In this document: positions 1 to 64,000 of the stretch, in pieces
Numbering within the stretch: position 1 is the stretch's first letter
How the letters are laid out: each line of letters opens with the position of its first letter
From: Octopus sinensis
Lineage: Eukaryota
Assembly (NCBI RefSeq): GCF_006345805.1
Contig: NC_043023.1
Location: 8,184,001 to 8,248,000, forward strand
Length of the DNA: 64,000 bases
Direction: 5' to 3'
The notes under the pieces: generated by a model
The model's input: the letters and a program-made list of their open reading frames with translations, nothing else
The model's database searches: none
Told to the model about the DNA's origin: nothing
Program-made: the position numbers and the translations under genes

Positions 1-91
1 GAATGACCCTCCCCAGACACAACAGAATATGCTTCAATACACAAACTCACATAAAGAATCTTGCAAACCAAATCTAAAAACGAAATATATA

Positions 92-128
<37 letters not shown>

Positions 129-169
129 CTGATTCCAGCATTTTATAATGCCAACACATGCATAAATGC

Positions 170-400
170 AAGAACACCACCACCACCACCACCAATACCA
201 TCACCACCACCACCATCACCACCACCACCACAACCACCACCACCACCATCACCACCACCACAACCACCATCACCACCACCACAAACACCATCACCACAAC
301 CACCATCACCACCACCATCATCACCACCACAACCACCATCACCACCACCACAAACACCATCACCAACCACCACCACCACCAACACCATCACCACCACCAC
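170..400. repeat. (CAC/CAT)n trinucleotide microsatellite
   Basis: Continuous caccaccaccat-type repeat; source of the poly-His/Pro/Thr/Val pseudo-ORFs. Confidence 0.95.
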
Positions 401-401
401 T

Positions 402-3400
402 CCCTACTCTCTTATCTATGCATATATGTATGTATGAGCCAATGAGGGAGACCTCTACATGGTAGCTAGACCTGCTAGAAATAGCAGCCAAATCTCCCTC
501 AAATCACACCCTACTCTCTTATCTATGTATATACGTATGTATGAGCCAATGAGGGAGACATCTACATGGTAACTAGACCTGGTAGAAATAGCAGACAAAT
601 CTCCCTCGAATCACACCCTACTCTCTTATCTATGTATATACGTATGTATGAGCCAATGAGGGAGACATCTACATGGTAACTAGACCTGGTAGAAATAGCA
701 GACAAATCTCCCTCAAATCACACCCTACTCTCTTATCTATGTATATATGTATGTATGAGCCAATGAGGGAGACCTCTACATGGTAGCTAGACCTGCTAGA
801 AATAGCAGCCAAATCTCCCTCAAATCACACCCTACTCTCTTATCTATGTATATATGTATGTATGAGCCAATGAGGGAGACCTCTACATGGTAAGTAGACC
901 TGGTAGAAATAGCAGACAAATCTCCCTCAAATCACACCCTACTCTCTTATCTATGTATATACGTATGTATGAGCCAATGAGGGAGACATCTACATGGTAA
1001 CTAGACCTGGTAGAAATAGCAGACAAATCTCCCTCAAATCACACCCTACTCTCTTATCTATGTATATACGTATGTATGAGCCAATGAGGGAGACCTCTAC
1101 ATGGTAGCTAGACCTGCTAGAAATAGCAGCCAAATCTCCCTCAAATCACACCCTACTCTCTTATCTATGTATATATGTATGTATGAGCCAATGAGGGAGA
1201 CCTCTACATGGTACGTAGAGCTGGTAGAAATAGCAGACAAATCTCCCTCAAATCACACCCTACTCTCTTATCTATGTATATACGTATGTATGAGCCAATG
1301 AGGGAGACATCTACATGGTAGCTAGACCTGCTAGAAATAGCAGCCAAATCTCCCTCAAATCACACCCTACTCTTTATCTATGTATATATGTATGTACGAG
1401 TACACCCATGAGGGAGACCTCTACATGTAGTAGACCTGGTAGAAATAGCAGACAAATCTCCTCAAATCACCCCTAACTCTCTTATCTTTATATGTATGTA
1501 TGAGCCAATGAGGGAGACCTCTACATGGTAAGTAGACCTGGTAGAAATAGCAGACAAATCTCCCTCAAATCACACCCTACTCTCTTATCTAGTATATACG
1601 TATGTATGACCAATGAGGGAGACCTCTACATGGTCTAGACTGCTAGAAAAGCACCAAATCTCCTCAAATCACACCTACTCTTTATCTAGATATATGTATG
1701 TATGAACCAATGAGGGAGACCTCTACATGGTAAGTAGACCTGGTAGAAATAGCAGACAAATCTCCCTCAATCACACCCTACTCTCTTATCTATGTATATA
1801 CGTATGTATGAGCCATTAGGGAGACCATCTACATGGTTGCTAGACCTGCTAGAAATAGCAGCCAAATCTCCCTCAAATCACACCCTACTCTCTTATCTAT
1901 GTATACGTATGTATGAGCCAATGAGGGAGACCTCTCATGGTAAGTAGACCTGGTAGAAATAGCAACAATCTCCCTCAAATCACAACCTACTCTCTTATCT
2001 ATGTATATACGTATGTATGAGCCAATGAGGGAGACCTCTACATGGTAGCTAGACCTGCTAGAAATAGCAGCCAAATCTCCCTCAAATCACACCCTACTCT
2101 CTTATCTATGTATATACGTATGTATGAGCCAATGAGGGAGACCTCTACATGGTAAGTAGACCTGGTAGAAATAGCAGACAAATCTCCCTCAAATCACACC
2201 CTACTCTCTTATCTATGTATATACGTATGTATGAGCCAATGAGGGAGACCTCTACATGGTAGCTAGACCTGCTAGAAATAGCAGCCAAATCTCCCTCAAA
2301 TCACACCCTACTCTCTTATCTATGTATATACGTATGTATGAGCCAATGAGGGAGACCTCTACATGGCGCTAGACCTGCTAGAAATAGCAGCCAAATCTCC
2401 CTCAAATCACACCCTACTCTCTTATCTATGTATATACGTATGTATGAGCCAATGAGGGAGACCTCTACATGGTAGCTAGACCTGCTAGAAATAGCAGCCA
2501 AATCGCCCTCATATCACACCCTACTCTCTTATCTATGTATATACGTATGTATGAGCCAATGAGGGAGACTTCTACATGGTCGCTAGACCTGCTAGAAATA
2601 GCAGCCAAATCCCCCTCAAATCACTCCCTACTCTCTTATCTATGTATATATATATGTATGAGCCAATGAGGGAAACTTCTACATGGTAGCTAGACCTGCT
2701 AGAAATAGCAGCCAAGTCTCCCTCAAATCACTCCCTACTCTCTTATCTATGTATATATGTATGTATGAGCCAATGAGGGAGACCTCTACATGGTAACTAG
2801 ACCTGGTAGAAATAACTGTTAAATCCCCCCCATATCACACCCTACTCTCTTATCTATGTATATATGTATGTATGAGCCAATGAGGGAGACCTCTACATTG
2901 TAGCTAGACCTGCTAGAAATAGCAGCCAAATATCCATAAAATCACACCCTACTCTCTTATCTATGTATATATGTATGTATGAGCCAATGAGGGAAACCTC
3001 TACATGGTAGCTAGGCCTGGTAGAAATAGCAGCCAAATCTCCCTCAAATCACACCCTACTCTCTTATCTATGTATATATGTATGTATGAGCCAATGAGGG
3101 AACCTCTACATGGTAGCTAGACCTGCTAGAAATAGCAGCCAAATCCCCTCAAATCACACCCTACTCTCTTATCTATGTATATACGTATGTATGAGCCAAT
3201 GAGGGAGACCTCTACATGGTAGCTAGACTGCTAGAAATAGCAGCCAAATCTCCCTCAAATCACCACCTACTCTTTATCTATGTATATACGTATGTATGAG
3301 CCAATGAGGGAGACCTCTACATGGTAGCTAGACCTGCTAGAAATAGCAGCCAAATCGCCCTCATATCACACCCTACTCTCTTATCTATGTATATATGTAT

Positions 3401-4631
3401 GTATGAGCCAATGAGGGAGACCTCTACATGGTAAGTAGACCTGGTAGAAATAGCAGACAAATCTCCCTCAAATCACACCCTACTCTCTTATCTATGTATA
3501 TACGTATGTATGAGCCAATGAGGGAGACCTCTACATGGTAGCTAGACATACTAGAAATAGCAGCCAAATCTCCCTCAAATCACACCCTACTTTTTATCTA
3601 TGTATATATGTATGTATGAGCCAATGAGGGAGACCTCTACATGGTAAGTAGACCTGGTAGAAATAGCAGACAAATCTCCCTCAAATCACACCCTACTCTC
3701 TTATCTATGTATATACGTATGTATGAGCCAATGAGGGAGACCTCTACATGGTAGCTAGACCTGCTAGAAATAGCAGCCAAATCTCCCTCAAATCACACCC
3801 TACTCTCTTATCTATGTATATACGTATGTATGAGCCAATGAGGGAGACCTCTACATAGTAGCTAGACCTGCTAGAAATAGCAGCCAAATCTCCCTCAAAT
3901 CCCACCCTACTCTCTTATCTATGTATATACGTATGTATGAGCCAATGAGGGAGACCTCTACATGGTAGCTAGACCTGGTAGAAATAGCAGCCAAATCTCC
4001 CTCAAATCACTCCCTACTCTCTTATCTATGTATATATATATGTATGAGCCAATGAAGGAAACCTCTACATGGTAGCTAGACCTGCTAGAAATAGCAGCCA
4101 AGTCTCCCTCAAATCACTCCCTACTCTCTTATCTATGTATATATGTATGTATGAGCCAATGAGGGAGACCTCTACATGGTAACTAGACCTGGTAGAAATA
4201 ACTGTTAAATCCCCCTCATATCACACCCTACTCTCTTATCTATGTATATATGTATGTATGAGCCAATGAGGGAGACCTCTACATTGTAGCTAGACCTGCT
4301 AGAAATAGCAGCCAAATATCCCTGAAATCACACCCTACTCTCTTATCTATGTATATATGTATGTATGAGCCAATGAGGGAAACCTCTACATGGTAGCTAG
4401 GCCTGGTAGAAATAGCAGCCAAATCTCCCTCAAATCACACCCTACTCTCTTATCTATGTATATATGTATGTATGAGCCAATGAGGGAAACCTCTACATGG
4501 TAACTAGACCTTGTAGAAATAACTGCCAAATCCCCCTCATATCACACCCTACTCTCTTACCTATGTATATATGTATGTATGAGCCAGTGAGTGAGACCTC
4601 TACATGATAGCTAGATTTGGTGGAAATCTGT

Positions 4632-4633
<2 letters not shown>
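402..4633. repeat. Tandem satellite, 107-bp unit, ~39-40 copies
   Basis: ccctactctcttatctatg recurs at 402, 509, ... (period 107); two main variants (ggtagctagacctgctag...gcagcc and ggtaa(c/g)tagacctggtag...gcagac). Confidence 0.97.
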
Positions 4634-4667
<34 letters not shown>

Positions 4668-4669
<2 letters not shown>

Positions 4670-4836
4670 ATGATGGAGCACCGCCTCTAGTCGACCAAAT
4701 TGACCCCGGGACTTATTCTTTGTAAGCCCAGTACTTATTCTATCGGTCTCTTTTGCTGAACCGCTAAGTGACAGGGACGTAAACACACCAGCATCTGTTG
4801 TCAAGCAATGCTAGGGGGATGAACACAGACACACAA

Positions 4837-4885
<49 letters not shown>

Positions 4886-6369
4886 TATATATAGTATATA
4901 TATATATAATATATATATATATATCATCATCATCATCGTTTAACGTCCGCTTTCCATGCTAGCATGGGTTGGACGGTTCAACTGGGGTCTGGGGAGCCCG
5001 AAGGCTGCACCAGGCCAGTCAGATCTGGCAGTGTTTCTACAGCTGGATGCCCTTCCTAACGCCAACCACTCCGAGAGTGTGTGGGTGATTTTATGTGCCA
5101 CCGACACAGGTGCCAGACGAGGCTGGCGAACGGCCACGCTCGGATGGTGTTTTTATGTGCCACCGACACAGGTGCCAGACGAGGCTGGCAGACGGCCACG
5201 CTCGGACGGTTGTTTGTTACGTGCCCACAGCATGGAGGCCAGTCGATGCGGTACTGGCTACGGTCCCGTTCGGATGGTTTTCTTATGTACCACCGGCACT
5301 GGTACCACAAGGGTACAATTCCATTGATGTTCATCTATTTTGATTTGGTTTGACTTGATTCGATTTGACTTTGATTTGACTGCCTCAACAGGTCTTCACA
5401 AGTGTCACAAGCAGGAAGGTATGCACAGGCGGACTGACTACGCCCCAGGTAGGGGCCACGGGTTATGGCTTCACTAGTCTTGCCGGGTCTTCTCACGCAC
5501 AGCATACTTCCATAGGTCTCGGTCTCTGGTCATTTCCATGGTGAGACCTAATGTTCGAAGGTCGTGCTTCACCACCTCGTCCCAGGTTTTCCTGGGTCTA
5601 CCTCTTCCACGGGTTCCCTCAACTGCTAGGGATTGGCACTTTCTCACACACCTATCTTCATCCATTCTCGCCACATGACCATACCATTGCAATCGTCTCT
5701 CTTGCACGCAACAACTGATGCTTCTTAGGTACAACATTTCTCTTAGGGAACTAACACTCTGTCGAGTAAGTACACTGACATTACACATCCATCGGAGCAT
5801 ACTGGCTTCATTCCTCATGAGCTTACGCATGTCCTCAGCAGTTACGGCCCATGTTTCACTACCATGTAGCATGGCAGTTCAAACACATGCATCATACAGT
5901 CTGCCCTTTACTCTGAGCGAGAGGCCTTTAGTCACCAGCAGAGGTAAGAGCTCCCTAAACTTTGCCCAGGCTATTCTTATTCTAGCAGTTACACTCTCAG
6001 CGCACCCACCCCCACTACTGACTTGGTCACCTAGATAACGGAAGCTATCAACTACTTCTAATTTTTCCCCCTGGAAAGTGACGGAAGTTGTTTTCTGCAG
6101 ATTTTCGGAGGTCAGTGCTCCCAAGCATCTGCCACATATAAAGACTGTCTTCCCAGTTAGCCTACCCTTGACATTGCTGCACCTCTTATGTGTCCATATA
6201 TATATATATATATACATATATACAACAGGCTTCTTTCAGTGTCCGTCTACCAAATCCACTCACAAGGCCCGGGGCTATAGCAGAAGACACTTGCCCAAGA
6301 TGCCACGCAGTGGGACTGAACCCGGAACCATGTGGTTGGTTAGCAAGCTACTTACCACACAGCCATTCC
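4668..6369 (-). mobile_element. tRNA-derived SINE (family A) split by a LINE inserted in its internal (TA)n
   Basis: 4668-4853 and 6223-6369 together match the uninterrupted copy at 7858-8071; minus-strand head has A box (TGGCTGTGTGG) and B-box-like GGTTCAGTCCC. Confidence 0.8.
4924..6195 (-). mobile_element. 5'-truncated RTE-clade LINE (RT C-terminus, 3'UTR, (ATG)n tail)
   Basis: ORFs 5879-6217 and 5474-5872 ([31 protein letters not shown]); same family as 15564-17902; tail ...CGTTAAACGATGATGAT. Confidence 0.92.
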
Positions 6370-6380
6370 TATGCCTATTT

Positions 6381-6471
<91 letters not shown>

Positions 6472-6624
6472 TATATATATATATATATATGTATGCATGT
6501 ATATATTAATCAATATAAGGGTAGCAAAAAATTCTATAGAAATTTTTTCGGCACCAGCGGTCTAGTGAGAAAGAGAAAATAGCCACAGACTATATATATA
6601 AATTCAACACACATATATACATGC

Positions 6625-6690
<66 letters not shown>

Positions 6691-6698
6691 ATATATAA

Positions 6699-6848
6699 AT
6701 TCAACAACATTAAGGAACGGCCCTGATAGGCCATGTTATTTAATTTTCCTTTGATTTCTGAATTACTACTGTTTAGCGGTTTGAGTATTGGCTGCTCTTT
6801 CTAGTGGGTCGAATGACCTATCAGGGCCGTTCCTTAATGTTGTTGAAT
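6699..6848. repeat. 36-bp inverted repeat (1 mismatch) with 78-bp spacer, within (TA)n
   Basis: attcaacaacattaaggaacggccctgataggccat (6699-6734) vs atgacctatcagggccgttccttaatgttgttgaat (6813-6848). Confidence 0.9.
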
Positions 6849-7099
6849 ATATATATATATATATATATATATGCATGTATATATGTGTGTGTGTCTGTGT
6901 TTGTGTTTATGCAATATGTATATATGCATGCATGTAAGTATATTAAAAGTCCTGTACACTCTGTAAATGTATATAAATATATATATTCATACAATACTAA
7001 ATACACAGTTTTTGTTCATCTGGTCTTGTGGTGATAGCCGTGGCAGGAATCAAAAGTAGAATAGTTCGGAAGTGTGTTTGGGATGTGTAGGAGATAGTA

Positions 7100-7210
7100 T
7101 AGAGATGGTGTGATGTTGTGGTGGTGGTGGTGAGGTTGGCTGTGGAGGTTATGAACATAATGCCAGGAGTGCTTGTGTTATTGTTGCTGTTGTTGCTGTT
7201 GCTGCTGTTG

Positions 7211-7242
<32 letters not shown>

Positions 7243-7545
7243 GGTGGGGGTGGCGGCGGTGGTGGTGGTGGTTGTAGAATAATAATGGTTGTAGGAGTGG
7301 AATGAAGCTGGCGTGGGGGGGAGGCGGGATGTGTAGGAGTTAGTATTGGTGTGGTGTGATGTTGTGGTGGTGGTGGTGGTGGTGGTAGTTGTGATACTGG
7401 CATGGAATGATGGTGTTAATGATGGCAGGGTGATGGTGGTGGTGGGTGTGGTAGTGGCGTGAGCAGGGAGGTGGGGAAGGATAGTGTTAATGATGGTTGG
7501 GTGGTGGTGGTAGAGGTGCTAAACAGAAGAATGAGGTTACAGTAG
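7100..7545. repeat. (GTG/GTT)n low-complexity tract
   Basis: ggtggtggt / gttgttgtt runs. Confidence 0.9.
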
Positions 7546-7857
7546 TGGCGGTGGTGGAGGTGTCAAACCCACCTCCAAAACATCATAAACAGGGGGTGGG
7601 GGTGGAGGAGGAAGAGGAGGGTCTGGGAACATGAGCCCGGGGGGGGGGGGGCAATTGAAGAGTGGGGAGAGTGGGGAGAAGGATGTGTGTGCCTGGAGCG
7701 GGCTGACATTCAGCCGGGGATAATAAATGAGAAGGAAGGTCGGGGGGAGGGGGTAGAATAGTGGAGGGGTGTGGGGCAGGAACAAGGGCATGAGAGTATC
7801 ACACGGACAGGAACAAGGGCATGAGAGTATCACACGGACAGGAACTTAAGCCCACAT

Positions 7858-8071
7858 CATTGGTTCTCAAGAGATGATAGGGGGGGGGACAAACACACAC
7901 ACACATATATATATACGATGGGCTTCTTTCAGTTTCCGTCTACAAAATCCACTCATAAGATTTTGGTCAGCCTGAAGCTATAGTAGAAGACATTTGCCCA
8001 AGTTGTGATGCAGTGGGACTGAACCTGGAACCATGTGGTTGGGAAGCAAGCTTCTTACTGCACAGCCACTC
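7858..8071 (-). mobile_element. tRNA-derived SINE (family A), uninterrupted at the TA tract
   Basis: ...acacacatatatatatacgatgggcttctttcagtttccgtc...gggactgaacc...cacagccactc; homologous to 6223-6369. Confidence 0.85.
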
Positions 8072-8200
8072 TTGTTCAGAATTTCTTTCATTAAGTTAGT
8101 TTTGATTTGGACCCCATATAACATATAATGCAAAACCTCACTGGAGAGAAGTGATGCTGAACCAGTGTGTGTCTTTATTATTATTAGCAGAATGACCCAT

Positions 8201-9130
8201 CAGGTGTGGTTGTGTGGTAAGAAGCTTGCTTTGAAGAAAATGGAAAGGAGGGGCCTGTGCGAGGGGCTTCTGTCCTGCACGGAGGACCCTGAGTGGCCTT
8301 CGCAGGTGGCTGCGGAGGTCCTATGGGATAGTGATCTGTGCAGGATCATGAATTCCTTTCCGGAGGACTCCTACAGATTTATGGCTGGGTGGTCCGGCCT
8401 GGAACCGAGTACATGCTTCAATGAAGCAAGGAGACTGGTCGGCCGGATAACTTGACCTTTTGGACTCAAAAAAGAGTCTACATCATCATCATCATCATCA
8501 TCATTGTTTAACATCCGTTTTCCATGCTAGCATGGGCTGGACGGTTCAACTGGGGTCTGGGAAGCCAGGAGGCTGCGAAAGGCCCAGTCTGATCTGGCAG
8601 TGTATCTACAGCTGGATGCCCTTCCTAACGCCAACCACTCCGAGAGTGTAGTGGGTGCTTTTTATGTGCCACCTGCACAGGTGCCAGTTGGGGCGGTGCT
8701 GGCAACGGCCACGTTCGGATGGTTCTCTTACGTGCCACCAGCACTGGTATACAAAATGTGAAATATGTGACTTTTTGTGTAATGTACGAGGTTTATAGCC
8801 TCATTGTGTTTTAAAAAAGAAAAAAAAGAAAGAATTCTGAACATTGTGTTGTTTAAGTAAGAGGTTTATTGCCTCATTGTGTTTTGGGGGAAAAAGGGAA
8901 AAAAGAACATTGTTTTAGAGGAGTGAAAATCGGTGGGCGCTTTTCGTCTTCTCCCATCATCATCATTCTTGCATCATTATCATTCATCCCATTAATGTCC
9001 GTGTCCAGCCTGCAAAGCTTCTATCTGTGTGATGCCCTTGTGGCAAATTAAATGAAATAAAGAAGCTTGCTTTGAAACCACATCATTCTGGCTTCAGCCC
9101 CACTGATTGGCACCTTGGGCAAGTATGTCT
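8201..9130 (+). mobile_element. SINE family A head interrupted by an 824-bp insertion with 17-bp TSD
   Basis: aagaagcttgctttgaa at 8219-8235 and 9060-9076; SINE sequence resumes after the second copy (accacat...ggcaccttgggcaagt). Confidence 0.8.
8481..8748 (-). mobile_element. RTE LINE 3'UTR fragment nested in the 8236-9059 insertion
   Basis: catcatcat...tttaacatccgttttccatgctagcatggg...gcccttcctaacgccaacc, same 3' end as other RTE copies. Confidence 0.88.
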
Positions 9131-9651
9131 ATATATATACAGATATATATATATATCTGTATATATGTATGTGTGTGTGTTTATATAAATGGACCAATTA
9201 GCACTAATTAACAATTAAGTCGTTCTACACTCAGTTACCGATTCTAAACTATGTGCTAATTACATCCAACCTTGATTAAGTAATTGCTTGAAAAAATAAT
9301 ATTAAAAGATAAAAAAAGAATAACGGTATGTCTACGAATATTTGTTACATTTTACTTAATGAGTCATCAGAAAAATAATTGGATGCGTGTGTGCTGTTTG
9401 TTTAACCCCAGGTTAGTCCTGATCCAGACAGACCTATGATCAAAGACGTTCCAGCTGTGACTATCCCATCGTTTATTCAGGCATAGTGTATCTAGGACTA
9501 CATTATCTAATGTATAGTATAGTAGTTAGTATTAGTGGCTATAGTTATTGTTGTTTAGCCACGGGTCAATCCTGATCCAGACAAGCCTATGTATGAGTGT
9601 GTATGTGCATGTGTCAAGCATTTGTTTTAAGTTAGACCTGCTTCCTGGTCA

Positions 9652-9957
9652 TCTTTATATATAAAATTGAAGTTGTGTGTGTGAGACTCTGTCTCCTCCG
9701 ATATAGATTCCTAACTACTCCCACATTTTGCGATGCAGTTTAACCAAAAGTGGGTATCATATAGTCGTCATTCATATCGAGCCCTTCTGGGTATTAGCGC
9801 GCGTCTTCGATGAGTCTATGATTTAAAAAAACTTTACCATCATTTTTCCGCATTTTTAATGATTTTTTCTCGGGTTATATAAGGGAAGTAACCCTCTAAA
9901 AATGCTTATATAGTTATTTCCCTTACAAACCAGAGCAATGCCGGGCGATACTGCTAG
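9652..9957 (+). mobile_element. Complete non-autonomous Helitron (~306 bp)
   Basis: Starts A|TCTTTATATATAAAA; ends ccagagcaatgccgggcgatactgCTAG|T (subterminal GC hairpin + CTRR); inserted between A and T, no TSD. Confidence 0.78.
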
Positions 9958-10069
9958 TACCCTATAAAACTGAGATCATCTCTCTCTCATTTGATCTCTT
10001 CGGTTAATGGCTAATAGAGATGTACGCTCTCTGCCAGCCAGTCGAGTGAAGGAGATCACTCAGCCCCGT

Positions 10070-10236
10070 CTAACTGTGATTTGAAACCAAATCTACACAC
10101 ATGTTACTTTGTCAGACATTTGTCTAATTCCATTGTGTTTTATCTCCATACTGAGAGATCGATGTAAAATGGAATCAGACAGTCATCTGACAAGCGGCAA
10201 GTGTGTAGATTCGATTTCGAATCTCAATTAGGAAGT
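10070..10236. repeat. Imperfect ~65-bp inverted repeat, ~33-bp spacer (old MITE/hairpin)
   Basis: gaaaccaaatctacacacatgttactttgtcagacatttgtctaattccatt pairs with aatggaatcagacagtcatctgacaagcggcaagtgtgtagattcgatttc. Confidence 0.75.
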
Positions 10237-10498
10237 GCTAAGTGAGCTCCTACAGACAGTTATAGGGTGATGTTACGATGATGATGGCAATCCCTCATCT
10301 TTCTTCTGTTGGCCTGCTCGCTTAGCCAGCGGGGTGGCGTCATTCGAAGGCTAAAACAATGCGAACGCATTGTGCCCAGCGATGTGTAACTACATCTGAT
10401 GGACTGGTCGGTCATGTGATATATATACACTTATATACATACATACATACATATATAAATATATTATATATATATATATATTATATCTTATATATTAT

Positions 10499-10544
<46 letters not shown>

Positions 10545-10982
10545 ATATATGTTTGTATGTATATAGTTTATATCCAATTAAAAGAAGAAAAGTAAAGAAG
10601 ATCGATGCTCATAACATCCAAAAGAACATGTTTTCACTCTGATGAAATTATACTCATGTCACATAAATGTAAATTTAATGTATAAATTTGTAATAATTTC
10701 TTGAAATAACTGTAAGCAGCAAAGATGGCCAATTTGATAACAAAAAGTATTAAATTCCTTATCTCTAATTTCTTTATTTCTTTTAAATGAATATAAACCA
10801 TGTGCTTAGTAAGATCTATATATAATATACATATGCTTAATATAGATCTAATGTTTTAAGGGAATTTCATTCCCCCAAAATTCTAGGTATTGAATCAGTA
10901 TTTCCTTGAATACATCTACCCCTTCAAAAGTCTAACATAATCTCCTAATTATATGTATACATATATATTTATATATATATAT

Positions 10983-11025
<43 letters not shown>

Positions 11026-11729
11026 AAATACATTATATGTATGTATGTATGTACATACATATATATATTATATGAATGCATGTATGTATGTGGGCGTATA
11101 TGTATTTCGGTTTTACATATATCTTTCTAAATTCACACAAAAGGGTGACCTAAGATTAGAATAAAGACAAGTCCAACCCATGCTAGCATGGAAAGCGGAC
11201 GCTAAACGATGATGATGATGATGATGATGATAAGTACATGCACAAAGTTTTTCAAATAATTAGGAATAGCTTACGTCATACTAAATGAATTGAATTACAC
11301 TTTGAAAGGAGAAATTGTAAACAACATTCAAGGTTACAGAAATTCAGGTCAGTTAAGGAGTGTCTTGATATTGAGTGAACATAATAAAAGAAGATGGAGT
11401 GTATAGATAAATAAAATTCCAGGAAAAACACAATGAATAACCTTATTAACTGAGAAGAATTACTTCCTGCCTACTACAATTATATAAACCTATGAATCTA
11501 AAATCAGTTTATTCATTCCAGTGAGAGAACTTGAGGTTTGATATCTCCGACTTTAAACCTAAAAAAAACTTACTCAGCTGAAAATCTTAAAACTCAAACT
11601 TATCCAACTGAAAACTTCTGATTCAAGGTAAAGAAGAAATTTTCTTGTCTTAAATCTTGTCATATATATATAATATTTTATCTTTTACTACTTAAAGCTG
11701 TGGCCATGCTGGGGCACACTGTCATTATT

Positions 11730-12787
11730 GAGAACTTCCTCAGATATGTGGAATTTGGTGAATAAGGGAGTTTGATGTCATTGCCCTTATTTGTGCCTCC
11801 TTCCACAAGGGAGGTTCATCTAGAGAGAGGTCCAGTTTTCTTTTGAAAACACATCGACTTTGTGTAGGTCCCTCATGCTTTTTGGAAGATTATTAAAAAG
11901 CTGTGGCCATTTAAAACCCAGGCTGTTGCAGTAATAACTGGTCCTGAAATGTGACGAGTGTTGGAATCTTTGGCACTGTGCAGTGGTGACCCGTTCTGGC
12001 GTTTGTGTAGCTTTCAAAGCCAAAATTTGGTGCAATCCCTTCCAGATGTATATTACTGCATATCTTCCCCAACTTCACTCTAGGGAGTAAAGTCTTACCT
12101 GTTTCAGCCTTCCCCAGTAGTTGAGCTGTTGCAATGAGATGATCTTCTTTTAGTAGCTTCACTGGATTGCTTCAAGGTCCACTGTTAATTTTACACTGTG
12201 GGGTGACCGTTGTTAGGAGCAGTAGTCCAGGCAGCTGAGGATAAATGTCCTCCAGCGGACCATCATGGTTTCTTTGTCCCTGGCTCTGAAGGTTCTCAGG
12301 ATCCATCCATCCAGCCATCTGCACTTTATCGTCATCTTGTTAAAGTGTACTTGGAAAGAGGTATCATCACTCATGTCGATACCCAGATCACACACATGAT
12401 TGTAATTCCCCACTAGGCCAGTATACCCTGTATGTTTTCCGTTCAAATTTGGGTGCTGGTAGTGCAGGGTTTGAAATTTTTCCAGCATTAAACTGCATAT
12501 TATTGTCCTCAGCCCATCTGTAAATTGCATCCAACTCCTGCTGCAGGCATGCAATATTGCTGGGGTTCTGTATTTTCTGCGAGATTTACATGTCTCCATA
12601 GCTAGCAAGGGTATCAGGGCAGCGGAGAGCATATCTGAGAGGGCCACTATGAAAATCAGTGGCCCTAAGACAGTGCCCTGTGGAACATCACTCACTATTT
12701 GTGGTTCCGTTGAGGTGGTACTACTGGCTACCACTGCCTGACTTCTGTCTTTCAGAAAGTCATGTAACCATTCTCCAAGTTTTCCAG
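11730..12787 (-). mobile_element. Degenerate CR1-clade LINE fragment (RT to 3' end)
   Basis: ORFs with VPQGTVLGPLIF, ILSCLDYCS, SLGFKWPQLFNNLPKSMR; shorter paralogs at 18245-18540 and 22990-23150. Confidence 0.8.
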
Positions 12788-13763
12788 TTGAACAAATAAT
12801 TTTTTGAGTTTCCTGTTCATCTTGATGTGGGGGTCATTGTCGAGATGTGCCTTAACTCGTAATTGAATCACAGCAATGAACTCCTAAAATGGCCATAGTG
12901 TGTTTGACTTGATTTTGTGGAACCTTTTTGATCCTGGAGTCTAACCTACCATGGTTTTTATGAACTGAACTTTTTGATGTACTCTTTTGTTGAGAGGAGT
13001 AAGAAAAAATTTTTTTAGTTGATTGATATTTTCTTTTAATTTATTTGGATTTTTAGTAGCATGACATGTATAGAATTTTTAGCCAATGTATATACCTTCT
13101 ATAGGGACGTGTATATACCTGCATTTTTTTCGCATATATATTTTTTACCTTCGAAGTTTTTTATATATGGTATAATTTTAATGTTAAGCACCATGGTAAT
13201 ATTTATATATGATCAAATGTTTTATATATAAAGTCATTGATTCATTTGATGTTTGTTTTATGATCAATGTTTCTTTATCTCTGTCTCAATTACATTTGAG
13301 AACTTCTTTTTTGTAGTCCTATAATCCCTTTGTTTCTAAAAAAGGAGACAGAAATTATTTCTTGTCATGTATATACATATATATATATATATTATATATA
13401 TATATTAATATATATATATATTATATATATGTATGTATGTATATATATATATATCTATATATATATATATATAATATATATGTATGTATATATATATAAT
13501 ATATATATATGTATATGTATATATATATATAATATATATATATGGGGGGGGGTGGAGTCTAGCTTGAACCAGCCTGAGATTTGAAGCAAAATCCACTGGT
13601 CCTAGGGGGTGGAGTGTTTCCTCATCAATCATCTAGTTCCCCTTACGAATTCCTTGAACACTAAGATGAAATGAAGCAAGGATTATGGCAGTATTATTAT
13701 TATTATTATATATATAATATATATATATAATATATATATATATATGTATATGTATGTTGTATG

Positions 13764-13833
<70 letters not shown>

Positions 13834-14300
13834 ATATATAAATATATATGTATGTATATATATAAATATATATGTATGTATAGATATAAATATATATATA
13901 TGTTATATATATTATATTATATATATATATTATATATATATATATATTATATATATTATATATATATAATATATATATAATATTATATATATATAATATG
14001 TATATATATAAATATGTATATATATACCATATATCTTAAAATATATATACATACATATATATATATGCACACATATATATACATCATATATACATATATG
14101 GGCTTCGAATGTCCCATCTGTGTTTTTGTATCATCTTCTAAATGTTTTGCATTCTTCTCCCAGTTGTATTTATATAATATATATATTATATATATATATA
14201 TATATAATATATATATATATAATATATATAATATATATAATACATATATATTATATATATAAGTAAATACAATGTCTTGTTGTTGAGATAGGTTCTCTTC

Positions 14301-14392
14301 TTTCCTGATGAGAAAAATTGCATTATCTTACACCGTTTATTCCTTTGGAAAAACCAATGTTGTCTTTGAAACATATGTCGAATATAAAAGAA
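14301..14392 (+). ncRNA. Minimal type-I hammerhead ribozyme motif (PLE-type), weaker paralog
   Basis: CTGATGA 14305-11; GAAA 14368-71; palindromic CATATG; GTC cleavage triplet; ttc/gaa stem I; stem II partly decayed. Confidence 0.65.
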
Positions 14393-14801
14393 TTCGAATA
14401 ACATCTGCATTCAACTCCATTTATTTACTTATACTACACAAATTACTGCACATTAACCGGAGTTCTACTTTGAATAGATCGCTACATCCTGTTACTTGCG
14501 TGAATTTGATACCCTGGTAACTGTTTATTGAATTTTCCATGTTAACGGTAGACAAAGAATAATTCATTCATCAATTTATGTGTGTGTGTGTGTGTGTGTG
14601 TTTGTGTGAGTGGTGTGTGTGTGTGTGAGTGTGGATGTGTGTGTGTGTGTGTGTTTGTATGTATGTATCTATATTGTATATATGTATATACATATAATAT
14701 ATGTATAATAGATGTATTATATGTGTGTGTATTATATATATAATATATATATATATAGATATATATATTTACATAATTATATATGTGTGTAAGTGTATAT
14801 A

Positions 14802-15088
14802 TGGCCCAGTGGTTAGGGCAGCAGACTCGCGGTGGTAGGATCGCGGTTTCGATTCCCAGACTGGGCGTTGTGAGTTTTTATTGGGCGAAATCACCTATAA
14901 GCTCCAGGAGGCTCTGGTAGGGGGTGGTGATCCCTGCTGTACACTTTCACCACTCTTTCTCCCACTCTTTCTTCCATTGGCCTGCTCGCTTAGCCAGCAG
15001 GGTGGCATCATTCGAAGGCTAAAACAATGCGAACGCATTGTGACCAGCGATGTGTAACTACATCTGATGGACTGGTCGGTCACGTGAT
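14802..15088 (+). mobile_element. tRNA-derived SINE (family B)
   Basis: TGGCCCAGTGG A box, GGTTTCGATTCC B box; paralogs at 22224-22500 and 3' part at 10293-10419. Confidence 0.82.
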
Positions 15089-15137
15089 ATATATACGCTT
15101 ATATACATACATACATATATATATATATATTATATAT

Positions 15138-15184
<47 letters not shown>

Positions 15185-15563
15185 TATATATTATATATAG
15201 TTTATATCCAATTAAAAGAAGAAAAGTAATGAAGTTCGGCCTCATACACCAAAGAGAACATTTTTTCACTCTGATGAAATTATACTCATGTCACATAAAT
15301 GTAAATTTATGTATAAATTTGTAAGAATTTCTTGAAATAACTGTAAGCAGCAAAGATGGCCAATTTGATAACAAAACGTATTAAATTCCTTATCTCTAAT
15401 ATCTTTATTTCTTTAAAATGAATATAAATCATGTGCTTAGTAAGATCTCTATATAATATATATGCTTAATATAGATCTAATGTTTTAAGGGAATTTCATT
15501 TCATTCCCCCAAAATTCTAGGTATTGAATGAGTTTTTCCTTGAATACATCTATCCCTTCCAAA

Positions 15564-17902
15564 GGCTCGACCCAACAGAGGGACCAGGAATCCGAGTTGA
15601 CAGTTCCTTAGTAGTTATGGCAATTACAAGCATGAAAACAGGGAAAGCTCCAGGCCCATCAGGAATTACTGCAGAGATGCTCAAAATATCTGGTAGTGTC
15701 GGCTATAGCTTAGTCACCCGTATAGTTAACCAGGTGATACACGAAGGAGTAATACCCAATGACTGCTGTAGCAGCATAATAGTCAACTGCTACAAAGGTA
15801 AAGGTGACGCCTTAGATACAAATAACTACAGGGGTATCAAGCTGCTGGATCAGGTAATGAAGGTTACGGAGAGGGTTATAGCCCAACTAATTAGAGAGGG
15901 AGTTAGCTTAGATAAGATGTAGTTTGGGTTCGTGCCAGGGAAAAGTACTATTGATGCTATATTCCTGGTAAGACAGCTGCAGGAGAAATACCTAGCCAAA
16001 GATAGGCCCCTGTCCCTGGCTTTTGTTGACTTGGAGAAAGCCTTTGACAGGGTCCCCCGATCCCTTATCTGGTGGTCAATGAGGAAACTAGGGATAGATG
16101 ATTGGTTAGTGAGAGCTGTGCGAGCCATGTACAGAGACGCTGCTAGTAAGGTGAGGGTTGGCAACGAGTACAGTGAAGAATTCCGGGTAGAGGTTGGGGT
16201 CCACCAAGGTTCAGTCCTCAGCCCCCTCCTATTTATCATAGTCCTCCAGGCAATAACGGAGGAATTCAAGACAGGATGCCCCTGGGAGCTCCTCTATGCT
16301 GATGACCTTGCTCTAATTGCCGAGTCACTATCAGAACTAGAGGAGAAGTTTCAGGTATGGAAGCAAGGATTAGAATCGAAGGGCCTTAGAATCAACCTAG
16401 CCAAAACCAAAGTCCTAATAAGTAGGAATGTAGACAAGTCACAAACGCCTTCTGTTAGATGGCCCTGCTCGATCTGTAAAAAAGGCGTGGGTAGAAACTC
16501 TATAAGGTGCACCAAGTGCAAGCTATGGACACATAAGAGGTGTAGCAATGTCAAAGGAAGGCTAACTAGGAAAATAGTTTTTGTCTGTGGCAGATGCTCA
16601 GGAGCAATAAACACTGAAAATGTGCAGAGACCAACGTCTACCATGTTCCAGGGAGAAAAACTAGAAGTAGTTGATAGCTTCTGCTACCTAGGTGACCAAG
16701 TCAGTAGCGGGGGTGGGTGTGCTGAAAGTGTTACTGCTAGAGTAAGAATAGCCTGGGCAAAGTTTAGAGAGCTCTTACCCCTGTTGCTGACAAAAGGCCT
16801 CTCGCTCAGAGTAAAAAGCAGACTGTATGATGCATGTGTACGTACAGCCATGCTACATGGCAGTGAAACATGGGCTGTGACTGCTGAGGATATGCGTAAG
16901 CTCACAAGAAATGAAGCCAGTATGCTCCGATGGATGTGTAATGTCAGTGTTCATAATCGACAGTGTAAGTACCTAGAGAGAAAAGTTGGACCTAAGAAGC
17001 ATCAGTTGTGGTGTGCAAGAGAGACGTCTGCGTTGGTATGGTCATGTGACGAGAATGGGTGAAGATAGTTGTGTGCAAAGGTGCCACACCCTAGCAGTTG
17101 AGGGAACGTGTGGAAGAGGTAGACCCAGGAAAACCTTGGACGAGGTGGTGAAGCACGACCTTCGAACTTTAGGTCTTTCCAAGGAAATGACTAGAGACCG
17201 AGACCTATGGAAGTATGCTGTTCGTGAGAGGACCCAGCAAGACTAGTGAGACCATAACCCGTGACCTCTGCCTGGTATGTAGCCAGTCGACTTATACATA
17301 TACATACCTTTCCTTCTTGGGACACAAAACTCCACTTGTGAAGACCCGTTGAGTCAAGTGAAAATCCAAATTCAAATCAAATCAGATGTTAGAAAGCAGA
17401 ACCAAAATCGAAGTCGATCAACATCAATGGAAGTTACAGCTCTGATACCCGTGCTGGTGACAAGTAAGCGAACCATCCGATCGTGGCCGTTGCTAGTGCC
17501 GCTCCAACTGGCCTCTGTGCTGGTGGCACGTAAAAAGCACCATCCGTTCATGGCAGTTGCCAGCCCCACCTGGCTCCCGTGCCGGTGGCACGTAAAAGCA
17601 CCATCCGTTCGTGGCCGTTGCCAGCCCCGGCTGGCCCCCCGTGCCGGTGCCATGTAAAAAGCACCATGCGTCCGTGGCCGTTTGCCAGCTTCGTCTGGCA
17701 CCTGTGCGGGTGGCACATAAAAAGCACCCACTACACTCACGGAGTGGTTGGCGTTAGGAAGGGCATCCAGCCGTAGAAACACTGCCAGATCAGACTGGGC
17801 CTGATGCAGCCTTCTGGCTTCACAGACCCCAGTTGAACCGTCCAACCCATGCTAGCATGGAAAGCGGACGCTAAACGATGATGATGATGATGATGATGAT
17901 GA
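15564..17902 (+). mobile_element. 5'-truncated RTE LINE, 2.3 kb, inactive
   Basis: RT motifs (GKAPGPSG, AFVDLEKAFDRV, GVHQGSVLSPLLF, LLYADDL, YLGDQ); in-frame TAG at 15920-22 where MQFGF is expected; frameshift near 16965; repeat-rich 3'UTR and (ATG)n tail. Confidence 0.95.
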
Positions 17903-18188
17903 CACAACATACATGCACAGAGTTTTTCAAAAAATTATGAAAAGCTTAAGTCATACTAAATGAATTGAATTACACTTTGAAAGGATAAATTGTAAACAAC
18001 ATTCAAGGTCACAGAAATTCAGGTCAGTTAAGGAGTGTCTTGATATTGAGTGAACATAATAAAAGAAGATGGATTGTATAGATAAATAAAATTCCAGGAA
18101 AAACACAATGAATAGCCTTATCGGCTGAGAACACTTACTTCCTGCTTACTACAATTATTGCCCCCTCATATATATATGCATATATGCA

Positions 18189-18234
<46 letters not shown>

Positions 18235-19124
18235 TCATACATGCATATTATTGCCCTCAGACCATCTGTAAATTGCATCCAGCTACAGCTGCAGGCATTC
18301 AATATTGCTGGGGTTCTGTATTTTCTGCGAGGTTTACATGTGTCCGTTGCTAGCAAGGGTATCAGGGCAGCAGAGAGCATATCTGAGAGGGCCACTATGA
18401 AAATCAGTGGCCCTAAGACAGTGCCCTGTGGAACACCACTCACTATTTGTGGTTCCGTTGAGGTGGTGCCACTGGCTACCACTGCCTGACTTCTGTCTTT
18501 CAGAAAGTCATGTAACCATTCTCCAAGTTTTCCAGCTGAACAAATAATTTTTTGAGTTTCCTGTTCATCCTGATGTGGGGGTCATTGTCGAGATGTGCCT
18601 TAACTCATAATCGAATCGCAGCAATGAACTCCTAAAATGGCCATAGGTGTGTTTGACTTGATTTTGTGGAACTCTTTTTGATCCTGGAGTCTAACCTACC
18701 ATGGTTTTTATGAACTGAACTTTTTTGATGTACTCTTTTGTTTGAGAGGAGTAGGAAAAAATTTTTTTAGTTGATTGATATTTTCTTTTATTTTATTTGG
18801 ATTTTTAGTAGCATGACATGCTATAGAATTTTTAGCCAATTGTATATACCTTCTTGATAGACCGTTGTATATACCTGCATTTTTTTTGCATATGTATTTT
18901 TTACCTTCAAAGTTTTTTTATATATGTATAATTTATATGTTTAAGTACCATGGTAATATTTATATATGATCAAATGTTTTATATATAAAGTCATTGACTC
19001 GAATTTGATGTTTGTTTTATGATCAATGTTTCTTTATCTCTGTCTCAATTACATTTGAGCACTTCTTTTTTGTAGTACTATAATCCCTTTGTTTCCATAA
19101 AAGGAGACAGAAATATTATTTGTC

Positions 19125-19170
<46 letters not shown>

Positions 19171-19243
19171 GAGGATAATATCGATATTTAAGTATCCATA
19201 TTATCTAGTGGCCAGCATGGGAAAAATACCTCATTTTTAATTG

Positions 19244-19308
<65 letters not shown>

Positions 19309-19471
19309 GAATATATATAATGGGGGTGGACTCTAGCTTGAACGTGCCTGAGATTTGAAACAAGATCCATTGGTCCTAGGGGGTGGAGTGTTTCCTCATC
19401 AATCATCTAGTTCCCTTTACGGAATTCCTTGTAACACTAAAGATGAAATGAAAGCAAGGAATATGGCAGCA

Positions 19472-19516
<45 letters not shown>

Positions 19517-19817
19517 TATATATAATATATATATATACAACACATATATATATATATACATACATATATATAAATACATATATATATACATATATACAAA
19601 TAATATATGTATGTATGTATATATATATATATTATATATATTTATACATGTATATGTATATATATACACAATATATATAATATTATACATATATATATAT
19701 ATATATGCACACACACTATATATATATAATATATATACAATATATATATATATATATATACACACACATATATATAGATACATATATATATATACATATA
19801 TATATATATGCATATAT

Positions 19818-19877
<60 letters not shown>

Positions 19878-20059
19878 TAAATTTGAAAAGCTACACGCGA
19901 AACCGGTAATTTCTTTAAAAATTTTAAAATTATGTCATTTTAAGGAAAGGAAAAAAATTTTTCCAATATTCTCCAACATTTTGACACAAATATATATATT
20001 TTTTACATTTAAGCCTTCTGTCGTTTTTTTTCACACTTTACTATTTTCTTATATATATA

Positions 20060-20113
<54 letters not shown>

Positions 20114-20152
20114 ATGTAAAATTCAATGTCTTGTCATTGAGATAGGTTCTCA

Positions 20153-20248
20153 TTCTTTCCTGAGGAGAAGATTACATTATTTTACACCGTTTATTCCTTT
20201 GGAATAAAACTAATGTTGTCTTCGAAACATATGTCGAATATAAAAGAA
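20153..20248 (+). ncRNA. Minimal type-I hammerhead ribozyme motif (PLE-type)
   Basis: CTGAGGA 20160-66; stem II gaagattacatta/taatgttgtcttc; GAAA 20224-27; CATATG; GTC triplet; ttc/gaa stem I. Confidence 0.78.
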
Positions 20249-20459
20249 TTCGAATAACATCTGCATTCAACTCCATTTATTTACTTATACTCCACAAATT
20301 ACTGCACATTAACCCGGAGTTTCTACCTTTGAATAGGTCGCTACATCCTTGTTACTTGCGTGAATTTTGATACCCTGGTAACTGTTTATTGAATTTTCCA
20401 TGTTAACGGTAGACAAAGAATAATTCATTCATCAATTTATGTGTGCGTGTGTGTGTGAT

Positions 20460-20719
20460 TGTATGTTATGTATCTATATTGTATATATGTATACACATAT
20501 AACATAGGTGTAATAGATGTATTATATGTGTGTGTATTATATATATATAATATATATATTATATATATATATATATGTGTATATATATATGTATATATAT
20601 ATGTATATATATATATATGTATATATATATGTATATATATATGTATATATATATATGTATATATATATATGTATATATATATGTATATATATATATGTAT
20701 ATATGTATATATATATATG

Positions 20720-20764
<45 letters not shown>

Positions 20765-20878
20765 GTATATATATAGTGTATATATATATGTATATATATA
20801 TATGTATATATATTATGTTATATATATATATAATATTATATGTATATATATATATGTATATATATATATGTATATATG

Positions 20879-20909
<31 letters not shown>

Positions 20910-21544
20910 GTATATAATATATGTATATATGTATATTATATATATGTAGATATGTATATTATATATGTATATATATATATATGTTAATATATGTATATAT
21001 ATATGTTATATGATATATGTGTATATATATATATATATGTATATTATATGTATATAATATGTATATATATATGTATATATATATGTATGTATATATATAT
21101 GTATATATATATGTATATATATATATGTATATATATATGTATATATATATGTATAATATATATATGTATATATATATGATATATATATGTATATATATAT
21201 ATGTATATATATATGTATATATAATATGTATGTATAATATATATATATGTATATATATATGTATGTATATATATATATGTATATATATATATGTATGTAT
21301 ATATGTATGTATATATATATATGTGTATATATGTATGTATATATATATATGTGTATATATGTATGTATATATATATATATGTATATATATATGTATGTAT
21401 ATATATATATGTATATATATATATGTATGTATATATGTATGTATATATATATATGTGTATATATGGTATGTATATATATGTGTATATATGTATATATATA
21501 TGTGTATATATGTATGTATATATATATATGTATATATACATATG

Positions 21545-21595
<51 letters not shown>

Positions 21596-21605
21596 ATATA
21601 TATAA
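20460..21605. repeat. ~1.1-kb compound (TA)n/(TATG) microsatellite
   Basis: Nearly pure atatatatgt repeats. Confidence 0.97.
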
Positions 21606-22205
21606 ATTAGTAATGCAATACTACAGTATTGCTTTCCAGTAAAGAATAGCCCGTGAGGGAAAAATACACAAAGTAGTAAATATATGTCCCACGAAGTACC
21701 GATATTTACTGGAAATAGCGAACGTAATAATACGACGCTAATGTATAGCTTCACCGCGTATGTATTAGGAAAAATGCGTGTGTGCATCAAACTAGAAAAG
21801 ATTGTCTTACCTCCAGGGAAAACATCTGAAAGATGAAATACCTGGAAAAGGATAACGTGGGACCTGCAGGTTTCAGATTTTACAAGATATGTCTGCCACC
21901 CATAATCTTGTTCTATCTTCATCAGCCAAGCATATACCATGACAAAATCTCAGATGTTACCACATTAAAGCCATTACAATCGACTTAAACGCCGAAACAC
22001 CAACAGCACGAAAACGGTGAAGAAGCTTCAATAAATTAGTAATGCAATACTACAGTATTGCTTTCCAGTAAAGAATAGCCCGTGAGGGAAAAATACACAA
22101 AGTAGTAAATATATGGCACAACGAAGTACCATATTTACTGGAAATAGCGAACGTAATAATACGACGCTAATGTATACTATTACGTATACTATTCCAGTAA
22201 ATATA
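21602..22205 (-). mobile_element. Penelope-like pseudo-LTR: ~430-bp unit + partial tandem copy + short inverted piece
   Basis: ~145-bp direct repeats at 21602-21748 and 22031-22175; inverted fragment attacgtatactattccagtaaatat at ~22178-22203; contains a hammerhead motif. Confidence 0.7.
21856..21930 (-). ncRNA. Type-I hammerhead ribozyme motif
   Basis: Minus strand tgg-CTGATGA-AGAT...ATCT-GAAA-CCTGCAGG-TC-cca (TCATCAG 21919-25, TTTC 21871-74). Confidence 0.8.
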
Positions 22206-22223
22206 TATGTGTTAGTGTATATA

Positions 22224-22500
22224 TGGCCCAGTGGTTAGGGCAGCAGACTCGCGGTCGTAGGATCGTGGTTTCGATTCACAGACCGGGCGTTGTGAGTGTT
22301 TATTGGGCGAAAACACCTAAAAGCTCCACGAGGCTCCGGCAGGGGGCGTTGATCCCTGCTGTACTCTTTAACCACTCTTTCTTCTGTTGGCCTGCTGGCT
22401 TAGCCAGCAGGGTGGCGTCACTCGAAGGCTAAAACAAAGCGAACGCAATTTGACCAGCAATGTGTAACTACATCTGATGGACTGGTCGGTCACGTGATAT
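22224..22500 (+). mobile_element. tRNA-derived SINE (family B)
   Basis: Paralog of 14802-15088. Confidence 0.82.
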
Positions 22501-23390
22501 ATATACACTTATATACATACATATATATATTTATATACATATATATATATATATGTTTGTATGTATATAGTTTATATCCAATTAAAAGAAGAAAAGTAAA
22601 GAAGATTGATCCTCATAACATCCAAAAGAACATGTTTCACTCTGATGAAATTATACTCATGTCACATAAATGTAAATTTAATGTATAAATTTGTAATAAT
22701 TTCTTGAAATAGCTGTAAGCAGCAAAGATGGCCAATTTGATAACAAAAAGTATTAAATTCCTTATCTCCAATTTCTTTATTTCTTTTAAATGAATATAAA
22801 CCATGTGCTTAATAAGATCTATATATAATATATATGCTTAATATAGATCTAATGTTTTAAGGGATTTTCATTCCCCCAAAATTCTAAGTATTGAATCAGT
22901 ATTTCCTTGAATACATCTATCCCTTCCAAAAGCTAACATATCCCCTAATTATATGCATACATATATTTTTATGTATATATATACATACATACATATCTGA
23001 GAGGGCCACTATGAAAATCAGTGGCCCTAAGACAGTGCCCTGTGGAACACCACTCACTATTTGTGGTTCCGTTGAGGTGGTGCCACTGGCTACCACTGCC
23101 TGACTTCTGTCTTTCAGAAAGTCATGTAACCATTCTCCGTTTTCAGCTGAACCAATAATTTCTTGAGTTTCCTGTTCATCCTGATGTGGGGGTCATTGTC
23201 GAGATGTGCCTTAACTCGTAATTGAATCGCAGCAATGAACTCCTAAAATGGCCATAGGTGTGTTTGACTTGATTTTGTGGAACTCTTTTTGATCCTGGAG
23301 TCTAACCTACTATGGTTTTTATGAACTGAATTTTTTTGATGTACTCTTTCTTTTGAGAGGAGTAAGAAAAAATTTTTTTAGTTGATTGAT
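22224..23390. repeat. Segmental duplication copy 3 (partial, internally deleted)
   Basis: SINE-B, AT block (22575-22950), CR1 piece (22990-23150) and following block; homology stops at gttgattgat|aagg (~23390). Confidence 0.88.
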
Positions 23391-23579
23391 AAGGCTTGTC
23401 ACACTCTGTGTCATGCTGAATCTCCCTGAGAACTACATTAGGGGTACACGCGTCTGTGGTGTACTAAGCCATTTGCATGTTAACTTCACAAATGAGCTGT
23501 TCCGTCTTCTTTGAATTACTCTTTACCTCATTTTATAAGATTTTAAAAACTATTTTACTTTCCTTTTTATTCAAAAGAC

Positions 23580-23663
23580 ATGGATGTAAATAAGATTATA
23601 AACAACATTCTGGATGGGGACTTTGAAGATGTCAAACAACTTATCAAAGAAAATCCTGAAACG
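23580..23663 (+). CDS. Exon 1 (first coding): [28 protein letters not shown]
   Basis: Pyrimidine tract + AG at 23576-77, ATG 23580, donor GTAAGT at 23664; phase 0 matches exon 2. Confidence 0.75.
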
Positions 23664-26600
23664 GTAAGTTTACTTCATATTGCTTCCTCAATGTTGAATG
23701 TTTGTTTATTATTTTATACACAATATTAAATGTTCCTAAATAACCAGATATATTTGTCCATAATATTTCATTTCTTTCTTTACTTCTTTCCTCTAATCCT
23801 CATCATTGTCACTTTTTATAAACATTCAACCAGACAATGAGGTATGCCAGAATTGATGGAATGTGAGTGAGAGAGAAACCCATCCTCACACACTGCAATG
23901 GAGTATTCTGGCAGGAAATATTCAGTCCAAGAGATTGGGGACAGATTGACCCAATAGATAAATGATGACTTTGTCAAGAAATTCTCTTGCCATACACAGT
24001 TGAAGGTTTTACCGATGTCAAGGGCTACAGTATTTCTTTTGCAGAAGTTGCAAACATAACCAAAACACTGGGGAGTCATGTAGGAATCAGATCCCTGCTT
24101 GAACCGGCTTTATGGAACTGTACTGGGGCTCATTGAATAGAGAAAGATACCCAAAGGGACAAATATGATGGTTGTTTATGACTTTTTACTTCATAATTGA
24201 AATATTGGAAGTTAGAATGACTGGCTGGTAGTCAGCAGATAGGACACTATCAGCAAGAATTATAGAACAGGGCTTCTCTAAGAGAGTAATGCTACCCTTG
24301 CGTAGGGATTGCGAAGAATTTTATAAGGACCAGGGAGCCAAGGCGGCTGTGGTGGTACAAATATATAAAACTCAATGTGTAGTTGAGTTTGGATCAGAGA
24401 ACCATCATGATTAGGGAGTGGTGGGTGGAATGATTCTGTAAAATCTATAGAGATACTCTAGGTAAGAGACCAGAAAATGTGGCTTTTAATTTGGGAGGGA
24501 AGACAGCTGACAAATGGTGAAATGCAGAAAAAACATCCTTTATTTTCTTGATGATCATCATACATGTATTTCAATGGTGGGTGAATGTCTGCCAGTTAGT
24601 GAGGGTAGGTGTTTTCCTCAAGAAGTCGATAGTGTTGTTTGTACAGCTGTAATACAGTTGTGTATGAACCACTCACACCTTTTTAAATATTGTATGGCTA
24701 CAAACTAATGTAAGCCCTGATACTGCTGCCGCATTTAGGCTCAAAATTCTGATCACTACTTTCATAATATTTCTTATTTTCTCCATTGTTTTTTTTCATT
24801 TGTGTCTACTTTTCCATAGTTGCTCATATTTAGTTGTGATTGGTGTCGTTCCAAAGATGTCACAGATGTCTAATTACAAGTAATTACTTTGTAATAGATT
24901 CAGTGACTAACATAAATAGATTTTCAATCTTTTCCTTGAGCTTAAGCATGAACTAAACAGTCTTTGTTTACCTGTTACACCTTGATTTACCTGTGCTCTA
25001 CACCTTTCTTGTAGATTTGCTTTCATTCTTTTCCAAGTAGATCTCATGTTGCTGTTTCGCCAGACATATGACATCTGAAGATCCATGCTTCATTTCAAAC
25101 ATCCTGTTCTTCTCTCACCATCATTTAAATCTTCTTCATCATTATAGCATTAATTGAAAGTGCTACTATGCCAGGCATCAGTGATTACACAGTGTAGAAT
25201 TTCATGAGCTTTACCAGGGAATATAAAACTAAAACCCTGTCTGACATATTTAGAATCTACACAATTATTTCTGAGGGTTTTGACCCTTTATAGCTCTTCC
25301 CCTGTTCAGTTACTTTATACACCATCTTATAGTCTAATCTCAGTAGTTGGTTAGTGTAGATGGTTTCTCTTATTTACCTGTGCGTCTCCTATCAGATACC
25401 AAGTTTGAAATCTTGTCAGTGTTCTCTTCAATTCATAATTGATATCATACATACCAGTAATAAACTGGGAGATTTTCTCAACTGATTTTTTTCCCCTAAG
25501 ACAGACATCTTATGTTTCATAAGAAAGACCCTTCCATCTACCATGAAATGGTATATTTGTACTGATTTCCTTCGATATTGCTCTGTCCACTTCTATGAAA
25601 ATACAGAAAGTACAAGTCATGTAAAGAAAGACACTAATGACCATCTAAAGTGCATGCCATCATTCACGGGATAGAACACTAAAAGACAGAAAAGGGAGCA
25701 GTAAAAGAACCATAAAAAGGAAAGGGTGTATAGGAACCAGTGTTTCTGAATTACAGAAAGTGTGGTGTTTTTGAAGGATACAGCTAACAACCAATGTAGA
25801 TAGTTTATTCCGTACCCTGACAATTCTGAGCATAAAATATTGTTTTCGATATCATGGAAACTGGAATGATTTTTTTATTTATTTTATAAGCATGTCTGAG
25901 AGTGGTAACGATATTAAATTCCAGAAGTGGTCAAATTTGTTATTGGAAGATGAGGGATAATCTTGTGGGATCAAGTGAGTTGCTAGAAATGACAAAATTC
26001 TGTGTCGATGCATGGAGAAGCAATACATTTAAGAAATGATAAGTGATTGAGTGAGGCTAATTGTATGGTTGTACATCTATAGACAGCTTCCAGTAGATTG
26101 GCATTCTGGACAAAATGAGCATACCGGATTGGAGACATAACCTATACATGATGGCTAACCCCCTTGTTATCGAGTATGGCCATTGCACGAAACTTAACTG
26201 TTATTGATGCTGTGATCGAATGTGACTTTTTAGCCCAGCTAAAGATCTACAATGTCTTGTACAAAATTGGCAACTAAGACCTTTACTGGTAATAGCCGGC
26301 TGTAGTTGTAACTGGGCTTCATGTACCTTTGCATGTCGTTTAAGTCCTCCTGCCGAATTACACTCTCTTCCACATGCCTGACAGATATGATTAGTATGGC
26401 ACGTTACACCACCACCAGTGGCCAGGTTGTCACTCATCTGTCTCGCTTTATGACTACGAAGATGACTCGTGAGTCATCCTATACATACATGCATACATAT
26501 CAGCATATATATAACAAAGTATGGATATAGTAATCTAATTAGGTAACAATGTCTAAGTTAAATGTTTGTGAGAATTTGAAGTTGTAGCTTTATTGTACTT

Positions 26601-29100
26601 AGACCAATGGTGGGACTTGAATGACTGGAACTATACATACATACATATATATATATGGTGGCTGCCCCCTCGTTATCGAGTATGGTCATTGTATGAAGCT
26701 TAATCAATGTTGTTATCGTGCAATGCCTGTGCAAGAAGATTTTTTTTAAAGTGAGGAAAGGCTGTGCACTGAGTCAATCCCACTCACTAAGCAACAGCAG
26801 CCATAATCCGAAAAGAAGAACAAGTCAACATCATCGGTAACCACTGAGCTGCAGGTTTTATGCCGGAGTTATCCCAGTTACCTGAGTTACCTTCGCCTAG
26901 AAGGATGCCCTAACAAAGGCTAGGAGTCCTTCACTCCCAATGGTTTAACCATGCGATCGGGTATTCAGTCCGATTATTTCTATGTTCCCGTGCATGATAC
27001 AGCCTTAAGACTTTTATTGACTCTCAAGAGTTCCTCCACCCTTACATACATACATACATACATGTGTGTGTGTGTATGTATATGTGTATATGTATATGAA
27101 GGCGCATGACTCAATGGTTAGGGCAACAGGTTCACAATCAGGAGATAGTGAGTTTGATTCCCAGTCTGGGCTGTGTGTTGTATTCTTCAGCAAGACATTT
27201 TATTTCATGTTGCACACTGGTGTGTGTGTGTGTGTATCTTTCTTTCTTCATCTTTCATATCCCTTTCTTTCACTCCAGCATCTTCTTTACTCTCTCTTCT
27301 CTTCTCTCCTTTCTCTCTCTCTCTATTCTTCCCTCCTCTCTCTCTCTCTCCTTTGATATATTTTATATATCTTCTCTTTCTTCTCTTCAGGTCAACCAAA
27401 TAAACTCACACAGTAAAACTTTCTTAATGGCAGCTTGTGCACAGGGCAGCACAAGTCTAATAGCCTTCTTGATAGAATCTGGAGCCAATATAGACATGAG
27501 TGACAAAGGCAAGAATACAGCATTGCATTATGCTGTGAAAAGGTAAGGCTTGAATTAATTAAAATCTTCAGATCTGCTTTTGTTTTGAAATTTTTTGCAA
27601 TTCCAGACTATTTGAATATCCAAAGATACCATAATAGTGGCAGTGTGACACGATAACAACATGATAGTAGTAACCAAATAACATCTTTTTCTCATTTTCT
27701 CCATGAATCCTCTTCATTGAATCACAAAAATCTTTTTCGTTATTTTTTGTCAAAACAGATATGATTAGTATGGTGCGTTACACCACCACCAGTGGCCAGG
27801 TTGTCACTCATCTGTCTCGCTTTATGACTACGAAGATGACTCGTGAGTCATCCTATACATACATACATGCATACATATCAGTATATATATAACAAAGTAT
27901 GGAGATATTCTTTGAGAGCCAACAGTTCTTAAGATTGACTCATTGTGATTCAGTGTCTTCTCTTCATATGGATTATGGGGAGAGCGATCAATTTTTCTCC
28001 AAAGAAAATGTTATTTGAGATCTAAAGCAACAAGAAAGATTCTCTAGCTTGTTTTGACAGTAAATAATCTGTAAATTTCTTACAGAAATTATTTCTCACC
28101 TCCATCTGCAACTCACTCAACACATTTTGAGATCTATTATATTTTGAATTGTGCTTCATAAGGTCATCTCTGGACAATAAAACATGTTTTGAAGTTCTTG
28201 TTAGTTTCTATAGCTTCTGCAGTCACAAATTGTTCCAGAATTTTACACAAACACACACACACCATCATTGTCATCGAATGTTCCTTTTCCATGCTGGCAT
28301 GGGTAGGAGGGTTTGATAGGAACAGACAAGTCAGAAGACCACACCAAACACTACTGTCTGTTTAGGTTTGGTTTCTATGGCTGGACGACCTTCCTAACAC
28401 CAACCACTTTGCAGAGTGTACTGGATGCCTTTTACATGCCATCCGAACCAGTGAGGTCACCAATTAATTGCGAGACAAAGACCTCTCAACTGGTTGAGGT
28501 CGTGAGGTGGGGGAGCTAATATTGCTGGAGAGAAAGGTGTCTTGCATTAGAAGAGGGACATGGCTCCTTCAGATGGAGAAGACAGAGGAGGGAAACACTA
28601 GGTTAAAATCTTGTGTTTGGCCCAAGCAAAGAAAAAAGCGAAAAAATAGTGCAATAGGTGTGAAACAACATGTAGTAAACGAATAGGAAAAAAAAAATAT
28701 GGCGAACGGGAGACGACTCGGAAAATTAAAATCTCACCACTTCCCCGTTTGTCGGCGAATTTTTTGTTCTTCATTTTCGTTTTTTACATATTATTTTACA
28801 CCCGGTACTCCACTTTTGTTCAATTTTTGTGACGGGGCGGGTGGGTGAGGTGCGGACTCGGATGATTCACACGATCTGGTAACCCCACTCGACAACCGGT
28901 CCCAAAAATGAAAACAAGAAGTGTAATAGGTGTAAAACAACATGTAGTTTTCGGATCCTGTGAGATTGATCGTGTGAATTTTCCGAGTCATCTCCACCAT
29001 CTTCACCAACGTATTCGTTTACTACATGTTATTTTACACCTATTGCACAATTTTTTTTGCTCGAGTCAAACACTAGAGTTTAACTTATACACACACACAA

Positions 29101-29135
<35 letters not shown>

Positions 29136-30447
29136 TATATAATAAATATTTGTGTGTTTATATATTCATTTATGTGTGTTATATGACCGCCATACTTTAC
29201 TGTTTCTTTTGGCGGTAAAAATACGCCTCGTTGCCCTTAACAACAAACTTTCTCTTGCATAGTCTGTTGCTATGACAACATTACATTTGCAGACGTAGTT
29301 TTGCTGCCAATTACGACGTGCTGCTGTTGTTGTTTTAGATTGATGAGAAATCTGCTATCAATTAGTTTGTCTATAATTTTCAGACATTCCATCTTTCGCA
29401 AAAGGATTACAATATATTTTTCAATGTATACCAAATATGTAGATACTAACAACGGTACTTAATCCTTGTTTTGTATTGTACACTCGCTGGGATAAAAATA
29501 TTTATATTTTATACCCTCACCTATTAATATGTGTATACACACACACGTACACATTTGTTTACTGTGTATTAACGATTATACGTATTTCAGTGGCTCATAT
29601 TTCTCTGTCTGTCTGTCTCTCTATATACATACATATATATACACATACACATATACACCTATATAATATTATTGACTTTGACATTTCCAAATATATATAT
29701 ATATATAGGCATACCTCCACAACTGGGCCCCACGACGAATTTGTTTCCTTATAACTTTTAGGCAAATGGATATTTTTTAATGAAATTTCTTTGACAAAAA
29801 TGCTTCAGATGATGAAGATTCCAATTACATTGGAAATTGTTGTAAAAACAAATTTTCAAACGTTGAAGAGTTGACTTTCTCAAAATTCACCCAAATCCGT
29901 TTTGTTTTTCTATAACTTTCAGAAAAGTGGATATTTTGTTTCTGTGAAAATTTCTACAAATCCCTTTGAAATGGTGTAGATTAGGATTATATCAGTATTT
30001 AACATGAAAAAACTTTAAAAATTTGATGATTTCGCACAGATACATACTGACACACATCACGGTTATTTTCCCAAAGTTCATCTTTTTATTTTCTGTTTTG
30101 TGTCAGTGTATATCTGTGCGAATCCACCAATTTTTATAATTTTCTTCATATTAAATTCCGATATAATCGAAATCTTCACCATCTGAAACGGTTTTATTGA
30201 AAATTTCATTTGAAAATATCTATTTTTTTGGAAAGAAAGCCGACTCGGGTGAACTTTCCTAAATTTCTCTCTCCACCCACCGAAAAGGTTTTTCTCACAA
30301 CAAATTCCGATATAATTGGAATATTTGCCATCTGAATGATATTTGTGAAAGAAATTTCATTGAAAAACATCCATTTTTCTAGAAGTTACTAGGAAACATT
30401 CGTCTGGGGCACATTTGTGTAGGTTTGCCTTTACATACATACATATT

Positions 30448-30498
<51 letters not shown>

Positions 30499-31024
30499 GA
30501 GGCTGTAGTATACATAGGTTTTTATGCATTTAATGGAACACGAGTGTATATTTAATGTAATTATTAAGTGAATGTGATGTTTTATGTTTGTTTTTCTTCC
30601 TTTCAGCCACCGAACTGATGTTGTCGCCTTCTTAGTCTCCAGTGGAGCAAATGTTAATAAGCATAACTCATGGGGCGACACACCTCTACATCTGGCTGTG
30701 GAGAAGAACTATGAAGATGTAGTCAAAGTCCTGTTAAATAGCAAAGAAAATAACAATTTACAGGTCAGCGAATATATATATATATGTGTCTGTGTGTATA
30801 ATGATATGTATGTTGGTTTGTGTTATATGTATATGAAACAGTTTATATTTATATTTTTTTAATTAAAAAATTTTCTTCAGCTCACACAGACCTGTACATA
30901 TATACACAAATATACACACACATAAACGCATATATACACAAAAATGCATAAACAAATGATCAGTGAAGATATAAAACACGTATGTATATGTAGGTATTTA
31001 TGTATATATGTATGTGCGAGAGTG

Positions 31025-31056
<32 letters not shown>

Positions 31057-34000
31057 GCATACACATATGTGTGTGTGTATAGATACATTATAAATCTCAT
31101 TTATTTTTCCCTCACCTTCATTCCACCTGTTTAAATTAATCTGATTCTGTTTTTCTGACATTTTTCCTTTTTTACCTTTTTCCCCCAATAAACACCATCT
31201 TTAATGTCTTTATTGTTTATCTTTTTTAGGTTAATCTGCGAAATATTTTGGGTTGCATAGCTCTCCATGTTGCCTGTCTCTTTGGACACATAAAGGTTGT
31301 TGAACTTCTCCTGCAACAGAATGGCACGGATGTTAATGCTGTGCAGGAAGATGGTTGGACAGCTCTCCATGTTGCCTGTCACTTTGGACACAGAAAGGTT
31401 GTTGAACTTCTCCTGCAACAGAATGGCATCGATGCCAATAAGGTGAACCTCAAGGGTGACACTCCTCTACATCAGGCAGTTCGAAAGTAAGTCCCCAATG
31501 GATTTGGATTATCCAAATCTGTTTCTTTAATGTTTGTTTTCTTGTTTTGAGTCATTCATGTCATAATCCCACCATGGGTCGTCATGCTTCACCCCTCTCT
31601 CTCTCACACACTCTAATGACACTGTAATCTAACTTCATTAATTAATCATCATAATTATTGTTGTTGTTGTTGTTACCTGACTGGATTCTTTACTTCATCT
31701 CATCCTTCGTTACCTCAACGATACAGGTTCAAATCCTCTCCCTTCTTCCTTTCATTCCATGTACCCCCCCTTCTCTTGTAATTTTCCTCTTTCCTCTGGC
31801 CCTGGGCTAAATGCAGAATCATCCCCTTACTTTGATCCGTTTGTGTTCCAAGTTCAACTCCTGGGGTCAAAATCTGTACCAGTAATATCTAGGGCTTCAT
31901 TTAATAAATTGTCCTCCCTCTTTACTCCTGTTCTTGTGTCTGATTACTGTTGGAAAATATTCAGATAAAATTTATAAGTGTTGATATCTGGACGGTTTCC
32001 TAGTCTTCTGATTGTTTACGGAATATGCGGTGTAATTTTTAATTATGTATCTTATGCAAATAACGTACATCTTCTTTACGCTGGTTATGGTAAATCTGTG
32101 TTTTGAGTTTATACCCTTCTTATAAATTTTATCTGAATATTTTCCAACCTTTGCCTTTTATTAACCCTTACGTCTTTCTACCCTTTTAGGCCCCTCTTTT
32201 TTGTATATTACGAGTTACCCTTCCAACCCCTTTCGTTGTATTAACAATTAATATTATCTTAATTTTAATGATTCTTAATACTATTTTAGTTAACAGTATG
32301 TATGTGTATGTTGTTGGCATCGTTTTTGTCTCAGGAGACAATGGAGTTGCGCATAAAATAGTCCAGTCCGGCTTTTACATTTCATGTCCTGATACATTTC
32401 CTGCTGTGGCTGTGTAGTCCTATCCTGGACAAACACTCCCTCTGGCAGGTACTGCAAATGTAGCGAAGACTGTTCCTGGCTGGTTGTAGTGTCATAGTTT
32501 CTTGTTGACTTCTTTTCTTGTCTTTCCATTTCTCCTCTCTCTCTCTGTCACTCCTTTGTATTCCCTCTTTTACGGTACGTCCCCAATCTCCACGGTTGCT
32601 GGCAATTGCTTCCCAACTGCTAATATTGATGTTGCAGGCCTTCATGTCCCTTTTGCAAACATCCTTGTAACGTAAGAACAGTCTACCCACAGACCTAGTA
32701 CCCCTAGCAAGCTCTCCGTAGAGTATGTCCTTGGGGATTCTACCATCTTTCATACGGCTAACATGCCCAAGCCATCTCATACGTCTTTGTGTGAGGAGTG
32801 CAAACATGCTTGGTATTCCTGCTTGCTTGAGGACATCTTTGTTGAGGATATGATTCTGCCATTTGATGCGGAGGATTTTCCGGAGGTAGCGCAGGTGAAA
32901 GATGTTTAGGCGACGCTCTTGGCGTGTGTATAGCGTCCAAGTCTCACTTCCATACAGTAGAGTGCTAAGTACACATGCCTGGTAGATCTTCATTTTCGTG
33001 GTCTTAGTCAGCTTATTGTTGTCCCATGCCCGTTTGGAGAGTTGGGCCATCGCAGCAGCTGCCTTGCCAATGCGTATATTGAGCTCAACATCAAGGGATA
33101 GGTTGTAGGTGACGGTAGAGCCAAGATAGGTAAACTTCTCCACCTCCTGTAATCTGTGGTCTCCAATATGTATGTTTGGGATGTCCGATGTAGCCTGACC
33201 CATGATGTTGGCCTTCTTAAGTCTGATAGCTAAGCCAAAGTTGTTACATGCTTGCTCAAAACAGTTAATGAGCCTTTGGAGGGCTTCTTCTGTGTGTGAT
33301 ACCAGAGTGGCATCATCAGCAAATAGCATCTCCTTGATCAGGACGTTTCTGATTTTGGTCTTGGCACGCAGGCGCGAGAGATTGAACAGTTTCCCGTCAC
33401 TTCTACTGTGCAGAAACACTCCATCATCTGATGTCTGAAAGGCATGTGAGAGCAAGAGCGAGAAGAAAATGCCAAATAATGTAGGAGTGAGGACACAACC
33501 TTGCTTTACCCTGCTTTTCAATTGGAAGGTGGCTGATGTTGAACCATTGTGCTATATGGTGCCTTGCATATCATCATGGAAAGACTTGATGATCCTCAGC
33601 AGCTTTGGTGGACATCCGATTTTTTGGAGCAGGATGAAGAGGCCTTTTCTACTTACCAAGTCAAAGGCCTTTGTTAGATCAATGAAGGCCATATATAGTG
33701 GCATTTTCTGCTCTCTATGTGTATGTATATATATACATATATGTGTGCGTGGTTGTTTTCGGCTATATGTATTTGTTGATATATATATATATATATATGG
33801 AAATCAAACCAAATCAAAATAGATGAACATCAATGGAATTTGTATCTTTGTGGTTCAGTACCGGTGGCACACAGAAAACCATCCGATCGTGGCCGTTCGC
33901 CAGCCACATCTGGCACCTGTGTCGGTGGCACATAAAGACACCATCCGAAGACCGGCGACGTAGACAGTCCACCTGTGCATACCTTCCTTCTTGTGACACT

Positions 34001-34599
34001 TGTGAAGACCTGTGAGGCAAGTGAAAATCAAATCAAATCAAAACAAATCAAAAAGATGAGCATAAATGGAATTTGTATCTTTGTGGTACCAGTGCCGGTG
34101 GCACACAAGAAAATCATCCGAACGTGGCCGTAGCCAGTACCGCATAGACTGGCCTCCGTGCTTTGGGGACGTAACAAACACCATCCGATCGTGGCCGTCC
34201 GCCAGCCTCATCTGGCACCTGTGTCGGTGGCACATAAAAACACCATCCGAGCGTGGCCGTCTGCCAGCCTCGTCTGGCACCTGCCAGCCTCATCTGGCAC
34301 CTGTGTCGTTGGCACATAAAAAAACACCATCCGAGCGTGGCCGTCTGCCAGCCTCGTCTGGCACCTGTGTCAGTGGCACATAAAAAAACACCATCCGAGC
34401 GTGGCCGTTCGCCAGCCTCGTCTGGCACCTGTGTCGGTGGCACATAAAATCACCCACTACACTCTCGGAGTGGTTGGCGTTAGGAAGGGCATCCAGCTGT
34501 AGAAACACTGCCAGATCTGACTGGCCTGGTGCAGCCTTCGGGCTCCCCAGACCCCAGTTGAACCGTCCAACCCATGCTAGCATGGAAAACGGACGCTAA

Positions 34600-34631
<32 letters not shown>

Positions 34632-35925
34632 ATACGTATGTAGTTATGTATGTAAACATGTATGTGTGTATGTAAGCTTGTATTTTCTGTTTTTTGGTTT
34701 ATCTATGTATATATGTGTAAGCGCACATATACGTGTGTATGTAACGAAGACAATTGAAATTCAAATGTTCCAATCAATCCTATTGAGCTTTCAATCTTAA
34801 ATTATTTCTAAACTTACTACTTAATATATATCACCATCAAAAATCTGACTTGTATGCATGTACACTTCTGGATTTTGCTATGATGTAAATCAATATTTTT
34901 CATTTTATATGTATTTGCTGATCTATAATGTTTTGCATTATACTGTATTATTATTGTTGTTATTGTTATTATGTTGCTATTTCACTATATTATGCTGTTG
35001 ATTTTTTCCACCTAATATGTACTGTGAACCACGTGATGCACATATTGTTTTACTGGTATTATTATTATTATTAATAATAATAATAATAATAATATTAATA
35101 GAGATAATAGTGATGGTAATAGTAATGATAATAATGGTAATATTAATGGCATTTTGTAACTTAATATAATGAACTCTTGACTTTGTATATGTACATTTGC
35201 ATATGGATATGTGTATGTTTGTATATTGTAATATTCTAATATATTGATTTGACTAAATGTAACCTTGTATATATGTATGTATATTATTATGTATATACGT
35301 GTATATATATATAGGAGCATGGGTATATGCACTTATATGTATGTGTATATTATATATTATGTGTATGTACCCATTCTTGTATGGGTGTACCTTCTCTGAT
35401 ATTCATATTTAGATTGTACTTATAATCTCTGAAGAAGCCTTGGGATATATTTGTATGCGTCTCATTTATAACCACATATTAACTTATCACACCTGGCTAA
35501 TATGAGCATAATGAGATACTCATATCTACATGGCTGAAACAGCTGTAAGATGTAGTTTATATTTATATTTATTTAGATTTATTTATACATATGTACTTAT
35601 TGTATCATATTACTCATTGATGTGCATTGTTTTGTTCTGTACTATTATGTTTGACCTTGATGTTCATATGTGTGGTGTTTATAAATTGTGATTGGGTATT
35701 ATCTGGTAGTTGATTATTGATTAAGGTGTATTTCTCCATTTTCTTATTTGTATACATATATATGTATGTATGTATGTATTTGTGTATGTATGTATGTGTG
35801 TATATATATATATGTATGTATGTATCTGTGTGTGGTGTATATATATATATTATATTAAATTAGAGACAAAACCACTATTAGGCAATCTGATGTTTCCCTG
35901 TAAGTTTGGATTTTATCCCTATATT

Positions 35926-36004
<79 letters not shown>

Positions 36005-36262
36005 TATATATATATAATATATATATATATATATGTATGTATGTGTATATATATATATATATGTATGTATGTGTATATATATATATATGTATATGTATGT
36101 GTATATATATATATATATATATATGTATGTAGGTGTGTATATATTTATATATGTATGTATGTGTGTATATATATATGTATGTATGTGTGTATATATATGT
36201 ATGTATGTATGTGTGTATATATATATATTATGTATGTGGTGGTATATATATATATATGTATG

Positions 36263-36308
<46 letters not shown>

Positions 36309-36383
36309 CTAGCATGGAGAACGGACGTTAAACGATGATATGATGTTGTGTGTATATATATATATATATAATAATATTTATAT

Positions 36384-36429
<46 letters not shown>

Positions 36430-37169
36430 TATATATGTATGTGTGTGTGATATATATATATATATATATTATATACACACACACATGTATAATATGTATA
36501 TGTGTGTATGCAATTATTGATGTAATTAGGTTATAATGACTCAATTACATTTGTTTTAATTAATGATTATAATTATTTTTTTCTTTCCTCTTTCTATAAC
36601 TTTCAGGAGGCACTATGATGTGGTGCTTCAATGCTGGTCCAGGTTAGTTAACAAATACATAATTATATCCTGTCTTTAATATTCGATATTAATATCATCA
36701 AAATACTGGTGGGTAGGTTTAATCAACTTCACTGCAGCAGCCTTTAAACGGCAGGTCTTGGGTCTGTGAAGAATAATTATATTGGTGATAACAATGATGA
36801 CAGTAGTAGTGGTGTTGACAGTCCAACTGACCACCACTGCTGACAGTACTATCTTCAATGGTCAGACAAGACAAGGTCATTATGAATTCAACCCATATAT
36901 ATCAGATTATATATACTATCATCATCATCATCATCTTTTAATATCGCTCTGTCATGTTGTATGTGTGTGTGATATGTTATATATGTACATTGTTGGTGTC
37001 GGCATTTTATCTTGTGTCCAATAATTTATTTGGCTTCTTTTGGCTACTTTTTCCTCTCTGTACATATGTATAAATGTCTATGTATGTGTATATATATATA
37101 TATATATATATAACGGGAAGCTTTATGAAAATAGACAAAAGACGAAGGCATGTGGAAAACAAACAAACA

Positions 37170-37203
<34 letters not shown>

Positions 37204-39119
37204 ATGTTTATGTACATACAGAGTTATTCATACCAGACATATTGCATGCTGAGATTATGCAGCAGAGAAAAATTAAAAGTCCTTGTCCCCAGCAACAAAG
37301 CTAAATGAGGGTACGCTGCACTCAGTCCCTATTGCTTCATTAATCCATTACCATCAATACATGATGAATCGACTTCCCTTGTCCTTTCCCTACCTAATTC
37401 AACAGATTAACTACCCTTGCTGTATTTATCTACCTAACTTATTTACCTCAAGGACATGTATTACGAAGGACGAGATGGACGCTTCATTTTTATGCTGTTG
37501 CCGCATTATGTCGTACGCGAATGAGAGGATTTGCATCCCCAACGTAGAATTTTTGATGTAATACATGTCCTTGAGGTAGTAGTTGTGCGTGGCTGAAGAA
37601 GGCCATAGACACACATTATGCATTGTTATAAATCCGTCTAATAAAGGCCCGAAACATATGTACCGCTGAATCCTGGCATCATGTTTTTATTTTGATTAAT
37701 TTACTCCACCACCTACACCACCAAACGGTATATACAGGTGCTTACAATTATCAAGTACTCACCCTGAATTTCTGTACCCAACTAACTTATTTACCTGTAT
37801 TTGTATTAACATTGCATTGCATGAATGCCAGGATGCGGCACCCTCCACTGCTGGTGGTGACAATACCTGATTAACTCCTATTTACAGGTGTCCATAAACA
37901 ACCTTTTCAGATGCTGATAGCTGCAGTCAATGTAGGCACAGCAACAATCATCTCATCCTATGCGCTCCTCCCCCCACACACACAGACAACTGGGTCTGCC
38001 AAATGAACTGAAGGGCTACTTCTATGACACTCTTCTGCTGGCCACTTCAAAGATAAATGACTGTGACCTTATCTTCGTGGCCAGTGATTTCAATGGATAT
38101 GTTGGGCAGCACCGAGGTATCTTCCATGGGGGACGCAGATTTGGTTCCTGAAATGAGGGGAGTGCAAGGCTACTGGAGTTCTGTGGTGCAAATGACCAAA
38201 TAATCGCAACACTTGCTTCAGAAAGCTGGCCAGCCACTTGATAACCTATAAATCCAAGGTACATGCTCACCAAACTGACTACATTCTCACCCAAAAGCAG
38301 GATTCATGGCTGCTCATAAATGCAAAGGCCTTCAATAGAGAAGAATGTAGCCCACAGCATAGGTTACTCATTAGGGAGTTCAAGCTACTGGCTTGAAGGA
38401 TTCCAAGAAGCAAGCAAGTTTGGAAAAGAAGAGTATGGAAGCTGAAGGAACCTTCAATTAGTCAGAAATTTAGTGATGTCCTAAATGAAGCATATAATGG
38501 GAAGGAGGAGGAATTTCAGACTTGCAGCATTGAGGATAAGTGGAAGTTCCAATGGGACAACTTGCTGAGAGTTTCAGACCAAATCTGTGGCTGGTGCAAT
38601 GTCCCAGCCAGGCGTAGGGTGATGTGGTGGTGGAAAAGGGTAATTGACAGGGACAAGGATGGGAAGGGTGGTGGCAGCTGGGAGTTGTATCAGGCAGTTA
38701 GAAAGGAAGCTAGGAAGCAGGTATACTCAGCCATGAGTGAAGCAGAAAGGAAGAAGTTTGCCAATGTCTTGCAATGTGAGGAGCAGAGATTTGAAGTGTT
38801 TTGGCTTGCCAAGGAAAATTGTGATGTTGTGAGAGAGAAGTGTGTTCACATGGATGATGGCTCCCTTGCAGTTAGTGACTCTGCAAAGAAATAGGCTTGG
38901 AAGTGCCACTATGAAAGGCTCCTAAATGTAGAGAACGCGTGAGAGAAGGAGAGGCTGTCTAAAGTGGATCCAAGAGATCTGTTTGTTTTTTTTAGTTGTT
39001 CGAAGAAAAGTTCATTTCTATGTTTTCGTTTCTCATTGTGTTCGTTTTTTTTTATGTCTTGTACCCATATATGCATGTATATATATACATATATATATAT
39101 GTAGGTATGTACATATATT

Positions 39120-39151
<32 letters not shown>

Positions 39152-42100
39152 TTTCAGTGGCAATTTTGATTGTTATATGAATGTGTGTGTGTGTGTATAT
39201 ATGTGTGTGTGTGTGTGCATGTTACATCCATAACGTTAATATATTTATACATCTATATGTACAGTGATGTAAGGATGTGGACACTAACCAACTCCCCCGT
39301 TTTATGGATCCCTTATTAACATAGCAACATGAAAGGCTTACATTAAGTATATAATCCGTCTTTACTAGACTTGATCTGCTAATTATATTTTCACTCTTGT
39401 TCTAGTCCCCTAAAACATACTATATAGTGAGGGTAAATGAAGATGAGGCTGAAACTATCTGTTTATGACATCTTAATAGATTTATCATGTCCCTAACAAA
39501 TATCCATAGCGTGTTATAGAGGGACCTTACAGAAGGTTGACTACACTAACAAACATCAAATGTACATGATCAGGTTGATCAAGTACCCAGTAGAAGACAG
39601 CAATGACACATCCACCCTAATTTTCATGTACATTTTCAATTTTATATTTTACTTCCACAAAGGATTCAGTGAAACTGGATATTGAGAACAATCGTAAAAG
39701 AACACCCTTACTGGAAGCCATGTATGCAGCCCACCTCGGAATAGTCCATAAACTTATTATACATGGTGCGAACATGAATGCCGTCGACAATGATGGCAAT
39801 AATTGTTTGCACCTTTCCATAATAAAGAAAGGGATGTTTCATTCTGAGGTGGAACGCATTTACATTTTAGATAAGGTAAGTTTTAAAAATTGTTTGTGAA
39901 TGTGTGTGTGTGGTTGGTGTTGTTTTTATATATATATAATGTATTGAGTATTAAAGGAAGTAGTGAGTACTTAGTATGAAAGATTAAGAAAATGAGAGAG
40001 ACTGAAACAACGTGTTAACGATACAAGATACTTTATTCGACTGCCGTTGTTGTACAAGTTAATTGTTTTGGCGGGAAACAAAGTGAAAGTCCTTTTATCA
40101 AGGGAGACAATGGGCGACGTTGATTGTTCATGTTTGTTGTGATGATTATATAACATCTTCCCTTTTTTTTTTTTTTTAAATTTTTTTTATATCATCTGTA
40201 TCTACTGGGAATAATTATTCGTCGTCCACTTTTTGTGGTTTTATTATTTTGTAGTGTTGAATTCTGTAGTTGTGCTGTTTTTGTTTTTTCATGCGTGTTT
40301 GTTGACTTTGGAAATATATTTTCATAATCTAATTCTTCTGTTATGCGAACGTGTTCGTTTGTTTTAAGAATATGTTGTCTATTTCGTTTGACTGTATTTC
40401 CTTCCTCTGTTATTACTAAGTATGAACGAGGTTGCTCTAGTTTTTTAATTATTTTGCCCCTTCTAAACCAATTGTTGTTAAACTTAATTCTAACCGTGTC
40501 GTGTGGTATTAACTCTGGGAGTTCTGTTGTAATGTTTGATTTCTTCTTTTCGTGAGGCCTGATACCAATTTTGTCGTGTAATATGTTTGGGAGATTTGTT
40601 CGCAATGTTCTATTCATTATTTGATTTGCAGGGGATGGTGCACCATTTTGTAATTTAGTCGTGCGTAATGCTAAGAGCGCTAACTGAGGTTCTTCGTCAC
40701 TTTTGATTCTGAAATGAGTTCCGTATATAAACTGATGAAATTTCTTGCATGCGAAAACTATACTGAGAGCTTCGCTCTCTATCGGACAGTAGTTTTGTTC
40801 CGCTTGAGTTGTTGCACGAGATGCAAACGAAACAGGTAGCCATCTTTCGTTGTGTTTCTGCTCAAGTATCGCTCCGAGCCCATGCTTACTAGCATCTGTA
40901 GTTATTTTTATTGGTAGATCTGGATCATAAAATTGTAGCACTGGTTTTCTGGTAATCATTTCTTTTATCTTTTTTATTGCTTCGATTTGTGGTTTGTCGA
41001 ATGACCATAACGTGTCACTCTGTAGAAGCTGGCGCAATGGTGCTGTGACTTCGGAGTAATTAGATAAAAATTTACATAGGTAATTTGTCATACCTAGGAA
41101 TCTTTGTAATTCTTTTTACTTGTTGGCAGTGGCATGTGAATGATTGCTTGTACCTTGGTTGGATCTTGTTTTATCCCTTCGCTGGTTAATATATGCCCAA
41201 GGTACTTGATTTGTGATTCATAGAAGATACACTTTGATTTATTTAACTTTAATCCGTGCTTTCGGATTCGATCGAAAACTTGTTGTAGTCTATTTGTGTG
41301 TTCTTCTAAAGTGTTGGACCAGATTATGATGTCATCCTGTGAATTTCTTGCTCCTTCTATGCCCTCTATTATTTTTGAAATTTCTTTTTGGAAAACTTCA
41401 CTGGCGCTGTGAATTCCAAGGGTAGTCGTGTGAAGCGATACCTTCCAAAAGGTGTGTTGAACGTTAAAAGATGGGAGCTTTCTTCGTCAACTGGAATTTG
41501 CCAGTATCCATTAGATGCATCGAGTTTTGAAAAATATTTAGGGTTATGCATTTGTGCAAAAATGTCCTCTGCTGTAGGGAGTTTGAAATGTTGCCTTTTT
41601 ATGGCTTTGTTTAGATTCTTGGGGTCTAAACAGAGTCGGAGTTTTCCGTTGGCTTTTTCAACGATGACTAGGGAATTTACCCAGTCTGTAGGTTCACTAA
41701 CAGGTTTTATGATATCTAATTCTGTCATTCTTTTTAATTCTTTGTTGAGTTTTTCTTTTATAGAAAAAGGAACCGATCTTGGTGGATGAATTACAGGAGT
41801 TATTTGTGGATCCACTGTGATATGATGTGTTATTGACAAAGTGCCGATTTCTCCGAAACAGTCTTCATATTTTTCTAATATGTCGTTTGTGTTCGACGAA
41901 TTTATTTTTGAAATTCTCTGAATCAGGTTCAGATCTTTAGCTGTCTTTGCATCTATAACTGCGTGCGAGTTTGTTTTTGCAACAATGAATTTTATTTGCT
42001 TTGATAATTCTTTGTATTTAATGACTGCTGTGCATTTTCCTAGCACTTTTATAGCTGTGTTATTATAAGCTGATAATCGAGTTGAAGTTTTTTGCTGTTG

Positions 42101-44240
42101 TGGTTTTGGAATTATATTTCTATATTCTCTGAATGGCAGTACGGTTACGTCTGCTCCTGTATCTATTTTGAATGTTACATTCGAGTTGTTCACTTTTAGT
42201 TCGACCGTCCAAATGTCTTTTGGAGTCTTGAACTTTTCGATTTTGTGCACGCGGGAATTATTTGCAGTGATCATTTCGAGTGCATGTGTATCGTCATCTG
42301 ATTCATCGTCGGTATGTATCTCTACTTTATGTACAAATTTTCTTGATTTGCACATTTTTGCATAGTGTCCTTGTTTCTTGCATTTTTCACATGTCTTGTG
42401 AAATGCTGGGCATTTATTTCTTTTGTGATTATAACCACAATAGTGACAGTTAGTGACGTAGTGTTGACTTGGCGCTTGAAACTTCGCGGGCTTTCTGTCA
42501 CTTCCGCCTTGTTCGTTTTGATGTCTGGATTGCATATGGCAGGTTATTTGAGTTTTGGCGCCTTTTCTGTCGTGTTGACTATATACCCTCGAGATTTCGT
42601 TATCTCTTGTTTCGGATGTGGCATTTAGCATCCTTGATTGGAGTCGTGTTTGCTCTGCACTCTGACCTGCTTGAATTGTTTTTTGTAGGTCTAAATTTGG
42701 TTCTCTCAATAATCTTTCTCTTAATCTCATGTCTCTGATTCCACATATCAGAATATCTTTGGTGAGACTGTCTGTGAGGTTGCCGAATTCGCACTGTTGT
42801 GCCTTTTGGCACAATTCGTACTCATCGAATTTTTGATGTTCCGCTTGTCCACATGTGAAGAATTTGTGTCTTAGGAAAGTTATGTTTTTCCTGGGTTCAC
42901 AATATGCATCGAATTTTTCGATTACTGTCTGAAGGTTCATTTCTTCGTCGGGTGAATCGAAATCCAGTGTGGAATGGATATCTCGGCCTTTAGAACCGAT
43001 GCAAGTTAAAAACATTGAAGTTTTTACTTTGTCTGGCTTCATGTCACTTTCTGTTGCTATCAAAAAGAGATTGAATTCTTTTTTCCACTTTTTCCATGCT
43101 GCGGCTAGATTTTCCTGATTAAAGTCTAGGTCTTTTGGATGCGGTAAATTTTCCATTTCGTCTTTGAAGTATGATTTCAGCTTCTTTTTTCCTTTGGTTT
43201 CTGTATTTTGGGTTCTTTTAGTATTCTGACACCATGTTGTTTTTATATATATATAATGTATTGAGTATTAAAGGAAGTAGTGAGTACTTAGTATGAAAGA
43301 TTAAGAAAATGAGAGAGACTGAAACAACGTGTTAACGATACAAGATACTTTATTCGACTGCCGTTGTTGTACAAGTTAATTGTTTTGGCGGGAAACAAAG
43401 TGAAAGTCCTTTTATCAGGGAGACAATGGGCGACGTTGATTGTTCATGTTTGTTGTGATGATTATATAACAGTTGGCATTAGAAAGGGCATCCAACCACA
43501 GAAACCATGCCAAAACTGGCAATTGGACCCTGAGCTGCTCTGCAGTTGGCCAGCCCTTGCTGAACCATTGAACCCACACCAGCATGGAAAATGGACATTA
43601 AATGATGATGAGGAGGATGAGTAGAAGTGTGAGCTTGTGTGTGTGTGTGTGTGTAAGATAAAGAGAGAGAAATAGAGAAACGGGCAGACATTGCTTGCCA
43701 TGTCTATTCACTCCCATCCACCTCTCTTCCATTAGTATTAAGTAATCCAGTCAATCCAGATAACCCTAGTTATATTATGTAACTAACTATATTCCATCTC
43801 CTTTCACCCTCGAAGGCATGCTCTCTCCACTGTAAAGGAGGTAACCCATCTTGTTGGCTATATAAACACAGCCATCACAGTGTGAAGGAAAGGTGACCAA
43901 TGACAAAGAGGAGACATTCCCAAATAACAATGAAACAGGGAGGAGGAGAGGTCTGTGTGACATGAAAGACGATAACCTTTATAATGCTGGTGCCATGATA
44001 AATGCATCCAGACCATTCTGTGAAGAATTCTTCCCGAAACGACTCTTTATCACACATCTTGCACACAATGTGTATCCACTGGTTTCCTGTAGACATGTCA
44101 TCACAATGTTGAATGTTAGAACACTAGAGAATGGATACAATGAAGGAAGGTCCTTGGTGTGTTTTCCTGTATGTAGGTTGTGTATGTTCAACTACATATT
44201 TATCTGTCTCTCTCTCTCTCTCTTTCTTTCTGTATATATA

Positions 44241-44288
<48 letters not shown>

Positions 44289-46124
44289 AAATGCATCAAC
44301 ATGTATCCATCGGGAGATCTGATGGTATATATTGTCTACTGTTTCAGAATTCAACCAACTCTTTGATTCCCGTATAAATAAAGGTCATTACTGATGTGTG
44401 ACTCTATTTCAAACATTTGATGATCATATGTAAATTGTAGTAATGTCTACTTTGGTGAGAAGAAGCCACTCTTGCAGTCAGCTACCCACCCAACTGGAAT
44501 TGTCTAACAGTTTGAGCAGTTTATTAACTATAATGTGTTGGTGTGCTGCCTCAACTGTGACACTAATTCTTACTTCCTTTACTTCACCTTCATTATCCAA
44601 AGAGGTTTCTTTATTAATTATGGAAACGTTGTTATTTTTGGATATGTCTGTGTGGTGTTGCTTTTGTTGTTGTGTCTGTTCTAAGTATTCTCAGTTCTCA
44701 TGTAACTTGTTTGCTGTCATGTTGTTGTGTTATATTTATATATACAATACTCCTCCATATTTCTTGTGTGATGGCCATTTATGGATTCACCAAGCTAGTT
44801 GAATAGATAGGTTGTTGTTAGTTTGTTGTGTTCTAATATTTGTGATGTTTGTTCCATTATATTCCATATATTTGACTTGATGCTATGATTTGGTTTTAAA
44901 TTGTTTTTTATTGAATATCTTGTGATATTTGTGATTGGCAAATGATTATTTACGCATTAATTACCAATAAACTTGATGTTAATCAGTAATGTTTGTTCTG
45001 TTTAATATAATGACCATATATATAAAATATGTCATAATGTTGAGAATAGACTAAAAACAAATGAAAATGGGAAATGGATTCAATTAGAGATGATGTCGGA
45101 ACTTAATATTGTGCAATCAGTTTAAGCGCTGGAGATACAAACTATTTGTATACGTAGTTGAACTGTTGTGTAATTTGGGTATCTACGAAGTATATTTGTG
45201 AAATATTGTAATCATCATTTTATACTTTGTCATTTGTAGTGCTGTGCTAAGCTTGGGTTGCCGATCGAAAAGAGGCTCTCTGGTGTAGGAGTCGCTGGCT
45301 ATCTAGCCCACCAGGGGGCCAACTTGTACAGGAAAAATAATAAGAATGTAGCTCCATTGGACCTCATTGGGGATGCAGATTTGAAAGAAAAATTTAAAGA
45401 ATTATTCCCCCCACCACAGTAAGTATTCGTTGGCAGTGACAGTTTATTTTCTATTTTGTATATAATCATGTTTATGTTTGTTTAATTTTAATTCTACCAA
45501 TACATTATACTGCCATAGTGTCTTGATCAAAGGCCACACAACAATAGTATGAAGAACAATAAACAAAATGCAGTTGTTATGTGATCCAATGAAGAGCACT
45601 GTTTTGGTTGGTAGTTGTACCTCACTGTCTACCACCACCCATCTACCTTTCTTAGTTCCCTATTTTAAAGATTTGTGACCAATAAGAAAATGTAGAACTA
45701 AACAGTGAAGTGAATGAACAGATTTTGAAGTTGTTACATAAAAACAAATGGAATTTATCTGTCTACCAACATGTTCTCTCTCTTCTCTGTTCCAATCAGT
45801 TCATTATTATGAAAGGTTTCGTAAGAAAATAAACTACACACCCAAACAGCGTGTGTATATATATCATCAACATCATTATCATCATTGCTTAACGTCCATT
45901 TCCATCCTGGCATGAATTGGATGGTTTGAAAGGGAGCCCGCCAGAAGTCTACACCAAACTTCTGTCTGTTTTGGCATGCCCAGCAGAGTGGACTGAGTAA
46001 CACCAGCGCAGGCAAGGCCAGTTTTGGAATGGTTTTTACAGCTGGATGTCCTTCCAAATGCCAGCCATTTTACAGTGTGGACTGGATGCTTTTTATGTGG
46101 CACCAGCACTGGCAGGGTCACCAA

Positions 46125-46219
<95 letters not shown>

Positions 46220-49200
46220 TATTTCTGTTAATATTGCTAGAACACTGACACACATCTTCACAGAATAAAATTGCCAGGAAACATAAATCGTTCTGGTAAC
46301 ACCTATACCATTCTTAGTCTTTTAGGCTTCTTGGTCACATTAGACTCCTGTATTTCATAAGTTTTAGCTGTTACTTTGCCATATATTTGTTAGCTGCTGA
46401 TGAACAAGACACATTATTCTCTGTGAGAATATGCATAACTTTCTTTGTCTGTTGAAATTCAGATATTGTCTTTAGATGTTGATTTCTGAACTGTATAAAT
46501 ATAGCTCTGTTTTATCCGATAGACAAGCATTGGTTGGACTTATTTATTAGCAAATAATCTTTTATGCAAATATTGTAATAACATAATGCATACAGAGCTG
46601 AGGTGTACTACAACTTACTGGGAAAGGGTAAAAGAGGGGATGGAAAGCAGTGCTTAGTCAAGTAAAGAAATACCGTTATGAAAGCTAGGAGTACATGCAC
46701 GATACATAGAATAAAACACAAAAAACAGAAAGGCTAACAGTAAAAGAGGCATAAAAAGGTACATCAGGAGTGTAGTGGTCTATGTAGCTAAATAGTTGAA
46801 TGATCTCCCTTGCAAGAAAGCATATAGAGTAACCTCCCTTTACAAAGTTTCTAGCAGCATCTGTGTCATCAGATGTGATTCTTAATTATTCAAGTATCTT
46901 AGCATTTCTCTTGGTAGTTTCTAGAATATCTAGCATTCCATTCATAAAAACAGCTTGCTAACCTGCTCTTTGCTTCTTAGTCGATTAGACTTAGAGCCAT
47001 TCACGTCATTGCTATGTCCGTCTGTTTCTCTACGCCACATGGCTGAAAACCACCACTTGGCTATTATTTCTATATTTCCTATCTCTGAACTTTCTTGTAT
47101 AGATTATTTCATTCAACTAGATGCTACATATTAATTCTGTGTATCGTCATCGACCAGTAAATAAAATATATTTTTCCGTAGTAAATATATAGGTCTTGAA
47201 TTTATTCTTCATCTCTTTATGAACTCTTGTAAATAACATACACGCAGCCACATCAACACCTTGTACTGGCTATATATCCTCGGTAAGAAAAGAATATTTT
47301 GAAGGATGCCGTATCCTGACAGCTAACAGCTGACTCAGGTGGTTTGTTGTGTGTTTAAATAATTCTGAGTGAGATAAAGTATTTCACACTGTTTTTTATT
47401 TTAATTTTATAGGAATGTCTGCTGCTGGCTGAGATTTTCAATTCAAAAATGTTGCCAAAGTTGTTGTTGGCAAGATTATGTATAAACCTAAGGGATTATA
47501 CCAGATTAGCTGCTAGACTTCAAAACTTTAGTGTGCTAATACCCAGAGAAACAATACATTCAGTATATGGTGACTAACAGAGAGTATTTGCCTGGTTTGG
47601 AGATCAGATTGAAGCAAAGGTATATAGCATCTAATAAGATGTCAATACCCAGAGAAGCAATATATTCAAGATATGGTAACTAAGAGAGAGCATTTGCCTT
47701 GTTGTTCTTCTCTGAATAGATATTCTGGACAGGATGGGGATTCCAGATTGGAAATGTAAACTGTAAGTGTAGACGTATGATAGCCAGGCATAATTTTAAA
47801 CTGATAACTTGACAAATTGACGGGCAGAGGTTTTACTGAGCAATACTTTGATATTTCTGATGATTTTTAGAAATGTGGTTCATGCATTACACATCATTGT
47901 TGACATTAATGTCACGGTCAAGTTCACCTGCAGACTTTTGAAGTTTGCTGTTCTGGAGAGAGTTGGTAAATTTTGGAATTTTCATTCCAAAGTGTATAGT
48001 GGTGCACCATTCTATGGCCAGCTTGAGTTTGCAATCAGCAGTGCATTGCTGCATTGTATCCAGGTCAGATTGAAGAAAGGATCTATAGCAGATAGTTGGC
48101 ATGTATTTAGCTGATACATAGAAGGAGCAAGAGAAAACCAAGAGTAGTTCCTTGTAGGTCTTCTGTGTTGGGTGCAGAATGTTAGCTTAGTGTTGTGACT
48201 CTGTCTTTTCAACTGAGAATGTAAGTATTTTAAGCAGTTATATAATTTAGTCCTCGCACCCATTCCAGACAGTTGTGCCGTAATTGATCACTGTGGCATG
48301 GAATTAAAGACTTTGGTGAAGTTGATAGAGATAATATCCACCCATGAACCACCATCTGTGAAGAAATTCAATGCAGCAACAGTTAGGGATAAATCGAAAT
48401 GGTTGGAGTTTGAATAAGCTTATGAGGGTTCCAGATGTTCCAAAATGTCTTCCTGTAGATCCATTAATTCTGTGAGACTGACTGGATGGTAATCAACAGG
48501 GGATGTCTGGTCACTCCCTTTTTGAACGGGGGAGAATACTGGCAACTTTCCATTAAACTGGGCTAAGTTGAATTAGAAGAGGACAAAAAGCTGGTGCAGT
48601 AGAAAAAGGGTGCACCCTTTGAGAAGCAGATGAATAACACCACCAAGACAAGAGGAAGCATAATTGCACATATGCTTCAATTAGCATTGCGATATTGCAG
48701 AATTCAACAGGTTTTATGGAATTTGATCTCAGTAGCAGTGAAAACGGTACATTTGTCACTCCTTTAATATGGCAGGGTACCATGTTGCTCCTTCTTCTTT
48801 AATCACGTCCAGCATCTCATCGATATTTCCTGGCAGTCTCTCACATATTCAGGCTTCTAAAATGTTTCTATGGCACCGACACTTATTCATGAATTAAGGA
48901 TGGATGTGCTGAAGGTTAGTCTTGACATCTCCAGAATTGTAAAGTCGAAGCCAGTCAGAGAACTATACCTCAGTACAGTCGGAGTTCCAGGAAAACAAAG
49001 CAGTTTGGAAGTTATGGTGGCTTTTCTTTCTATCCATTAGAAATATTTTTGCAAGATTGGTGTATGATCAGAGTCACCTAAGGGTTCATCACTATTGAGG
49101 CTGATAATTTCAGGAGCAGTGGTAAATAGCAGATCGAAAGTGTTGTTAACTCTTATGGGAGAGAGACTGCTTGGGATTAGTTTGAATCTAACATTAAATG

Positions 49201-52200
49201 AAGGAAATCTGTTGTGGCCAGTGGAAGATTTCCTAATCAATATTGGGTAATTGAAATCACAAGTATGAGAACATAGGTAACCATTTTCATAGATGCAGCT
49301 CTAAAAAGTTTTGTGGATGGTAAATGTTGATGTGCTTTTATGTCGCAGAAAAATTCCTCTTGTGACTGGTTTAAATCTTCACAAGCAATTTCTGAAAAGC
49401 TTGAGCAAGCATAGACCATCGCACCACCTCCAAGGTAATGAAAGAGGTCTTTGTGAAAGAAAATGTAGCCAGCCATGCTAAAAACACCATTGCACAGTAA
49501 AGAATGTGTCCAGGTTTAACAAATGAGATTGGAATCAGTACTTTTAACTTAGGAATCAAAAATAGTGAACTTTATTGCATAAACTGTGGGTATTTTTAAA
49601 CAATAATTTGTATCTCGATTTAAATCTGTCATGGTTCATGGAAGAGGATATCCTCAGACCAGTTTGCATCCCTTTTTCATCTGGTATTGAGTCATGATTT
49701 AAGGGATCTACAATATGTAACTTCAGGTGTGTATCAGGTGGTGAATGACGAAGAGCTCAATTTATCACACCTGTCCTTATAAGAAGCTAAACAGTATGCA
49801 CATAGCTCAGTAGAAGGTAAATCTAACTCGTTTGGGTTTTGATCCAATCAACTGAGGCAAATAAAATTGTTTTGGAGGAACACATCTGAAGTTGATAAGA
49901 TGTAGATCAATGAACATGGACTCACCTATAACAAGGGGCAGGTTTGTATGCAGGGCAAACCTAGACTGAAGTGTTTTGCTAAAGAACTTTACACATCGCC
50001 TTGTTCAGGAATTGAAGCCGCAATTTTACTGTGTGAGTCCAAAAGCCTAACAACTTAGCCATGCACCTCACTCTGGTCAGTCTGGTGTTTCATAATATTC
50101 TGTACTGTAAACATAAAACAAACATGTAATATTTGTTAGAAATGAATGTTATAGGTGGGATGTGTTTTATGTTTTTTCCACAGATGTATGCTTTGTGAAG
50201 TGAATAAAGCCAGCATGGAGTTACAACCCTGTGCACATACTGTTTTATGTGAAGATTGTAGCAAAATTCAACTTAAAACATGTATAGAAAGCAAAAGAAG
50301 GAGAGTTGGTAAGAATATGATTTGATGATCTGTCTGTTTGTCACATGACATTATGGAATGGAATAATGTTGTATCAACCCAGATCTGTCATAATCTGACA
50401 GACGTATGATAAAAAATGTCCCAGGTGTCTTTTCTCTTTGATAGTATATCCATGACTACACCCACTGAATATTGTCTTTATCCAAGTAGGAAACCTGTCC
50501 CACATCAAAAGAGTACTGTCTGCAACATAAGACTAATACGTTTTACTGAAATATAAATGAAATATCAATAAATCTCCAAGGTCCCATCAGTAAACATCAA
50601 CTTTTTATATTCAGTTGTCAGCTTTTATATGAGGTTAATGATTTATAAGTACCTTGGGAAACTGATAATTAAGGACAACAGTACTTCCTACAACATCACA
50701 GTCAGCTTTGTAATGTAAGAATTTCAATGACAAAATCTCAACTGAGAGTTTAAGGATCTGACTCTTAGCGAGTCTTATATATTCTTGAGAATGAATTCTA
50801 GTGTCCCATTTCAGATATAACTCCTTTGCAATAATGTGTAGATAAACAGTTTTAAGTTAAGGAGGTTTTATACAAATGTAATGTTTCAGGATACCTGTTA
50901 TCACTTTCTGCTCCACCTGTGTAGAACTAATCATTGCTCACCTGGAAAAAGAAAAAGCTGCTTATTAAGGAGGATGAATGACATTGAAATATCTTCAGAT
51001 CTTTCCTGAATCAGGTGGTATTCTGGTGAAGTGTGATGTGGGCAGTTAAAATTAAAGATTACCAACAGTAACATATAAAAATGAGGGCTGGGGTATGTTT
51101 ATCCTTCCTGAAGCAATGTGTCATGCCTTTGTGGCCAGATCTTTGAAGACCAGATTGGTTGACACTGGAATTTAGCAGAAAATGAGAAGAATATTGGTTA
51201 GTGAAGGTTCGAGATGAGAGGACAATGGCATGTCATATGACCAGCACAGACATAACAAAGGAAAGACAAAATTAAGAGAAAAAGAGTGTTATGAAGGGAT
51301 AACTAAGTGAGAGAATTTCAGAATCCTTAGATTAGTATATAGGATGTCTTAAGAGAAAGATGAGATTTAGAAAGGTTTGCCTATTTTGTTGTGGTTCTAA
51401 ATATTGAACTATTATATAGTAACAGCTTAGAAAGTGTTGACTGAAAGCATAGTGGTCACCAATTGACTATTGATGATATGAATGCCTTACAAAAATGGAA
51501 TATAGATTATTAAAAGAGACAAAGAAATTTTACTATGAAGTATAAAACTTTGAAATGCTTATTTCAGTGTGTCCAAAGTGTAAAGAAAAAGCAGTCAAGA
51601 CGGTTGTAGAATCTGTTGGTGAGTATAAAATATCTGTAATTGATTTCTATAAATTTTACCTTCACCTGAGATATATTATTTGTGTGAATGACTGAGAACA
51701 GGTTCCATTCTTAATTTCCAATTCTTATTTCAGAATGTCCAAAGTGTAAAGAAAAAGTAGAATCTTTTGGTGAGTATAAAATAACTGTAATTGATTTCTA
51801 TAAATTTTACCTTCACCTGAAATATATTATTTGTGTGAATGTCTGAGTACAGGTTCCATTCTTAATTTCCAATTCTTATTTCAGTGTGTCCAAAGTCTGA
51901 AGAAAAAGGAGTCCAGACGGTTGCAGAATCTGTTGGTGAGTATAGAATAACTGTAATTGATTTCTATAAATTTTACCTTCACCTGAGATATATTATTTGT
52001 GTGAATGACTGAGAACATGTTCCATTCTTAATTTCCAATTCTTATTTCAGTGTGTCCAAAGTCTGAAGAAAAAGCAGTCAAGACGGTTGCAGAATCTGTT
52101 GGTGAGTATAAAATAACTGTAATTGATTTCTATAAATTTTACCTTCACCTGAGATATATTATTTGTGTGAATGACTGAGAACAGGTTCCATTGTTACATT

Positions 52201-55200
52201 TCTTTCGAATGGTTAGCGATAAAAGTAATTCTATTCGTTACCTACAAATGCAAGAATATCCAATAAAGGGGTTTTATAGAAATATGGAAACATGAGACAC
52301 AGGAAAAATGTCTTTCACGATGAGGCCAAAATACAAAAGATAAAATATAAACCCTGAAGCTGTTCTCTCCCCATAATGAGATACATTCACTTTTCTTTCA
52401 TCTCATTGTTGTCTCTCTCTCCTTCCCTGTTTCTTCCTTCATCTCTCTCTCTCTCTCTCTATGCATCTACATGTAGCAGCCTCTGTACTTTCCAGTCGTG
52501 TAACAACATGAATTGTATTTAAAATATTGATATTACAGAAATTTAATAAAATGTCCAGCAGTGTTGGCCCTGTTGCTAAAATGGTTAAATTAGAAAAAAA
52601 AAACAAACAATAGAGTTAATATTGTCTTTTGAATGAAGGAAGAAAAACATTTTGTTGTTTAATGGTAAACAGGTGAGTTAATGACAGTGTTTGTTTGTTG
52701 TACATTTTCAATAAGTTTACTGATTATTGTTGTTGATGTTCTTGTTGAACAAGATGGTTAAGTTGAAAGCTTACAAGTGTGATCACCCTGTCTTTTTTTT
52801 CACTGTTAGTAAATCTATCATTACATCCATTAAACGATGTCTTTGTCCAAGTAAGAAGCTTTGGTCTGCTGCTGAGACAATTGCTCTCTCTCTCTCTCTC
52901 TCTCTCCTTAAGATGGACACTGGTTGCAAGATACAATACAATCGATGTTATTGTCCTCATCATTTACAGTCTGCTCTCCTTGCTTCCATGTAATGGATGG
53001 GTAATCACTGTCCAAGTCAGTTCTTATTCAGAGTTACTGTCCCCCTTGACTGCTTGAGAAACACATCTCCCTTAAACATTCCACCTTTTCTATGGTGGGA
53101 TGCCCCCCCCCAACACCAACCACTTCATAAAGAGTCCTGAGTACATTTTAATGTGGCACAAGCACTAGAAAGATTTTCATGTGTCCAACATTGAAACTGG
53201 AATAGCTGTAGGTTGCACACTATCAGTCACTTAGTTTGTGCTTGTTATGGGGATCGGCAGATTTATGAGAAGAAATTACTCAGGCGAAATCATCTAAGAA
53301 AACATTCATGGATGACATAAAAATGCTAACAAGAGATCCAAAGTATATGCAATCAGTCCAAGATAGATTGGATGGACTAATTAATTGCTCAAGAATGCTG
53401 TTTGAAACAAATAATGAATGCATTCTGACATTTGTGAAAGGTCAACAGAAGCAAGTGAAGTTCAAAATAGCAGGAGAAATGATGCGAAAGGTTAAAGAGT
53501 AACTTGTAAAACGTTTTGGACTGTGGTAGATGATCTCATTGTCCGATAAGAGTAGAGGCATTGATGTCATTGCAGAAACCGAGGATGGGCAATAAGCATT
53601 TGCCAAGTCAAAACTTCTGGGCAAAAACAAGATTTGGTGCTTGAAGTTTGATCTATATCACCATCTTGATAATATATTCTTAAATATCACTTCTTTTGTA
53701 CCATTTCAGATATTTTTCCTTTGCGATAATCTGTGTATGAACATTTGCATGTTGTTAAAGATGTTTTGTGCAAGTATACAGTGTTTTAGGATACTTGCTA
53801 TCACTTTCTGTTTCACCTGTGTAGAACTAATCATTGCTCATCAGGAAAGAAAAGCATTTCATTAAGGAGTCCTTAAATATTTCCTGAATCAGATGAAATT
53901 CTGGTGAACTGTGAGTTGCATTGTTTAAAATTAAAGATTAAAAGCAGCAACGTTTGACAAAGATAACAGGTGTGACATGAGTTTGTGTCAAGGTCATTGA
54001 TGACCAGCTTGGTTGACATCAGAATTAAGCAAAAGAAGAGGGGAATGTTGATTAGTGAAGTCCAGTGGTGAGGGGACAATGCCATGTCATAGGTTTAGAA
54101 TGGATACAAGAGATACATGTGATCATTAAATAAGATGATTGCAACGTTGTTAGATTAAGTAGGATGTCTTAATAGAAAAAGGAGGCTTAGGAAGGTCAGT
54201 CTATTTTATTATGGGCCTAAATATTGAGCCATTATATAGGACCACAGTAGAAAGTATAAAACTATCAACCAAACCTATAGTGGTCAGCAGTTGTCCATTG
54301 ATGATAGGAATGTCTTACAATAATAAAATATAAACCATTAACAGAGATCAGGAAATTGTGCTATGAAGTGTAAAATTTGGAAATATTTATTTCAGATTCT
54401 GTAATGGTAGAGGAGATTCATCTTCATAGGGTGTCCCAAAAGTTGGCAGGTAAATGGATGGAACTTGGTGAGTATAAAACACCGAATTTCTATAAATTTT
54501 GCTTTCAGCTAAACTTTTGTTTGTTTGAATGACTGAGAACCGATTCCATTCCTAATTTCCAATTGAAAGTTTAGCTATAAAGTAAAGCTATCACTGAAAT
54601 TTCATAAAATATCTATGGACGTCAGCACGGTTGTAAAATGTATAAATTAGAAGGTCCAGTAGAGTTAATATTATCGTTTGTAAAAGGGGACTCAAAAATA
54701 TTGTTGTTTAAGAGTAAACAGGTGAATTAATGACAATGTTTTTGCTTGTTTACACTTTTAGTAAGTTTACTAGTAGAGTGTTGTTGTTGATGTTTATTTT
54801 GGCAGATATCTGCCTTAATCTGGCAGAATTAAGGGGAAAGGGTTCCAGATGTGCCATCGCTCTTTCTCTTGGGTGAAGAGGACCACATTATCAAATGTAA
54901 CCTTTTTAAAATGAGAGTGTGCATTGTGTGGGACATGTTGTCATCTCTCCCCTGGCCAGTCTGTTTTTCTATATTTATTGTAATTCTTTAGTCCCAGGTC
55001 AACATATATTTCCTGTCTCTATAGAAGACAGGCCCCATTGTTGATTGTGTTCATGGCTGGATTGAACTCAGCATTGTAAGTTAATGAAACACTCATTTAT
55101 ATTAGAAAAAAAAGAATCTCAACAGAAAATTCAAACTCAACTTGATCTTGTTTCTCAATTGAAATCATTTCACTCTCCTTTACATTACAAATGTCACGTG

Positions 55201-58200
55201 GAAAGGCATGAACATCACAATATCCCATTTCCCTTTCTCCGACAGTTTAACACAACATAAAATATCATTTATACAATGCTCCTATTATTTACAGCAATGT
55301 CTTCTACCTCCCTATGGTACCTATATACATCTAGATAGAATGAAGCATAGAGAAATGTCTTTACCAGGTACATTGAGCGGTGCTGGGGATTAGATTTGAA
55401 CCTTTGATCCCTGACTCAAGGGATCATGACAATATCCCCTGAGTCAGCTGATAGAAACCATCATCTTCATCATCATTTGACGTCTGTTTTCCATGCTGGC
55501 ATGGGTTGGACTGTTTGACTGAGGTCTGGAGAGCCAGTGGCTGCACCAGGCTCCAATCTGATCTGGCAGAGTTTCTACAGCTGGATGCCCTTCCTAATGC
55601 CAGCCACTCCGAGAGTGTAGTGGCTGCTTTTTATGTGTCACCAGTACAGGAGCCAGTCAGGTGGACCTAGCATCAGTCATGTTCGGATGGCCTTTTTACG
55701 TGCCACCAACACAAGGAGTCAGTCAGATGACACTGGCATCGACTACATTTGGATGATGCCTTTTATGTGCCACCAGAACGGGGGCTAGTCATGGGGCACT
55801 GGCCACAGCTGCAATTTTGGTTTTACTTGACTCAACAGGTCTTCTCAAGCATATCATGTCACCCGATGCATTAAGGATACTCTTAAATGGGCCGGACATG
55901 CAACACTGGCATCGGCCATGGCTGCGATCTCACTTTAGTTGCTGGGTCTTCTCAATCACAGCATATTTCCAAAGGTCTCGGTCTCCTGCCATTGCCTCTG
56001 TGAGGCCCAATGTTCAAAGGCCATGCTTCACCATCTCATTCCATGTCTTCCTGGGTCTACCTCTTCCACAGCTTCGTTCTACAGTTAGGGAGTGGCACTT
56101 CCTCACACAGATGTCCTAATCCATACATAACACGTGACCATACCAGCACAGTCGTCTCTCTTGCACACCACATTTGATGCTTCTTATGTCCAACTTTCCT
56201 CTCAGGGTGTTTACACTGTGTCGTGTATGCACACAGACATTCCACATCCAGCGGATCATACTACCTTCATTTCTGTCAAGTCTATGCATGTCCTCAGCAG
56301 TCATGGCCCATGTTTCACTACCATGTAGCATGGCAGTTCACACTCAGAAATGATTTATCTAAATTAAGAAAGGACATCATCTACAACATTGCCAGCTTGC
56401 TATACCTCTGGGTGTCATACAAAATATACCAGTCATATACTGGGATAAAATGAATCCACTAACACCAGGTCCATTATCATCATCACCTTACATCCATTTT
56501 TCTAAGTTTGTAATGGTCAGACGACTTCTCCCAGAGTTGTTGTGGTCCTTTGTCCAGTTTGATCGCTTGTTTCTTTCCACTTGAATTCCAGGCACTTCTT
56601 TACCCAGATTTCATCTGCCATGTCCCTTCTATATCTATACCATTATCTTTTTTCTTGTACACTATCACAGATTCTTCTGAGATCCAGTTATTTGGCTCCA
56701 AGATTTCAACACATTAACATTACACTTCTAGAGATGTCTGCTCACCTCATTTCCTGGCAGTTTCCATTGTATCTTTCACATTCTATGTAACATTGCATGA
56801 GGTGTATTTGTAAAGTGCAATCTCTCCCTCATATGGAGACAGAATCCCTTAGTTGCCAGTAGACATAACAACTCCCTGTACATTTTTCATCTCATTTTCC
56901 TTCTAACTACTGTGCTTTCAGAATAGTTTCCTCTACTTCTAATTCTGTCCTTTAGGTAACAGAAACTATCAACTATGTCTTTCATACTTGTTCCTATGAA
57001 CTATTCCTGTACACATACAAAGTCCTTCCTCAGCCCTAACCTTAACCTGCCCTCCCTGTAAACTTGCTTGTTTGTGAATGCAGTGATTCTATCAGGACCC
57101 GAGTGTTGTAGGTGTATGGTGTAGATGTTGGTAAAACTCTTCTCATTGCTTTATTTACTCTAGGGCCTCTCCTGTATTAGATTCTTTGAAATTGTGGCCT
57201 TGATCCAGTGAAAGAAGTTCTTGTTATAAGTCATGAATCCAAAAACCTTAAGCCAGTGCCCTCTATAATATGTGATATTTACCTAACAGTATTATATTTT
57301 TACTTTGGGGTGGTTGAAATCATTCAGGTACACAATCCCCACTTTTGAGATATTTCTGAATGTTGATAATTTTTAAATATTTATTAATCATAGGTGGAAA
57401 GACATCGCAAATGACTATTTCAGGCATTGATCACAGGACGTTATCAAACGACTGAGATTGTATTCCTCCAAAGAGTCTCTGGAGTAACGTTACTCAACAA
57501 GGTGTGCAGGCTGGAGATTTGGGGTCTCTCCAGGTCAAGTGACTGCTTCTCTGCATTGAGAATTCACAGCTCCAGTAATCCTGGCATGTGATTAAAATAT
57601 CACAGGAAAGAACCACAAGAGGGATGAAGGAGGTGCCTGAAGACTCTTCCCCTACAATTCTCCTATGAATAGAGGGCAGAGAAAATGGACGGATGGATGA
57701 AATTATCTGTTGGTGGTCTTTGTCAATTCTTTAGGCTCTCATACACTGCTACCCACACAAACACTTCTCCTGCCAGTTGTTCACCAGACATTTTCTCATG
57801 TGTAATTTTCAATTCTTTAAAATATTCTTCTCCTTCTCCAGCCTTTATTTCAAATTGTTTGATATTTTTGTCAACATCTTTAGAAATAGATAACAATGTC
57901 TTCTAATTTCCCTGTTTCTTAAGTATTTCTCATTCTTCTATTCACATAATTTCTTTGTCCTAATTAATACAGGTTTTATATTATCGTTAATGCTGTTGCA
58001 ATTATTTCTTATTTCTTTTGCAGGAAGGGAATTAGGAATTCGACAAAATGACCTGGAAATCATCAGGCATGACTATCCTCAAAGCGTTAGGGAACAAGGC
58101 TTCCAGATGCTGTTCAAATGGCATCAAAGTACTGATCCAGAGAAACGTACACTTCGAATATTAAAAGCAGCTCTTAAGGAAACTGAATGTTATGATGCAC

Positions 58201-58229
58201 TCAAATGTTTATCATCAGAATTCAATTGA
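23580..58229 (+). CDS. Spliced gene (14 predicted coding exons, ~555 aa): Mind-bomb-like ankyrin repeats + RING + death domain; putative E3 ligase/adaptor
   Basis: Exons 23580-23663, 27391-27542, 30607-30763, 31230-31486, 36607-36642, 39663-39875, 45240-45418, 50184-50308, 51568-51618, 51734-51769, 51885-51935, 52051-52101, 54396-54467, 58024-58229; all GT-AG; phases chain correctly except exon 5 (1 nt short). Confidence 0.85.
23816..24440 (-). mobile_element. Degenerate LINE RT fragment (CR1/Jockey-like) in intron 1
   Basis: [14 protein letters not shown]...SINSGIP resembles the xLDIxKAFDxVW...SGVPQG RT motifs. Confidence 0.55.
26130..26470 (-). mobile_element. 3' end of an RTE-like LINE with two C2H2 fingers
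   Basis: [21 protein letters not shown]...[22 protein letters not shown] then 3'UTR; related 3'UTR piece at ~26660-26990. Confidence 0.6.
27391..27542 (+). CDS. Exon 2: ankyrin repeats ([10 protein letters not shown]...GANID...NTALHYAVK)
   Basis: ttcttctcttcag acceptor, GTAAGG donor, phase 0 to 2. Confidence 0.92.
28601..29085. mobile_element. Non-autonomous TIR element (~485 bp)
   Basis: ~85-bp imperfect TIRs (ggttaaaatcttgtgtttgg...gtgcaataggtgtgaaacaacatgtagtaaacgaata vs reverse complement at 29010-29085); flanked by TA; internal TIR-like copy at 28921-28948. Confidence 0.75.
29707..30430. mobile_element. Foldback-type element, ~720-bp imperfect palindrome
   Basis: Arms align from aggcatacctccacaac... 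to ...tgtgtaggtttgcct, with nested subrepeats; centre ~30070. Confidence 0.8.
30607..30763 (+). CDS. Exon 3: ankyrin repeats ([31 protein letters not shown])
   Basis: ttcctttcag acceptor, GTCAGC donor, phase 2 to 0. Confidence 0.9.
31230..31486 (+). CDS. Exon 4: ankyrin repeats incl. a recent 102-bp internal duplication
   Basis: [22 protein letters not shown] twice, [10 protein letters not shown]; donor GTAAGT; phase 0 to 2. Confidence 0.93.
31950..32147. repeat. Perfect 29-bp inverted repeat with 140-bp spacer
   Basis: ttggaaaatattcagataaaatttataag (31950-78) / cttataaattttatctgaatattttccaa (32119-47). Confidence 0.9.
32292..33715 (-). mobile_element. 5'-truncated RTE/BovB-like LINE (second family)
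   Basis: 379-aa ORF: [35 protein letters not shown]-terminal CSTC...HSHSRKC; upstream [12 protein letters not shown] in another frame. Confidence 0.92.
33799..34631 (+). mobile_element. RTE LINE 3'UTR with partial tandem duplication and expanded internal repeat
   Basis: Same subfamily as 4924-5470; 33799-33957 repeats the start of the segment resumed at ~34030; (ATG)n tail. Confidence 0.9.
35421..35556 (+). ncRNA. Type-I hammerhead ribozyme motif with long stem-II loop (intron 4, sense)
   Basis: atct-CTGAAGA(35429-35)-agcc...ggct-GAAA(35536-39)-CAGCTG-TA-agat; all core bases intact. Confidence 0.8.
36607..36642 (+). CDS. Exon 5: 36-nt exon (KRHYDVV...), apparently frameshifted
   Basis: Strong pyrimidine tract + CAG, donor GTTAGT; continues the ankyrin helix, but 37 nt are needed to reach exon 6 in frame. 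Confidence 0.65.
37587..37666 (+). ncRNA. Type-I hammerhead ribozyme motif (intron 5, sense)
   Basis: gtgg-CTGAAGA(37593-99)-aggcc...ggccc-GAAA(37651-54)-CATATG-TA-ccgc; A-C mismatch at the base of stem II. Confidence 0.7.
37860..38960 (+). mobile_element. Degenerate RTE LINE, endonuclease/linker region
   Basis: [14 protein letters not shown] (APE GDFNxxVG motif), MWWW, REKCV...DGSLAVSD; many stops. Confidence 0.65.
39663..39875 (+). CDS. Exon 6: ankyrin repeats (RTPLLEA...[19 protein letters not shown])
   Basis: AG 39661-62, donor GTAAGT 39876, phase 0 to 0. Confidence 0.92.
40192..41091 (-). CDS. Gypsy RT end/RNase H fused in frame to integrase C-terminal tail
   Basis: [30 protein letters not shown] then directly [13 protein letters not shown]...SPA...RTLRT; integrase core absent. 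Confidence 0.85.
   Translation of the reverse strand: MTNYLCKFLSNYSEVTAPLRQLLQSDTLWSFDKPQIEAIKKIKEMITRKPVLQFYDPDLPIKITTDASKHGLGAILEQKHNERWLPVSFASRATTQAEQNYCPIESEALSIVFACKKFHQFIYGTHFRIKSDEEPQLALLALRTTKLQNGAPSPANQIMNRTLRTNLPNILHDKIGIRPHEKKKSNITTELPELIPHDTVRIKFNNNWFRRGKIIKKLEQPRSYLVITEEGNTVKRNRQHILKTNEHVRITEELDYENIFPKSTNTHEKTKTAQLQNSTLQNNKTTKSGRRIIIPSRYR
41369..43156 (-). CDS. Gypsy gag-protease-RT (N-part), frameshifted near 41410
   Basis: Zinc knuckles (CHYCGYNH...[15 protein letters not shown]), protease [41 protein letters not shown]; shifted frame continues [10 protein letters not shown]...SQDDIII. Confidence 0.9.
   Translation of the reverse strand: MENLPHPKDLDFNQENLAAAWKKWKKEFNLFLIATESDMKPDKVKTSMFLTCIGSKGRDIHSTLDFDSPDEEMNLQTVIEKFDAYCEPRKNITFLRHKFFTCGQAEHQKFDEYELCQKAQQCEFGNLTDSLTKDILICGIRDMRLRERLLREPNLDLQKTIQAGQSAEQTRLQSRMLNATSETRDNEISRVYSQHDRKGAKTQITCHMQSRHQNEQGGSDRKPAKFQAPSQHYVTNCHYCGYNHKRNKCPAFHKTCEKCKKQGHYAKMCKSRKFVHKVEIHTDDESDDDTHALEMITANNSRVHKIEKFKTPKDIWTVELKVNNSNVTFKIDTGADVTVLPFREYRNIIPKPQQQKTSTRLSAYNNTAIKVLGKCTAVIKYKELSKQIKFIVAKTNSHAVIDAKTAKDLNLIQRISKINSSNTNDILEKYEDCFGEIGTLSITHHITVDPQITPVIHPPRSVPFSIKEKLNKELKRMTELDIIKPVSEPTDWVNSLVIVEKANGKLRLCLDPKNLNKAIKRQHFKLPTAEDIFAQMHNPKYFSKLDASNGYWQIPVDEESSHLLTFNTPFGRYRFTRLPLEFTAPVKFSKKKFQK
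43472..43622 (+). mobile_element. RTE-type 3' tail remnant (target of the Gypsy insertion)
   Basis: gttggcattagaaagggcatcc...ccagcatggaaaatggacattaaatgatgatga. Confidence 0.7.
45240..45418 (+). CDS. Exon 7: last ankyrin-like repeat and linker ([25 protein letters not shown]...LFPPP)
   Basis: ttgtag acceptor, GTAAGT donor, phase 0 to 2; resembles the ACFLAxxGAD...SPLDL segment before the RINGs of Mind bomb proteins. Confidence 0.88.
45865..46120 (-). mobile_element. RTE-type 3' tail fragment between TA tracts
   Basis: catcattatcatcattgcttaacgtccattt...gctggatgtccttcc. Confidence 0.7.
47750..49700 (-). mobile_element. Highly degenerate CR1/L2-like LINE (endonuclease to RT)
   Basis: NTFDLLFT...LGDSDHTPI (APE end), LQSDLD...C...K...HFG (RT thumb), many stops. 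Confidence 0.55.
50184..50308 (+). CDS. Exon 8: RING finger CMLC-x11-CAH-x3-CEDC-x7-CIES
   Basis: ttttttccacag acceptor, GTAAGA donor, phase 2 to 1; C3HC4 spacing with last Cys replaced by Ser. Confidence 0.9.
51568..51618 (+). CDS. Microexon A (51 nt): [17 protein letters not shown]
   Basis: ttatttcag / GTGAGT, phase 1-1, no stop. Confidence 0.7.
51734..51769 (+). CDS. Microexon B (36 nt): [12 protein letters not shown]
   Basis: ttatttcag / GTGAGT, phase 1-1, in-frame 15-nt deletion relative to A. Confidence 0.68.
51885..51935 (+). CDS. Microexon C (51 nt): [17 protein letters not shown]
   Basis: ttatttcag / GTGAGT, phase 1-1. Confidence 0.68.
52051..52101 (+). CDS. Microexon D (51 nt): [17 protein letters not shown]
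   Basis: ttatttcag / GTGAGT, phase 1-1. Confidence 0.68.
53240..53520 (+). mobile_element. Degenerate non-LTR RT remnant (FMDD motif)
   Basis: FMDDIKMLT...RMLFETN resembles RT motif 5; family unresolved. Confidence 0.4.
54396..54467 (+). CDS. Exon 13: death domain N-terminus ([24 protein letters not shown])
   Basis: ttatttcag / GTGAGT, phase 1-1; joins to give WMELGRELGI. Confidence 0.85.
55456..56342 (-). mobile_element. 5'-truncated RTE LINE
   Basis: [11 protein letters not shown]...RLCWYGHV, 3'UTR and catcat tail. Confidence 0.88.
58024..58229 (+). CDS. Terminal exon: death domain ([33 protein letters not shown]...[10 protein letters not shown])
   Basis: ttcttttgcag acceptor, TGA at 58227-29; death-domain pattern W..LGR.LG...I..I..........ML..W. 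Confidence 0.9.
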
Positions 58230-58407
58230 ATTTCTTTGTAAATTGTTGCTGTTGCTTAGTCGCAAGTCTGTCTTTACCACAGACCTATTATCAAATGCCT
58301 TCCATCCAGGACCATCCTGTCTTTTTCATAAGTATAGAGAACGTAGAACCACATTGTTTAATGTGTCCTTCTTTAAGGTGATAAGTTATGAATGGAGTAG
58401 GATTTGG

Positions 58408-59386
58408 GGATCTTTACCTTTCGACCGGCAGATTTAGAAAATAATTTCTTGTAACTAAACACTTTCAAACTTCGTATTCTGGTAGAATGTGTTGTATAAA
58501 ACATCTTTTACTCTTAGCGTTTTGAGAAAAGTTTATATTTACAAAGTTATTTCATGTTAAATTTGTCGTATTTCGGTAATTTCAACCAATCAATGGCGTG
58601 TATTCATCTGAATAAAATTACTGCCGTTGTTTGTCAACAACTTCTGGCAGTGTATATTTCGTTTGTCACTGTTATTTATGACATATTTCATCTCAGTTAT
58701 GTTTGTATAAAAAACGAGTCTATCTGAAACATGTTTACTTCATGGCACCACCATAATTGTTCGTGCATTTCTACTGGTTTTAGTTATGTTTTTTCCTGTT
58801 TTTCAGCTTTTTTAACCCTAACCCTAACACCTTAGCCCTAACACTAAAACCCTAACCCTAACCCTAAAACCTTAGCCCTGACACTAAAACCCTTGCCCTA
58901 ACACTAAAACCTTAACTCTAACCCTAAAACCCTAACCCTAACCCTAAAACCTTAGCCCTGACACTAAAACCCTAGCCCTAACACTAAAACCTTAACTCTA
59001 ACCCTAAAACCCTAACCCTAACACCTTAAAGCTAAAACCAGTACAAACGCACGAACGATGTCATAAATAACAACAACAAACGAAATATATACCACCAGTT
59101 GTTGTTGACAAACATCATCATCATCATCATCATCCTTTAACGTCCGCTTTGCATGCTAGCATGGGTTAGCAGTAATTTTATTCAGCTGAATACACATCAT
59201 TGATTGGTTGAAATTACTGAAATACGACAAATTTAACACGAAATAACTTTGTAAATATAAACTTTTCTCAAAAACACTAAGAGTAAAAGATGTTTTATAC
59301 GACACATTCTACCAGAATACGAAGTTTGAAAGTGTTTAGTTCCAAAAAATTATTTTCTAAATCTGCCGGTCAAAAGGTAAAGATCC
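58408..59386. mobile_element. Non-autonomous DNA transposon with ~300-bp TIRs, 8-bp TSD and telomere-like core
   Basis: GGATCTTTACC...GGTAAAGATCC; TSD GGATTTGG at 58400-07 and 59387-94; ~55-bp RTE tail inserted at 59113-59168. Confidence 0.92.
58813..59030. repeat. Degenerate (CCCTAA)n telomere-like array
   Basis: taaccctaaccctaa mixed with aaccttagccctgacactaa variants. Confidence 0.9.
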
Positions 59387-61240
59387 GGATTTGGTTACTA
59401 ATTCTAGCAGATCTCTCTACCACCTGTTGACCCCTTTACTGGTTTGGCTCCCTCGTTGTTCGCGATAAACTGTGGAAATAAAGATAAACTTTGAAATTTC
59501 ATTTGTTGTTGGTGTTGTAAGTCCCAGCATCTCCCTAAACACTTCCATTGTTATATAGTTTAAATATCCTGTGGAATTTTTCAAAAAACAAAAGTTGTAA
59601 ATTCCATTTTGTGAAACTTACTTAAAATGCACATTTTGTTTTCAAGTAGAACCTCCTTGTGGACACAATTGTCAGTCAATATACAGTTTCTATTTCTCTC
59701 AGCCAATATTTTTACATTAGCCTTCATCCAAAATCTAGAAAAGGAAACTTACAGCTGACCACGGGAGAAGAATTGCGTTGGAAGATATATTCTGCTTGGT
59801 TTAAATGTCTGTCCCTGTGCCTTGCTGCATGTCAAGGCAGAGACTGGTTCCACAGGAAATTGTTTATGTGGTAACTGTGAATGGGAACTCCAGTCATTGA
59901 GACCCATGCGGAATCCTTGAGATTACCAGCATTGATCCTGCAGAAAGACCACAAGCAACCTCAGCCACAATAATAAGATCGTGCAAGCAGATAATAACGT
60001 AGCCTGTGTCATTGCAATGGCCTTGTTTAACATCTAAGTTCTTCGAAAACCTAATGCAGCCTCTTGTCTTTGAGGTGAGGATATGTCCATGGAAAACCTG
60101 ATGGTAGGAGTTTGTTGATGAATTTGATTAGGTACAGAGCTTCGTTATCAACTGTATCTGAGCTTTCTGTATATCTTTACCTCGCCAGGGATCCTGGTCA
60201 ACATGAATTCATTCATAAATTGTGATATTTCATTTGTTGGAGTAATGGTCTATTTGCAAGCCACACGGGGTCTGTGAAGTTATTTGCAAGGTCAGCCTAT
60301 ACAAAATCACTTGGAATTAAAGACAAAGGTTGTAAGTCAGGTTGATTTTGAATGCACCTAGACTTTGTTTGACAGAAATGTCACTATTTCCTACATCTCT
60401 CTTTCATCAGAATGATCTTTTGTAAAAAGTCTTAGATTGGTTGTCAACTTCACCACTTGTACCAAATTCTCATATAATAATAATAATGAAATTATTGTAT
60501 ACAGTGCTCAGGTGCACCACAACTTGTCAGACAGTGCGTATAAAGTATATGCAGTAATGTACAAATGTCTGGAAAGCGAATAATGTATGAGTCAGATACA
60601 TGCTTGTGTGTGTATGGAGGGGAGAAAATCAGGTGTAGTGTTGGCAAATCTCAGAAAGCATGGAAGTTTTGAAGGATGCAGTGCTCCGACAACTAACAAC
60701 TGATGCCGGCAGTTTGTTCCTAAAGTCATGGGAGCTATGCTGTTTTCTGACTTAGCAACCATGTCCACAGGTGGAATTTGAAAAGGTGCTCAGAGTTATT
60801 GTTTGTAAGATGGTTAATAATTTTAGGGGTGTCTGCCAAGTCAGCTGCCAGACGTCGGAGTTTCAATGTGTGTATTTGAATTTTTCTTGTTATATATCAC
60901 ATTTAAACACACATTTTTATTCTGATGTTTAATCTTATATCTCACATTCTGTATTTCTCATATACTTGATTTTACATGATTGATGTATATATACTAATTC
61001 ATATTTATAATGTATAATTTATAAATTTTAATTCTTAATATTTCAAAGTATCATTTTTATTCTTAATTTTTAATCTTTAAAGCTTAATTGTATTGCGTAT
61101 TTTTAAAGGGATGTAAAATTAGATATGTAATATTTTCAAATAGAACCTGAAGATGTGTTGGAATAATTGTAAATCTGACAATTGCATATATGTATTTATA
61201 TATGTATATATATGGGTATACAGTTGTGTATACGTATATT

Positions 61241-62754
61241 GCTGAAGGCCCTGCTCTAATTGCTGAGTCACTATCAGAACTGGAGGAGAAGTTTCAGGTG
61301 TGGAAACAAGGATTAGAATCGAAGGGGCCTTAGAATCAACCTAGCTAAAACTGAAGTCCTAATAAGTAGGAAGGTAGACAAATCACAAACGCCTTCAGGT
61401 AGATGGCCCTGCTCGATCTGTAGAAAAGGCGTAGGTAGAAACTCTATAAGATGCACCAAGTGTAAGCTATGGACACATAAGAGGTGCAGCAATGTCAAAG
61501 GAAGGCTAACTGGGAAGATAATTTTTGTATGTGGCAGATGCTCAGGAGTAATAAACACTGAAAATGCGCAGAGACCAACTTACGCCACATTCCAGGGAGA
61601 AAAACTAGAAGTAGTTGATAGCTTCCGTTACCTAGGTGACCAAGTCAGTAGCGGGGGGGCGGGTGTGCTGAAAGTGTAGCTGCTAGAATAAGAATAACCT
61701 GGGCAAGGTTCAGAGAGCCTTACCTCTGCTGGCGATAAAGGGCCTCTCGCTCAGAGTAAAAGGCAGACTGTATGACGCATGTGTACAAACAGCCATGCTA
61801 CATGGTAGTGAAACTTGGGCCGTGACTGCTGAGGATATGCGTAAGCTCACAAGAAATGAAGCCAGTATGCTCCGATGGATGTGTAATGTCAGTGTGCATA
61901 CTCAACAGAGTGTTAGTGCCCTGAGAGAGAAGTTGGACCTAAGAAGCATCAGATGTGGTGTGCAAGAGAGATGTTTGCGCTGGTATGGTCATGTGTCAAG
62001 AATGGATGAAGATAGTTGTGTGAAAAAGTGCCACACCCTAGCAGTTGAGGGAACTTGTAAAAGAGGTAGACCCAGGAAGACCTGGGATGATGTGGTGAAG
62101 CACGACCTTCAAACATTGGGCCTCACTGAGGCAATTACTAATGACTGGGACCTCTGGAAATATGCTGTGCTGCGGAAGACTCGGCAAGCGCAAGTGTGAC
62201 TATAACCTTGTGGCCTATGCTAGGGTGTAACCAGTCCACTTATTTGTGCCTTTTCTTCATTGGACACTAAACTCTGCTTGTGAAGACCAGTTGAGGCAAG
62301 TGAAATTGAAGTCGAAATAAACTCGGTGATTGGCATCCGTTGCTAGTGGAGTGCTAAGAGTACTATACGAGTGAGATCGTTGCCTGAGCAACAAGCTGGC
62401 CTTCGTGCCGATGGTAAGTTAAAAACACCATTCAAGTGTGATTGTCACCTGCGTCGCCTTACTGGCACTTGTGCTGGTGGCACATGAAAAAAACATTCGA
62501 GTGAGATCGTTGCCAGTGCCGCTGGACTGGCTCCTGTGCAGGTGGCACATAAAAGCACCATGTGAGCATGGCCGTTGCCAGTACCACCAAACTGGCACAT
62601 AAAAGCACCCACTACACTCTCGGAGTGGTTGGCGTTAGGAAAGGCATCTAGCTGTAGAAACTCTGCCAGATCAGATTGGAGTCTGGTTCGCCAGACCTCA
62701 GTCAAATCGTCCAACCCATGCTAGCATGGAAAGCGGACGTTAAACGATGATGAT
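61241..62754 (+). mobile_element. 5'-truncated RTE LINE (from the YADD region to the tail)
   Basis: Collinear with 16295-17902; frameshifts; ORF 61795-62199. Confidence 0.93.
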
Positions 62755-63083
62755 ATATATATATATAATAATAATATTAGGGAGTATAACTCCAAACTTA
62801 CAGGGGAAAATTCAATTTAGTATTAAATCAAATTTTACAATATAAATATATAATATCTATAAATTAGAGATAAAACCGCTATTATGCAATTCAAACAATG
62901 ATAGACATAAACCAAATCATAAATCAAAAATAAAATATATATTTTTAAAACATATAACTAGATCATAAAAAGTATAAAAATGAATAATCAATATTATTAC
63001 TAAGTCATGGGGATGTAAACATACTAACATTGGTTGTCAAGCACTTGAGGGAGACAAGCATAGAAACACACACACACATAGAT

Positions 63084-63140
63084 ATTGCTTCTCTTATGGC
63101 TAAGATCAAGGTCTAATATCTACTCTTAGCAGTTTAATAT
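63084..63140 (+). pseudogene. U2: U2 snRNA 5' fragment (pseudogene)
   Basis: attgcttctc----ttatggctaagatcaaggtctaatatctactcttagcagtttaatat vs U2 nt 1-60 ATCGCTTCTCGGCCTTTTGGCTAAGATCAAGTGTAGTATCTGTTCTTATCAGTTTAATAT; branch-point pairing region mutated, 3' two-thirds absent. Confidence 0.82.
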
Positions 63141-63167
63141 ATATATGTATGTATGTATATATATATG

Positions 63168-63203
<36 letters not shown>

Positions 63204-63204
<1 letters not shown>

Positions 63205-63613
63205 CTTGCGAAGACCTGTTGGGGCAAGTGAAATCGGAATCGAAATTGAACCAATCCTATGACTGGCACCCGGCAGGTGCCAGGACCCCTGGACTGGTGG
63301 TACGTAAAAAGCACTATCCGAATCATGGCCGATGCCAGTGCTGCCTCGACTGGATCCTGTGCCAGTGGCACGTAAAATGCACCAATCCGACCGTGGCCAT
63401 TGCCAGCCTCACCTGGCACCTGTGCCAGTGGCACATAAAAAGCACCCACTACACTCACAGAGTGGTTGGCGTTAGGAAGGGCATCCAGCTGTAGAAACAC
63501 TGCCAGATAAGACTGGGCCTGGTGCAGCCTTCTGGCTTCCCAGATCCCCGGTCGAACCGTCCAACCCATGCTAGCATGGAGAACCGACGTTAAACGATGA
63601 TGATGATGATGAT
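63204..63613 (+). mobile_element. RTE LINE 3'UTR fragment flanked by (TA)n
   Basis: Same 3'UTR and tail as other copies. Confidence 0.9.
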
Positions 63614-63628
63614 ATATATATTATATAT

Positions 63629-63659
<31 letters not shown>

Positions 63660-64000
63660 GTATGTATGTGTATATATATACTTTGATAGGTTTCGGCCAT
63701 TATTGGCCCAGGCCATGTCTAACTTAATAGCACCACCTGGTGAAGTCTTCAAGTCAGAATTTGGGCACTATGGCCCACTCAAGTAGAGAGTTATTGTTTA
63801 CAGAGACATATCCGGGTGTAGGGGGTTTATCCGGGATTTCTTGAAGAATCTGTCCAAAGACTTCTTGAACCCTATAGGGTCAGTTTCTGTTTTATGTGTT
63901 TTGGTGTAATGTTAAAGAGAGCGGGCCAATTGAGGTGAAATAATTGTGCCGTATTGTTGTTATGAGATGAGAGTGCGATTTTTGTTTTGGGCGGATGGCA

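What the first reader, a model, noticed from the sequence alone, without database searches (positions are those of the whole stretch)
23580..58229. Mind-bomb-derived ankyrin-RING protein with a grafted death domain
Seen: ~8-9 ankyrin repeats, a segment [25 protein letters not shown], one RING and a C-terminal death domain. Established: MIB1/MIB2 have N-terminal MIB-HERC2/ZZ/REP substrate-binding domains, an ankyrin array ending in ACFLAxxGAD...SPLDL and 2-3 RINGs, but no death domain; MIB2 ubiquitinates death-signalling proteins such as RIPK1. Inference: this is a lineage-specific chimera that lost the Mib N-terminus and gained a DD, which could recruit an E3 to DD platforms (TNFR/MyD88/RIP-type). 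It may be part of an expanded immune or apoptosis family.
Basis: partly seen in the sequence, partly recalled or inferred. Interest (0 to 1): 0.7.

Follow-up and report, generated by a model that had tools for sequence, protein, structure and literature searches.

The report
Octopus Mind-bomb-derived ankyrin–RING–death-domain gene
This is one copy of an octopus-only gene family that arose when a Mind bomb 2 ubiquitin-ligase gene lost its front end and gained a RIPK1-like death domain; the copy in this window is damaged (frameshift, truncated RING) and already carries an automatic "MIB2-like" label in public databases.

Summary
The features are real. A 14-exon gene on the + strand (23580-58229, all introns GT-AG) encodes about 8 ankyrin repeats plus caps, a RING, four 12-17-residue cassette mini-exons and a C-terminal death domain. 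The window is Octopus sinensis DNA, and RefSeq already calls this gene "E3 ubiquitin-protein ligase MIB2-like".

Descent from Mind bomb is well supported:
- The protein aligns collinearly with octopus MIB2 (E 3e-55).
- Five of seven ANK-RING introns share position and phase with the MIB2 gene.
- Human MIB1 is the best natural PDB match to the odd last repeat.
- No MIB-HERC2, ZZ or REP exons lie upstream.

The death domain is closest to that of RIPK1. All roughly 90 named relatives come from three Octopus species.

- A 36-nt micro-exon (36607-36642) lacks one T in this window, which breaks the frame. A second O. sinensis copy and the O. vulgaris orthologue (556 aa) are intact.
- The RING lacks its last zinc-ligand pair and scores below the Pfam threshold.
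- The coding sequence evolves at the intron rate (9 nonsynonymous, 0 synonymous changes versus O. vulgaris).

Verdict: a new variant of a known kind. This copy is probably degenerate, and the function is untested.

The parts
23580..23663 (+). Exon 1: start codon and N-terminal cap of the ANK array ([28 protein letters not shown])
   Evidence: 72% identical to the N-terminus of paralogue P0008. GT donor. The intron after residue 28 (phase 0) matches the MIB2 intron at 323|324.
27391..27542 (+). Exon 2: ANK repeats 1-2
   Evidence: tblastn with paralogues. AG/GT. The phase-2 split codon 79 matches MIB2 codon 373.
30607..30763 (+). Exon 3: ANK repeats 2-3
   Evidence: 100% identical to P0002. AG/GT.
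31230..31486 (+). Exon 4: ANK repeats 4-6, including two near-identical 34-residue repeats
   Evidence: 100% identical to P0002. AG/GT.
36607..36642 (+). Exon 5: micro-exon (RHYDVVASMLVQ in intact copies). It is 36 nt here instead of 37, with one T missing at 36624, which shifts the frame.
   Evidence: Comparison with L001 and with O. vulgaris L004. Translation.
36858..36875 (+). Alternative first coding exon 'MVRQDK', used by RefSeq's truncated models of this locus
   Evidence: P0308, P0313 and P0315 start with MVRQDK followed by exon 6. Coordinates.
39663..39875 (+). Exon 6: ANK repeat 7 and the first half of the split repeat 8. The frameshifted reading ends at TGA 39670-39672.
45240..45418 (+). 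Exon 7: second half of the split last ANK repeat plus the C-cap ([42 protein letters not shown]...)
   Evidence: Family profile against human MIB1 ANK 8v0e: 30.6 bits on this segment. Introns 300|301 and codon 360 match MIB2 589|590 and codon 647.
50184..50308 (+). Exon 8: RING (zf-C3HC4_3) with ligands C361, C364, C376, H378, C382, C385 and C393. The 8th ligand is absent and 'RCPKCK' is deleted relative to paralogues. There is a 3-nt insertion relative to L001.
   Evidence: Pfam 25.7 bits (cut-off 27), profile positions 4-39 of 49. Paralogue comparison. AF2 pLDDT falls to 34 in the C-terminal half, against 72-77 in paralogue P0008.
51568..51618 (+). Cassette mini-exon 9a ([17 protein letters not shown]), phase 1-1
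51734..51769 (+). Cassette mini-exon 9b ([12 protein letters not shown]), phase 1-1
51885..51935 (+). Cassette mini-exon 9c ([17 protein letters not shown]), phase 1-1
52051..52101 (+). Cassette mini-exon 9d ([17 protein letters not shown]), phase 1-1
51608..52202 (+). 166-bp tandem repeat (3.7 copies, 88% matches). Each unit is one mini-exon plus its intron.
   Evidence: TRF. Unit alignment.
54396..54467 (+). Exon 13: first death-domain exon ([24 protein letters not shown]), phase 1-1
58024..58229 (+). Exon 14: rest of the death domain and the stop codon
   Evidence: Pfam Death 46.5 bits. RIPK1 DD is the closest solved relative. AF2 pLDDT 93-96.

Best explanation
What it is (shown). The locus is one member of an Octopus-specific gene family derived by duplication from a Mind bomb 2-type gene. 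The ancestor lost the N-terminal substrate-binding modules (MIB-HERC2/ZZ and REP), so the protein now starts exactly at the first ankyrin repeat. It kept the ANK array with Mind bomb's peculiar split last repeat, and it kept RING1. The terminal RING2 exon, which starts in phase 1, was replaced by phase-1 mini-exons and two death-domain exons. That death domain is closest to the DD of RIPK1.

How it works (inferred for the family). The DD docks the protein onto oligomeric DD platforms, while the IAP/Mind-bomb-type RING recruits an E2 to ubiquitinate components of those platforms. The ANK rod serves as spacer or binding surface. A disordered linker of variable length, built from cassette mini-exons, tethers the DD.

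This particular locus (shown and inferred). It looks like a degenerating member.
- Its RING has lost the last zinc-ligand pair. The loss is shared with the second O. sinensis copy and with O. vulgaris.
- Its amino-acid sequence changes at the intron rate.
- The allele in this window carries a 1-nt frameshift in exon 5. As assembled, it can make either a roughly 230-residue ANK-only fragment or the 316-333-residue N-truncated ANK(2.5)-RING*-DD products that RefSeq models.

If the product is functional at all, it more likely acts as a non-catalytic DD adaptor or decoy than as an active ligase.

The confidence given (0.6) is for the whole statement. I put the identity and descent at about 0.9, the family mechanism at about 0.45, and 'this copy is degenerate' at about 0.55.
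For: - Gene model and domains.
- Identity of the locus: P0310 (XP_029651866.1, O. sinensis chromosome CM016885.1) is 331/331 identical to the window's exon 5-14 product.
- Mind bomb descent: collinear BLASTP against REP-bearing octopus MIB2, E 3e-55. Shared intron positions and phases, including a phase-1 end of the RING1 exon in both genes. Family profile against PDB gives MIB1 ANK at E 2e-11, the best natural hit. Best query TM-score 0.47 to 8v0e. Family HMM scores fall in steps: family 130-231 bits, octopus REP-bearing MIBs 98-108, beetle mib1-like 87.
- Plausible intermediates: ANK-RING-RING members without a DD (P0017, P0128, P0131).
- No N-terminal domains upstream.
- DD type: RIPK1 DD at E 7.6e-11, then ankyrin-3 and PIDD.
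- Octopus-only distribution.
- Degeneration: truncated RING. AF2 RING pLDDT 69/53/67/34, against 65/74/77/72/73 in paralogue P0008. Frameshift. 9 nonsynonymous and 0 synonymous changes versus O. vulgaris, with an exon rate of 0.54% against an intron rate of 0.65%. 7 nonsynonymous and 1 synonymous versus L001.
Against: - No transcript or read data were available. The frameshift could be an assembly error: this window and L001 differ by 80 single-base indels against 216 substitutions, which is far more indels than expected from real polymorphism.
- The ORF is intact in L001 and in O. vulgaris.
- With mini-exon 9a or 9b spliced in, a CPKC pair lies 9 (9a) or 26 (9b, with 9a present) residues after C393. 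The loose RING consensus (C-x2-C ... C-x[4-48]-C-x2-C) is then formally met, so ligase activity is not excluded.
- The substitution counts are small (14 events in all), so neutrality cannot be told apart from diversifying selection.
- The NJ tree gives only 12% bootstrap support for family monophyly.
- The donor of the DD was not identified.
- No experiment links any family member to DD signalling.
Confidence: 0.6

Rival explanations
1. The gene is a fully functional E3 ligase. On this view the frameshift at 36624 is an assembly error. The RING is a split RING whose last Cys pair comes from the CPKC of cassette mini-exon 9a or 9b, so alternative splicing decides whether the protein is catalytically competent.
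For: - Intact ORFs in L001 and in O. vulgaris.
- A high single-base indel rate between the two O. sinensis copies suggests sequencing indels.
- C403/C406 (9a) and C420/C423 (9b) satisfy the RING spacing rule.
- RefSeq isoforms contain every combination of the four cassettes.
Against: - AF2 gives pLDDT of about 30 for the mini-exons and does not complete the RING.
- CP[KR]C mini-exons also occur in paralogues whose RINGs are intact (P0008, P0012), so they did not evolve to compensate.
- The Pro after C7 and the tight C7-x2-C8 turn that form the E2 surface are absent.
- Amino-acid changes accumulate at the neutral rate.
Confidence: 0.25
2. The locus is simply a dying pseudogene with no function. 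It is transcribed, but its products are irrelevant.
For: Frameshift, truncated RING, nonsynonymous rate equal to the intron rate with 13 nonsynonymous to 1 synonymous events across three copies, and an in-frame 3-nt indel.
Against: - The 1.67-kb ORF is intact in two of three copies.
- The DD and ANK regions are predicted with pLDDT above 90.
- All 26 splice sites are canonical.
- With only about 0.6% divergence, too few mutations have occurred to show decay.
Confidence: 0.2
3. The protein is not Mind-bomb-derived. On this view it is an ANK-DD protein of the ANKDD1 or ankyrin type that picked up an IAP-like RING.
For: - NCBI names some isoforms 'ankyrin-3-like'.
- The closest solved RINGs are cIAP1/2.
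- The ankyrin-3 DD is the second-best DD hit.
Against: - The alignment with MIB2 is collinear from the first ANK repeat through RING1, and the introns correspond.
- The MIB-specific split last repeat is present.
- MIB RINGs belong to the same Pfam family as IAP RINGs. No MIB RING chain appeared among the PDB hits, so the cIAP match does not speak against MIB.
- ANKDD1 itself was not compared.
Confidence: 0.04
4. The DD exons belong to a separate downstream gene and the fusion is an annotation artefact.
For: There is a gap of 2.3-5.9 kb of intron between the RING exon, the mini-exons and the DD exons. Some O. vulgaris models skip the first DD exon.
Against: - Independent annotations in three species join RING and DD in dozens of paralogues.
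- All junctions are phase 1.
- The first DD exon has an AG acceptor and no start codon of its own.
Confidence: 0.03

Closest known systems
Mind bomb 2 / Mind bomb 1 (MIB2, MIB1) RING E3 ligases
   Same: Same ANK array, repeat for repeat, including the split last repeat with the ...CYLVHKGAN...PLD motif. Same zf-C3HC4_3 RING1 directly after it. Shared intron positions and phases with the octopus MIB2 gene.
   Different: It has no MIB-HERC2/ZZ (MZM) or REP substrate-binding modules. It has one RING, here truncated, instead of two or three. It has a C-terminal death domain, which no described Mind bomb has. In human MIB2 the MZM region is what binds oligomeric RIPK1 (PMC5912950); here that region is gone.
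cIAP1/cIAP2 (BIR-UBA-CARD-RING) and oyster BIR-DD-RING IAPs (BIRC11-type)
   Same: A death-fold domain combined with a zf-C3HC4_3 RING in one chain. cIAP1/2 are the closest solved RINGs. Oyster IAPs with DD plus RING show that molluscs build such combinations (PMC8917759).
   Different: It has no BIR domains. The order is RING then DD, not DD/CARD then RING. It has an ANK array in place of BIRs. The two are not homologous outside the RING.
RIPK1 death domain (and Drosophila IMD, by my recollection)
   Same: The DD is most similar to the RIPK1 DD among solved structures (E 1.5e-6 with a single sequence, 7.6e-11 with the family profile).
   Different: It has no kinase domain and no RHIM. Sequence identity is low. 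Whether it binds the same partners is unknown.
ANKDD1A/B (ankyrin repeat and death domain containing 1)
   Same: ANK repeats followed by a C-terminal DD (from my own knowledge).
   Different: ANKDD1 has no RING. The ANK-RING part here is explained by MIB2. I did not compare it directly.

Membership tests
Mind bomb (MIB1/MIB2) | N-terminal MIB-HERC2 / ZZ / MIB-HERC2 (MZM) module | tested here: not met
   Absent from the 556-aa product (Pfam). Absent from + strand open segments of 4.5-23.2 kb upstream. The O. vulgaris full-length orthologue starts at the ANK array.
Mind bomb (MIB1/MIB2) | REP (Mind bomb SH3_15) repeats | tested here: not met
   No SH3_15 hit in the product. Octopus MIB2 P0171 and P0173 do have it.
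Mind bomb (MIB1/MIB2) | ANK array ending in the atypical split repeat, followed by a RING | tested here: met
   Collinear alignment with P0171, E 3e-55. MIB1 8v0e gives 30.6 bits on the last repeat. TMq 0.47.
Mind bomb (MIB1/MIB2) | Two or three C-terminal zf-C3HC4_3 RINGs | tested here: not met
   One RING only, and it is truncated (25.7 bits, cut-off 27). Some family members keep two RINGs.
Mind bomb (MIB1/MIB2) | Common ancestry by gene structure | tested here: met
   Five of seven introns are at the same position and phase, one is shifted 3-4 codons, and one sits at the equivalent site one repeat away. The RING1 exon ends in phase 1 in both genes.
RING-type E3 ligase | Eight zinc ligands in cross-brace spacing (C3HC4) | tested here: not met
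   The RING exon has seven ligands (C361, C364, C376, H378, C382, C385, C393) and the 8th is missing. The spacing is met only if CPKC from mini-exon 9a or 9b is counted. AF2 confidence is low.
RING-type E3 ligase | E2-dependent ubiquitin transfer | not testable with these tools
   Needs a biochemical assay.
Death domain (DD subfamily of the death fold) | Pfam Death match above threshold and a helical-bundle fold | tested here: met
   46.5 bits against a cut-off of 22.6. AF2 shows five helices by DSSP, with pLDDT 93-96. PDB hits are RIPK1, PIDD, ankyrin, Fas and TNFR1 DDs.
Death domain (DD subfamily of the death fold) | Homotypic DD-DD oligomerisation | not testable with these tools
   Needs binding assays.
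IAP | At least one BIR domain | tested here: not met
   No BIR hit.
ANKDD1 | ANK plus DD without a RING, and orthology to vertebrate ANKDD1 | not tested
   No ANKDD1 sequence was at hand. The presence of a RING and the MIB2 gene structure argue against membership.

The most novel reading that the evidence does not exclude
The four tandem cassette mini-exons may act as a splicing-controlled switch. Only isoforms that include a CPKC-bearing cassette (9a or 9b) would complete the second zinc site of an otherwise truncated RING. Alternative splicing would then turn a death-domain-docked ubiquitin ligase on or off. More broadly, the Octopus ANK-RING-DD family may have taken over the role that expanded IAP families play in other molluscs; octopuses have the fewest IAP genes among the ten molluscs surveyed in PMC8917759.
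Probability: 0.08. Interest if true: 0.75.

Novelty: new variant of a known kind. Interest (0 to 1): 0.45.

Why it matters
Mind bomb ligases are known from Notch signalling. Human MIB2 is also known to restrain RIPK1-driven cell death, and it binds RIPK1 through its N-terminal MZM module. In Octopus, a duplicated MIB2 gene discarded that module and acquired a RIPK1-like death domain instead. This happened through a clean exon replacement that can still be read in the intron phases, and the product then multiplied into dozens of genes.

If the family is active, it is a natural experiment in retargeting an E3 ligase to death-domain signalling hubs. It would also be a candidate component of cephalopod innate immunity or apoptosis control, about which little is known.

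For genome annotation, it shows that the RefSeq names given to this one gene family ('MIB2-like', 'ankyrin-3-like', 'RF_0381', 'PSMD10') hide a single coherent, undescribed architecture. This specific copy matters less, because it is probably decaying.

Tried and rejected
- I first included the ORF at 53308-53502 as an exon and spliced the RING as ...LKT|CPKCKEK. Both were dropped after tblastn with RefSeq proteins. That ORF has no Pfam match.
- An open segment at 24232-24411 has no Pfam hit.
- I built an NJ tree of the 142-column last-ANK-plus-RING segment. The first attempt timed out. The second gave the expected grouping, but only 12% bootstrap support for family monophyly and 74% for the REP-bearing clade. 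I therefore did not use it as main evidence.
- DD-profile and ANK-RING-profile searches of the 5.8-billion-protein database returned only 11 and 23 short Octopus proteins. The donor of the DD and any non-Octopus members remain unresolved.
- Foldseek on the whole model is dominated by designed ankyrin proteins by E-value. Only the TM-score ranking points to MIB1.
- The look-up of P0006 found no gene. The P0018 locus showed no neighbouring gene within 10 kb, so I did not demonstrate tandem clustering directly.
- Literature searches for 'MIB2-like', MIB2 plus octopus, and death domain plus cephalopod found no paper describing this family. One search was mis-specified and wasted.


Full report
**What is in the window.**
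The window is octopus genomic DNA, rich in microsatellites and retroelements.

Guided by RefSeq proteins found with a first rough translation, I built a 14-exon model on the + strand. Every acceptor is AG and every donor is GT.

| Exon | Coordinates |
|---|---|
| E1 | 23580-23663 |
| E2 | 27391-27542 |
| E3 | 30607-30763 |
| E4 | 31230-31486 |
| E5 | 36607-36642 |
| E6 | 39663-39875 |
| E7 | 45240-45418 |
| E8 | 50184-50308 |
| 9a | 51568-51618 |
| 9b | 51734-51769 |
| 9c | 51885-51935 |
| 9d | 52051-52101 |
| E13 | 54396-54467 |
| E14 | 58024-58229 |

Pfam on the conceptual 556-residue product gives three domain types:
- Ank, 7 stretches, 168 bits.
- zf-C3HC4_3, 25.7 bits.
- Death, 46.5 bits.

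By eye there are eight repeats plus N- and C-caps, and the eighth is split by an insertion of about 30 residues.

**Which locus this is.**
Positions 29.7-63.6 kb are 98-99.7% identical to the unplaced O. sinensis contig VCDQ01005362.1 (L001). That contig carries a gene with at least 22 RefSeq isoforms named 'MIB2-like', 'MIB1-like' or 'ankyrin-3-like'.

RefSeq protein XP_029651866.1 (P0310) lies on O. sinensis chromosome CM016885.1. It is 331/331 identical to the window's exon 5-14 product. The window is therefore that chromosomal locus, and L001 is a second copy, probably the other haplotype.

The O. vulgaris orthologous region (L004, OX597842.1) is syntenic from window position 5.1 kb to 60.7 kb. 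It encodes an intact 556-residue protein (P0307) that is 98.4% identical to my model, exon for exon.

1. *A frameshift in exon 5.* Exon 5 is a micro-exon of 37 nt in L001 and in O. vulgaris. In the window it is 36 nt, because one T of a TT pair is missing at 36624. As assembled, the frame shifts and ends at TGA 39670-39672. This explains why RefSeq's models for this locus start downstream, at MLVQ (36631), MVRQDK (36858) or MR, and are only 316-333 residues long.

   The two O. sinensis copies differ by 216 substitutions but also by 80 single-base indels in 33 kb. That indel excess suggests sequencing errors, so the frameshift may be an artefact. I could not decide this without reads.

2. *A truncated RING.* Every paralogue has ...C-x2-C-x(6-7)-CPxC after the C-x-H. 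This gene reads ...[20 protein letters not shown]. The six residues RCPKCK seen in its closest O. vulgaris paralogues are deleted.

   The Pfam match covers profile positions 4-39 of 49 and falls below the gathering score. The paralogue P0008 scores 44 bits over positions 3-48.

   The deletion is shared by L001 and O. vulgaris, so it predates the species split.

   AlphaFold2 with a 28-sequence family alignment gave the following mean pLDDT values:

   | Protein | ANK array | RING (10-residue blocks) | Cassette linker | DD |
   |---|---|---|---|---|
   | P0002 (intact O. sinensis copy of this gene) | above 90 | 69 / 53 / 67 / 34 | about 32 | 93-96 |
   | P0008 (paralogue with complete RING) | above 90 | 65 / 74 / 77 / 72 / 73 | 26-34 | 89-95 |

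   P0008 also shows the expected beta-hairpin and helix in its RING. P0002 does not.

3. *Four cassette mini-exons.* Between the RING and the DD lie four mini-exons of 51, 36, 51 and 51 nt, all phase 1-1. Each is one unit of a 166-bp tandem repeat together with its intron. RefSeq isoforms contain every combination from none to all four.

   Units 9a and 9b carry CPKC, while 9c and 9d carry CPKS. Homologous mini-exons occur in most paralogues.

**Test of Mind bomb descent.**
- *PDB profile search.* A profile of the last split repeat, linker and RING from 15 family members (A1) was searched against PDB sequences. Designed ankyrins score about 10 bits per repeat.
- *Representative library search.* The same profile was searched against 1.84 billion representatives. 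After the family itself, the first proteins matching the whole profile in one stretch were P0171 and P0173. Pfam shows that both carry Mind bomb REP (SH3_15) domains, and both are octopus MIB2 or mib1-like proteins. Next came mib1-like or MIB2-like proteins of a beetle and an acoel, and an uncharacterised bryozoan ANK-RING protein.
- *Pairwise alignment.* BLASTP of the model against P0171 aligns residues 13-426 with 308-735 without rearrangement (29% identity, E 3e-55). The octopus protein begins exactly where the MIB2 ANK domain begins.
- *Gene structure.* I located the introns of the MIB2 gene (L003) and of paralogue P0018 (L002). The correspondence with the window gene is:

  | Window intron | MIB2 intron | Phase | Match |
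  |---|---|---|---|
  | 28\|29 | 323\|324 | 0 | exact |
  | codon 79 | codon 373 | 2 | exact |
  | 131\|132 | 425\|426 | 0 | shifted 3-4 codons; P0018 has the MIB2 position |
  | codon 217 | codon 477 | 2 | equivalent site, one ANK repeat away |
  | 229\|230 | 519\|520 | 0 | exact |
  | 300\|301 | 589\|590 | 0 | exact |
  | codon 360 | codon 647 | 2 | exact |

  The RING1 exon ends in phase 1 in both genes. The phase-1 RING2 exon of MIB2 therefore corresponds to the phase-1 mini-exons and DD exons here.
- *Possible intermediates.* Several family members still have two RINGs and no DD (P0017, P0128, P0131).
- *Structure search.* Foldseek gives MIB1 ANK the highest query-normalised TM-score (0.47).
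- *Tree.* An NJ tree has the expected shape but weak deep support.

**No hidden N-terminus.**
Pfam on all + strand open segments of 28 residues or more from 4.5 to 23.2 kb finds only a reverse transcriptase. Positions 398-4615 are a 107-bp satellite. The O. vulgaris isoforms begin with MDVNKI, with MEGCDEKVRELE followed by exon 2, or with MAACAQG.

**The death domain.**
Among solved structures the RIPK1 DD is closest (E 1.5e-6 with a single sequence, 7.6e-11 with the family profile). Ankyrin-3, PIDD, Fas, CRADD, TRADD, TNFR1 and FADD follow. The database search with the DD profile returned only short Octopus proteins, so the donor gene is unknown.

**Distribution.**
Every named relative that carries the family's segment is from O. 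sinensis, O. vulgaris or O. bimaculoides. That is about 90 proteins across. After removing segments more than 88% identical, 41 distinct family sequences remain. Absence from other cephalopods is not proven, because their proteomes are poorly represented.

**Selection.**

| Comparison | Nonsynonymous | Synonymous | Other |
|---|---|---|---|
| Window vs O. vulgaris | 9 | 0 | exon divergence 0.54%, intron 0.65% |
| Window vs L001 | 7 | 1 | one 3-nt indel |

Over the three copies this comes to about 13 nonsynonymous and 1 synonymous events. Strong purifying selection is excluded. Neutrality and diversifying selection cannot be separated with so few changes.

**Mechanism.**
Shown:
- The domain architecture.
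- Descent from MIB2.
- The exon-replacement geometry.
- The RING defect.

Inferred:
- In family members with complete RINGs, the DD docks the protein on DD oligomers, and the RING ubiquitinates components there.

Two findings from the literature fit this inference. Human MIB2 reaches oligomeric RIPK1 through its MZM module and ubiquitinates lysines in the RIPK1 DD (PMC5912950). Molluscan IAPs combine DD and RING (PMC8917759).

For this copy, the defective RING, the neutral rate and the frameshift make a non-catalytic adaptor or decoy, or no function at all, more likely than an active ligase.

**Novelty.**
The proteins exist in RefSeq and GenBank under automatic names. I found no paper describing the family. 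It is a new variant of the Mind bomb kind, not a new kind.

Noticed in passing
window 398-4615: A 107-bp satellite with 39.7 copies at 92% matches. The O. vulgaris syntenic region holds several blocks of the same satellite (L004 10.4-19.9 kb).
   Followed up: partly
window 39917-43472 (ORFs 40192-41091 and 41369-43156, minus strand): A Ty3/Gypsy-like LTR retroelement fragment (aspartyl protease, RT, RNase H) sits inside intron 6. It is present in both O. sinensis copies but absent from the O. vulgaris orthologous intron, so it is an insertion or deletion that postdates the species split.
   Followed up: partly
window 15521-17243 (+), 5477-6235 (-), 32382-33521 (-), 56116-56331 (-), 61795-62199 (+): One long copy and several partial copies of a non-LTR retrotransposon ORF2 (RVT_1 plus a PHD-like finger). 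The copies at 16.3-17.4 kb and 5.5-6.2 kb also match L001 at 86-87% identity.
   Followed up: partly
window about 4943-5350, 8531-8758, 17375-17851, 28160-28520, 33780-34600, 43313-43700, 45890-46060, 55455-55790, 62419-62724, 63126-63569 (both strands): A short interspersed repeat recurs at least ten times. It is recognisable by the pseudo-translation '...[25 protein letters not shown]...'. It is probably a SINE, but I did not classify it.
   Followed up: no
window 13707-14099, 19476-19879, 20538-21604, 35700-36540: Very long imperfect (TA)n / (TATG)n microsatellites. GC content drops to 0.196 at 20-22 kb.
   Followed up: no
window 29743-63628 versus L001: The two O. sinensis copies differ by 216 substitutions and 121 indels, 80 of them single bases (indel-to-substitution ratio about 1:1.8). 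That is too many indels for ordinary heterozygosity and suggests residual assembly indel errors. This bears on the exon 5 frameshift.
   Followed up: partly
window 26201-26437 (-): A 78-residue ORF with two C2H2 zinc fingers lies in intron 1. The C-terminus of the RT ORF at 32382-33521 ends in a similar finger, so this ORF is probably the tail of a retrotransposon.
   Followed up: no
window 53308-53502 (+): A 64-residue ORF in the intron between mini-exon 9d and the first DD exon. It appears in no RefSeq isoform and has no Pfam match.
   Followed up: partly
L004 69870-70963 (about window 60.2 kb onward, + strand): The O. vulgaris annotation starts a gene with weak C2H2 zinc-finger hits about 2 kb downstream of the stop codon. 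I did not examine the corresponding window sequence.
   Followed up: no
L003 (O. bimaculoides CM046626.1): The octopus MIB2 gene P0171 lies inside, and antisense to, a gene annotated with a cytochrome P450 domain. P0171 itself shows REP, ANK and two RINGs but no MIB-HERC2 or ZZ hit in my Pfam scan, so even this 'MIB2' may be N-terminally shortened or incompletely modelled.
   Followed up: no

Follow-up and report, generated by a model that had tools for sequence, protein, structure and literature searches.

A candidate splice-variable linker formed by tandem duplication of a death-domain exon in a probably ligase-dead ankyrin-repeat protein of Octopus sinensis

The present analysis suggests that an Octopus sinensis gene annotated as a Mind bomb-like ubiquitin ligase probably, although by no means certainly, encodes a splice-variable linker that arose by tandem exon duplication within an ankyrin-repeat and death-domain (ANK–DD) protein likely to be ligase-dead. 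The DNA analyzed, hereafter the window, is 64,000 nucleotides long and represents the 3′ half of an annotated gene on chromosome CM016885.1 (RefSeq), which RefSeq names “E3 ubiquitin-protein ligase MIB2-like” and lists with isoforms X7, X11, X12, X14, and X15. A spliced composite from the window is matched exactly inside XP_029651866.1, XP_036370279.1, and XP_036370284.1; RefSeq already includes both this gene and its isoforms. Literature searches returned no paper describing the microexon array or the ANK–RING–DD family. The gene is a member of a large octopus expansion of proteins that combine ankyrin repeats, a RING finger (zf-C3HC4_3), and a death domain. Its sister copy, 97.6% identical, lies on a 50-kb contig, and its Octopus vulgaris orthologue is locus L005, encoding the 556-residue protein P0201; L002/P0004 and P0022, considered as decaying orthologues, were rejected, as both are paralogues. 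This large and fast-evolving family forms tandem clusters on a single chromosome, with many entries (CAI9743xxx-CAI9744xxx) on OX597842.1. The features of the window are as follows.

27370..27540 (ends approximate), plus strand: ankyrin-repeat coding exon of the same gene (tblastn with P0012, P0028, and P0201)
30605..30766 (ends approximate), plus strand: ankyrin-repeat coding exon (tblastn, 100% against O. vulgaris orthologue P0201)
31230..31487, plus strand: ankyrin-repeat coding exon (tblastn, 100% against P0201)
39657..39875 (ends approximate), plus strand: exon with the last ankyrin repeat and linker (tblastn)
45240..45418, plus strand: exon ending ...KELFPPP(Q), with donor GTAAGT at 45419-45424
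50184..50308, plus strand: RING (zf-C3HC4_3) exon, 125 nt, phase 2 to 1, ligands 1–6 only (Pfam profile positions 4-39 of 49)
50274..50278, plus strand: deletion scar, 18 bp gone and one TAAAA kept (blastn against L002; tblastn against P0012)
50777..51723, plus strand: upstream copy of a ~1-kb segmental duplication (67% identity over 983 nt to 53672-54564)
51554..52202, plus strand: microexon array, four ~166-bp units, each with acceptor tract, exon, and 115-nt intron (Tandem Repeats Finder; unit blastn)
51568..51618, plus strand: microexon A, 51 nt (splice sites; in RefSeq isoforms)
51734..51769, plus strand: microexon B, 36 nt, with an in-frame 15-nt deletion (splice sites; absent from X14, P0206)
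51885..51935, plus strand: microexon C, 51 nt (splice sites; absent from X15, P0202)
52051..52101, plus strand: microexon D, 51 nt (splice sites)
54396..54467, plus strand: death-domain exon 1 (helix α1), 72 nt, phase 1-1 (Pfam Death match begins here)
58024..58229, plus strand: death-domain exon 2, with stop codon TGA at its end (Pfam Death, 46.6 bits)

The RefSeq isoforms X7, X11, X12, X14, and X15 start in exon 39657..39875, where P0204, P0208, and P0210 begin MLVQDSVKLD..., and the TAA after 45418, seemingly a stop, lies inside the GTAAGT donor. An Rfam scan of 45000-59000 gave no match. The death domain (PF00531) scores 46.6 bits (cut-off 22.6 bits), covering profile positions 3-83 of 86 across 54396-54467 and 58024-58229, and has AlphaFold confidence of 64-90 in a paralogue model. 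The RING, for which the Pfam gathering threshold is 27 bits, scores 28.2-30.6 bits in fragments from the window, but the alignment reaches only profile positions 4-39 of 49; in the full-length orthologue P0201 it scores 26.3 bits, under the cut-off, and in intact paralogues 33-41 bits over positions 3-48.

The anatomy of the array is as the first-pass annotation described it. The four microexons of 51, 36, 51, and 51 nt each have a ttatttcAG acceptor, a GTGAGT donor, and phase 1-1, with introns of 115 nt, and their translations read CPKC in A and B and CPKS in C and D. Its further claim that any subset could be included in frame also held: each subset spliced in the analysis kept the frame down to the death-domain stop. 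Each unit thus has the canonical AG/GT sites, symmetrical phase, and length in multiples of three of a cassette exon, and, because the strong acceptor, GTGAGT donor, and phase 1-1 are kept in each, each would be included or skipped independently of the others. At 51608-52202, Tandem Repeats Finder detects 3.7 copies of a 166-bp unit (88% matches, score 861), and identity among the units is 84-96%. Folding of the conserved 115-nt intron gave a z-score of +0.46, indicating no special RNA structure. The O. vulgaris orthologue has the same four units. As a separate observation, the CPKC of A and B is kept in 3 of 3 copies examined, which would fit a function of these residues.

On alignment, the microexons are shortened duplicates of death-domain exon 1. 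Positions 51340-51723 match 54160-54564 with 71% identity over 414 nt (E = 2e-51), acceptors and donors aligned, and the duplication reaches ~950 nt, its partner at 53672-54564 comprising intron, death-domain exon 1, and intron. As in other tandem exon duplications, the units are homologous both to each other and to the parent exon; in the Octopus bimaculoides relative L004 the parent exons are present and the array is absent. The shared CPKCK might point instead to the tail of the RING exon as the source; we reject this, since the alignment to death-domain exon 1 takes in the full unit together with its flanking sequence. We propose that a ~1-kb segment containing the first death-domain exon (helix α1) was copied to a position just upstream, that the copied exon was then reduced to 51 nt, and that the 166-bp exon-plus-intron unit was amplified to four copies.

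That these units combine freely as in-frame cassettes, as had been suggested from the DNA alone, is borne out at the level of annotation. At the window locus the RefSeq models are ABCD, ACD (X14, P0206), and ABD (X15, P0202), so that all annotated isoforms of the chromosomal locus contain A, while in the sister copy X1-X22 represent subsets of A–D with or without an alternative 3′ splice site, together comprising all 16 subsets and including C alone, D alone, C+D, and zero units. The alternative acceptor moves the start of death-domain exon 1 to 54411 and is used in sister-copy isoforms. Microexon copy number across paralogues, a comparison the first-pass annotation had proposed, ranges from 0 to 6 units in varying combinations; their isoforms use one to two of two units in P0005, P0023, and P0024, and one to four of four in P0006-P0011, P0025, and P0026. 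These isoforms are RefSeq (Gnomon) models rather than read counts; spliced reads may be mis-mapped among units that are nearly identical, and partial evidence may have been joined into full-length combinations. Since RefSeq lists varied subsets both at the locus and in the sister copy, cassette splicing is supported at the annotation level, and the variable subsets in the models and paralogues therefore make it plausible that unit inclusion tunes the length of the RING-to-DD linker. Specifically, zero to four Lys/Glu-rich segments of 12-17 residues each would sit between the RING and the death domain as a splice-variable spacer, a function that we infer; AlphaFold assigns low confidence to the microexon segment and predicts the death domain confidently.

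RING fingers of the zf-C3HC4_3 type (PF13920) have eight zinc ligands, C-C-C-H-C-C-C-C, arranged as a cross-brace with two zinc sites. In the window RING, ligands 1–6 are present and ligands 7 and 8, the CPKC pair, are missing. The close paralogue L002 carries 18 extra nucleotides, TAAAAGATGCCCCAAGTG, followed by TAAAA, which in the blastn alignment encode RCPKCK and hence ligands 7 and 8, and which in the DNA alignment to the window are flanked by TAAAA repeats. Against P0012, tblastn places a six-residue gap at this point, and the RINGs of the relatives P0012 and P0018 are intact, the latter reading ...LKRCPKCRTCIKSKSKF. The L002 insertion and these intact relatives together show that the window RING lacks both ligands. 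The first-pass annotation had instead seen the loss of the last cysteine alone, with AGC at 50290-50292 where TGC was expected; the AGC is indeed there, but TGC is not expected at that position, and the loss extends to both ligands. Judged from the relatives, “TCIES” is the ancestral post-RING tail, its serine being neither a C-to-S change nor, as had been considered, a sequencing error for CIEC. An 18-bp microhomology deletion between the TAAAA repeats removed RCPKCK, and, because the RING exon of the O. vulgaris orthologue is identical to that of the window, deletion included, the deletion is older than the split between O. sinensis and O. vulgaris. With both last zinc ligands gone, we infer that the protein is most likely ligase-dead in every isoform, as predicted from sequence; if it acts at all, it would act as an ANK–DD adaptor. 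Elsewhere in the subfamily the RING is damaged as well: L002/P0004 carries a +1 frameshift, P0022 a frameshifted read-out, and P0073 an N-terminal RING deletion.

A very different function was originally proposed for the array, namely that when A or B is spliced in, its CxxC falls 17 residues after ligand 6 and reconstitutes the second zinc site, so that splicing would switch E3 activity. This we regard as very unlikely, and the analysis produced no positive evidence for a splice-switchable ligase. In HMMER, the CPKC of A can take the place of the final two cysteines in the zf-C3HC4_3 profile (positions 4-46 of 49, 27.8 bits against the cut-off of 27), but the score falls from the 30.6 bits obtained without A. 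The deleted segment contained CPKCK, the same five residues found in A and B, and the CPKC of both is kept in O. vulgaris and the sister copy; however, the lesion is an 18-bp deletion of both ligands and not a C-to-S change, and the units descend from death-domain exon 1 rather than from the RING, with L, F, S, or M at the second-Cys position in relatives. Nor are the two cysteines characteristic of the family, whose units read SPKF, CPKF, CPKS, GPKL, NRTF, and others. CxxC-type units also follow intact RINGs (three in P0025, four in P0034, one in P0032) and therefore do not compensate for the deletion. Likewise, while A is present in every isoform annotated for the chromosomal locus, the sister copy is annotated with isoforms of C only, D only, C+D, and no unit. 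AlphaFold is uninformative on this point and lends no structural support, as RING pLDDT is below 40 in the window protein and the intact control alike: AlphaFold2 gives 34-40 for the RING in a RING+A+DD construct and 37-39 for the intact-RING control P0005 with the same shallow alignment.

The CxxC-type units could alternatively pair with one another as a small Cys4 zinc knuckle or ribbon, splicing then deciding whether a mini-domain is present between RING and DD, a proposal that we find similarly hard to credit. A+B does read CxxC-x13-CxxC, P0034 has four such units consecutively, and the C-type unit lineage (xCP[KR]C[KRE]EK.VKTV.ES.) is common to several paralogues and to three species. The array has faint Pfam matches to Zn_ribbon_3, DZR, and Zn_ribbon_6, but these are nonsignificant (E = 0.1-0.7) and no better than chance, AlphaFold renders the units as low-confidence helix or coil, and a single C-type unit is frequent among the annotated isoforms. 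Most family arrays contain no Cys whatever, most members carrying such units Cys-free. Taken together, the idea that CxxC units (A, B, and up to four in P0034) are splice-selectable zinc-ligand donors, whether completing the second RING site or pairing as a Cys4 knuckle, appears improbable. Were it true, splicing would decide a metal site, and possibly E3 activity, in an ANK–DD signaling protein; on present evidence, no new way of switching an E3 ligase is revealed.

A stronger challenge to a splice-variable linker is that this family member is decaying or drifting neutrally and that its isoform diversity is splicing noise, identical strong sites joining at random without functional consequence. 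We judge this unlikely, while according it real weight. The presence of all 16 subsets in the sister copy is what random site pairing would yield, RING lesions recur in the subfamily (the window, L002/P0004, P0022, and P0073), and some units in paralogous arrays break the frame (unit 4 of L001 has 49 nt, and units 2 and 3 of L003 have 50 and 49 nt). Among intact units, moreover, the exon parts are no less variable than the intron parts (10/51 vs. 9/88 variable columns, a nonsignificant difference with Fisher p = 0.13), and pairwise variability over 13 units is 12% in exons vs. 4.4% in introns; 7 of the 10 variable exon columns are nonsynonymous, with no sign of purifying selection on the unit peptides. 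The window and its O. vulgaris orthologue differ by three exonic changes, all three nonsynonymous, and by 0/446 in the array introns, a comparison that lacks power to detect selection because total divergence is only 0.67%. Against noise, the ORF, splice sites, and four units are intact in O. sinensis, the sister copy, and O. vulgaris, which at 0.67% divergence is weak evidence, and many paralogues, as well as the more distant O. bimaculoides (P0036, P0039), still have an array of 17-residue units separating RING and DD, which suggests that the module has been retained.

Tandem exon duplication is known to generate alternatively spliced cassette arrays, such as the PEVK exons of titin and the variable exons of CD44. 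Like these, the octopus array consists of short in-frame exons produced by tandem exon-plus-intron duplication, with symmetrical phase and strong splice sites, and the number of units differs between transcripts, here per annotated isoform models, altering linker length. Unlike them, its parent exon encodes helix α1 of a death domain, and the units are 36-51 nt with introns of 115 nt. Unit inclusion also appears to be fully combinatorial, as opposed to mutually exclusive, as in Dscam, or blockwise. The Mind bomb ligases MIB1 and MIB2 have N-terminal MIB/HERC2 and ZZ domains and two or three C-terminal RINGs. The octopus family resembles them in having ankyrin repeats followed by a C-terminal zf-C3HC4_3 RING that in intact paralogues ends CPxC[KR]xxI. 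However, a Pfam scan of the 556-residue O. vulgaris orthologue found Ank, one truncated RING, and Death only, with no MIB/HERC2, ZZ, or REP domains; there is a single RING, which in the window lacks ligands 7 and 8, and a C-terminal death domain that Mind bomb proteins do not have. Adaptors with ankyrin repeats and a death domain are known elsewhere, as are lineage-specific death-domain expansions in invertebrates. The octopus proteins share the ankyrin repeats and C-terminal death domain of the former and the large, clustered, fast-evolving character of the latter, but they place a RING between ANK and DD together with a microexon spacer array, and no ZU5 or UPA domain was seen.

The array adds a modest new case to those known for tandem exon duplication. 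If the annotated isoforms are real transcripts, it would be a clean natural case in which tandem exon-plus-intron duplication leads to combinatorial protein diversity, 16 isoforms being drawn from four exons of 36-51 nt and a fragment of a folded domain, helix 1 of the death domain, being reused as a linker. Furthermore, the repeated damage to the RING within one subfamily suggests ANK–DD functions that are independent of ligase activity.

The window, placed in Octopus by protein search, is eukaryotic and AT-rich and carries many microsatellites. The RING exon of the ankyrin-repeat/RING/death-domain gene occupies 50184-50308, between a ccacAG acceptor and a GTAAGA donor, and its 41-residue translation, with AGC at 50290-50292, is identical to that in the first-pass annotation. 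Tandem Repeats Finder detected a single array, at 51608-52202, with a period of 166 bp, 3.7 copies, 88% matches and a score of 861. The four microexons that lie between the RING exon and death-domain exon 1 each have a ttatttcAG acceptor and a GTGAGT donor, with 115-nt introns, and all are phase 1-1.

Microexons of the array
Microexon A, 51568-51618, 51 nt, 17-residue peptide
Microexon B, 51734-51769, 36 nt, 12-residue peptide
Microexon C, 51885-51935, 51 nt, 17-residue peptide
Microexon D, 52051-52101, 51 nt, 17-residue peptide

Extraction of the units and in silico splicing bore out the exon and array structure described earlier: for every A-D subset tried between the RING exon and 54396-54467 plus 58024-58229, the frame was open to the stop.

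Comparison with relatives shows that the RING lost 18 bp, in frame, through a deletion between direct repeats of 5 nt: the O. sinensis paralogue L002, 92% identical to the window in this exon, has 18 extra nt (TAAAAGATGCCCCAAGTG) directly before a second TAAAA, and the window retains a single TAAAA at 50274-50278. The deletion takes out R-C-P-K-C-K, and with it zinc ligands 7 and 8 together. The closest intact RINGs of the subfamily are those of O. vulgaris P0012 (25 residues) and O. bimaculoides P0018 (...IKLKRCPKCRTCIKSKSKF). The first-pass annotation had placed a CxxC with a lost last Cys at "CIES"; this segment is instead the ancestral post-RING tail, CP.C[KR]TCI[EK]S. Its Ser, considered as a mutation or a sequencing error, was rejected as either, since it belongs to that tail. 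The true O. vulgaris orthologue, L005 (98.8% identity over 14.6 kb), has the same RING exon, deletion included, and the same four units bar two substitutions. In Pfam, the zf-C3HC4_3 match is limited to profile positions 4-39 of 49; fragments score 28-31 bits, and the full-length O. vulgaris orthologue reaches 26.3 bits, short of the cut-off of 27. Other RING lesions in the subfamily comprise a +1 frameshift (L002, protein P0004), a frameshifted read-out (P0022) and an N-terminal deletion (P0073). L002 itself (CM016885.1, 18927288-18964037) lies on the same chromosome as a partial paralogous duplicate: its identity to window 29688-32311 and 46952-50891 is 92-97%, and it lacks window 32311-46952 and everything past 50891; its RING exon retains the 18 nt (RCPKCK), and a +1 C insertion leads to SKTST-stop.

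The microexons are truncated copies of the exon encoding death-domain helix α1, amplified as a 166-bp exon-plus-intron unit, as sequence comparisons show. The segment 51340-51723, which comprises microexon A with intron sequence on both sides, aligns to 54160-54564, made up likewise of death-domain exon 1 and flanking intron sequence; identity is 71% across 414 nt (E = 2e-51), and the acceptor ttatttcAG and the donor GTGAGTATAAAA are in register. The homology is ~950 nt long (50777-51723 versus 53672-54564) and picks up again 3′ of the array (52520-52740 versus 54578-54794). The unit peptide, xPK[FSC]EEKAVQTVAES, matches the start of the paralogues' death-domain exon 1 (TPKLEEKCLQDVAKLLG...), and in the O. 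bimaculoides relative L004 parent-type exons are present and the array is absent. That A/B and the deleted RING segment both read "CPKCK" is coincidental and results from two point changes: TTT or TCT became TGT, and GAA became AAA. The 3′ part of the unit introns and of the post-exon-1 intron encodes MTENRFHS (51688-51726, 52005-52040 and 54529-54552), which resembles MEENHFHS of the paralogues' "SLKMEEN" exon type at a nonsignificant E = 0.5-1.8 and may be what remains of an older exon within the repeat unit.

The first-pass annotation proposed that the CPKC of A or B could complete the second zinc site. HMMER does extend the RING profile (4-46) over the 17-residue insertion to the CPKC of A, at 27.8 bits compared with 30.6 without it. 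AlphaFold2 gave the RING of a RING-A-death domain isoform a pLDDT of 34-40 and rendered A as a low-confidence helix; an intact-RING control of the same alignment depth was equally low. Unit motifs across the family include SPKF, CPKF, CPKS, CPKC, CPRC, GPKL, RPKS and NRTF, among more, and neither Cys of the CxxC is a family feature. A C-type lineage, CP[KR]C.EK.VKTV.ES, is recognizable in several paralogues from three species, and such units follow intact RINGs in P0025 (three units), P0034 (four) and P0032 (one), so they did not arise as compensation for the 18-bp deletion. With the lower score and these intact RINGs against it and no positive support, rescue of the zinc site is very improbable; pairing of C-type units into a Cys4 knuckle is about equally so.

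The 256-residue spliced composite is found letter for letter in O. sinensis RefSeq XP_029651866.1, XP_036370279.1 and XP_036370284.1 (isoforms X11, X7 and X12 of "E3 ubiquitin-protein ligase MIB2-like"; chromosome CM016885.1, 21.3 Mb). At the window locus, isoform X14 contains A, C and D, and X15 contains A, B and D. The sister copy, 97.6% identical and located on an unplaced 50-kb contig, has 22 isoforms, 21 of which (X4 being left out) decode exactly as A-D subsets; all 16 subsets are represented, and some isoforms in addition use an alternative acceptor 15 nt into death-domain exon 1. In the window, this acceptor's AG lies at 54409-54410, so that the exon starts at 54411 instead of 54396 and DSVMV is dropped (...ESV|EEIHLH); the corresponding site is annotated in sister-copy isoforms X2, X5, X8, X15, X16 and X21. 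Paralogues show the same pattern: one in O. sinensis with two usable units is annotated with both of them, with the first alone and with the second alone (P0023, P0024, P0005), and a neighboring paralogue with four (CPKF, CPRC, CPRC, CPKC) has at least eight combinations (P0006-P0011, P0025, P0026). Six consecutive units occur in O. vulgaris P0034 and five in O. sinensis P0032. Because these isoforms are Gnomon models rather than read counts, and spliced alignment can be misled by near-identical units, alternative inclusion is supported at the annotation level only.

A young LTR retrotransposon (39918-43471; minus-strand ORFs 40192-41091 and 41369-43156, gag-protease-RT and RNase H/integrase) lies ~42 nt 3′ of the ankyrin exon's donor; its ~238-bp LTRs (39918-40155 and 43235-43471) are 99-100% identical, and it is missing at the orthologous O. 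vulgaris site (window 39917/43472 corresponding to L005 53250/53246). A satellite at 398-4615 (107-bp unit, ~40 copies, 92% matches) recurs in several blocks of L005 (10.4-19.9 kb). A degenerate telomere-like array of CCCTAA/TTAGGG variants, with 20/40/80-bp higher-order units, occupies 58812-59039, ~600 bp 3′ of the stop codon. A dispersed, probably SINE-like repeat of 62-66-bp units (GTGCCACCGACACAGGTGCCAG...) forms short tandem blocks on both strands (5084-5225, 17472-17728, 34201-34449, 55625-55791 and 62400-63600) and occurs also in L001, L002 and L005. Two ORF fragments with the same 14-residue start, 56116-56331 (minus) and 61795-62199 (plus), resemble the tail ends of a non-LTR retrotransposon reverse transcriptase.

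Across the nine intact units compared, which come from three loci, 10 of 51 exon columns are variable, 7 of them with nonsynonymous changes, versus 9 of 88 intron columns, a nonsignificant difference (p = 0.13). Relative to O. vulgaris, nonexonic divergence is 0.67%, the exons differ at 3 of 592 nt, all nonsynonymous, and the array introns at 0 of 446, a divergence too small for judging constraint. Paralogous arrays also contain frame-breaking units, which gene models skip, and a substantial rival explanation is that this family member is drifting and that its isoform diversity is splicing noise that is tolerated. Frame-breaking units of 49-50 nt lie at L001 10512-10560 and at 16712-16761 and 16872-16920 of L003, which comes from the older O. 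sinensis assembly and has many 1-nt gaps in homopolymer runs, so that some odd unit lengths there may be assembly errors.

The RefSeq name notwithstanding, the octopus protein does not belong to the Mind bomb ligases: it lacks the MIB/HERC2 and ZZ domains (Pfam) and has one RING only, together with a death domain. That death domain scores 46.6 bits (Pfam Death), with AlphaFold confidence of 64-90 over the domain. A literature search found no paper on the octopus ankyrin/RING/death-domain family. The splice-switchable E3 ligase proposed in the first-pass annotation is not supported. The most economical mechanism is that the array would supply a variable-length charged spacer, probably flexible or helical, that separates the crippled RING from a well-formed death domain. 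The titin PEVK exons and CD44 variable exons are tandem-duplicated cassette exon arrays, and the octopus array would work like these, as a real and tidy, if modest, further example of tandem-duplicated cassette exons.
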